A stretch of DNA of 64,000 nucleotides from Selaginella moellendorffii (GCF_000143415.4 NW_003314269.1:210401-274400); one strand, 5' to 3'. Numbered from the stretch's first letter, positions 1 to 64,000 are shown. Made by a program: numbers and translations. Notes: generated by a model not told the origin, from the letters alone.

Positions 1-822
1 CATGCCGCCACCGATTGCCGCCAGCGGTGCGTGGTAGAGCCTCTGGCCACCGACAGCGGAGCTTCTCGCGCCGTGGACGAACGTCCGCACCATCTCGGTG
101 AAGTAGGAGCTCTCGAAGATGTAGACGGGTACGTAGATGGGTGCCACCAGCACGCTGTCCATCAGGAAGTCGAGGTTGATCCCTCTCGCGTCCCAAGACC
201 CCGGGAAGATCCTGAGCAGGAAGTCGCGAGCGTTGGCCTGAGCTTGACGGTACACAGCCGTCTTGGCCAAGTCCAGAGCTGCCTGTGCGTTCATCCGGAA
301 CTCCTCCAGTCCTCTCACTCCGTCTGGACCCTCCACCATCTCGGGAGTCAGCCTGGTTGCACCGCTGAAACAGCCGACGCATCTCAGCCCGTTGACATAG
401 GCCCTGCGGTACTCGTAGGAAGCGTATATCTGCATGTCGAGGTCCTCGTTGGGATCATGCCTGCGTTCCCAGGAGGGTCTCTCATTCTTCGAGAAGTAGA
501 CGAGCTGCCACGATGTGTAAGTCTCCATCCTCTTCGTGGCGAAGTTGTACCTGTGCTTGAGGTAGCCGATTTGAGCGCTGTCGATGGCCACCTTGGCCAC
601 GGAGCACACTGCCCAGAATGGTAGAAACCTCTCCTTGACGCTCGGGGACAGCGACGGGACGTAGGAGATGACGGAGCTGTGGTAGGCGTCGTAGTCTGAC
701 CTTGCATCTTCTCGGGAGCGAGTGAAGGGCACGGCACGGAGATGCTCCACCGACGGGCCAGCGCTGGAAGAGATCGATCGCCGGAGCTTCTTGCCTGCGC
801 AAACCGCCCTAATCAGAAACAT
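1..822 (-). CDS. Intronless uncharacterised protein, probably organelle-targeted; runs off the left edge of the window
   Basis: Manual translation from ATG 822 gives 274 codons with no stop to position 1 (MFLIRAVCAGKKLRRSISSSAG...AVPFTRSREDA...FLPFWAV...APIYVPVYIF...VHGARSSAVGGQRLY). Absent from the ORF track, presumably because the stop lies outside the window. N-terminus is R/S-rich and lacks acidic residues. Confidence 0.8.
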   Translation of the reverse strand, partial: MFLIRAVCAGKKLRRSISSSAGPSVEHLRAVPFTRSREDARSDYDAYHSSVISYVPSLSPSVKERFLPFWAVCSVAKVAIDSAQIGYLKHRYNFATKRMETYTSWQLVYFSKNERPSWERRHDPNEDLDMQIYASYEYRRAYVNGLRCVGCFSGATRLTPEMVEGPDGVRGLEEFRMNAQAALDLAKTAVYRQAQANARDFLLRIFPGSWDARGINLDFLMDSVLVAPIYVPVYIFESSYFTEMVRTFVHGARSSAVGGQRLYHAPLAAIGGGM

Positions 823-858
823 TCCTTTGAGCGAAAGTTTTTTTTTCTTACCCGGCTC

Positions 859-3800
859 TCACTCGACTTTGGGTCTTTTAATTTTCAGCTTGAAACCACC
901 TTCTCCAGGCCTCTGAAGAAAGAAAACCATGAGAAGATCACAAGCAAAGCTTCGATCATACCTTGGTAGCAGTAACTTGTGGTTGTGGTGGTGGTGTACT
1001 CGTTGCTGATGAAGCTTGCACCGGCGGAGCTGACATGTTTGCGTCGCTTATTTCCTGCTTCACTTTGAGGAGAATGCTGGGTTGGCGAACGGCGGTCTCG
1101 CTTTCGTTTACTTGGCTGGCAGGAACAACCGCAACGTCAGAGCCGGGCGATTGATTCTCGTTCTTAGGCTGCTGCTCTGTTCCCTCGCGCTTGTGCCTGT
1201 CCTTGTCCTTCTTGTGTTTCTTATCCTTGTGCTTCTTTTCTTTCTTCTCCTTTCGATCTTTCTTGTCCTTCTTCTCTTTCTTCTCCTTCTTCTTCTCCTT
1301 CTTGTCTTTCCTGTCCTTGTCTTTCTTCTCCTTCCTCTCCTCCTTTTGAGAAGCCTCAGCTACTTGTTCGTCTACAGCTTCGTTTCTCGCAACTGGTGCT
1401 TCCGGAACAGGATTTACGTCGATGACTTCGATGAGATCCTTGAACTGCGAGCTGCCAAGACTGTCGTCAATGTCCATCTTCTCTGGACCGACAAGCACCG
1501 AAGCTTCGGCCGCCTGGCTGCTCGAGCTCGAAGGCTTCGCTGCCTGCGGTTGATCTATCGTACTTGACTTGGCGCTCTTCACACTTTCAGGAGCAGTAGT
1601 CGGAGAAGGCAATTTGAGTAGAGCGTCCGCATTTTGGAAGGTACTGGATTTTAGCCGCAAAGTCAATTTTCCAGCTTTCTGTTGTTCTGGTTCCTTCTTC
1701 GCGGCCTGGATCACACGCACCTTAAGCTTTGAAACATCAACATCATCTTTCTTTCCCGTGGGTGATAATAATACGGGTCCTTTTGGTGGGAGCCTACTCA
1801 CTCGTAGCAACGTTGCAGGCCTGCAATAGACGTCAGCAGTGTAGCACAATTCAACGGGTGAGAAATGCTTACTTTCCCGCGAGAACTTGCAAGATAGAGA
1901 AAATATAATGCCTCAACTTGTGATTCACGGCACATTGTTCACTTTCAAAAAACTCCAGGAGCGACGAGACAGTCGAAGAATCCACAGACGACGTTGACGC
2001 ATGCTTCCGTAGACAGATACGTAAAGCGTAAGACATCACCTTGCATTGAACTGAAAGTCGACAGCATTAGCACGACAATTCACATGAAGATGGAAGCTGA
2101 CCTCTTGCACATGGATCTTCTCTGACAAAATCAAGGGCGACTCGGAGCGACGAATTTAGACTTTCCGACTGGAACTTCATGTCCAACTGTGCTTGCAAAG
2201 CTGCAACCCTCACTTGCCAGGGTGTTGTTAGCACTTTGAAAGGAGACAACAGCGTTTCAATAGGTGCCTACAAAATGTTGTGCGGAGTCGTCATCCAAGA
2301 ATGGACAACAAAAACATACCAGGGAAATGACTGTGTTGAACTTCAAAGCAAGGCGAGTTAAAGTCTGAATGCAACTTCGAGTTAATATACAATTGTAGCT
2401 CGGCATTAGTCTGTGTACGTGGGTAAGAAAACCAGGACGACGAGCATTCAATCATACCTATCATACTGAAAATACCGATCAATCTGCTTCAAAATTCTTG
2501 CGAATTTTGGAATGCTCTGTAACAAGCAAGTCAAGCTAAAACAAGATAGAAAATAAAAAAGAAGCTGAGCTTACCTGTTGACTGATTTCTAGTTCGCCTA
2601 CTGATTCAATAACAGACGAAAGCCAGAAAGAATCCGAATAAGCATTTCCACTGTTGTCGTTGTGCTGGAATAGATAACAACTCCATGATGTTAAAATTCT
2701 AGTGACATCCAGGTAGCAACCTTGAGAATATTAAGAATGAATTCAACGGCTTCTGGTGGACTCTTCCCTTGATTACCACGAACGGTTCCAACTGCCGGAG
2801 GGATTGCCTATACGAAAGACTAGTAAGGCTCAAAGCATATTAGCATGAGATGGTACCTGAAGGACGAAGTATTCGGAAAAATCATGGAAGCTATTGGGTC
2901 TGATATAGTTCCATGTTAGAGCACGAACAGAAAACTCAAGTACAAACCTCGGGAGTCCAATTTCCATATCAAAGCATCGGCTTTTGTAATACTTCATGAG
3001 GTGTCCAAGTCCCAACCATGATGTCCCCTGGACAAAGAAAAAGTATAGCGGCCGAAAGAAAAGAACTGAACAAACCTCTCCGGCCGTGTTAGCTAGTGCG
3101 AAAGCAGCCTCGACCCGGACACGGCAAAATACCTGCATAGCGCCTCCGCTTATAGGCTTCTAGACATGAAAGAAGTTAACAGCTTGCCTTGGGATCAATA
3201 AGGCAGCCATTCAGCGCGTTTACTATCGAAAACGACACAGGTAGCTTTTGTAGAGCTGCAATTGCTTGCAACTGTGCCACAGCATCCTTGTCTCTCTCTA
3301 GTTGATTAATCTGTCGGAATGCAAAAATAAGAGAAGCTATAGAGAATGCTGAGGTTTACAACTTACCCACATTTGCTCAGGTTGCCAAAGCTGTATCTTC
3401 GTTAGGTAGTCCATACCAGGATCAGCACGCAGCCATAACAGCGGAGACTCCACACTGAAAAAATAGAATTAAAGACGAGACATTTCCAAAAAAGCCTCAT
3501 ACCTTGGTTTATCGTCTGCCAAATCATCAATAATTTCCACCTTCCCGGGCTTTTTTGGCCGCTGGGGACGACGATTTGCCATTTTGGAATGGCATGGAAT
3601 CTCCAAAAGCTGATGCACGTCTCCTGACAGAGATAGATTCGGATGATCATACATGCCGTCGAGTTCGTGTATTTGAATGTTCATCATTCCAGGCCATCCA
3701 ACGTCAGCGATGGACTTGTTCCCCAGCATCATGACTTCTGGAGCTGTGCAGTCCCGATGAACTGCGAACTCCACAATATTTCTTCTCTTGTTGTACTCAA

Positions 3801-5986
3801 ATCCCATCCTGCACCGCGTGTCAGTACTTACACTTTTAAAAGAAAACAATAACAGACCTTAGCAACGGGCAGCCTTGTGATTCCACCCATCGAGGAAAAA
3901 ATTCTTTTAAGAATGGACGTTCGAGGTTTCCAATTTTGTTTGCAAAATGCCTGAACTGAAGCCCTTGGAAATAACTGCTAAGGAAGCAAGCTGGGAAAAT
4001 GGAAAACAAGCACCTCTTTTGTACTGAGTGTTCTCATGTTACGTTCTCCAGCCCTCGATACAATCCTTTGCAGAACCTGTGTATATAGCTCAGCATATTA
4101 AGTCATGAAATTTTTTCGCTTAGTACCTTACGAAGAGATTCTGGCCCCATCTGTTTCTCAAGCATCTGAATCACGGTTACCTGTAAAACAACAGAATCAA
4201 AAGAGCAAAAAAAGTCATGATAGTCGTACGGCTTTCCATAGCCGGATTTTCCCAAGAAGCCCCAGCTTCTCCGCCCGGAAAACACCAGCAGGAACGGAAG
4301 ATGGACTAAGAGGTGGAAAACTTTCAACATCTGCGTCAGTTACAGCTTCGATAGCCTAGTGATACATACGCAAAAAGATAAGAATGCATCCCTTCCATTA
4401 GAAGAAGCTACCTTGAATTTCCGATATAGTGCCTCGTTATTTCCCAAAAATTTTCTTATGAACAAATGTACAAGAAAGCCGGATATGCCTTCTAAAAGCC
4501 ATACTGCACAAAAACAAAATTTTCATATGATTTTTTATGGCAAATTTACCATCGCGATCGGTTTCTGGCGTTATAAACACTCCAAACCATTGTTGAGCTA
4601 ACGCTTGAGAGAGTTTGATTTGAGTTATGATTGCCTTCAAGGAGATGAGAGACATCAGTAACTAAACTACAGAGGCACCATTCTTACCTGGTCAATAACC
4701 CGTTCGTCTACAAGTAGATGCGAGCTAAAAACCGCCATTGATGCTCCTACTGATAGAGAGGCAACCGAATGCTCGGAGTCAATAAAAACTTGCTTGTAGG
4801 ATCCAAAAGGAAATTCAGCACCCAAGTACTCCTCGTATAGACTGCAAATACGGTACAAGTGATGAAACAAAAAAATTAAAAATGATACTACTAACCTGAA
4901 TAGAGAGTAATAGCAATTTACAGAGCTTTGAAGCTTCGAGGTAAAGCCTGGTGGACACATATGTGACACGTTTGCATTTTGTCGCTCAGGAATAACTTCC
5001 AAGGGTGTAGAAACCAGAGTCACAAATGAGGCTGGCGTTGGTACATCCAAGTTGTAGACATATGTCTTCATGTTTCCCTCCTTACTCAGAACCTGTGACA
5101 GAAAGTAGTCGATTCAAACACCTCGACAAGATAAAGATGGTACCTGATACAGAAGATTTCCAGCGCTTACTGCAACGTAATCAGACTGTACAGTGAATTC
5201 TAAATGGTAGCTGCTGGCGAAAGAGAAATGTAAGAAAAAAAAAAAAAAAAACCTACGAAATAACGCATAGTGTACCTGCATCTGCTCGACATCGAGCCAA
5301 GGCAAGGAAACCAATGTTGCACACGATGCGTCTGAAATAAATTCGTGGAGAAGAAAATTTTGCTCTTCGATTTTTCTAGCGCGAAATGAATTTGTACGAG
5401 CTTCACCGGCTGTAAGCAATCAAGAAACAAGAAAGTAGTTCAAGCATAGAACTAACAGTTGAAAAAGAGCTTTACCTGCGCTGTGGATAGCTTTGGAACG
5501 TCTTGCGACGACCCGTTCTCTTGACACAGATTTTCTGCCTGGGAAGGAGACGCCGCGGACAAGGTGATGAAGAGATCGGGTGAGCTTTCTGCCGCCAAGA
5601 CAGCCTTGTAGCTGGAATAAGCAGTGGCAGCAGCAGTTTGTAGCGATTGAACGCGAGGGCTGGCCTGCTGAGATGAATTCGGTGTCCTTCGCTTCCTCTC
5701 AAACTTCGCAGGGACTCCATCCACAAGAACTTGCAAGATTTCCAGTCCCCCGGAGTGGAACTCCCCCACGCTGTTCCTGGACGCTACGTCCAGCTCCGTG
5801 TGCCTGCCCTAGGCTACAATGAGGAAAATCTCCAAGGTTTTTGAGAAAATACCCGACGATTGATTCGTGCTCCATGTCGATCGCGACGCACAGCTTCTGG
5901 TGGCGCACGATGACGCCGGCGTCGCCGCCATTCTCCCCAGCGCCATCCGCCACTCCTCCCTGCTTCTGTTTGCGCGGCTTCGCCAT
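859..5986 (-). CDS. TAF2: Transcription initiation factor TFIID subunit 2 (multi-exon)
   Basis: MAKPRKQK...[85 protein letters not shown] and a Lys-rich C-terminus match plant TAF2. Last exon inferred after the AAG|GTATGA donor as [17 protein letters not shown], stop at 859-861. Confidence 0.93.
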
Positions 5987-6008
5987 GCTAGGGCTCCAAA
6001 AACGTGAA

Positions 6009-6035
6009 GAACCCTAAACCCCGGCAAACCCTAAA
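6009..6035 (+). promoter_or_regulatory. Two telo-box-like motifs in the 51-bp bidirectional TAF2/pTAC7 spacer
   Basis: gaaccctaaa and aaaccctaaa between ATGs at 5986(-) and 6038(+). The same motif precedes the ATGs at 12030 and 12758. Confidence 0.65.
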
Positions 6036-6037
6036 TT

Positions 6038-6699
6038 ATGGCGATGGCTATGGCGGTCCCAATGCGCAGCGTATTCGCCCAGGCAGGAGGAGGCGATCAG
6101 GATTTCAACAAGCGCAGGCGCCGGCGCACCCTGGTATGCTCTTAGATCTAGGATTTCTTCGCGGTGGGATTGATCGGCTTCGACAGACCAAGGTGGATCC
6201 ACTGATGCACCGGGAGAAGCGGCATTGCTACTTCGCGCAGCCTGCCGAGAGGGATTTCATCGAGCAAGGCAAGCGCGTGCTTCTCCATGCCGAATGGCTG
6301 CTGGACAGGGGCAATCACTTCGCCGTCACGATGAAGATCGCCAAGGCGGCGGACGACTTCCAGCGAAACCACAAGCAGGAGGCGCTCTATCAGAAGCCGG
6401 TGCTGAGGGCCATCGCCGATGAGATCAACAAGGAGTTTGGCCGCGGGGAGAAGCTCGTCACGGATGCTTACAACGAGGACGTGATGGATTACACGCAGTT
6501 CGTGAACTCCCCGCTCGAGGATCCGGAGGAAGTGATCGAGATTCCGGGGCCGAGGGCCACCAATTCGTGGGACTGGTGCGAGAGAACCGACTGGAAAGGC
6601 AAGGATTCCGGGGACCCTGGGTGGGTTACACACATGAAGAGGAAGGATATCGTGTGGATTCCAATCCAGGACGAGACCAAAACCTTTAGGCGGTTCTAG
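6038..6699 (+). CDS. PTAC7: pTAC7/PAP12-like plastid RNA polymerase-associated protein, 2 exons (6038-6133, 6187-6699)
   Basis: A phase-0 GT-AG intron at 6134-6186 joins RRRRRTL|TKVDPLM...GKRVLLHAEWLLDRGNHF...KPVLRAIADEIN. This resembles my recollection of angiosperm pTAC7 (RRRTLTKKDD...GKVMTMDIEQLL...NRF...KAIFHVLSNRVN). Confidence 0.65.
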
Positions 6700-7661
6700 T
6701 AAGTTTTTCTCTTCGTCTTTATCACGTACTTATATTCCATCTTGAGGTTGACAAAGGACGCGCGAGGATCAACAATGTTCCAGCATCCAACCAAAGTAAG
6801 AGCTTCTTTCTTTCTTTTCCGTTCTCCTTTTTCTTATTCTCTAGGTTCTATTCTTCCGCATTGTACCTTAAAGTAAGAACGATCTGTCTAAGCACAAGCT
6901 CGTATGATGATTCATTCCTTTTTCTTCGTTCCTCTCTCCATGTAAGAACTAAAGGTAAGCACTTGCTCGATTTTCTTACCTGTCTCGTTCTGGAAAGCTC
7001 TTTTGGTTTTTTTCTCTTCCTTTTTTTTTTTAAAGGTTGCAGCAATAACATACAAGAGGGATTGAATGTGCGGCCAGTGGCAGTTGTTGTAGATCCGCAG
7101 TACCGTGCTCTTTTCCATAATGTGATGTGATAGCGAGTAGTGGCTCAACAGGGACGGGGATTGATTCCAATCTTTCTCCAGGTAAAACATCTCACACACA
7201 CCTCTGTTTCCCTTCTCTCTCACACACTTCATCATCAAAGTACTGCACAGAAGCTCTGTCCTTTTTTCCTCCTCCCAACTTTCTCTCTTTCTCAACGTTG
7301 TCCTGACAAGCTATCATGGTTTCTTCCGCACAGACCAGAGCAGCCGAAGTGACTTACCAAGTCATTCCAAAAGGTCTATCGCTGGAACACCGGGACACAT
7401 TCAGTGTCTTTTTTAACTCTCCCGGGATACACTCTCCATCAACGTCACGGATCTTTGGGAAGATCTCACCGGTTACAATGCAATGCGTGTCTCGGCAGCG
7501 CAGGAGGAGATAAGAGGCAGGTCGCCTGGCCTCTATGTTTCCTCGCCAGGATGCGTGTCCATACAGGGCTTTAAAGGCCCCGAAGCGCGCAGCGTAAGTA
7601 AGCTCCATATCTTTTCCTTTTGTGAGCTTTGCTTATGCTTATCTTCATCTCAGTCGCAGGC

Positions 7662-7681
7662 TCTGTCTCTCTCTCCCTCTC

Positions 7682-7722
<41 letters not shown>
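7662..7722. repeat. (CT)n microsatellite
   Basis: About 60 bp of nearly pure CT repeat. Confidence 0.95.
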
Positions 7723-7727
<5 letters not shown>

Positions 7728-8343
7728 CATCGCATTAATGAAAAGGCTGGACTTTTGATTAGCAACGTGATCGTCAGCCACTATATGTTGGTGATCATGG
7801 AACACAAAATCTCGCTTGGATCTTCTTCGACTCGCAAAGAATTCTACTTAACAAGGTAAGCAAAAAATCTTATTAACCAAATCTCGCAGGGTTCTTTGTT
7901 CCAGTGGAAGCACCTGGACAGGGGACGACCATTTCCAAAGCCACGGTATAAAAAGTTAAAACAACAACGTTGCCTCGCAATCTGTTATTTGAAAGCGCCC
8001 CGGCCAGCGTGGAAGCGTCAACATTTCTTTTACGTTGTGACCATCGGGGGCCAAAGCAAAAGATTGCGACTGCTACGTGATTAGTGCAAAAGATGTGGAA
8101 AGAAAAACGCTCCCGGAAAGATGACCTAGTTTTTCTTCTTTGTGTGTGTGCTGTGTGTGTTATAAGGTCTCGAGGCTGGGACTTTTCTTTGTGTGTGGGA
8201 GAAGAAAGAATTGAAGGGAAGAAGGTATGGCGACGGCGAGGACGATCGATTGCGCTGCGACGAGGAGGCGGCGCTGCTAGGCGCCCGCGCAACGCTGTTC
8301 GGGTGGGAGCTTTCGGCGCTGTGGCGTGCTGATCCGTGGAGAG

Positions 8344-10107
8344 ATGGACGATTCCGGGGGAGGGAGGTCGAAATTTGTGAGGATTTGTGTGTTTTGCGGC
8401 AGTAGCAGCGGGAAGAAGACGAGCTACGGCGCCGCGGCTGCCGACCTCGGCCGCGAATTGGTAATGTGATGCTTCCTCTATTCCCTTGCGCATTGCATTT
8501 CTTTGATGAGCGAGTGCATGAGTGAATGAATGTGCGCCATTGTCTGCAAGGTTTCTTTTTTGGAGATCGGTGTGCTAGTTTCGAACGAATCACAGCAAGC
8601 TCTTTCTTTATTTTGGTGGGGGAGTTCTTGGATAGAATGGAAGGCTCTCCTTTTTAATTTTTTTTTTTTTTTTTCCCTCCTATTATTTTAGTCTCGGTTT
8701 AATCCCGTTGCATCGCTTGTGACTTCCACTTAGCTTATCATGCGACGACTTTTGCATTGCTCGACCACCACCATAGTTTACTTTTGCTTCCGCTTCTTTC
8801 TCTCATGTGTGTTCTTGCATTGTTTTTGGTTTGTTTTGCGTAGAAAGTGGTCTCTGTCCCGGTGTGGTGATGTTGTCCCTGGTTTCCTTACCTCGATACA
8901 TTCGCTCCTTATGAGCAAAACTATAGAGTGGTGCATAAAAGGCGATTCATTCCTTGTCTCCTGGAGTGCTTTCGGAGGATAATTTGCTCGGGCACGAGAG
9001 TGGCCAGGCTGTCATGGAATTGATATGTTTGGTGTGGTTGAGCCAGGAGGATGAGCTTGCATCTCTCTCTGAGCGCGTGAACTCGTTATTTTGGTGGTAC
9101 TTTATATTCCCAAGCTCTTGTCTCCTCACGCCCGATTTGTTGTATAAGTTTGTTGTGTGCGATCCCTTTTGTGGTTTGTTCTCTAACGAGCTTTGCGTGT
9201 TTTTGGCGTCTACAGGTAAAGAGGAAAATCGATCTGGTTTACGGAGGCGGCAACGTCGGACTGATGGGACTTATAGCGGAAGCGGTTTACGAAGGTGGCT
9301 GTCGCGTTACTGGGTACGTAGTGCTTTTTGTTGTGTTTTTTAACGTTCTTTTCGCCCCTCTGACCTTTTGGCTGTCCTCCTCGCAGAGTAATCCCAAAAG
9401 CGTTGATGCCTCACGAGGTAGTACAGGTTTACCATTTATTTCCATGTGGCTGGCTCGTTGGGACGGGCACTCATTCCCCAAAGCTCGTTTCATTTCCTTT
9501 CTAGATTTCAGGCAAGACGGTCGGAGAGGTGAAAGTCGTATCCGACATGCACCAGAGGAAAGCCGAGATGGCACGGCAGGCGGAGGCCTTTATCGCACTT
9601 CCGGGTATAGTTTTCTCGCGCTTTCTCGCGCTTTCTAGCCTGTGAAAAGTATTGACACATTCTTCGTTGTTGCCAGGCGGATATGGTACGCTAGAGGAGC
9701 TGCTGGAAATGATAACGTGGTCCCAGTTAGGCATTCATGATAAGCCTGTAAGAGATCTCGCAGTTTCTCACATGGAAAGTCTGATGTTTGTCGTCTCTCT
9801 TTCAGGTCGGCCTGCTAAACGTTGATGGTTACTACAATCCGCTGCTCGCCCTGTTTGACAAGGGCACGGAGGAAGGATTCATCAAGCCGTCGTCCAGGCA
9901 AATTGTCATTTCCGCATCGACTGCGGGCGAGCTCCTTGATAGACTAGAGGTAAGTTTTCCTCGGTTGTGTACAAGTTTCCTCGTGATCCTTTGTTTGTTT
10001 GGCAGGCTTATGTTCCAAACCACGTCTCGGTTGCTCCAAAAGAGACGTGGGAGATGGAACAATTGGGGTACTCGGCAGCATCGGCACCCCCAAGCCATAC
10101 GCTGTGA
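8344..10107 (+). CDS. LOG: LONELY GUY cytokinin riboside 5'-monophosphate phosphoribohydrolase (7 exons)
   Basis: [42 protein letters not shown]|[37 protein letters not shown]; canonical LOG exon layout. Confidence 0.95.
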
Positions 10108-10652
10108 GAAAATGTTTAAACCAATTCTTTTCTTTTTCAAGATGACTATTTGTTGACGCTTTGTAAACCCTGTGTTGACCCTTGAAAGGCTCAAGGCTTA
10201 ACTAAACCAAAGTTTATTTCATGTAGAAGAGAGACGCAATATTTTTCAAGTGATCAACCCTGGGAAGACTGGCCAGCCCAGGGACCTGAGGGATAGTCTT
10301 GTAGAGCCGATCCCGGGTTCGAACCCACCCGAAGAAGAGGGACCCTCAAATAAAACAAACTGATCACTCCTTTAATTTTCCCAAGCATGTTGGGGCGCGG
10401 ATTCGAACGCACGACTCTTTTGTACCTCACCAATTCCTGTAGTGGTGTCGCATTGTTCTTCGGCTTGTACATGGTTTAAATCTATTTAACTAGCGATTGA
10501 GTGGAAGAGCTTTTGGATTGTCTGTCTACGTGAAGAAACTTGCGGCAGATTTTGTTTCAAAGACAAAGGTCAGATTACAAAATTGGGACACGAGAGTTGC
10601 AGACACCAATGATGAACACGTACACTATCATCACTAAGTTCCATGGATGTTG

Positions 10653-12030
10653 CTAATGCAAGGTTGAAAAATTCATGCCGGATCCGGTGTGGCAAGAACC
10701 ACTGAAGACATTGGCCTTCTCCGCTGTTCGGAACACATCCGCATACACTAGGGCGATGTGCTCAGTCACAAACTCAGACCCCTCCTCCCCGTCGCCAACA
10801 ATGAAACTCGAATCAAACTTAACCATGTCCTCTATCGTCTGGCATGCCCGTCGCAGCGGCTTTCGCATCGCCAGCGCGTACTCAAGCGAGACCCTGATCC
10901 GCGCCATCTCACCCGATGACAAGAAAGTCTCAATCGCCGCCAGCCAGTCCTCGTCGTCCTCCAGGCATGCTACTACCTCTTCCGGACTAAGCTTCCTTTC
11001 CGGACCACGGCGGTGTAACCACGAACTTGGTAGTTCGCGGGCCACGAGCTTGCCGAGTGCATAGCTCCGGCAGCTGCTGTCCAAGACGGCCAACGAAAAC
11101 GGGTGCCTCCCTGTGTAATGCTCCACAAGCATTGAGCGCTTCGGGAATCGCGAGCAAAGGAGCCCGAGAACGCTCAGCTTGTCTCGGAAAGCAGTCAGCT
11201 CCTCCTGCCAACCAAGACTTTAGAAATCAAAACACAAACATCCACAAGAAAGAACAGCTCACCCCGTAGAAACCATCCTCCAGAAGCAAGAGTTCGCACG
11301 GACTATACCGCAGCTGCAAGTACTCCTGCGTCATTCCAACCCCACGAGACAGCCCCAAGACAGTCACTGCTGCAAGTGAGAACAAAGCAAACAAATCGCT
11401 GTGGAACATCTTACGCAGCTCCTTGGCGGGCACTGTCACTGGCATTTCCTCTCCAACAGCGTCAAGCATCTCCCACTGATCGACGACAAAGTAAAACTCG
11501 TCACCCGCGGCTGCTACTCGATCGCGGAAGAACTTGGCAATGTCTTGCATAGAACCCAAGCGATCTAACTCATCCAGCAGCTCGGCCTCCTTGCAAAACG
11601 TGAACCTCAGCGCGTTCTTCACGCACCCGCCCAAGTCCTGCTTAGCGATAGCAATCGCGAGGTCCCAGAGGCAAACAATCCTGCTGTTAGTCCCCGCGGC
11701 ATCGTGAATCCACCCGCAAGCCAAAGCCCTGAGCAAGCAACTCTTGCCGATTCCACACGGCCCAACGACTAGCAGCGTTTTTGTCTCTTTGGCTGCTTCC
11801 ACCAGGCTCTCAAGATCACGGCGACCAACAAACTGGAGATCTCCTCCGGGCATCGACGGCGCCTTGCCGATTCCCGGATATGGAATCACCGTGATCTCAC
11901 CGGCAGTGCACAGCTTACTCTTGTCGATTGCGGCGATGGCCTCGTGCGCCTTGACTGCCTTGGCCAGATCGTATTCCCCGCCATCGCTCCCACACACGCA
12001 GCGCAACCTCTTGACTGGGCGTCGCTGCAT
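10653..12030 (-). CDS. Crinkler (CRN)-associated-type AAA+/P-loop NTPase, copy 1 (about 439 aa; intron 11205-11262)
   Basis: Walker A VVGPCGIGKS, Walker B FYFVVDQ, then GFYG|EEL...HYTGRHP. The GTGAGC...GCAG intron joins the two track ORFs in frame. The P-loop call is firm; the CRN-type family call is from memory. Confidence 0.75.
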
Positions 12031-22252: not shown

Positions 22253-25200
22253 TCAGGGACCTTGGTTTACTGTTATGACCGTCTGACCATCCCTTTCAGT
22301 AAGCGGAACCAGGGAATCCAAACCATCTTCCCAAGGTCGCTGACCACGCGCATACCTTTTCGATCTCTGAGGTGAACCTTCAAGCGTGCTCTGAGAACTT
22401 AGAAGCTCCTCAAGCGTTTCACTGCCGAAACTTATGCCCCCAACCTCCGAATGATCTTGCACTTTAAAGCACCGTTTCAGAGCATCAACAAACTTCGAGA
22501 TGGTATTTTTCTGACCATCGCTGCCCTGACCTGCTTTGCTGGGCTGCGAGTCGAAGAATCTGAGCTTCCGGGAATTCAGGTTGTAAACTGCGTAGATGAA
22601 CGTGCAGACAGGACCTAAGCAGACCAAACCCCCGGGGACAGAAGTGGCGATCATGCTGGTCTGGTACTTTCCCAAAGGTGGCAATGCTGAGAATCCTGCG
22701 GCTCCAAATCCCACGAGGACGAAGATGATGGAGAGAACGAGCATGACTGCTGCGGCAATGAGTATTTGTCGGAGACGGCTAAGGAGTCTCAGGTTGAATT
22801 TGTCGGGAGAACGCAGGACCCCGGTGACTGCTGCCAGAGCACTGGCCATGGCGAAAAAGAAGGACAAACTGTTGGCAACCCAGAACACAACCACACCTGG
22901 TCTGTCGATGGACACATACTCCCTGTTGTCCTTGAACTTAAGCCTGTACCCCAGTGGCGGATTCAAGAAGCCTCCGAACGCGACACTGGCAATGAGAGCT
23001 GATCCAACCAGTATCGCGTTTAAGCCATCCACGAACATCTGCCGGTCCTTCTGCAAGCTCTTAGTGTAGCTGCTCCACTGGAGGTAGTTCATGACAGCAT
23101 CCTCCTCACCCATCCATTGTGCGTCCCAGTAAGGTGGCTGGCCGAAGTTATCGCAGATGTCTGGTTTGCAGCCTTTGCGAGACAAGGTAATCATTGTCTC
23201 GCGATCCTGTAAGATGGCAGCCCAGTGCAAAGCAGTCCGACCTGTCCGGCGGCCTGTGTCATTGGGATAATCTTTGATGAACTTTTCCGACCACTGTTTC
23301 AAACGTTGAGCCAGCCGTTTCCTCCTACGTCCTTCTTCGTTGTTATATCTATTTTCTCTCCAGATGTTGTCTTGCGAGATGGCCTGCAAGTCCTTGCTTC
23401 TGCCTTCTTCAATTTTTGCCTCCCAATAAGCCACAGGAACATCTTTCACCAGTTCACTCACGTCGTCGAAGGCACCCTTGTACTTGCTTGGCAAATTTCG
23501 ATATTTGTCTTCAAAGTTAATGTCCAGTTCCTTCCATACAGCTTCCTTGATCATGTCGGGTAATTCCTGGGTGAAGCACTTTGCCATGCAGGTTGCGAAG
23601 GTCTCCCTTCCCCGCAGCTCATCCTGTTCTCCATGCGAGAAAGCAATCTTAAAAGCTAACCTGAGTTGATCATTGATTCCTTTCACGTTGGTGTACTTCG
23701 TCATCACGAACTCCATCACAGGCTTTACTCTGTTGAACAGGCCCTCGCCAGCGAATTCTGTGCATCTGGTAGTGGCACTCAAAGCAGCCCATTCCAGTAG
23801 CCGTGATTCCTCCACAAGCTCATGAATAGAGTCCCCTGGCCATGTACCCAACTGAAGCTTCGCTAATAGCTCATTCGTGTGAATGCCTCCATATGCAACA
23901 GCAGACGCCAATATACCAGGCTCCAACACTCCATCGCTACTCAGGAAAATCCACGGCACCACATCAATTATGTCGGCTTGACCATGATCTTCAATACGCT
24001 GGAATGCCCGCTGCCAGTCCTTGTGACTTCCTGGAAACACCTGTATCTTTCTTTTCACATGTTCACGTATGAGTATGCCAAGACAGTCTCTTTTGCCACC
24101 CATAGCCGCCCAATGCCATGGCAGTCCTTTCTCAACCTTGTCCTCCGCATCTAGGTTGATGTCGTTAATTTTCAGCAACCACTCGAGTGCAACAGTGTTC
24201 CCACTCCAGGCAGCAAAGTGCAACGGAGTCAGACCTGCTTTAGTAGCTCGGTTCACTTCCAGGCCGTTCGGATCCAGCAACGCGAAGATATCTTTACCCC
24301 CTCCTCTAGCAGCAAAGTGCAATACTCCAGCTCCTGTCTCATCTTCTAACCCAAAATCAGCACCTTCGTCGCATAATTTTCGAGCAATGTCAGCTCTGCC
24401 TTGTCCAACAGCATAATGCAAAGGAGTGTGCCCACGCTTATTCTTTTTGTTAATCTTCGCACCTGCTTCCAGTAATGCTGTGACGATTGCGACTTCCCCT
24501 TGGCCAGGGCTCTCCCCTGCTACGATTTCAACATAATTCGAAGCAGCGAAATGAAGAGCAGTGTTGCCGAGTTCGTCTTGCTTCCGTACGTCAATCTTAC
24601 TTTTTTCATGGACGTTCAGCAGCGCTTTCACCAGACTTACATTTCCAAATTCGCTTGCAAGGTGTAGTGCGGTTTTGTCAGCATAAACATTGTGGATGTT
24701 CCAACCATATTTTAGAGCTTCCAGTTTGTCACTAAAATCTCCACCTTCTTGGATCCGCAGCTCCTCCAAGGCATCTGCCCAAAAATTTCAGATGTTAGAA
24801 GGACTTACTCTCTACGACTTACTCGTGATATCTTCCACTGAGCAAGCCTTTTGGAATCGTGGCTTCAAGGCTGTGTGCAGTAGCAGTTGAAAAACCGACT
24901 CATTTCCTTGTAACGCCAGGTGCAACGAAGACGCTCCCTCCTTGTCTTTTCGGCACGGATCAGCACCTTTGGCAATCAGCAGAACAATCATGTCCTGCTG
25001 CTCTTGTAGATGTTGTTCCACACGGGAAAGCTCCTGCTGCCATCCGCGTAACATTTTTAAGTCCAACTCCTTTAATTCCAACTTCTTTACCTCCAACTCG
25101 TTTATCATCTGCAGGTGCATTCTGACTGCAAGGTGCAGAAGAGTCTGGCCCTTCTCCAAGTCAGGGGTGTCCACCTCGGCTTCGCGGTAGAGCAACTCCT

Positions 25201-25686
25201 TCAGAACTTCAAGGTTGCCACCTTTTTTGACTGCAATGTGTAACGGCGCCTCCCCCTTGATATTCTTTTGGCATGGATCCGCATCATTCCATAAGAGCGC
25301 TTGTATCACTTTCACGTTCTGTCGTTCCACAGCAGTGTGCAAGGGAGTATTGCCACTTTTATCAACGACATTAAGTTGCTCTGCATCCGTCAGCTCGTCT
25401 AGCAGTTGTAAAACGATGGCAGGGTTTTCAATAGTGGCAGCTCCATGTAGAGCTGTCCTACCATTGGATGAATCTGCTTCTAAGATGTCTTTTACCTTAG
25501 TCGGAGACCATTCGAGCAGCCAGGATATTGCAGAAGTGTTCTCAGCCTCGGCGGCGAGATATAGTGCAGTTGTGAAGATACCTTGCTGCCTATCATAGAC
25601 AGTATGACCATCCCAGTCTTTGTTATTGATCAGGTCGAGCAATTTGTCTTCAGGGCTGCTATCCATGAGAATCGGCCGAAATTGAT
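22253..25686 (-). CDS. Ankyrin-repeat/coiled-coil/PGG-type transmembrane protein (ACD6/ITN1-like), copy 1; exon 1 lost
   Basis: Many TPLH/TALH ankyrin repeats, then NAILVGSALIASVAFGGFLNPPLGY and hydrophobic helices. A 48-nt intron (24775-24822) joins the two ORFs. Cut in intron 1 at about 25730; in-frame Met at 25666. Confidence 0.85.
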
Positions 25687-26014
25687 CTGGAGGAGCAAAG
25701 GTAATGTGTAGATACATAGTCCTGAAAGCAAGAGTGGGTTGAGAGGCAATGCTGTCACAAGCCTTGCAAATGTCTTCAAAGTCTGTAACATTCAATGCGT
25801 ATAGTTGTGGTGATGAACAAAAAATATTTTAGAGATAAAATGGCAATGGTGCAAACCAAGGATAGAAATTCCATTTAAGTCCATGTATAAAAATCCTGTC
25901 GATGCCGATTTCATGTAGTAAATCCAATTTTTTTTCAGATTTTCAGTTTTTTATAGAGGATCAATGCCAAAAAGAAAGCAATGTCTCAGGTTAATTTTAT
26001 TTCAATTGTATTAA

Positions 26015-26086
26015 GCATAAGTAGTCCAACGGTTAAGATATTTGCCTTCCAAGCAATAGATCCGGGTTCGACTCCCGGCTGATGCA
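26015..26086 (+). pseudogene. Degenerate tRNA-Gly(TCC) copy
   Basis: Full length, but with mismatches in the acceptor stem (C5>A), D stem and anticodon stem; no T5 terminator. Confidence 0.85.
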
Positions 26087-26122
26087 TAGTTTAAAACCTA
26101 AAACCTTTTTGCCCTAGGGTTT

Positions 26123-26710
26123 ATGGAGAGGATGCGCTCCTTTTTCCTGGTATGGCGATCGGCGATCTGGAGCTGTTGCCGCGTCCTCAAGGTACGAGGA
26201 AGAATGCCGGGAATGTGGAGGCCCGATGGAGTGGAAATTATCGCAGGGTTCTGTCTGGAGTGAGGCAGACGAATCTAGCGACTGAGCAGCAACGCCAGGA
26301 TGAGAATCCGGACCACGATCAGCAGGTAGATCCCGCGCTGCCAATCTCCGCTCGCGACGCTCTTCCAATCATCGAGGCGCTGGGAGGCCCTGTTGCTCCT
26401 GATTCCTGGCAAGGAGGACTTGCAGTGGACACGTATCGAGCTGGGAAAGGACCTGTGAAACTTGATCTTCGCTACGAGGTAACTTTTGCAAAAAAAATAT
26501 TAAAGCTTTTGAGCACTACGTACTTCCTGACAGGCTAACCTGACCACTGCAACAATTCGTAACGTTTTTGGAGTCATAGAAGGCTCTGAGAAAGATAGGT
26601 GAGTTTTCGAGCTTCAAATTAGTTTTGTTTTCTCTTGTATTTTTTTTAAAGCTCTGAAACATAGATATGTACTTCTTGGGAATCACTGAGACACTTGGAC
26701 CTATGGAGCG
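26123..26710 (+). pseudogene. CRM 5' fragment fused to an internal AMP1-like fragment
   Basis: ...DENPDHDQQ (CRM) joins [14 protein letters not shown]... (peptidase) at about 26325; ends near 26710. Confidence 0.85.
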
Positions 26711-26780
26711 ATCATAAGATAAGATTTGGATATACTGTCACCATAAATCCTTAAAATCTTTGGGGATAAATAAGGATAAA

Positions 26781-29757
26781 AAAGCCTCCGAACGTGACAC
26801 TGGCAATGAGAGCGGATCCAACCAGTATCGCGTTTAAGCCATCCACGAACATCTGCCGGTCCTTGTGCAAGCTCTCAGTGTAGCTGCCCCACTTGAGGCA
26901 GTTCAGCATGACAGCGTCCTTCTCACCCACACATTGTGCGTCCCAATAAGGTGGCTTGCCGAAGTTATCGCAAATGTCTGGTTTGCAGCCTTTGCCAGAC
27001 AAGGCAATCACTGTCTCGCGCTCCATGAAGATGGCAGCCCAGTGCAAAGCAGTCCGACCTGTCTGGTGGCCTGTGTCGTTGGGATAATCTTTGATGAACT
27101 TTTCAGACAACTGTTTCAAACGTTGAGCCAGCCGTTTCCTCCTACGTCCTTCTTCGTCGTTATATTCTTTCGAGATGGCCTTCAAGTCCTTGCTTCTGTG
27201 TTCTTCAAGTTTTGCCTCCCAATAAGCCACAGGAACATCTTTTGCCAGTTCACTCACGTCGTCGAAGGCATCCTTGTACTTGCTTGGCAATTTTCGATAT
27301 TTGTCTTCAAAGTTAATGTCCAGTTCCTTCCACACAGCTTCCTTGACAATATCGGGTAATTCCTGGGTGAAGCACTTTGCCATGCAGGTTGCGAAGGTCT
27401 CCCTTCCCCGCATCTCATCCTGTACTCCATGCAAGAAAGCAATCTTATTAAAAGCTAACCTGAGTTCATCATTGATTCCTTTCACGTTGGTGTACTTCTT
27501 CATCACGAACTCCATCACAGACTTTACTCTGTTGAACAGGCCCTTGCCACCGAATTCTGTGCTTCTGGTAGTGGCACTCAAAGCAGCCCATTCCAGTAGC
27601 CGTGATTCCTCCACAAGCTCATGAACAGAGTCCCCTGGCCCTGGTCCAGTTTCTCTTGTACCCAACTTCTTCGCTAAGAACCCATTCGTTGTACTGTCTC
27701 CATATGCAACAGCAGACGACAATATACCAGGCTCCAACACTCCATCGTTACACAGGAACCACCACAGCACCCAATCAATTATGTCGGCTTGACCATGATC
27801 TTCAATACGCTGGAATGCCCGCTGCCAGTCCTTGTGACTTCCTGGAAACACCTGTATCTTTCTTTTCACATGTTCACGTGTGAGTATGTCAAGACAGCCT
27901 ATGTTGCCACCCATAGCCGCCCAATGCCATGGCAGCCCTTTGTCAACCTTGTCCTCCGCAACTAGCTTGATGTCATTAATTTTCAGCAACCACTCGAGTG
28001 CAACAGTGTTCCCATTCCAGGCAGCAAAGTGCAACGGAGTCAGACCTGCTTTAGTAGCTCGGTTCACTTCCAGGCCGTTCGGATCCAGCAACGCGAAGAA
28101 ATGTTTACCCCCTCCTCTAGCAGCAAAGTGCAATACTCCAGCTCCTGTCTCATCTTCTAAACCAAAATCAGCACCTTCGTCGCGTAATTTACGAGCAATG
28201 TCAGCTCTCTTTTGTCCAACAGCAAAATGCAAAGGAGTGTGCCCAAGCTTATTCTTTTTGTTAATGTCCGCACCTGCTTCCAGTAATGCTGTGACGATTG
28301 CGACTTCCCCTTGGCCAACATCAAAATGCAAAGGGCTCTCACGATTTCCAAACACCCAACACAATTCGAAGCAGCGAAATGAAGAGCAGTGTTGCCGAGT
28401 TCGTCTTGCTTCCGTACGTCAATCTTACTTTTTTCATGGAGGTTCAGCAGCGCTTTCACCAGACTTACATTTCCAAATTCACTTGCAAGGTGTAGTGCGG
28501 TTTTGTCAGCATAAACATTGTGGATGTTCCAACCATATTTTAGAGCTTCCAGTTTGTCACTAAAATCTCCACCTTCTTGGATCAGCAGCTCCTCCAAGGC
28601 ATCTGCCCAAAAATTTCAGATGTTAGAAGGACTTACTCTCTACGACTTACTCGTGACATCTTCCACTGAGCAAGCCTTTTGGAATCGTGGCTTCAAGGCT
28701 GTGTGCAGTAGCAGTTGAAAAACCGACTCATTGCCTTGTAGCGCCAGGTGCAACGAAGACGCTCCCTCCTTGTCTTTTCGGCACGGATCAGCACCTCTGG
28801 CAATCAACAGAACAATCATGTGCTGCTGCTCTTGTAGATGTTGTTCCACACGGGAAAGCTGCTGCTGCCTTATCTCCTGCTGATGTTGTTCCACACGGGA
28901 AAGCTCCTGCTGCCTTATGCGTAGCTCCTTTAACTTCAACTCCTTTAACTTCAACTCCTTTAACTCCAACTCCTTTACGCAAGGTGCAGAGGATCTCCAA
29001 GTCAGGGGTGTCCACCTCGTCTACGTCATCGAGCAACTTCTTTAGAATTTCAAGGTTGCCACCTTTTTTGGCTGCAATGTGTAACGGCGCGTCCCACTTG
29101 ATATTCTTTTGGCATGGATCCGCATCTGCATCTAAGAGCTCTTGTATCACTTTCACGTTCTGTCGTTTCACAGCAGTGTGCAAGGGAGTATTGCCGTCTT
29201 TATCAACGACATTAACTTGCTTTGCATCCGTCAGCTCGTCTAGCAGTTGTGAAACAATGGCAGGGTTTTCAACAGCGGCAGTTCCATGTAGAGCGGTGCT
29301 ACCATTGGATGAATCTGCTTCTAAGATGTCGTTTACCTTAGTGATCTCAGACCATTCGAACAACCAGGATATTGCAGAAGTGTTCTCAGCCTCCACAGCG
29401 AGATATAGTGCAGTTGTGAAGATACATTTCTGCCTATCATAGACAGTATGATCATCCCAGTCTTTGTTATTGATCAGGTCGATCAATCTGTCTTCAGGGC
29501 TGCTATCCATGAGAATCGGTCGAAATTGATCTGGAGGAGCAAAGGCAATGTGTACATACATAGTCCTGAAAGCATCACTTACGTGCTTCAACATGCGTGG
29601 AGGACAGGATCTTTGGGGCTCGTTTCGTCGCAACGCTATTCGACAAGGAGGGGGCAGCGGGAGCGGGAGCGGGAGCGCCACCACCACCACCACCATCGCC
29701 TCCGCCAGACTGAGCGCTACCACCACCACCAGCACGCGCGTTCTCTGCTGGCACCAT
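26781..29757 (-). pseudogene. Ankyrin-TM gene copy 2, frameshifted and truncated within the start of the TM domain
   Basis: Frameshifting deletions near 28990 and 28340. Homology stops after SVTFGG at about 26781. Exon 1 and an upstream TATA are retained. Confidence 0.88.
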
Positions 29758-30050
29758 CAGCCTACGCTCCAACAAAAACGATGCAATTGATCAGGCACGA
29801 TTTCTTGTATATATATATGCCTAGATGCCTTGCTGGGAACGTAAGATGCAGGCAAGACCTGTAAAAGGGATTGTTTAGATTCCACACAGGACACTGAAAC
29901 ACTGCGATGCAATTCTTTAAGCTATCTCTTTATCCGGCCTACAGGGAGTCTATTGGACGCAAATTTATGCGTCTTTCCAACCATTGCAAGCCCTAAAAAC
30001 TCTATCTACGAATATGCTCGAAGATGCGTTATTTTAGGGCAAGATAGAGC

Positions 30051-30735
30051 ATGGCGAGTCCAAGAGTACAGTCGCGGGAGAGCGCAGGGGACGCCCATCG
30101 CCGAGGTAGGGAGCATGGGCGCAGAGAGGTCTAGTGACAGAGAAGAACGAGAGAAATGGGAAACGAGAACTAGAGTCAAGGATGAAGCAAAGGTGTAGAG
30201 AATGTGTTTAAAAGGGAGTGTGATTTAAGCGTGTCAAAGTGGAGCCGGTTGACATGAGGTGTCTGGTGATTTCTATCGGGCCTTTTTCTCTTTCGATCCT
30301 GCGACTGCTTCGAATGCTTACTGGGTGTTTTGTGCCTGTAGGATGGAGATGGGGATGAAGCGAAAGAGCTCCCTCGCAGGTATGGCTTTGAGTTTTCTCT
30401 TGTTTCTTTTGGTTCTTTACCGTGCAAGGACGATAGTATCGCGCTCATGGAGCAAGCAGAAGTTGCTTTGGAGGCCTAGGAACAAGCAAAGGTAGGACGG
30501 ATCCAAAGAGCTGCGCTGCGATGCTGAATCCTTGTTTCAATGCAGGAGAAGGCCTCGTTTGAGTACACTGGGAAGCTCGCAGCTGAGACCAACAAAGTCA
30601 GTGGTAAGATCTTCTTTGTTTTTCCTTTGTTTCTGCTTTCTGATATCTAGTTTCCAACAGGTATTGCGTTGCAGTTTACGGAGCCTCCCGAGGCTCGCTA
30701 GCCCAGTGTCCGATGGAGGCTCTACGTTTTCAAAG
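30051..30735 (+). pseudogene. DAWDLE 5' partial copy with internal deletions
   Basis: Colinear with 52354-53224; ends at RLYVFK, where it is joined to LOG sequence. Confidence 0.88.
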
Positions 30736-30739
30736 GATG

Positions 30740-31252
30740 GTCGATATTTGTGAGGATTTGTGTTTTTTGCGGCAGTTGTGAAAAGTATTGACACATTCTT
30801 CGTTGTTGCCAGGCGGATATGGTACGCTAGAGGAGCTGCTGGAAATGATAACGTGGTCCCAGTTAGGCATTCATGATAAGCCTGTAAGAGATCTCGCAGT
30901 TTCTCACATGGAAAGTCTGGTGTTTGTCGTCTCTCTTTTCTCTTAATCAGGTCGGCCTGCTAAACGTTGATGGTTACTACAATCCGCTTCTCGCCCTGTT
31001 TGACAAGGGCACGGAGGAAGGATTCATCAAACCGTCGTCCAGGCAAATTGTCATTTCCGCATCGACTGCGGGCGAGCTCCTTGATAGACTAGAGGTAAGT
31101 TTTCCTCGGTTGTGTACAAGTTTCCTCGTGATCTTTTGTGTGTTTGGCAGGCTTATGTTCCAAACCACGTCTCGGTTGCTCCAAAAGAGACGTGGGAGAT
31201 AGAACAATTGGGGTACTCGGCGGCATCGGCCCCCCCAAGCCATACGCTGTGA
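30740..31252 (+). pseudogene. Partial LOG copy (37 bp of exon 1 plus exons 5-7)
   Basis: 30740-30776 matches 8367-8403; 30777 onward matches 9641-10107. Confidence 0.9.
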
Positions 31253-31790
31253 GAAAATGTTTAAACCAATTCTTTTCTTTTTCAAGATGACTATGTGTTG
31301 ACGCTTTGTAAACCCTGTGTTGACCCTTGAAAGGCTCAAGGCTTAATTAAACCAAAGTTTATTTCATTTCATTTCATGTAGAAGAGAGACGCAATATTTA
31401 TCAAGTGATCAACCCTGGGAAGACTGGCCAGCCCAGGGACCTGAGGGATAGTCTTGTAGAGCCGATCCCGGGTTCGAACCCACCCGAAGAAGAGGGACCC
31501 TCAAATAAAACAATCTGATCACTCCTTTTATTTTCCCAAGCATGTTGGGGCACGGATTCGAACGCACGACTCCTTCGTACTTCCCCTCGTACTTCCCCGT
31601 ATTTCTGGTGTCGCATTGTTCTTAGGCTTGTACATGGTTTAAATCTATTTAACTAGCGATTGAGTGGAAGAGCTTTTGGATTGTCTCTCTTCTTTCAAAG
31701 ACAAAGGTTGGATCACAAAATTGAGACACGAGAGTTGCAGACACCAATGATGAACACGTACGCTATCATCACTAAGTTCCATGAATGTTG

Positions 31791-33165
31791 CTAATGCAAG
31801 GTTGAGAAAGTCATGCCGGATCCGGTGTGGCATGAACCACTGAAGACATTGGCCTTCTCCGCTGTTCGGAACACATCCGCATACACTAGGGCGATGTGCT
31901 CAGTCACAAACTCAGGCCCCTCTTCGCCGTCGCCAACAATGAAACTCGAATCAAACTTAGCCATGTCCTCTATCGTATGGCATGCCCGTCGCAGCGGCTT
32001 TCGCATCGCCAGCGCGTACTCAAGCGAGAACCTGATCCGCGCCATCTCACCCGATGACAAGAAAGTCTCAATCGCCGCCAGCCAGCCCTCCTCGTCCTCC
32101 AGGCATGCTACTACCTCTTCCGGGCTAAGCTTCCTTTCCGGACCACGGCGGTGTAACCACGAACTTGGTAGTTCGCGGGCCACGAGCTTGCCGAGTGCAT
32201 AGCTCCGGCAGCTGCTGTCCAAGACGGCCAACGAAAACGGGTGCCTCCCTGTGTAATGCTCCACAAGCATTGAGCGCTTCGGGAATCGCGAGCAAAGGAG
32301 CCCGAGAACGCTCAGCTTGTCTCGGAAAGCAGTCAGCTCCTCCTGCCAACCAAGACTTTTGAAATCAAAACACAAACATCCACAAGAAAGAACAGCTCAC
32401 CCCGTAGAAACCATCCTCCATGAGCAACAGTTCGCACGGACTATACCGCAGCTGCAAGTACTCCTGCGTCATTCCAACCCCACGAGACAGCCCCAAGACA
32501 GTCACTGCTGCAAGTGAGAACAAAGCAAACAATTCGCTGTGGAACTTCTTACGCAGCTCCTTGGCGGGCACTGACACTGGCATTTCCTCTCCAAGAGCGT
32601 CAAGCATCTCCCACTGATCGACGACGAAGTAAAACTCGTCACCCGCGGCTGCTACTCGATCGCAGAAGAACTTGGCGATGTCTTGCATAGAACCCAAGCG
32701 ATCTATCTCATCCAGCAGCTCGGCCTCCTTGCAAAACGTGAACCTCAGCGCGTTCTTCACGCACCCGCCCAAGTCCTGCTTAGCGATAGCAATCGCGAGG
32801 TCCCAGAGGCAAACAATCCTGCTGTTAGTCCCCGCGGCATCGTGAATCCACCCGCAAGCCAAAGCCCTGAGCAAGCAACTCTTGCCGATTCCACATGGCC
32901 CAACGACTAGCAGCGTTTTTGTCTCTTTGGCTGCTTCCACCAGGCTCTCAAGATCACGGCGACCTACAAACTGGAGATCTCCTCCGGGCATCGACGGCGC
33001 CTTGCCGATTCCCGGATATGGAATCGCCGTGATCTCACCGGCAGTGCACAGCTTACTCTTGTCCATTGCAGCGATGGCCTCTTGCGCCTTGGCTGCCTTG
33101 GCCAGATCGTATTCCCCGCCATCGCTCCCACACACGCAGCGGAACCTCTTGACTGGGCGCTGCAT
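31791..33165 (-). CDS. Crinkler-associated-type P-loop NTPase, copy 2, intact
   Basis: Near-identical to 10653-12030, same intron, reading frame open. Confidence 0.75.
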
Positions 33166-33781
33166 CCTCGCCTAAACCCTAAGATTTGTTGCGATCGCGG
33201 CCGTCCAATGCTCGTTCGCGCCCATTTTTCTTTGTATGGAGATTTGTTTGACACCATGGACCAGACGATTTAAGGGCATTCTCGATCCAGCTCGATCCAT
33301 GTCGCAAATGGCCCCTCTCAACAAGATTGCAATCTTTGCCTGCGTTTTGATTCTTCTTGCAAATCCAGACAACATGGAATGTGCCTCGCAACTTGAGAGA
33401 TTGGAAATCTTTCCCAGGACAATAAACCACAAGATTGGATGATGCAATTACGTTTAGGAGAACAGGATTTCTCTGTGCTCGTTAGCGATCAGTGGATCGA
33501 GAGGCAACGCTGTCACAAGCTTTGCAAATATCTTCAAAGTCTGTAAAATTCAATGGGTATAGTTGTGATGAACGAAAAATATTTTAAAGATAAATTGGCA
33601 ATGGTGCACACCAACGATAGAAATTCCATTAAAGTCCATGTACAAAATCCTGTCGATGCCGATTTCATGTAGTAAACCTATGCTTTCAGATTTTCAGTTT
33701 TAATTCATCAATGCGAATGTACTCTTTACACTTGAGTGAAAGGTTGTTTCGTTCAGGTTAATTTTACTTTAAATGTAATAA

Positions 33782-33824
33782 GCATCAGTAGTCCAACGGT
33801 TAGGATAATTGCCTACCAACTCCC
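33782..33824 (+). pseudogene. Truncated tRNA-Gly (5' half; anticodon TCC>ACC, T-arm deleted)
   Basis: gcatcagtagtccaacggttaggataattgcctaccaactccc. Confidence 0.85.
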
Positions 33825-33871
33825 TAGTTTAAAACCTAAAACCTTTTTGCCACGTGTCGGCTCTAGGGTTT

Positions 33872-35226
33872 ATGGAGAGGATGCGCTCCTTTTCCCTCAT
33901 ATGGCGATCGGCGATGTGCACTGCCGCCACTGGAGCACAGCCTGTTGCCGCGTCCTCGAGGTACGAGGAAGAATGCCGGGAATGTGGAGGCCCGATGGAG
34001 TGGAAATTATCGCAGGGTTCTGTCTGGAGTGAGGCAGTGGAATCCGGACCACGATCAGCAGCTGTCTATGGATTTCCGGATCAAAAAGAGGACTCTCGTC
34101 AAGGAGCTCGTCAAGCAACAAATCCGAGAGGAGATTCGCAAGAGAAGGGAGGAGGACAAGAACCGTGCTCCCAAGACCGAGAAGGAGTTTCTCGAAGTAA
34201 AGATCCGAAGGGTACGTAAGTTCTTCTTTTCCAAGGAGCACTCTTCTTAGTTGCTTTTGTTTATGTATTTTCTTTCGCTCGTTTCTTCCAGGCTTTGTAC
34301 ACGATCGATCTCAACAGGACGGAGATCCGGCGAAAGCATTCGTCCCATCTCACCGAAGGAAAGCGTTGCTTGCGAGAAACGGAGCCTCTGAGTGAAGGAG
34401 AGGCGGCGCACTACGCAAGGATTGGAAACCAAAACCAGAACTTTGCGTCCGTCGGTAAGCGTGGGATCTACGGAGGTGTGATTCACAACATCCACACCAA
34501 CTGGAAGTTCCATGAGACGGTGAGGATCAAGTGCCCCCGCCACAACAGCATGGAGGAGACGCGGAGAATCGGTGCCGAGCTAGCGAGATTGAGTGGAGGC
34601 ATCGTGCTCGATGTCCTTGAGGACAGGACGGTGATTATGTTTCGTGGTAAGAACTACCAGACACCAGAGGAGCTCTATCCTCCAACTTTGGAAGCTGTCG
34701 ACAGGAGAAATGTAAATTTGCTGCTCTTTTCTTTTCCCTCTTGTTCTTCTTTGACGAGTTTGCTGTTTTGTTTTTCCAGGCCGATTCCAGGCACCACATC
34801 CAACGGGCTTTGGATTCACAAGTTTACAGGCTGGGACAATACATTTCCAGGTACCACTTTCTCAAAGAAGACAGAGAGCCCGCTCAAGCCACGCAGCCGA
34901 TGATAGTCTTACCAGGGGCTGGCAACGAAGACAGAGAAGAAGGTTTAGATCAAGGTTGTCAAGTAGATGTGGAGAATGGTGATAAAGAACAGGCTAGAAC
35001 AGCAGCAGCGGATGTTATAGCTACACAGGCGAGCCGCGAGCGAGTGGAAAAAAAGATGGCGTCCAGATTTGCGAGAGAACTTGGCCGCCACAAGACCGAG
35101 ATTGGGAAGGAGAGGAGACGCGCGAGAAAGAACTTGTTTGATTACAAGATTCGCAGGTGTGGGGGGATAAAAGCGTACCTCCGCGGCCTGGGAGTACCAT
35201 ATCCATTCCCAAGACTCCACTCTTAA
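33872..35226 (+). CDS. CRM-domain protein copy 3, apparently intact (in-frame deletion of about 11 aa in exon 2)
   Basis: Same splice sites as copy 1; VRQWNPDHDQQ replaces VRQTNLATEQQRQDENPDHDQQ. Confidence 0.8.
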
Positions 35227-35338
35227 ACAAATCCAGGGAGATAAGCTTGGAACTTCTATGATATGACTTGGATCCCACTATCAGGTAGGGTTCTTGCGAG
35301 AGAAGAGAAGATTTTTAAGTACGAGCTCGAAGAAAGAG

Positions 35339-37961
35339 ATGTTTTGGCACTCTCGCCACCCACATTTTACTGCTGCTCGTCGCGATCATCGCGATCAATC
35401 TCTACCTGAGCTCGCTCCCGGCTTGGTTCTTCGTGATCCAAGTTCGCACTCGCTCCATCGCCGCCGTCCTCCACAACCTCAGGCTCCACCGATTCGCCAC
35501 CGCCAAGTTCGTTGAGGAGAGATTCCGCGAGTTTGGGCTCTCGACGCGCACGGTCGACTACGAGGTACTCGTCTCGTATCCCTTGAAGCGATCGTTGTCC
35601 GTGGTCTACCCAAGCAACTCGTCACTCAGCTTGGGTCTTGACGAAGAGACCGTGGATGGCGATGGGGATTCCTCTGGAGTCATTCCAACTTTCTTCGCTT
35701 ACTCGCCGTCTGGGGAAGCTCTTGCGGAGGTGGTGTACGCAAACTACGGCCAAAAATCCGATTTTGACGAGCTCAAGAGCCTGGGAGTGGAGGTGAGAGG
35801 GAGCGTGGTGATCGCCAGGCTTGGCAAGAGCTTTCGAGGGGATATCGTGTTTAACGCGCAGGAGGAAGGCGCGGTGGCCGTGGTTTTGTATCCGGATCCT
35901 CGAGACTACGCCACGAACGCTACCACTGAAGGCTACTATCCATTCTCGCGATGGTTGCCTCCAAGTGGAGTCCAGAGAGGCTCCGTGATCCAGGACCCCG
36001 GGGATCCTCTCACGCCGGGGTGGCCGAGTAGCAAGCTTTCCGAGAGACTGAACGCTTCCAACTTGACAAGGCTGGGAGTTCCAGCGATCCCCGCGCTGCC
36101 AATCTCCGCCCGCGACGCTCTTCCAATCATCGAGGCGCTGGGAGGCCCTGTTGCTCCTGATTCCTGGCAAGGAGGACTTGCAGTGGACGCGTATCGAGCT
36201 GGGAAAGAACCTGTGAAACTTGATTTTCGCTACGAGGTAACTTTTGCAAAAAAAATATTAAAGCTTTTGAGCACTACGTACTTCCTGACAGGCTAACCTG
36301 ACCACTGCGACAATTCGTAACGTTTTTGGAATCATAGAAGGCTCTGAGAAAGATAGGTGAGTTTTCGAGCTTCAAATTAGTCTTGTTTTCTCTCGTATTT
36401 TTTCTAAAGCTTTGACACATAGATATGTGCTTCTTGGGAATCACCGAGACGCTTGGACGTATGGAGCCGGCGATCCAAACAGCGGAACTGCCTGCCTTTT
36501 GGAGGTAAAGCTTTCATGTTATTCCTCAAAGAAACTTTTCATGTTTTTGCGAGTTTTCAGATAGCTCGCATCTTTGGACAGTTTCTGAGAAGACCAGCGA
36601 GAACAATCGTATTTTGCAGCTGGGATGCCGAAGAGTACAGCCTGGTAATCCTTTGTATCTCTATTATCTTCGTGTTTACTCATAAAAATTTCCTCTCTTA
36701 ATAGACTGGTTCTACAGAGTGGGTCGAGGACAATTTGGCCATGCTTAAGGCTCGAGCGGTGGCTTATTTAAACGTGGATGAAGCAGTAACAGGCAGTTCT
36801 TTCTCAGCGTCTGCTACGCCTCAGCTTGACAACCTTTTATTCGACGTCACCAAAATGGTACGCAAATCTTACCATTTCTTTTGCAGCTCATGGCATTTTG
36901 GTTCTCTCAAGGTGAAAGATCCAGACTCAAATGGAACCATATTTGACTCGTGGTGTGGAAAATCAAACGATTGTGTAAGAGACAAAGAATTTATCATTAT
37001 CATCTCCTCTGCTCCGTATTAATGGTTTGATCGACTCAGGTCGGGAGGCTGGGCGGTGGTGGCTCCGACTACGCTCCATTCTTGCAGCACGCAGGAATTC
37101 CCTCCACCAGCATGACGTACGAAGAGAAAAACTCAGATTTTCCCGTGTATCATTCACTCTATGACAATTATAACTGGATGAAAAACTTTGGAGACCCTGA
37201 GTTCCATCGCCATGCAACAGGTGAAACTTTGCTTTTGATTCTCTTTTTTAAGATTTCGAGGCTTTGGTGCTAGTGGTGAAAGTCTGGGGACTGCTTGCGA
37301 GGCGCTTGGTCATGGACACGATCTTGCCTTTCAACTATGTCTCGTATGCAAATGTCCTGGAGGTACTAGCGATTATACCATTGCTTTTCATGAGTTGGAT
37401 TGTTTCTTAAAGGTCGCTGTAAAGGATTTGGAGGCCAGGTTCCTGCTTATTTCGGGTCATCCAGTAAGCTTTTCTCTTTTTTCTTCTTTCGCTTGGTCTC
37501 ATCGGTTTTTCCAGGTTAATATACTTAGCCTCAGCAAGTCGCGCGACGTAAATTTCTTCCCACTTCATTTTGCGGTGGATCAACTTCGTGAACTTGCGTC
37601 CAAGATCCCTTCTTTCACTGCGCCCAGAAGTAAAAATGATATTTTGATGCTTGGAGAGCGCTGTTTTCTAGATGGCGAAGGCCTTCCAGGGAAGCCATGG
37701 TTCAAACACTTGGTGAGTGCATTTTATCTGATTGTAAGAGTTTTGATGTTGAGAATTGTGTAGATCTATGGCCCAACTCAAACAAATGTCTATGGTACCT
37801 CGACATTCCCTGCTATTGCGGACGTTATATCGAAGATGGCTGTGGGTGAGGACAAAGAAGAGCTTAAAGCTTTAAAACAAGACTTGCAACATGAAATATG
37901 GAGAGCTTCGAGAGCTGTCCAGTGTGCCGCGAATGTCTTAAAAGGTGATATATTTTCCTAA
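35339..37961 (+). pseudogene. AMP1/LAMP1-like peptidase copy 3, disabled at the 5' end
   Basis: An extra T just after the ATG (atgttttggc) shifts the frame, and the conserved PHVAGTPQG segment is deleted. Confidence 0.85.
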
Positions 37962-38398
37962 ATGGTGCTTTGAGAATCATGGCCATTGAACCGTGCGGTG
38001 TTGCTCTCGGTATTTATCCTATCCTTTCCATCGCCAGCTGACAGCGTCACGCCATTGCATTGAATATAGTCAACGGTATGGTCAAAGTAGTCAAGGATCA
38101 GTCTGTGCTGGTGTAAGGGTGAGAAAGGACAGAGTTTAGGGTTTAGAGCGTGGAGCTCACTAACGAGCTTTTTGAAGTCAGCAAAATGGATGAGGAAGTT
38201 GCTAAGGTGTGGCAAATGGAAGTGGCTGGGCCCTTCAGAGTGGCAAACAAGATCTGGCGGAACATTGGCGAGAGGAAGAGGAGCAGCTGTGGAAGAGAAG
38301 AAAGAGGAGCTTCTTTTCGTCACGTCTAATGCTGTGTCATCTCTTCCATTTTGAGCTGTCGTGGTTAAGGATTTTGCCTCTTGCGCTCACTAGGGAGA

Positions 38399-38720
38399 GG
38401 ATGGATTTTTTTTTTTTTATTGTTTCGTGCTGTTGGTTCTTACCGTGCTTGGATGTTCGGACAATAGTATAGCGCCTATAGCTGCTTTGGCCAAAGAGCA
38501 AGCAAAGGTAAGACAGATCCAAACAGCTGTGTGGCGATGCTTATCCTTGTTTCAATGCAGGAGAAGGTCAGCTGAGACCAATAAAGTCAGCGGTAAGATC
38601 TCACTTTCTTCTGATTTCTAGCCCAACGCAGCTTAAGGCTCGCCAGCCCAGTGTCCGATGGAGGCTCTACGTTTTCAGAGACGGAGCGGAGCGTCTTTGG
38701 ACGGTAACGCTTTTCTGTAA
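38399..38720 (+). pseudogene. Diverged internal DAWDLE fragment (relic copy c)
   Basis: Near-identical to 21807-22140. Confidence 0.75.
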
Positions 38721-38832
38721 ATAATCTTAGTGATCACACTGATATACATTCGATGTGATGGTCTGATCGAGCAGCGGATGAGCATTTCGAAATGTTTCAG
38801 CTTGAGCACATGAATGAACCACTAGATTCGGT

Positions 38833-41800
38833 TCAGGGACCTGGGTTTACTGTTATGACCGTCTGACCATCCGTTTTAGTCTGACCATCCGTCTGACCAT
38901 CCGTTTCAGTCTGACCATCCGTCTGATCATCCGGAACCAGGGAATCCAAACCATCTTCCCAAGGTCGCTGAGCACGCGCATACCTTTTCCGTCTCTGAGG
39001 TGAACCCTGAGAACTTAGAAGCTCTTCAAGCGTTTCACTGCCGAAACTCATGCCCCCAACCTCCGAATGATCTTGCAATTTAAAGCACCGTTTCAGAGCA
39101 TCAAGAAGCTTCGAGATGGTATTTTTCTGACCATCGCTCCCCTGACCTGCTTTGCTGGGCTGCGAGTCGAAGAACCTGAGCTTCCGGGAATTCAGGTTGT
39201 AAACTGCGTAGATGAACGTGCAGAGAGGAGCTAAGCAGACCAAACCCCCGGGGACAGAAGTGGCGATCATGCTGGTCGGGTACTTTCCCGAAGATGGCAA
39301 TTCTGAGAATCCTGCGGCTCCAAATGCCACGAGGACGAAGATGATGGAGATGACGAGCATGACTGCTGCGGCAATGAGTGTGTGTCGGAGACGGCGAAGG
39401 AGTCTCAGGTTGAATTTGTCGGGAGAAGGCAGGACCCCGGTGACTCCTGCCAGAGCACTGGCCATGGCGAAAAAGAAGGACAAACTGTTGGCAACCCAGA
39501 ACACAACCACACCTGGTCTGTCGACTGACACATACTCCCTGTCCTTGAACTTAAGTTTGTACCCCAGTGGCGGATTCAATAAGCCTCCGAACGTGACACT
39601 GGCAATGAGAGCTGATCCAACCAGTATCGCGTTTAAGGCATCCACGAACATCTGCCGGTCCTTGTGCAAGCTCTCAGTGTAGCTGCCCCACTTGAGGCAG
39701 TTCAGCATGACAGCATCCTCCTCACCCATCCATTGTGCGTCCCAGTAAGGTGGCTTGCCGAAGCTATCGCAGATGTCTGGTTTGCAGCCTTTGCGAGACA
39801 AGGTAATCATTGTCTCGCGCTCCTTGAAGATGGCAGCCCAGTGCAAAGCAGTCCGACCTGTCCGGTGGCCTGTGTCGTTGGGATAATCTTTGATGAACTT
39901 TTCCGACAACTGTTTCAAACGTTGAGCCAGCTGTTTCCTCCTACGTCCTTCTTCGTCGTTATATTTCTTTTTCGAGTTTTTCTCTTGCGAGATGGCCTTC
40001 AAGTCCTTGCTTCTGTCTTCTTCAAGTTTTGCCTCCCAATAAGCCACAGGAACATCTTTCGCCAGTTCACTCACGTCGTCGAAGGCATCCTTGTACTTGC
40101 TTGGCAATTTTCGATATTTGTCTTCAAAGATAATGTCCAGTTCCTTCCACACAGCTTCCTTGATCATATCGGGTAATTCCTGGGTGAAGCACTTTGCCAT
40201 GCAGGTTGCGAAGATCTCCCTTCCCCGCAGCTCATCCTGTTCTCCATGCGAGAAAGCAATCTTAAAAGCTAACCTGAGTTGATCATTGATTCCTTTCACG
40301 TTGGTGTACTTCTTCATCACGAACTCCATCACAGGCTTTACTCTGTTGAACAGGCCTTTGCCACCGAATTCTGTGCATCTGGTAGTGGCACTCAAAGCAG
40401 CCCATTCCAGTAGCCGTGATTCCTCCACAAGCTCATGAACAGAGTCCCCTGGCCCTGGCCCAGTTTCTCTTGTACCCAACTTCTTCGCTAAGAGCTCATT
40501 CGTTATACTGTCTCCATATGCAACAGCAGACGACAATATACCAGGCTCCAACACTCCATCGTTATGCAGGAACCGCCACGGCACCCAATCAATTATGTGG
40601 GCTTGACCATGATCTTCAATACGCTGGAATGCCCGGTGCCAGTCCTTGTGACTTCGTGGAAACACCCGTATCTTTCTTTTCACATGTTCACGTATGAGTA
40701 TGCCAAGACAGTCTCTGTTGCCACCCATAGCCGCCCAATGCCATGGCAGTCCTTTCTCAACCTTGTCCTCCGCATCTAGCTTGATGTCATTAATTTTCAG
40801 CAACCACTCGAGTGCAACACTGTTCCCATTCCAAGCAGCAAAGTGCAACGGAGTCAGACCTGCTTTAGTAGCTCGGTTCACTTCCAGGCCCTTCGGATCC
40901 AGCAACTCGAAGATATCTTTACCCCCTCCTCTAGCAGCAAAGTGCAATACTCCAGCTCCTGTCTCATCTTCTAAGCGAAAATCAGCACCTTTGTCGCGTA
41001 ATTTGCGAGCAATGTCAGCTCTCTTTTGTCCAACGGCAAAATGCAAAGGAGTGTGCCCAAGCTTATTCTTTTTGTTAATGTCCACACCTGCTTCCAGTAA
41101 TGCTTTGACGATTGCGACTTCCCCTTGGCCAGGGCTCTCCCCTGCTACGATTTCAACATAATTCGAAGCAGCGAAATGAAGAGCAGTGTTGCCGAGTTCG
41201 TCTTGCTTCCGTACGTCAATCTTACTTTTTCCATGGACGTTCAGCATCGCTTTCACCAGACTTACATTTCCAAATTCGCTTGCAAGGTGTAGTGCGGTTT
41301 TGTCAGCATAAACATTGTGGATGTTCCAACCATATTTTAGAGCTTCCAGTTTGTCACTAAAATCTCCACCTTCTTGGATCCGCAGCTCCTCCAAGGCATC
41401 TGCCCAAAAATTTCAGATGTTAGAAGGACTTACTCTCTACGACTTACTCGTGACATCTTCCACTGAGCAAGCCTTTTGGAATCGTGGCTTCAAGGCTGTG
41501 TGCAGTAGCAGTTGAAAAACCGACTCATTCCCTTGTAACGCCAGGTGCAACGAAGACGCTCCCTCCTTGTCTTTTCGGCACGGATCAGCACCTTTGGCAA
41601 TCAACAGAACAATCATGTCCTGCTGCTCTTGTAGATGTTGTTCCACACGGGAAAGCTCCTTATGCTGCTGTTGTAGATGTTGTTCCACACGGGAAAGCTC
41701 CTCGTGCTGCTGTTGTAGATGTCGGGAAAGCTCCTTATGCTGCTCTTGTAGCTCCTGCTGCTTTATGCGTAACTTCTTTAACTTCGACTCCTTTAACTCC

Positions 41801-42608
41801 AACTCCTTTATCATCTGCAGGACTGCAAGGTGCAGAGGAGTCTGGCCCTTCTCCAAGTCAGGGGTGTCCACCTGGGCTTCGCGGGAGAGCAACTCCTTCA
41901 GAACTTGAAGCTTGCCACGTATTTTGACTGCAATGTGTAACGGCGCGTCCCCCTTGATATTCTTTTGGCATGGATCCGCACCTTCCCGTAAGAGCGCTTG
42001 TATCACTTTCACGTTCTGTCGTTTCACAGCAGTGTGCAAGGGAGTATTGCCATCTTTATCAACGACATTAACTTGCTTTGCATCCCTCAGCTGGTTTAGC
42101 AGTTTTGAAACAATGGCAGGGTTTTCATTAGTGGCAGCTTCATGCAGAGCCGTGGTACCATTATTGGATGGATCTGCTTCTAAGATGTCTTTTACCTTAG
42201 TCGGAGACCATTTGAGCAGCCAGGATATTGCAGAAGTGTTCTCAGCCTCAATGGCGAGATACAGTGCAGTTGTGAAGATACCTTTCTGCCTATCATAGAC
42301 AGTATGACCATCCCAGTCTTTGTTATTGATCAGGTCCATCAATCTGTCTTCAGGGCTGCTATCCATGAGAATCGGTAGAAATTGATCTGAAGGAGCAAAG
42401 GTAATGTGTACACATAGTCCTGAAAGCATCACTTACGTGCTTCAACATGCGTGGAGGGCAGTATCTTTGGGGCTCGTTTCGTCGCAACGCTATTCGACAA
42501 GGAGGCGGCGGCGGGAGTGCCACCACCACCACCACCATCGCCGCCGCCAGACTGAGCGCTACCACCACCACCAGCACTACCATCACGCCCGTTCTCTTCT
42601 GGCACCAT
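38833..42608 (-). CDS. Ankyrin/coiled-coil/PGG-type TM protein copy 3, intact, 3 exons
   Basis: Gly-rich exon 1 (MVPEENGRDG...THVEA, GTAAGT donor), open exons 2 and 3, longest coiled-coil insert. Confidence 0.88.
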
Positions 42609-42958
42609 CAGCCTACGCTCCAACAAAAACGATGCAATTGATCAGGCACGATTTCTTGTGGCAGACAAGACCTGTAAAAGGGGTTGTTTAGATTCCACAT
42701 AGGACACTGAAACAGTGCGATACATTATCAGGCACCACGCAAGTTGCATGATCTTCTCGAATTTTTACGTACTATAATAATTCTAGTGGAGTGGAGTATT
42801 GATCACGACGCGAGTGCACATAACGGAAGGAATCGATCTCTCTCCTTTCCCAAATTTCAACAGCAGAGACTTTTAGTTTAGCATCAAGAAGGGTTTAACA
42901 AGTAAATCTACTATATCTACGAATATGCTCAAAGATTTGTTATTTTACGGCAAGATAG

Positions 42959-43223
42959 CCGAGTCCGAGAGTACAGCGGTCGCGGCGAAGCGAAGGGGAC
43001 GCCCATCGCCGAGGTGGGAGCATGGGCGCAGCCGGAACAGCAATGGCGAGCGTGACGGGCGTGGAAGAGCAAGGGATTCGGACAGGGATGAGGCTGCTGT
43101 GAGACGTAGGAGCGAGGACGATGGCAGGGATGGAGCTAAGCGTGGGGGGAGAGAGAGGTCTAGTGACAGGGAAGAGCGAGAGAAATGGGAAATGAGTCAA
43201 GGATGAAGCAAAGGAGCGCAGGA
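42959..43223 (+). pseudogene. DAWDLE exon-1 fragment (ATG lost)
   Basis: Matches 52358-52633, then jumps to tRNA-upstream sequence. Confidence 0.85.
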
Positions 43224-43263
43224 GTGTTGTTTCATTCAGGTTAATTTTACTTTAATGTAATAA

Positions 43264-43335
43264 GAATCAGTAGTCCAACGGTTAGGATAATTGCCTTCCA
43301 AGCAATAGACCCGGGTTCGACTCCCGGCTGATGCA
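43264..43335 (+). tRNA. tRNA-Gly(TCC) variant with an A2-G71 acceptor-stem mismatch
   Basis: Same as 12640-12711 except GAATCAG...CTGATGCA; TTTTT terminator retained. Confidence 0.75.
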
Positions 43336-43381
43336 TTTTTAATGCCTAAAGTCTTTTTGCCACGTGTCGGCTCTAGGGTTT

Positions 43382-44765
43382 ATGGAGAGGATGCGCTCCT
43401 TTTCCCTCATATGGTGATCGGCGATGTGCACTGCCGCCACTGGAGCAAAGCCTGTTGCGTACGAGGAAGAATGCCGGGAATGTGGAGGCCCGATGGAGTG
43501 GAAATTATCGCAGGGTTCTGTCTGGTGTGAGGCAGACGAATCTAGCGACTGAGCAGCAACGCCAGGATGAGAATCCGGACCACGATTAGCAGCTGTCTAT
43601 GGATTTCCGGATCAAGAAGAGGAATCTCGTCAAGGAGCTCGTCAAGCAACAAATTCGAGAGGAGATTCGCAAGAGAAGGGAGGAGGACAAGAACCGTGCT
43701 CCCAAGACCGAGAAGGAGTTTCTCGAAGTAAAGATCCGAAGGGTACGTCTTAGAAGTTCTTCTTTTCCAAGGAGCACTCTTCTTAACTGCTTTTGTTTAT
43801 GTATTTTCTTTCTCTCGTTTCTTCCAGTCTTTGTACACGATCGATCTCAACAGGACGGAGATCCGGCGAAAGCATTCGTCCCATCTCACCGAAGGAAAGC
43901 GTTGCTTGCGAGAAACGGAGCCTCTGAGTGAAGGAGAGGCAGCGCACTACGCAAGGATTGGAAACAAAAACCAGAACTTTGCGTCCGTCGGTAAGCGTGG
44001 GATCTACGGAGGTGTGATTCACAACATCCACACCAACTGGAAGTTCCATGAGACGGTGAGGATCAAGTGCCCCCGCCACAACAGCATGGAGGAGACGCGG
44101 AGAATCAGTGCCGAGGTAGCGAGATTGAGTGGAGGCATCGTGCTCGATGTCCTTGAGGACAGGACGGTGATTATGTTTCGTGGTAAGAACTACCAGACAC
44201 CAGAGGAGCTCTATCCTCCAACTTTGGAAGCTGTCGACAGGAGAAATGTAAATTTGCTGCTCTTTTCTTTTCCCTCTTGTTCTTCTTTGACGAGTTTGCT
44301 GTTTTGTTTTTCCAGGCCGATTCCAGGCACCACATCCAACGGGCTTTGGATTCACAAGTTTACAGGCTGGGGCAATACATTTCTAGGTACCACTTTCTCA
44401 AAGAAGACAGAGAGCCCGCTCAAGCCACGCAGCCGATGATAGTCTTACCAGGGGCTGGCAACGAAGACAGAGAAGAAGGTTTAGATCAAGGTGGTTGTCA
44501 AGTAGAAGGGGAGAATGGTGACAAAGATCAGGCTAGAGCAGCAGCAGCGGATGTTATAGCTACACAGGCGAGCCGCGAGCGAGTGGAAAAAAAGATGGCG
44601 TCCAGATTTGCGAGAGAACTTGGCCGCCACAAGACCGAGATTGGGAAGGAGAGGAGACGCGCGAGAAAGAACTTGTTTGATTACAAGATTCGCAGGTGTG
44701 GAGGGGTAAAAGCGTACCTCCGTGGCCTGGGAGTACCATATCCATTCCCAAGACTCCACTCTTAA
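43382..44765 (+). pseudogene. CRM-domain gene copy 4 with a nonsense codon in exon 2
   Basis: CAG>TAG at 43587-43589. The downstream Met at 43599 could give only a product lacking the transit peptide. Confidence 0.8.
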
Positions 44766-44868
44766 ACAAATCCAGGGAGATAAGCTTATGATATGACTTG
44801 GATCCCACTATCAGGTAGGGTTCTTGCGAGAGAAGAGAAGATTTTTAAGTACGAGCTCGAAGAAAGAG

Positions 44869-47515
44869 ATGTTTGGCACTCTCGCCACCCACATTTTACT
44901 GCTGCTCGTCGCGATCATCGCGATCAATCTCTACCTAAGCTCGCTTCCGGCTTGGTTCTTCGTGACCCAAGTTAGCACTCGCTCCATCGCCGCCTTCCTC
45001 CACAATCTCACGCTCCACCCCCACGTCGCAGGGACGCCGCAGGGGTTTGCTACTGCCAAGTTCGTCGAGGAGAGATTCCGCGAGTTTGGGCTCTCGACGC
45101 GCACGGTCGACTACGAGGTACTCGTCTCGTATCCATTGAAGCGATCGTTGTCCGTGGTCTACCCAAGCAACTCGTCACTCAGCTTGGCTCTAGACGAAGA
45201 GACCGTGGATGGCGATGGCGATTCCTCTGGAGTCATTCCAACTTTCTTCGCTTACTCGCCGTCTGGGGAAGCTCTTGCCGAGGTGGTGTACGCAAACTAC
45301 GGCCAAAAATCCGATTTTGACGAGCTCAAGAGCCTGGGAGTGGAGGTGAGAGGGAGCGTGGTGATCGCCAGGCTTGGCAAGAGCTTTCGAGGGGATATCG
45401 TGTTTAACGCGCAGGAGGAAGGCGCGGTGGCCGTGGTTTTGTATCCGGATCCTCGAGACTACGCCACGAACGCTACCACTGAAGGCTACTATCCATTCTC
45501 GCGATGGTTGCCTCCAAGTGGAGTCCAGAGAGGCTCCGTGATCCAGGACCCCGGGGATCCTCTCACGCCGGGGTGGCCGAGTAGCAAGCTTTCCGAGAGA
45601 CTGGACGCTTCCAACTTGACAAGGCTGGGAGTTCCAGCGATCCCGGCGCTGCCAATCTCCGCTCGCGACGCTCTTCCAATCATCGAGGCGCTGGGAGGCC
45701 CTGTTGCTCCTGATTCCTGGCAAGGAGGACTTGCGGTGGACGCGTATCGAGCTGGGAAAGGACCTGTGAAACTTGATCTTCGCTACGAGGTAACTTCTGC
45801 AAAAAAAATATTAAAGCTTTTGAGCACTACGTACTTCCTGGCAGGCTAACCTGACCACTGCGACAATTCGTAACGTTTTTGGAATCATAGAAGGCTCTGA
45901 GAAAGATAGGTGAGTTTTCGAGCTTCAAATTAGTCTTGTTTTCTCTCGTATTTTTTCTAAAGCTTTGACACATAGATATGTGCTTCTTTGGAATCACCGA
46001 GACGCTTGGACGTATGGAGCCGGCGATCCAAACAGCGGAACTGCCTGCCTTTTGGAGGTAAAGCTTTCATGTTATTCCTCAAAGAAACTTTTCATGTTTT
46101 TGCGAGTTTTTAGATAGCTCGCATCTTTGGACAGTTTCTGAGAAAACCAGCGAGAACAATCGTATTTTGCAGCTGGGATGCCGAAGAGTACAGCCTGGTA
46201 ATCCTTTGTATCTCTATTACCTTCGTGTTTACTCATAAAAATTTCCTCTCTTAATAGACTGGTTCTACAGAGTGGGTCGAGGACAATTTGGCCATGCTTA
46301 AGGCTCGAGCGGTGGCTTATTTAAACGTGGATGAAGCAGTAACAGGCAGTTCTTTCTCAGCGTCTGCTACGCCTCAGCTTGACAACCTTTTATTCGAAGT
46401 CACCAAAATGGTATGCAAATCTTACCATTTCTTTTTGCAGCTCATGGCATTTTGGTTCTCTCAAGGTGAAAGATCCAGACTCAAATGGAACCATATTTGA
46501 CTCGTGGTGTGGAAAATCAAACGATTGTGTAAGAGACAAAAAATTTATCATTATCATCTCCTCCGCTCCGTATTAATGGTTTGATGGACTCAGGTCGGGA
46601 GGCTGGGCGGTGGTAGCTCCGACTACGCTCCATTCTTGCAGCACGCAGGAATTCCCTCCACCAGCATGACGTACGAAGAAAAAAACTCAGATTTTCCCGT
46701 GTATCATTCACTCTATGACAATTACAACTGGATGAAAAACTTTGGAGACCCTGAGTTTCATCGCCATGCAACAGGTGAAACTTTGCTTTTGATTCCTTTT
46801 TATAAGATTTCGAGGCTTTGGTACTAGTGGTGAAAGTCTGGGGACTGCTTGCGAGGCGCTTGGCCATGGACACGATCTTGCCTTTCAACTATGTCTCGTA
46901 TGCAAACGTGTTCGAGGTACTAGCGATTATACCATTGCTTTTCATGAGTTGGATTGTTTCTTAAAGGTCGCTGTAAAGGATTTGGAGGCCAGGTTCCTGC
47001 TTATTTCGGGTCATCCAGTAAGCTTTTCTCTTTTTTCTTCTTTCGCTTGGTCTCATCGGTTTTTCCAGGTTAATATACTTAGCCTCAGCAAGTCACACGA
47101 CGTAAATTTCTTCCCACTTCATTCTGCGGTGGATCAACTTCGTGAACTTGCGTCCAAGATCCCTTCTTTCACTGCGCCCAGAAGTAAAAATGATATTTTG
47201 ATGCTTGGAGAGCGCTGTTTTCTAGATGGCGAAGGCCTTCCAGGGAAGCCATGGTTCAAACACTTGGTGAGTGCATTTTATCTGATTGTAAGAGTTTTGA
47301 TGTTGTGAATTGTGTAGATCTATGGCCCAACTCAAACAAATGTCTATGGTACCTCGACATTCCCTGCTATTGCGGACGTTATATCGAAGATGGCTGTGGG
47401 TGAGGACAAAGAAGAGCTTAAAGCTTTAAAACAAGACTTGCAACATGAAATATGGAGAGCTTCGAGAGCTATCCAGTGTGCCGCGAATGTCATAAAAGGT
47501 GATATATTTTCCTAA
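44869..47515 (+). CDS. AMP1/LAMP1-like glutamate carboxypeptidase II, copy 4, full-length ORF
   Basis: No stop or frameshift seen; N-terminal signal anchor; Zn ligands intact, but GNHRDAW reads WNHRDAW. Confidence 0.85.
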
Positions 47516-47941
47516 ATGGTCCTGAGAGAATCATGGCAGTTGAACCGTGCGTTGCTCTCGGTATTTATCCTATCCTTTCCACATTGCATTGAATATAGTC
47601 AACGGCATGGTCAAAATAGTCAATGATCAGACTGTGCTGGTGTAAGGGTGATTAAGGACAAAGTTTAAGGGTTTAGAGCAGTGGAGCTCACTAACGAGCG
47701 TCTTCAAGTCTAGCGGGTTTCAGCTAGCAAAATGGATAAGGAAGTTGCTAAGGTGTGGGCTCAAATGGAAGTGGCTCGGCCCTTCAGACTGGCAAACAAG
47801 ATCTGGCGGAACATTGGCGAGAGGAAGAGGAGCTGCTGTGGAAGAGAAGAAAGATCTTTTCGTCACGTCTAATGGTGTGTCATCTCTTCCATTTTGAGCT
47901 GTTGTGGTTAAGGATTTTGCCTCGTGCGCTCACTAGGGAGA

Positions 47942-48260
47942 GGATGGATTTTTTTTTATTTTTTTAATTGTTTCGTGCTGTTGGTTCTTACCTTGCTCGG
48001 ATGTTAGGACAATAGGATAGCGCCTATAGCTCCTTTGGCCAAAGAGCAAGCAAAGGTAAGACAGATCCAAAGAGCTGCGTGGCGATGCTTATCCTTGTTT
48101 CAATGCAGGAGAAGGTCGTTTCACTGCAGCTGAGACCAATAAAGTGAGCGGTAAGATCTCACGTTCTTCTGATTTCTAGCCCAACGCAGCTTCAGGCTCT
48201 CCAGCCCAGTGTCCGATGGAGGCTCACAGACGTCTTTGGACGGTAAAGCTTTTCTGTAAA
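47942..48260 (+). pseudogene. Diverged internal DAWDLE fragment (relic copy d)
   Basis: Similar to 21807-22140 with further small deletions. Confidence 0.7.
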
Positions 48261-48358
48261 TAATCTTAGTGTTCACACTGATATACATTCGATGTGATGG
48301 TCTGATCGAGCAGCGGATGAGCATTTCGAAATGTTTCAGCTTGAGCACAAGATTCGGT

Positions 48359-51300
48359 TCAGGGACCTGGGTTTACTGTTATGACCGTCTGACCATCCGT
48401 TTTAGTCTGACCATCCGTCTGACCATCCGTTTCAGTCTTACCATCCGGAACCAGGGAATCCAAACCATCTTCCCAAGGTCGCTGACCACGCGCATACCTT
48501 TTCCGTCTCTGAGGTGAACCCTGAGAGCTTAGAAGCTCTTCAAGCGTTTGACTGCCGAAACTTATGCCCCCAACCTCCGAATGATCTTGCACTTTAAAGC
48601 ACCGTTTCAGAGCATCAACAAGCTTCGAGATGGTATTTTTCTGACCGTCGCTCCCCTGACCTGCTTTGCTGAGCTGCGAGTCGAAGAACCTGAGCTTCCG
48701 GGAATTCAGGTTGTAAACTGCGTAGATGAACGTGCAGAGAGGAGCTAAGCAGACCAAACCCCCGGGGACAGCAGTGGCGATCATGCTGGTCGGGTACTTT
48801 CCCGAAGGTGGCAATGCTGAGAATCCTGCGGCTCCAAATCCCACGAGGACGAAGATGATGGAGATGACGAGCATGACTGCTGCGGCAATGAGTATGTGTC
48901 GGAGACGGCGAAGGAGTGTCAGGTTGAATTTGTCGGGAGAAGGCAGGACCCCGGTGACTCCTGCCAGAGCACTGGCCATGGCGAAAAAGAAGGACAAACT
49001 GTTGGCAACCCAGAACACAACCACACCTGGTCTGTCGATGGACACATACTCCCTGTCCTTGAACTTAAGTTTGTACCCCAGTGGCGGATTCAATAAGCCT
49101 CCGAACGTGACACTGGCAATGAGAGCTGATCCAACCAGTATTGCGTTTAAGCCATCCACGAACATCTGCCGGTCCTTGTGCAAGCTCTCAGTATAGCTGC
49201 CCCACTTGAGGCAGTTCAGCATGACAGCATCCTTCTCACCCACCCATTGTGCGTCCCAATAAGGTGGCTTGCCGAAGTTATCGCAGACGTCTGGTTTGCA
49301 GCCTTTGCGAGACAAGGTAACCACTGTCTCGCGCTCCATGAAGATGGCAGCCCAGTGCAAAGCAGTCCGACCTGTCCGGTGGCCTGTGTCGTTGGGATAA
49401 TCTTTGATGAACTTTTCCGACAACTGTTTCAAACGTTGAGCCAGCCGTTTCCTCCTATGTCCTTCTTCGTCGTTATATTTCTTTTCCAAGATGTTCTCTT
49501 GCGAGATGGCCTCCAAGTCCTTGCTTCTGTCTTCTTCGAGTTTTGCCTCCCAATAAGCCACAGGCACATCTTTCACCAGCCCACTCACGTCGTCGAAGGC
49601 ATCCTTGTACTTGCTTGGCAATTTTCGATATTTGTCTTCAAAGTTAATGTCCAGTTTCTTCCACACAGCTTCCTTGATCATATCGGGTAATTCCTGGGTG
49701 AAGCACTTTGCCATGCAGGTTGCGAAGGTCTCCCTTCCCCGCACCTCATCCTGTTCTCCATGCAAGAAAGCAATCTTAAAAGCTAACCTGAGTTGATCAT
49801 TGATTCCTTTCACGTTGGTGTACTTCTTCATCATGAACTCCATCACAGGCTTTACTCTGTTGAACAGGCCCTTGCCACCGAATTCTGTGCTTCTGGTAGT
49901 GGCACTCAAAGCAGCCCATTCCAGTAGCCGTGATTCCTCCACAAGGTCATGAACAGAGTCCTCTGGCCCTGACCCAGTTTCTCTTGTACCCAACTTCTTC
50001 GCTAAGAGCCCATTCGTTATACTGTCTCCATATGCAACAGCAGACGACAATATACCAGGCTCCAACACTCCATCCCTGCCCAGGAAAGTCCACGGCACCC
50101 AATCAATTATGTCGGCTTGACCATGATCTTCAATACGCTGGAATGCCCGCTGCCAGTCCTCGTGACTTCCTGGAAACACCTGTATCTTTCTTTTCACATG
50201 TTCACATATGAGTATGTCAAGACAGTCTATGTTGCCACCCATAGCCGCCCAATGCCATGGCAGTCCTTTCTCAACCTTGTCCTCCGCATCTAGCTTGATG
50301 TCGTTAATTTTCAGCAACCACTCGAGTGCAACAGTGTTCCCATTCCAGGCAGCAAAGTGCAACGGAGTCAGACCTGCTTTAGTAGCTCGGTTCACTTCCG
50401 GGCCGTTCGGATCCAGCAACGCGAAGATATCTTTACCCCCTCCTCTAGCAGCAAAGTGCAATACTCCAGCTCCTGTCTCATCTTCTAAGCGAAAATCAGC
50501 ACCTTTGTCGCGTAATTTGCGAGCAATGTCAGCTCTGGCTTGTCCAACAGCATAATGCAAAGGAGTGTGCCCAAGCTTATTCTTTTTGTCAATCTCCGCA
50601 CCTGCTTCCAGTAATGCTGTGACGATTGTGACTTCCCCTTGGCCAACAGCAAGATGCAAAGGGCTCTCCCCTGCTACGATTTCCAAACACCCAACACAAT
50701 TCGAAGCAGCGAAATGAAGAGCAGTGTTGCCGAGTTCGTCTTGCTTCCGTACGTCAATTTTACTTTTTTCATGGAGGTTCAGCAGCGCTTTCACCAGACT
50801 TACATTTCCAAATTCACTTGCAAGGTGTAGTGCGGTTTTGTCAGCATAAACATTGTGGATGTTCCAACCATATTTTAGAGCTTCCAGTTTGTCACTAAAA
50901 TCTCCACCTTCTTGGATCCGCAGCTCCTCCAAGGCATCTGCCCAAAAATTTCAGATGTTAGAAGGACTTACTCTCTACGACTTACTCGTGATATGTTCCA
51001 CTGAGCAAGCCTTTTGGAATCGTGGCTTCAAGGCTGTGTGCAGTAGCAGTTGAAAAACCGACTCATTCCCTTGTAACGCCAGGTGCAACGAAGACGCTCC
51101 CTCCTTGTCTTTTCGGCACGGATCAGCACCTTTGGCAATCAACAGAACAATCATGTCCTGCTGCTCGTGTAGATGTTGTTCCACAAGGGAAAGCTCCTCT
51201 TCTAGATATCGTTCCACACGGGAAAGCTCCTGCTGCCTTATGTGTAACTCCTCCTTTAACTCCAACTCCTTTATCATCTGCAGGACTGCAAGGTGCAGAA

Positions 51301-52079
51301 GAGTCTGGCCCTTCTCCAAGTCAGGGGTGTCCACCTCGGCTACGTGGTAGAGCAACTTCTTCAGAACTTCAAGGTTGGCACCTTTTTTTACTGCAATGTG
51401 TAACGGCGCGTCCCCCTTGATATTCTTTTGGCATGGATCCGCATCATTCCATAAGAGCGCTTGTATCACTTTCAGGTTCTGTCGTTTCACAGCAGTGTGC
51501 AAGGGAGTATTGCCATCTTTATCAACGACATTAACTTGCTTTGCATCCCTCAGCTCTTGTAGCAGTTGTTTAACAATGGCAGGGTTTTCAACAGTGGCAG
51601 CTCCATGTAGAGCGGTGCTACCATTGGATGAATCTGCTTCTAAGATGTCGTTTACCTTAGTGATCTCAGACCATTCGAGCAACCAGGATATTGCAGAAGT
51701 GTTCTCAGCCTCCGCAGCGAGATATAGTGCAGTTGTGAAGATACATTTCTGCCTGTCATAGACAGTATGACCATCCCAGTCTTTGTTATTGATCAGGTCC
51801 ATCAATCTTTCTTCAGGGCTGCTATCCATGAGAATCGGTCGAAATTGATCTGAAGGAGCAAAGGTAATGTCTACATACACAGTCCTGAAAGCATCACTTA
51901 CGTGCTTCAACATGCGTTGAGGACAGGATCTTTGGGGCTCGTTTCGTCGCAACGCTATTCGACAAGGAGGGGGCAGCGGGAGCGGGAGCGCCACCACCAC
52001 CACCACCATCGCCTCCGCCAGACTGAGCGCTACCAGCACCACCACCACTACCACCACGCGCGTTCTCTGCTGACGCCAT
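48359..52079 (-). CDS. Ankyrin/coiled-coil/PGG-type TM protein copy 4, intact, 3 exons
   Basis: Exon 1 MASAENARGG..., open exons 2 and 3, TATATATA about 50 bp upstream. Confidence 0.9.
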
Positions 52080-52353
52080 CAACCTACGCTCCAACAAAAA
52101 CGATGAAATTGATCAGGCACGATTTCTTGTATATATATGCCTAGATGCCTTGCTGGAAACGTAAGTTGCAGGCAAGACCTTAGATTCCACATAGGACACT
52201 GAAACAATGCGATGCAATTCTTTCTTTATCCGGCACCAAGGCCTACAGGGAATCTATTGGACGCAAATTTATGCGCATTGCAAGCCCTAAAAAGAAAATC
52301 TACTCTATCTACGAATATTCTCGAAGATGCGTTATTTTAGGGCAAGATAGAGC

Positions 52354-53788
52354 ATGGCGAGTCCAAGAGTACAGCGGTCGCGGCGGAGCGAAGGGGACGC
52401 CCATCGCCGAGGTAGGGAGCATGGGCGCAGCCGGAACAGAGATGGCGAGCGTGACGGGCGTGGAAGAGCAAGGGATTCGGACAGGGATGAGGCTGCTGTG
52501 AGAGGTAGGAGCGAGGACGATGGCAGGGATGGAGCTAGGCGTGGGGGGAGAGAGAGGTCTAGTGACAGGGAAGAGCGAGAGAAATGGGAAACGAGAACTA
52601 GAGTCAAGGATGAAGCAAAGGAGCCCAGGAGTGTAGAGAATGTGTTTAAAAGGGAGCGTGGCGATGAAGCGGCGATGGAGGATTTGAGTAGCAAGCGTGT
52701 CAAAGTGGAGCCGGGGGACATTGAGAACGAGGTGTCTGGTGATTTCTATCGGGCCTTTTTCTCTTTCGATCTTGCGAATGCTTCGAATGCTTACTGGGTG
52801 TTTTGTGCGTGTAGGATAGAGATGGGGATGAAGCGAAAGAGATCCCTCGCAGGTATGGCTTTGAGTTTTCTCTTGTTTCTTTTGGTTCTTTACCGTGTTT
52901 GGATTGTAGCAGCAAGGACGATAGTATAGCGCTCATGGAGCAAGCAGAAGCTGCTTTGGAGGCCAAGGAACAAGCAAAGGTAGGACAGATCCAAAGAGCT
53001 GCGCTGCGATGCTTCATCCTTGTTTCAATGCAGGAAAAGGCCTCGTTTGAGTACACTGGGAAGCTCGCAGCTGAGACCAACAAAGTCAGTGGTAAGATCT
53101 CCTTTGTTTTTCCTTTGTTTCTGCTTTCTGATATCTAGTTTCCAACAGGTATTGCGTTGCAGTTTACGGAGCCTCCCGAGGCTCGCCAGCCCAGTGTCCG
53201 ATGGAGGCTCTACGTTTTCAAAGACGGAGCGCCTTTGGAAGGTAAAGCTTTTGTATTTGTTCTCGATTTTCATGTGAATGATCTGAGTGATCTTCCCGAG
53301 CAGACCCGCTTTTCATACATCGGCAGAGTTGCTATCTGTTTGGACGAGAAAGAAAGGTTGCAGACATTCCGATCGATCATCCCTCTTGCAGCAAGCAGCA
53401 CGCGGTCATCCAGTACAGGCTCATCGAGAAAGAAGTGGACGGACTTATGTCGAAAAAGATCAGGTAACGAAATCTCAAGGCTAGCGCTACATCTTTCTCA
53501 TTTCCCTTCATCGTTCCAGGCCCTACGTCATGGATCTGGGAAGTACCAACAAAACCTTCTTGAATGTAAGTCGAAGCCATTGTTTCGTTTCAAACTGTCC
53601 CTGACTTGCTTTCGCAGGGAGAAGCGATCGAGCCTCAACGTTACTACGAACTTTTTGAGAAGGACACTCTCAAGTTTGGCAACAGCAGGTTGGTTTGGCT
53701 TTGTTTCATCATGTAGATCTCGTTTTTAATCGTTTTTCCTCGTCTTTCCAGCCGCGAGTACGTTCTTCTTCACGAAAACTCAGCATAG
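52354..53788 (+). CDS. DDL: FHA-domain protein DAWDLE/SNIP1 (multi-exon)
   Basis: R/D/E/S-rich N-terminus; GKLAAETNKV, EPPEARQPSVRWRLYVFK, HRQSCYLFGRERKVADIPIDHPSCSKQHAVIQYR, PYVMDLGSTN, SREYVLLHENSA*. Confidence 0.95.
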
Positions 53789-54083
53789 ATAACGTCTCTA
53801 AGCCAAATTTTCTAACATCTTCGCGAAGAAGAGAAGCAATGTAAGCTGTTTCACTTCGCGAAATCGTGCGTTTGTCTTCTTTTCAGCACGATGTCCATTG
53901 AATTGTTTTCCTTTTTTTCTCCCATAGGATTCCATCCAACGGCTGTGGTGAGCGTTCGATCGGACCGCCAGGTGTTGATGCCCGCGTTCGAATCCTGCGG
54001 TCACCTCAATTTAGGTCTCCATTCTTATTCATCTCCCCCATTTTTTCTCTTTCCATGAGAAAAAAAGAGAGCAGCGAGAAGCC

Positions 54084-56095
54084 ATGTCCAATGACAAAGT
54101 GACGGTCAGCAAGGAGCAAAACGAGAAGCACAAGAAGGTACTAAAATTCTTCCTTCCAATCGCTGGATTTTCGTTTGCTTTCTTTTTTTCTTTTTACTCA
54201 GATCTTGGAGGCTTTGATGAAATTGCCAGATAACAGGGAATGTGCTGATTGTCGAAGCAAGTGAGTAGGAAAAAATACATTCTTTTTGCTCGCTTGTGTG
54301 ATCCGATTTGACAAAATGGCATTGTAGGAGCCCGAGGTGGGCGAGCATCAACCTTGGAATTTTTATCTGTATTCAATGCTCTGGAATTCATCGGGGTCTG
54401 GGAGTTCACATTTCCAAGGTGACACCTTTATCTCTTTTCTTTCTTGAACCTTGTAGTAATCGTTCATATTCCAGGTGCGATCGACTACTCTTGATACATG
54501 GCTGCCGGAACAAGTCAAGTTCATGCACGGTAGAGCTTGTTTTTTTTGCTCGACTGCAAAGAAATTGCAATTTTGATGATCAGATATGGGGAATGTAAGA
54601 GCGAACAAGTATTGGGAATCAGAGTTGCCACAAAATTTCAAGCGCCCTCAAGAAAACGATCGAGCAGGACTAGAAGCATTTGCGCGTGCCAAGTACGTCG
54701 GTACTCACATATCCTTGCCACTCAGCAAGCAAAACTTTTGTGTGGATGCAGGTACGATGACAAGCGTTTTGCAGCCAAAGGTGTTCCTCAGCCCCAACCG
54801 GCCGCTGTTTCAAACGAAACCATCGAAAGCTTGGGAGCTGCTCCCAGAGGCGGGAGTCCAAATCAAAATCCGCAAATCGCTGGTCCGCAGCATATTGTGG
54901 CTTCTGCATCAAGTCCTCCAAGATTTGCTGTAAGAATTCCTTTGTGCCATGCCAAGCCAACTTTTTCTTCTTTTGTTTTTTTTCCAGCCTCCACCAGCAA
55001 CAGTGACTGCTCCACCACCAAAAGAATCACCGTTCAACACGACCTCTCACAGGGAGTCCCAGGATTGGGCTGTCTTTCAAAGTAGGCTCTTTTTCGTTTT
55101 CTCGTCTCGCTAAGTCTCTACTTTTCATTTGTAGCGGCCGATACCCCTCCATTACGTCAAGTCAGCATCGGTCCCACTGCCGAAGGCAAGCATCAAACTG
55201 ACGCGAGGCGAAGCATCACGAACATGTTCAAGAATGTAAGTGCGCTTTCAAACTTGTCCTCGTCGATCACGCCTCGCGTTTCTCCAGTGTTACAAGGTGA
55301 TCAACTAAACAGCACTAAGCGCACACATACCTTATCTAAGTTCTACTCTTTTCAACAGGTAATCGATCAAAAGTGTCTGTCCCGAAAGCTTACAGATTCA
55401 AATATGTTGTTGTTGTTGTCGCAGACCGGAGCGTCCGTTCCACAGTCGCCGAATTTGACAAGCTTCCCTCGAGGGGCTACAAAGTACTGTTTGCTCTCTC
55501 GCGATAAGTTTATCCAGCTCGTGGTTTTCACCATTGTTTTTTTTGTTTTCCTGTTTGCCTGGATCATCGCGCAGTGCTGTCGGCAGCCCGGAGCGTCCAC
55601 ACAATCGAGCCACATACGGGGCCACCTCCGGTCCGGTCCCCGCTCAAGCACCATCTGGAGCACGCGCTGAAAGATCCGGCCTCGTGACTCAACTGGGATC
55701 CAAGTCGCCCGAGTCACTCTCGGCGGAAGAATTGTCTTGGCAATAAGCTCAGCTAAGTTGTCGCTGCTCTACACTCCCAAGCTCTTCCTCTCTCTCCTGC
55801 CAGAAGTTTACAAGTTTGAGAGGATTAGTCTCACAGAGGACATCTCGCTTTTTCTTCCAGAAGTTTGCAAAGTCGAGTGATTCGATTCTCTTGTCTAAAT
55901 CTCCCACCAGTGGAAGGCTTTCGTTTTTCTTTTTTTTCTTTCTTTCTTTCTTTCTTTTACAGCACATTTCGTGTACACATTTCTACGGTTTTTTCCTGGC
56001 AGGATAACTATTCCAAACATGTCTACCCCTGTGGAGAAAGTAAGAGCTTTTGTACAGCGCATCTTCGACTTTGTAGGCCTAGTGATACTGACTAA
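54084..56095 (+). CDS. ArfGAP of the AGD5/SMAP type; 3' exons uncertain
   Basis: CADCRSK|[30 protein letters not shown]|[20 protein letters not shown]. The end coordinate is a best guess. Confidence 0.85.
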
Positions 56096-56147
56096 AGCGG
56101 ATCAAAGCACTAGAGAGGAAAAAAAAGAGTGTCCGTACCCGTGCTCT

Positions 56148-56507
56148 CTAGAGCATCTCTTTGACGCTGGAGCGCATCCACGAGAGCGCAATTGCCACGA
56201 CGAGGAAGCCCGCGAGCGCCACGAAGGAATCGCTCATCTTGAATTCGGGCAATCGCCAGTGTGTGACTCGGAGGGAATTCTCGTACGCGCCGTAGAACTG
56301 GAAGAGGATGAGGATGATCGCGGGGATGAGGATGAGCACCTCCGCGGGGAACATCGCCCGCCCGTTGGATCGCCTCATTCTGGTCATAGCCTCGTCCACC
56401 GCCGGCTGGCTGCTCATGAACCAAGGACCCACTGCCATGAAGAGCACCAGGAGCAAGAGCAAGAGCGGCAGCGTCGGTGATGGCGATTGGGACGCCGATG
56501 AAGGCAT
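56148..56507 (-). CDS. Small intronless membrane protein (119 aa, three hydrophobic segments)
   Basis: LLLLLLVLFMAVGPWF / VLILIPAIILILFQF / FVALAGFLVVAIALSW; GC-rich codon usage. Confidence 0.65.
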   Translation of the reverse strand: MPSSASQSPSPTLPLLLLLLVLFMAVGPWFMSSQPAVDEAMTRMRRSNGRAMFPAEVLILIPAIILILFQFYGAYENSLRVTHWRLPEFKMSDSFVALAGFLVVAIALSWMRSSVKEML

Positions 56508-56792
56508 TGTAGCCGAGCGAGCAAGGATTTACCCAGATCTTGGAGCGTGATCGGTAGATTGTTCTATCCGGATCGACAAGAAGAAGTCGCGAACTATAAG
56601 CAGAGGAGAAAGAGGAGGAAGAAGGTTATAGCGCCAAATAGCACCGTGCCAAATGGCTTTATCCTGGCCGTTGATGACGTGCGGCTGACATTAAATTACG
56701 TGGCGGCGAATACTACCTCCACGTGTCTTGAAGAAGACAGTTGACACGTGCATACTTTTGAATGTTAGGGCTAGTTCGTTACTTTGTTCTTC

Positions 56793-58688
56793 ATGGCGCC
56801 CAAGCCCAAGGGCGAGGAGCCCCCGCCGCCGCCGCCAGAGGAAGTGAAGGAGGATCCCAAGATCGCCCTGCGGAAGCAGATTGAAGCGCAAGAGCGCGAC
56901 ATCTTCCATCTAAAGTGAGTGAAATCGGGAATGTAAGTCTGTCGCGCGTGGTTACACTGGGTTTCCAGGCATCTGTTGGAGGCGTTGGTGGATGGAGAGG
57001 GCCACAGCCTTCGGGACGCCAAGATTTTGGAGCTCTTCAAGAAGGTGGAGTTTTTTTCTAACTCTCGCTTCTTCAAGCTCGTCTGCGCTTTCTTCTAATT
57101 AGAAGGGAGTGCTAATGCAGAATCGGGAGCTTAACCTGGCATATGAGCGAGAGAGAAATTCCTCGTCCAAGCTTAAGTTTCAAGTCGGGCAACTGCAGCA
57201 AGAGGTATTGTCTTGTTTTGTGCCTGTTCTTTAAATACCTTTTCTATCTGTCCTGTGCAGGTCTTGAAAAGAAGGAACAAACTCTACAAAGGCAATGCTG
57301 AAACTCTCCAGAAAACCAATGCAGAAGTTCCCGAACAAACAAATCCAGAAGTGTCTCAGCAAACCAATCCGGCAGATGGTGTTAAGAACGCACAACAACA
57401 AGACGAACAAAAGAAATCAGAGCAACCGGAAGGACAACAGGGAGAACAACAAGGGACTGTAGAGGAATCAATACAAGAAGCCAAAGCCGAGATTGCAACA
57501 CCTGAAGAACCGTGGAAGGAAAAATTCGATCAGGTGTGTAGCTTTGCACTGTTTTTTTTAGTTTCTAATTGTCACTTTTTCTTTCAGGTTGCCCTCAAGC
57601 TTGCCGAGGCCCAATCTGTACACACAGGCCTCACAATGGAGGTTTCTAAGCTTCGCTACGCGCTGCAACGTGAAGTTGGCGAACACATACCTGTAGCAAA
57701 GGTCTTTGCACTTGCACATCGGTATGATCTCTTCGATCCTGAAGATGCTCTTTGGTGTTAAGTGTTGAACAAGGTTTTGGAAGAAGGCGGTGAATGGAAA
57801 GGCCGAAGTCAGCAGATTTCTCTTCTCAAGGTAAATCAGAAATTGACATGGCTGTGCGCTAATCTTACCTCTTTCATCAGGACAAAGTGCGCGAGCTAAA
57901 AGCAAAGCTGCACCGGTCGGAGTCCGAAGAGTTTCAGCGTTTTCAAATTGAAGCTTTCCATGCTGCGCGCAGGAAAGAGTTTGAGAAGCTGGCAATCGAA
58001 TATTTGGTAATGTATATAATCTTCGTCTGTCTTGACTGGTTTAAAATACCCCAGGCACTGAGAGAAGATTTAGCGTGTCAACAACGGAAGCTGGAAGGCA
58101 TGATAGCAAGGAGGAACTATCTCGAAAACGAGGTTCAGTTACTACCGTGCTTCTAACCTTTCTCACCCGTCCTTTAAAACGTCTTCCAGATCCGGTCTGC
58201 TAAAGAGAAGATGGCCGTGCTTGTCAGAAAGAGTGAAAACGATGACAGATTGATAACTGCATTACGGCTCGAAGTAGAATCATATCGACAGGTGCCGAAC
58301 TTTTTTCGAATGCACTGCTAAGGAATTAACATTTTACTGAGCTTGCAGATAACGGGACCTGTCCAACTTGGATCCAAAGTTGGTGGTCCAATCCAGCTCG
58401 ATTTACTTCACAAGGAACACAAACTAGCAGCCGCGTTCAGTGATCTCAAGAAAAAGTGCTACCAACAGGTCAGCGTTGCAAGCATTTTCTAAGAGATTTA
58501 CATCAACTCGTTCTGCAGGAGCTGGAGATCCAAGCACAGGCAGAGCTTATCTCGTATCTTCGAGCAGTGGCATCAGCTCCTTTTGAGAAAGGTGTGATCT
58601 TTTTGTTTTCCAGGATTTATGCAATCGTGTGTTCTTTGCAGAGGTGACTTCCAACAGTCCTCGATCATCAGAGCTTGTCAAAGTTTGA
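56793..58688 (+). CDS. CCDC13: CCDC13-like centriolar-satellite coiled-coil protein (multi-exon)
   Basis: DAKILELFKK|NRELNLAYERE and ALQREVGE...EWKGRSQQISLLK|DKVRELK match the KIVEL.KKNR and L..EVGE...WRGRAQQI motifs I recall for CCDC13. Confidence 0.8.
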
Positions 58689-59368
58689 GCAAAAAAGATT
58701 GATGGAAGCTCTTGATTTTAATCCTGTTTGGAGCCACGAAAAAGTAGCAAAGAAAATTCTTTCTTTCTTACGATGCGCAAGGGGCCACATACGCAAGTAA
58801 CTTAGCGGCAACCGACAACGAGCAAAAGAGTGACTCCACGGGCGCCACGTCACCACCTTGATTTAGTGTTTGCTTTGGCGGTAAACGCTTTTGAATTTAG
58901 GGTTTATGAGAACGATAGTATTTCTTTAGGGCGGTCGATAGCGCGATGCTTGGCTGGGGCGCGACGAAGACACTAGATTGTCATTCCGGAGGGAGCTCGG
59001 CTTGACAAGGTAAGCGATGGATTTCATTCCACTGAGCGCTAGAAAAGAGGTAGCTCATTCGAATGGTAGAGTTTCCAGCGATAATCCATGCTCGAGTACA
59101 GAGCTATAATGTTATCAAGCCTCTGTGGCTTATGTCCATTGAGGTATGTAAGTGTTTTTCTTTCTGGATTCTGTGTGATGATCCTTTTTCTCTCAGGTGT
59201 CATGAATTTTTTTCGCGAAAGCCAGCGAGAACACATTCTTTTATTTCCTGGATCCAGTATAAGGTTGTAACGTCGGAGCTCACTGTTTTGAATTAACTTG
59301 AGAATTTTTCTGGCAGGGAACTCTTGTTTAACAATGTTTTGGCTGGGAGGAGCAAGAGGAAGGTAGCG

Positions 59369-61451
59369 ATGGCGGTCGTAGATGCCAACGCCTCGCTCGT
59401 GGCTCACGAAGAGATATCTCCAAAGTGGAGCAAATTGTTGCAGAGCCTGGTATGTAGTTTGATTCCAGTGGACGACTTAATCATCCAAGAGGACAGGACA
59501 GACGCTTTCTCGTGGCACCGCCAGCAGCTGTGAGAAATGCGGCAGCCAGTGGCACAATGCCCGAATGTGCTCGGAGGGCAAGCAGTGCAAGGATTGCTTT
59601 GGAGGCAAGGAGTGCTCGGCAGTCCGGCAGGCAACGAAGCTGATGAAGATTTACTACGCGAACGGAGGTAAGCAACAGAAGGCCAAGGTGAAGAAAAAGG
59701 CTGCAGGAGCGATGTTTGAACGGTAGGAGAGAGTTGATTTGCCACATTTCTCAGCTCTCTAATGAACTTATCTCCGCAGGCTAAAGAGGCAGGGCCACCG
59801 GCCGAGCGTCGAGTGCTACACGGTGGCCATAGCCGAGGTGGTGGCGGAGAAAAAGATGAGCGAGGCACAGCAGCTTCTCAAACAGATGGAAGAGGAGGAC
59901 GGTCTAGCACCCGACAGCGTATGCTTCAACACGGTGATCAACGGGTGGTGCAACGAAGGGCAGATGGAGGAGGCCATGAGAGTGGTGCAAGAGATGAGAC
60001 AGAAAAACTGCCGTCCCACCACTTCCACTTACAACACTCTGATCAAAGGCTACGGAGTAGCAGGACAGGCAGAACAGGCGCAGCAGCTAGTGCTTCACCT
60101 CCTCAACAAGACGAGGAACTCTCCGAGCAGCGAGGACGGGCTTGAGCCGGTCGCGAGGCCAAACTTGCGAACCATGAACACGCTGCTCAATGCGTGGTGC
60201 CGGGAGGGGCGGCTGGAGGAGGCGTGGAGGGTGGTGGCGATGATCAAGTCGGCTGGAATGCAACCGGACGCCGTGACTTACAACACGCTCGCCAAGGCCT
60301 ACGCGGCCGCCGGCAGGGTGGCGGAGCTGGAGGACCTCATCGCCGACATGAAGAACGCGCGGCTGAAGCCCAACCTGCGGACTTACGCCATCCTGATCAG
60401 CTGCTACTGCCAAAACGGCATGCCCGAGCGCGGCCTCCAGCTCCTCTCGCGCCTCAAGTTCGAGGGCCTCCATCCAGACGTGGTGGCTTTCAACACCCTG
60501 CTCAAAGGCTACGTCGAGCAGCAAAGCTCCCAGCAGCAGCAGCAGCAGGACTTCCAGAGCCAGGAGAACGACCAGCAGCTAAAGCTCGAGATGGTGCTGG
60601 ATCTCATGGCGGCCAACGGCGTGAGGCCGGACGTGACCACCTACAGCACGATCATGAACTGGTGGAGCTCGGCCGGGATGGCGGACAAGGCGCAGACGAT
60701 ACTGCTCGAGATGCAGCAGGATCGCGTCAAGCCGGACGTGCGAGCGTTTGCGATCCTGGCCAAGGGGTACGTGCGATCCGGAAGAACACACGAGGCCGAG
60801 TCGCTGCTCCAGGACATGAGCCTCCACGGCGTGGCTCCAAACGTGGTGGTGTACACGACTATCATCAGCGGCTGGTGTAGCATGGGCCGGATGGACGACG
60901 CGCTGCGAGTGCTGGAGCTCATGCTCGAGAGAGGCGAGGCTCCCAATCTCAACACCGTCCAGACGCTGGTGTGGGGATTCTGCGAGGCCCGCCAGCCCCG
61001 CGAGGCCGAGGAGATGGTCGCCGCCATGGCCGCCGCGGGGCTTCCAGTCGACTCCAAGTGCCTGGACATGATCGCTAGCGCGTGGAGTGCCTTGGGATTT
61101 CCATTCGAGACCGACAGGATTCTAGCGTCGGATCGTCGTCGCCAGCTCTCTCCTTCCAGCCAGAGCTCTCGCCAGTTACTTCCCCTGACTAGTTCATCGT
61201 CTTCGCCATCGCCATCGTCTTCGTCTTCCATGGATGCTTCGCCATCGCCACCTTCGTCAACTTCTTCTACGTCTTCTTCGTCTTCCCAGCTCATGCTGGA
61301 GCTCCGGAGTAGAACTAGCCGGCCCCAAGTCGCGTGCTCCATGGTGGCCGTCAATCACCTCCTGGCGAGGAGATACATTCCAGCCAGCGTCGTGGACGCT
61401 ACGAGGAGGAAAGTGTTTGACACTCGCTTCTTGGTAACAATCCGGTGTTGA
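59369..61451 (+). CDS. P-class PPR protein (At5g21222/At5g25630-like) with N-terminal Cys/His motifs
   Basis: CKDCFGGKECSAVRQATKLM, GHRPSVECYT, PTTSTYNTLIKGYG, about 11 PPR motifs. Two short 5' introns are inferred and the start is tentative. Confidence 0.9.
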
Positions 61452-61524
61452 TCATCAAAAAAATCCATCTATATATCATCCAATTTATACACACTCGCCA
61501 AGTAACAAAAACGAAACGTAAGAA

Positions 61525-64000
61525 TCAATGCTGCTTGGACAAACCTTGCTGCCTTCGTCGCGCTTTGCTGCTCTCCGAGGACGAGCTATCGCTGCTGGAT
61601 GGAAATTCTTCCATTGGGACCTCACGGTAGACGCCGCTGCTTCCCGTGGTTGCTTGCTGGCCCTCTTCCACCAGGCGCTTCATTATGTTCATGAACGTTG
61701 GGAGCAGCTTTGTGGAGATCGAGATCATCCCGGATAGCTGAGAGAACATCGAGCGTGAGAACTCGGCTATCTAGAAGACAAGGAAAATACTTACCATTCC
61801 ATTTTGGAACTCACGGCCAATGTCGAGTTGCACCCACACGGCCTTACCCACCAAGTAGAGAACGAAGACAACTGCCAAGTAGATAGGATTCCTGGGTATA
61901 GACATCTCAGTAAAGATATATGACGCGACCATGTATCACCTTAGTAAAGCCATGAACTCGTTGAATCCGAGAACCACCATGGCGACAATCGCCCAGGGTG
62001 GAGGTAGCCAGGAAGCACCGCGCTTGTTTGCCTCCTGCGAAAATATAAGAAAGAGAAAATGAATCAAGAAGGTTGAGAATACCAACCTGTGCAGCTAGAG
62101 CTTGACTGACAGTGTACTCAGTCTCAGCTTTGAACTGTCTCCATAGATTTCGACAATCTATTGGACTCAACAACATTTTCTCCGATGGAACCTGCAAAGG
62201 TAATCTCGCAGTTAGAAGAAAGGCTTTTGATCTCCCAGCTTACTCCATCCCAGGTACTTGCAGCCAACGCGCTGGAAGCTGACGTTGCCAAGGACCTGTC
62301 CACTGCAGTTGCATTAGCTGGAGATTGCAAGCGTTCTGGAATTTCTCCGAGCAACCCAGTCAGTGTTTCCTCGACGTTATCAGAAGCATCTTCTTCCAAG
62401 CGTATCACAGATAGCACAGAAAGAAGCTTAATAGCCTGCCATCATATACTTGTTTGTTAGTGCTGTGGTTGATGAAACGAACATAAAACGATTACCGATA
62501 AACGAGCGTCTTTCGTGATCATTCTCACGTCTTCTTCACCGGTCCATACCCTTGGCATCAAGTCCTCATCGTGGCTAAAAACTGTGTTGAATCTGTAATC
62601 CAAACATATAAGACCGACAGAGAAAGTTAAAAAGGCGGTACCTATCCTTCATGCGAATTAAAGCTTGACTTGCTTCTTCTCTGGCTCTTTTCTCAACCAC
62701 ATTTCGCCCAAAAGCTACAAAGTCCTCTTCGATCCTCCTTAATTCCGCTGCATCTAGCTCAAAGCCCGAGACAGCTTGCAGTAAAGCGTCTTTAGCCAAA
62801 TTAGTTTCATGAGCCACCAAAGTTCTCAGCGACGGCCAAGTATCTGATGATGCCGCATCTAGTAATGTTGACACAGAGTTCCCCAAAACGTCCTCTAGTT
62901 GCCGCTGTACAGTTTATACTGTTAATTGAAGATATTAAAATCCTCGATGTTACCTCCGACTTTCCCACTATTTCCGCAAGCCGTTTCGCTTTCAGGTTGG
63001 ATGCGTGAGCATCTACATCTCTACGAAGCTTTTCCTTGACCTTTGAAGAATCCCAACCAGCAAGTTTAACATTTGCATCTGCAACATTTTGTCAAGATGA
63101 GAAGAATTTGGCCAACAATAAATTACCTTCGCAGCCGCGGTCAAACTCGTCAAGACATTCTTTAGTGCATCTTCTTATTGCAGCTGCAAATCCTTCTGTT
63201 TCCGACGATGCGGAGCTTGCGTCAGCAGCCTGCTTGAAGGTTGCTAACGCTTTCGCTCTATAGTGAGCTAGAACTGCTTGATAGGACGGTTGAACAAGCT
63301 GCATCAAATCAACATGAAACCAGTTTTAGAAGTAAACCTGGCACCATAATACCTCCAAGATTCGATTCATCAAGAATTCTCTTTTATGGTCTCGAACTTG
63401 TGCATCGAAGTATGCTGCTTCTGAATCGTACCTGAAAAACAAACATTTACTTACATACAACGGGGCAAGATGGGCATACTTACGAGCTAACATACTGATC
63501 CAGTAATGAATCTAGTCTTTTTCCAAATCCCGCAACTGGAACGGACTTTGCAGCCTCAGAGAGCTCCCTCCATTCCTGATAAAAACGAGTGTATTTCAAA
63601 AAGATTTTTCAAAACAGTATGAAAAAACATTTCTTCGTACCTCATCAGCTGAAAGTGCCAAAAACTTCTCGTTTGCAATTTCTTCGCAGCGCACGGTAGC
63701 TACCATAACCTGAAATATAAATTTTAGACATTAAAAATTAAACACCGACGTTTCTTAAAGGACCTTATGCGCGGGAAGATCCAAGTCCTTGTTTTCCTTG
63801 ATGACCTTCCATATTTCATGTGTACTTAAAGGAAATCCCGATCCCGNNNNNNNNNNNNNNNNNNNNNNNNNNNNNNNNNNNNNNNNNNNNNNNNNNNNNN
63901 NNNNNNNNNNNNNNNNNNNNNNNNNNNNNNNNNNNNNNNNNNNNNNAACGTCCACTCTGAGAATAGGCTCCAGAACTTCCAAAGGCGTCTGCATGGGTAT
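61525..64000 (-). CDS. RHD3: ROOT HAIR DEFECTIVE 3 / Sey1 atlastin-type GTPase, 3' part
   Basis: [80 protein letters not shown]. Confidence 0.95.
63847..63946. other. Assembly gap (100 N)
   Basis: Run of Ns. Confidence 0.99.

What the first reader, a model, noticed from the sequence alone, without database searches (positions are those of the whole stretch)
8367..53224. Co-amplified cassette: CRN-type NTPase + tRNA-Gly + CRM + M28 peptidase + ACD6-like ankyrin-TM
Seen: unrelated genes amplified together 2-5 times across about 45 kb between single-copy housekeeping flanks. The ankyrin-TM gene keeps long open frames in 3 of 4 copies and the NTPase in 2 of 2, while tRNA, CRM, peptidase, DDL and LOG copies mostly decay. 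Inference: a non-NLR birth-and-death locus, possibly defence-related, driven by the ankyrin-TM gene, with a Crinkler-like NTPase as candidate partner or decoy and the other genes as passengers. This is the best candidate for an undescribed system here, but functional linkage is unproven.
Basis: partly seen in the sequence, partly recalled or inferred. Interest (0 to 1): 0.75.

Follow-up and report, generated by a model that had tools for sequence, protein, structure and literature searches.

The report
Nested tandem duplication with fast-evolving ankyrin-membrane genes
A 45-kb stretch of the spikemoss genome is a block of five neighbouring genes copied several times by ordinary tandem duplication; only the ankyrin-membrane gene (a relative of plant immune genes such as ACD6) changes its protein unusually fast, and nothing ties it to the ATPase gene beside it.

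Summary

At least four tandem duplications with different breakpoints explain all of it. The outermost breakpoints lie inside LOG and DDL. The extra LOG and DDL "copies" are therefore breakpoint fragments, not decayed genes.

- ANK-PGG: 3 of 4 open (1121-1161 aa).
- NTPase: 2 of 2 open.
- CRM gene: 3 of 4 open.
- PA/M28 peptidase: 2 of 4 open.
- tRNA-Gly: 3 of 4 recognisable.

So the contrast "ANK and NTPase kept, the rest decays" fails.

What does stand out is the ANK-PGG gene. Its dN/dS is 1.0-1.3, against 0.2-0.5 for its neighbours at similar dS. It has no stops (neutral simulation P = 0.0003-0.003) and only in-frame indels.

The NTPase belongs to a lycophyte/fern Crinkler/RHS-like NTPase-nuclease family but lacks the nuclease part. 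It was duplicated only once, as a passenger. No evidence links it to the ANK gene.

Verdict: a new member of a known kind, a tandem ANK-TM cluster. This scan holds about 200 notes on Crinkler-type NTPases elsewhere in this genome, and none on this locus.

The parts
8344..10000 (+). LOG (cytokinin-activating 'lysine decarboxylase-like') gene, single complete copy. Its last exons (9646-9960) lie inside duplicated segment A. The end coordinate is approximate.
   Evidence: PF03641 hits at 9646-9822 (43 bits) and 9785-10153 (31 bits). The N-terminal exon was read.
9641..12599 (.). Segment A copy 1: LOG 3' exons plus the NTPase gene. It matches 30777-33704 at 93.7%.
   Evidence: self-blastn
10653..12030 (-). 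NTPase gene copy A1, 439 aa. Exon 1 is 11263-12030, the intron 11205-11262, exon 2 10653-11204. Walker A and Walker B are intact.
   Evidence: The splice site matches annotated protein P0001. nSTAND1 scores 29 bits against a 27.1 cut-off.
12640..12711 (+). tRNA-Gly(UCC), the best copy
   Evidence: ARAGORN; Rfam 68.5 bits
12987..14153 (+). CRM-domain gene copy B1, 3 exons, 337 aa, open
14257..16898 (+). PA/M28/TFR_dimer peptidase copy B1, a pseudogene. It has a stop at codon 283, an 11-nt deletion in exon 2, a 1-nt deletion in exon 6, a lost donor after exon 7 and an 11-nt deletion in exon 11.
17460..18587 (+). CRM copy B2. It lacks the ATG and the first 13 codons because the duplication breakpoint falls inside exon 1. 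The rest is open.
18700..21371 (+). Peptidase copy B2, 11 exons, 707 aa, open. It is the only copy with the full exon 9.
   Evidence: PA domain; TFR_dimer.
22253..25666 (-). ANK-PGG gene C1, 1121 aa, open. Exon 1 is 24823-25666 and exon 2 is 22253-24774. Only 64 nt of native upstream sequence remain.
26015..26086 (+). tRNA-Gly(UCC) copy 2, with several substitutions including an acceptor-stem mismatch
   Evidence: 59.2 bits
26329..26709 (+). 380-nt remnant of the peptidase PA exon, all that is left of a B unit
26779..29510 (-). ANK copy C2, a pseudogene. It has 10-, 22- and 7-nt indels and a first stop after 240 codons. Its 3' end is cut off inside the PGG region.
30123..30735 (+). Fragment y: the 5' part of the DDL gene (matches 52551-53223). 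It ends at the junction of the largest duplication.
30739..30776 (+). 38-nt filler at the junction, copied from LOG exon 1 (matches 8366-8403, 94.7%)
31791..33165 (-). NTPase gene copy A2, 438 aa, open. Exon 1 is 32401-33165 and exon 2 is 31791-32342.
33782..33825 (+). Dead tRNA-Gly copy, with a 29-nt deletion of its 3' half (approximate coordinates)
   Evidence: ARAGORN and Rfam do not call it.
34068..35226 (+). CRM copy B3, 336 aa, open
35339..37991 (+). Peptidase copy B3, a pseudogene. A 1-nt insertion and a 24-nt deletion at the start of exon 1 shift the frame from codon 3.
38833..42366 (-). ANK-PGG gene C3, 1161 aa, open
42896..43227 (+). Fragment z: the DDL start codon region (matches 52288-52634), at the junction of the 9.55-kb duplication
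43264..43335 (+). tRNA-Gly(UCC) copy 4, with one acceptor-stem mismatch
   Evidence: 63.5 bits
43599..44765 (+). CRM copy B4, 337 aa, open
44869..47515 (+). Peptidase copy B4, 694 aa, open. It carries the 78-nt in-frame deletion in exon 9 (shared with B1 and B3) and a Gly-to-Trp change beside the conserved H-R-D motif.
48359..51829 (-). ANK-PGG gene C4, 1140 aa, open. It is divergently arranged with the complete DDL gene.
52354..53713 (+). DAWDLE-like FHA gene ('DDL'), the complete copy. It begins with an Arg/Ser/Asp-rich first exon, and the FHA domain starts at 53291. The end coordinate is approximate.
   Evidence: PF00498
17012..17463 (+). x element, also at 21603-22053, 38190-38633 and 47736-48191. 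It lies between the peptidase and ANK 3' ends and holds an old DDL-like fragment.

Best explanation
This is a young, nested tandem segmental duplication in the nuclear genome of Selaginella moellendorffii, not a functional cassette.

The ancestral block lay between LOG and a DAWDLE-like FHA gene. It held five unrelated genes:
- an NTPase-only member of a lycophyte/fern Crinkler/RHS-like family;
- tRNA-Gly(UCC);
- a single-CRM-domain gene;
- an AMP1/GCPII-like M28B peptidase gene;
- a long-form ankyrin-PGG (ANK-TM) gene.

At least four unequal-recombination events with different breakpoints copied overlapping parts of this block. Gene conversion then mixed the copies. Genes were co-amplified because they are neighbours (shown).

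Among them, only the ANK-PGG paralogues combine a preserved 3.4-kb reading frame with fast amino-acid change (shown). I read this as diversifying paralogues of the ANK-TM family. That family includes ACD6 and Lr14a, which are membrane proteins acting in immune signalling through calcium influx. The functional reading is inferred from family membership only.

The NTPase, CRM and peptidase copies are passengers. Several of them remain intact under purifying selection.
For: Structure:
- Four junction types are seen. DDL-5' joins LOG-3' at 30735/30777, with a 38-nt LOG exon-1 filler. DDL-5' joins the tRNA flank at 43227/43243. ANK upstream sequence joins the tRNA flank at 25730/25733. The x element joins CRM codon 14 at about 17460.
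- All repeats are direct, with no TIRs and no gaps.
- The pair of copies that is 100% identical changes from one 300-nt window to the next, which indicates gene conversion.

Gene state:
- ANK is open in C1, C3 and C4, and all of about 15 coding indels are multiples of 3. C2 has 10-, 22- and 7-nt indels.
- CRM is open in 3 of 4 copies.
- The peptidase is open in 2 of 4 copies.
- The NTPase is open in 2 of 2 copies.

Selection:
- ANK has dN/dS 1.0-1.3 at dS 0.037-0.061.
- The NTPase has 0.51, CRM 0.21-0.56 and the peptidase 0.25, at dS 0.018-0.048.
- ANK differs from the pooled neighbours with Fisher P = 2e-5 to 4e-5.
- In neutral simulation, the chance of gaining no new stop is 0.0003-0.003.

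Family:
- Ank plus PGG (PF13962) score 34-38 bits against a 24.1 cut-off.
- Four hydrophobic segments follow the PGG start.
- Homologues annotated as PGG-domain proteins occur in Selaginella, a fern and liverworts.
- The role of the ANK-TM family is taken from PMC7878491 and bioRxiv 10.1101/2021.01.25.428077.
Against: - dN/dS for ANK is not significantly above 1 (P about 0.27-0.30). Positive selection is therefore inferred from the combination with frame preservation, not shown directly.
- The amino-acid changes are spread along the protein rather than focused on one surface.
- Gene conversion blurs both the ages and the order of events.
- No expression, population or functional data could be consulted.
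- ANK copy C1 keeps only 64 nt of its native upstream region.
- These proteins are 1121-1161 aa, far longer than ACD6, so function may differ.
- The array has not been validated with long reads.
Confidence: 0.72

Rival explanations
1. One reading: a functional non-NLR defence cassette. The ANK-TM gene is the selected driver of amplification, and the Crinkler-like NTPase is its partner or decoy.
For: - Both genes keep open frames in every copy except ANK C2.
- ANK evolves fast.
- The NTPase family is of Crinkler/RHS conflict type.
- The window NTPase has lost the nuclease module, yet both copies are intact with dN/dS 0.51. A domesticated regulator or decoy could look like this.
Against: - The NTPase was copied in only one of at least four events, giving 2 copies against 4 for ANK.
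- CRM is retained equally well, 3 of 4 copies, under purifying selection.
- One event copied only CRM plus peptidase.
- The closest paralogues of the two families lie on scaffolds of different lengths, so the pairing is not seen to recur.
- NTPase dN/dS is not significantly below 1 (P = 0.067).
Confidence: 0.07
2. Plain neutral aftermath of recent duplication. The ANK copies are simply under relaxed constraint (dN/dS about 1) and have not yet been hit by a disabling mutation, or gene conversion from one good copy keeps erasing such hits.
For: - dN/dS is statistically indistinguishable from 1.
- Changes are spread over the whole protein.
- Gene-conversion tracts are evident.
- One ANK copy (C2) is already dead.
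Against: - Neutral simulation gives P = 0.0003-0.003 for the absence of stops.
- All coding indels in C1, C3 and C4 are in frame. C2 and the non-coding flanks carry out-of-frame indels.
- Neighbours of the same age show clear purifying selection.
Confidence: 0.15
3. Assembly artefact: haplotypes or collapsed reads mis-joined into an apparent tandem array.
For: - The published S. moellendorffii assembly holds two haplotypes (from my own knowledge of the genome paper, not checked here).
- The only database match to the NTPase (P0001) is identical to neither window copy: 98% and 95% over exon 1.
Against: - There are no gaps inside the array.
- Copies differ by 2-9% and by many private indels.
- The four junctions are specific and different, one of them with a templated filler.
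Confidence: 0.04
4. Transposon-mediated gene capture (Helitron or Pack-MULE type) that carried unrelated gene pieces together.
For: Unrelated genes and gene fragments are repeated together.
Against: - The copies are whole genes with introns, in the same order as the flanks.
- Breakpoints lie inside the flanking LOG and DDL genes.
- There are no terminal inverted repeats.
- No transposase or reverse-transcriptase domain appeared among the ORFs sent to Pfam. Not every ORF in the array was scanned.
Confidence: 0.02

Closest known systems
Plant ANK-TM (ankyrin + PGG) family: ACD6, BDA1 and ITN1 of Arabidopsis, Lr14a of wheat
   Same: - N-terminal ankyrin repeats.
- A C-terminal PGG domain with 4-5 membrane helices.
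- A multigene family that forms local clusters. The Lr14a locus is also shaped by tandem repeats and unequal crossing-over (PMC7878491).
   Different: - The proteins are 1121-1161 aa, against about 670 aa for ACD6.
- They have a second ankyrin block, a length-variable coiled-coil insert and a roughly 270-aa region with no known domain.
- The P-G-G motif itself is altered.
- The host is a lycophyte, and no functional data exist.
Crinkler/RHS-type (CR) NTPase-HTH-REase modules (Zhang et al. 2016, as summarised in PMC5289972)
   Same: - The window NTPase belongs to a family (E = 5e-49 to the nearest full-length member) whose long members add a conserved alpha/beta module and a HeH-like tail.
- That module's nearest language-model neighbours are Euglenozoa, oomycete and fungal clusters, including RHSP.
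   Different: - The window genes stop just before that module.
- They have no room for an N-terminal header domain.
- The nuclease fold of the long relatives was not confirmed by fold search.
NLR resistance-gene clusters evolving by birth and death
   Same: - Tandem array.
- Unequal crossing-over and gene conversion.
- A mix of intact and dead paralogues.
- High dN/dS.
   Different: - No NB-ARC or LRR domains.
- The P-loop protein here is small, separate and lacks sensor repeats.
Other recent tandem duplications noted in this genome by this scan (kinase/dirigent/PGG-like triplication; truncated CAMTA array)
   Same: - Same organism.
- Same pattern: neighbouring genes copied together, with part of the copies broken.
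   Different: Here one gene family shows a marked excess of amino-acid change relative to its co-duplicated neighbours.

Membership tests
ANK-TM / PGG-domain family (ACD6, ITN1, BDA1, Lr14a) | Several N-terminal ankyrin repeats | tested here: met
   Ank, Ank_2 and Ank_4 hits with E 1e-28 to 1e-42 on both exons of all copies
ANK-TM / PGG-domain family (ACD6, ITN1, BDA1, Lr14a) | PGG domain (PF13962) above the gathering score | tested here: met
   33.7-38 bits against a 24.1 cut-off in C1, C3 and C4. It is absent from truncated C2.
ANK-TM / PGG-domain family (ACD6, ITN1, BDA1, Lr14a) | Multi-pass membrane C-terminus (five helices reported for ACD6) | tested here: met
   Four hydrophobic segments; the third is long enough to hold two helices
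ANK-TM / PGG-domain family (ACD6, ITN1, BDA1, Lr14a) | Sequence homology to annotated plant PGG-domain proteins | tested here: met
   E 4e-60 to 8e-22 to Selaginella, Adiantum, Riccia and Calypogeia proteins that carry Ank plus PGG
ANK-TM / PGG-domain family (ACD6, ITN1, BDA1, Lr14a) | Role in immunity or calcium influx | not testable with these tools
   Known only for the angiosperm members
Crinkler/RHS-type NTPase-REase effector module | P-loop NTPase followed by a helical/HTH domain | tested here: met
   Walker A and Walker B are present. The model (pLDDT 86) matches AAA+/STAND/ORC and archaeal ATPase folds. The nearest atlas clusters are ATPase_2 and nSTAND1.
Crinkler/RHS-type NTPase-REase effector module | C-terminal restriction-endonuclease-fold toxin domain | tested here: not met
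   Relatives of 680-830 aa have it. The window genes cover only their residues of about 20-410, and no remnant lies downstream.
Crinkler/RHS-type NTPase-REase effector module | N-terminal header (ubiquitin-like) trafficking domain | tested here: not met
   Only about 20 disordered residues precede the NTPase module
Crinkler/RHS-type NTPase-REase effector module | The long relatives' C-terminal module is really REase/RHSP-like | tested here: inconclusive
   It has conserved E, D, Q-x-T and H positions and an alpha-beta-beta-beta-alpha-beta order. Atlas neighbours are Euglenozoa, Oomycota and RHSP clusters at 0.92-0.95. Whole-protein Foldseek returned only AAA+ hits.
STAND NTPases (nSTAND1, PF20703) | Pfam score above the gathering cut-off | tested here: met
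   28.9-29.2 bits against 27.1, which is marginal and covers only profile positions 15-148 of 379
STAND NTPases (nSTAND1, PF20703) | C-terminal sensor repeats (TPR, WD40, LRR) | tested here: not met
   No repeat domain in the 439-aa protein
NLR immune receptors | NB-ARC domain plus LRR | tested here: not met
   No NB-ARC or LRR hit among the ORFs of the array that were scanned
M28B peptidases (GCPII / AMP1-like) | PA domain and transferrin-receptor-like dimerisation domain | tested here: met
   PF02225 at 37 bits; PF04253 at 32-36 bits
M28B peptidases (GCPII / AMP1-like) | M28 catalytic domain with zinc ligands | tested here: inconclusive
   The two exon-sized pieces sent (27 and 60 aa) gave no Pfam hit. 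The conserved H-R-D ... D-P-N-S-G stretch is visible in the spliced translation. The joined model was not searched.
CRM (CRS1/YhbY) domain proteins | PF01985 domain | tested here: met
   53-54 bits against a cut-off of 27

The most novel reading that the evidence does not exclude
A lycophyte non-NLR immune locus in which long-form ANK-PGG membrane proteins diversify as sensors or channels. A Crinkler/RHS-family NTPase that has shed its nuclease would have been domesticated as their regulator, guardee or decoy. The pair would be kept together by the same recurrent duplications.
Probability: 0.05. Interest if true: 0.7.

Novelty: new member of a known kind. Interest (0 to 1): 0.32.

Why it matters
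ANK-TM genes such as ACD6 and Lr14a are an emerging non-NLR class of plant immune components. Their evolution outside seed plants is hardly described; a full-text search for the four terms ankyrin, transmembrane, Selaginella and ACD6 together found no paper.

This locus gives an internally controlled example. Genes copied by the same events show purifying selection, while the ANK-PGG paralogues change four to six times faster yet stay open. This suggests that birth-and-death dynamics of this family already operate in a lycophyte.

It also corrects a tempting over-reading. Co-amplification here reflects linkage, not function. Apparent "decay" of CRM and peptidase copies was largely an effect of unmodelled introns.

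Tried and rejected
- Pfam scans of the longest ORFs in both flanks found nothing, because the real exons are short. Shorter in-frame pieces then identified LOG, FHA and ArfGAP.
Annotated gene neighbourhoods, and recurrence of the ANK/NTPase pairing, could therefore not be examined.
I redid the exon mapping from coordinates only.
- The word search with NTPase exon 1 found only one protein. The exhaustive HMMER search was used because the family was otherwise open.
- A profile search of the PDB with the NTPase family gave only generic P-loop matches.
- A PDB search with the ANK C-terminus gave only ankyrin/DARPin hits and no ACD6-like structure.
- Foldseek with the 781-aa relative was dominated by its AAA+ half, so it did not test the nuclease fold.
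- The search of earlier findings by sequence and by place (near) was blank.
- Literature searches joining Selaginella with Crinkler or ACD6 found no paper.
- Transposon capture was considered and rejected: no inverted repeats.
Exons were searched separately by reference. Joined coding sequences were used only inside local scripts, for codon counts, hydropathy and the stop-codon simulation.

Full report
**Identity of the sequence.** The window is nuclear DNA of the spikemoss Selaginella moellendorffii. The only word-search hit to the NTPase exon is SELMODRAFT_402883, at 98% identity. Earlier notes of this scan name the same genome. The genes have short introns of 50-65 nt.

**Is the repeat structure real?** Yes.
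- A self-blastn map and the repeat finder show only direct repeats from 9641 to 53223.
- There are no inverted repeats of 40 nt or more.
- There is no run of N inside the array; the only one is at 63847-63946.
- Segment A (NTPase) occurs twice: 9641-12599 and 30777-33704, at 93.7% identity.
- Segment B (CRM gene plus peptidase gene, + strand) occurs four times: 13024-16998, 17460-21550, 34040-38101 and 43571-47642, at 97-98% pairwise identity.
- Segment C (ankyrin-PGG gene, - strand) occurs four times: 21555-25730, 26779-30124, 38180-42659 and 47688-52430, at 91-95% identity.
- A tRNA-Gly(UCC) precedes B or C in four places. Three copies are still recognised. One has a 29-nt deletion.

**What bounds the array.**
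- On the left is a LOG gene. Pfam PF03641 hits lie at 9646-9822 and 9785-10153, and the N-terminal exon is near 8344.
It starts at 52354, with the FHA domain at 53291.
- An ArfGAP gene and a PPR gene follow.
- The array begins inside a LOG intron at 9641 and ends inside DDL at 53223.
- At 30735-30777 the DDL 5' part is joined to the LOG 3' part through a 38-nt filler copied from LOG exon 1 (matches 8366-8403). This is the signature of a tandem duplication whose breakpoints lie in the two flanking genes.
- Three further junctions have other breakpoints:
  - DDL 5' joined to the tRNA flank at 43227/43243. This made the 9.55-kb repeat 34040-41702 / 43571-51231.
  - ANK upstream sequence joined to the tRNA flank at 25730/25733.
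  - The x element joined to codon 14 of CRM at about 17460. This 4.44-kb duplication copied only CRM and the peptidase.
- So at least four events are needed. The extra LOG piece (30888-31199) and the DDL pieces (30123-30735, 42896-43227) are segment ends, never whole genes.
- The x element, which lies between the peptidase and ANK 3' ends in every unit, also holds an older DDL-like fragment, 66-80% identical to 52860-53252. Each ANK gene is therefore bracketed by direct DDL-derived repeats, a ready substrate for unequal crossing-over.
- The pair of copies that is 100% identical changes from one 300-nt window to the next. This shows gene conversion, so the order and age of events cannot be read from identities.

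**State of each gene copy.** I modelled introns from conserved GT-AG sites and frame continuity, then projected the exons onto all copies.
- ANK-PGG has two exons, a 48-nt phase-1 intron, and a start codon conserved in all four copies.
  - C1, C3 and C4 are open, at 1121, 1161 and 1140 aa.
  - C2 has 10-, 22- and 7-nt indels and a stop after 240 codons. It also lacks almost the whole PGG region.
- The NTPase has two exons, and the splice is confirmed by annotated protein P0001. Both copies are open, at 439 and 438 aa.
- CRM has three exons.
  - B1, B3 and B4 are open, at 337, 336 and 337 aa.
  - B2 lost its ATG and 13 codons at a breakpoint.
  - The 1-nt indel that makes the frames look broken lies in intron 2.
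- The peptidase has eleven exons.
  - B2 is open at 707 aa.
  - B4 is open at 694 aa. It has an in-frame 78-nt deletion in exon 9 and a Gly-to-Trp change next to the H-R-D motif.
  - B1 has five disabling lesions.
  - B3 is frameshifted at codon 3.
- The tRNA copies score 68.5, 63.5 and 59.2 bits, and the fourth copy is dead.

It holds only in part for the peptidase and the tRNA.

**Selection.** Nei-Gojobori counts were made exon by exon for ANK and the NTPase, and on coding sequences joined inside a local script for CRM and the peptidase.

| Gene | dN/dS | dS |
|---|---|---|
| ANK | 1.21, 1.01, 1.28 | 0.037-0.061 |
| NTPase | 0.51 | 0.044 |
| CRM | 0.21-0.56 | 0.018-0.037 |
| Peptidase (B2 vs B4) | 0.25 | 0.032 |

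- dS is similar across genes, so they share the same duplications.
- ANK dN (0.047-0.065) is four to six times that of its neighbours. Its ratio of non-synonymous to synonymous changes differs from the pooled neighbours at P = 2e-5 to 4e-5.
- ANK dN/dS is not significantly above 1 (P about 0.27-0.30).
- The frames are nevertheless protected. Random substitutions in the observed number left the frame free of stops in only 0.03-0.3% of simulations.
- All of about 15 coding indels in C1, C3 and C4 are multiples of three. C2 and the upstream non-coding sequence carry out-of-frame indels.
- Changes are spread along the protein. Codons 240-360 are nearly invariant even at synonymous sites, which points to a conversion tract.
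- I conclude that the three ANK genes are functional and diversifying. Positive selection is inferred, not proven.

**What the ANK gene is.**
- Pfam finds many ankyrin repeats and a PGG domain above threshold.
- Four hydrophobic segments follow.
- The C-terminal third matches PGG-domain proteins of Selaginella, the fern Adiantum and liverworts.
- A 1091-aa Selaginella paralogue aligns over the whole length at 32% identity. The long form is therefore an old lineage-specific subfamily.
- The family includes ACD6, which stimulates calcium influx, has five membrane helices and binds small peptides on its ankyrin repeats. It also includes the wheat race-specific resistance gene Lr14a, whose locus is also shaped by tandem repeats and unequal crossing-over.
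- The differences here are the size, an extra ankyrin block, a length-variable coiled-coil insert, a domain-free stretch of about 270 aa, and an altered P-G-G motif.

**What the NTPase is.**
- Pfam gives a marginal nSTAND1 hit.
- The exhaustive HMMER search found only 23 related clusters. Of the ten cluster representatives whose source I looked up, nine are from S. moellendorffii or Adiantum capillus-veneris and one is a giant fish protein that matches only a short stretch. Most relatives are 680-830 aa.
- The window genes match only residues of about 20-410 of these relatives. No remnant of the remainder lies downstream, where the LOG 3' end is only about 700 nt away.
- The model of P0001 (pLDDT 86, pTM 0.87) resembles AAA+/STAND-type ATPases: mS29, ORC/Cdc6, archaeal Walker ATPases, CED-4 and NOD2. 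Atlas neighbours are ATPase_2 and nSTAND1 clusters.
- In the long relatives, the missing part is a conserved alpha/beta module with E, D, Q-x-T and H positions, followed by a HeH-like tail.
- That module's nearest atlas clusters come from Euglenozoa, oomycetes and fungi, and include RHSP. This is the taxonomic pattern of Crinkler/RHS modules, which are reported to occur in land plants too (PMC5289972).
- The label "Crinkler-type" therefore fits the family. The window genes, however, are NTPase-only derivatives with neither header nor nuclease. The nuclease fold itself was not confirmed.

**Is the NTPase linked to ANK?** Nothing says so.
- It was copied once, in the largest event.
- The nearest paralogues of the two families are recorded on scaffolds of different lengths. 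This is weak evidence against a recurrent pairing.

**Limits.**
- No read, expression or population data were available.
- Joined spliced models were not sent to any search or fold tool. They were used only in local scripts.

**Verdict.** This is an ordinary nested tandem duplication whose gene content reflects linkage. Its one notable feature is a small cluster of rapidly diversifying long-form ANK-TM genes in a lycophyte.

Noticed in passing
window 10653-12030 and 31791-33165; proteins P0011-P0041: The NTPase belongs to a family found almost only in Selaginella and the fern Adiantum. Full-length members carry a conserved C-terminal alpha/beta module (E, D, Q-x-T, H) and a HeH-like tail. The module's language-model neighbours are Euglenozoa, oomycete and fungal clusters, including RHSP. 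The window genes are NTPase-only versions that are still intact in both copies.
   Followed up: partly
window 17012-17463, 21603-22053, 38190-38633, 47736-48191 versus 52860-53252: The spacer between the peptidase and ANK 3' ends contains an old, 66-80% identical copy of DDL 5' sequence. Each ANK gene thus sits between direct DDL-derived repeats that could drive unequal crossing-over.
   Followed up: partly
window 30739-30776: The junction of the largest duplication holds a 38-nt filler copied from LOG exon 1 (8366-8403). It implies either a templated insertion or a later 1.2-kb deletion in the copied LOG fragment.
   Followed up: partly
ANK exon 1 (aligned codons about 183-240) and the C-terminus (aligned codons about 1146-1161) of C1, C3 and C4: A glutamine/glutamate/leucine-rich coiled-coil-like insert inside the first ankyrin block varies by in-frame indels of 9-81 nt. 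A short Asp-Gly-Gln-Thr-type repeat at the C-terminus varies by 12-48 nt between copies.
   Followed up: no
B copies, 300-nt windows of alignment: The pair of copies that is 100% identical changes from window to window: B1=B3, B2=B4, B1=B4, B2=B3. This is a gene-conversion mosaic that blurs the order of the duplications.
   Followed up: partly
window 25666-25733: ANK copy C1 keeps only 64 nt of its native upstream region before the junction with the tRNA flank, yet its 1121-codon frame is intact. It must use a new promoter if it is expressed.
   Followed up: no
window 51829-52354: The complete DDL gene and ANK copy C4 are divergently arranged about 520 nt apart, so they may share a bidirectional promoter. 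Each ANK duplication carried a piece of the DDL 5' end with it.
   Followed up: no
ANK coding sequences C1, C3, C4: Transitions and transversions are about equal among the ANK copies (87:98, 83:90, 75:69), an unusually low ratio.
   Followed up: no
window 63847-63946: A 100-nt run of N (assembly gap) lies outside the array.
   Followed up: no
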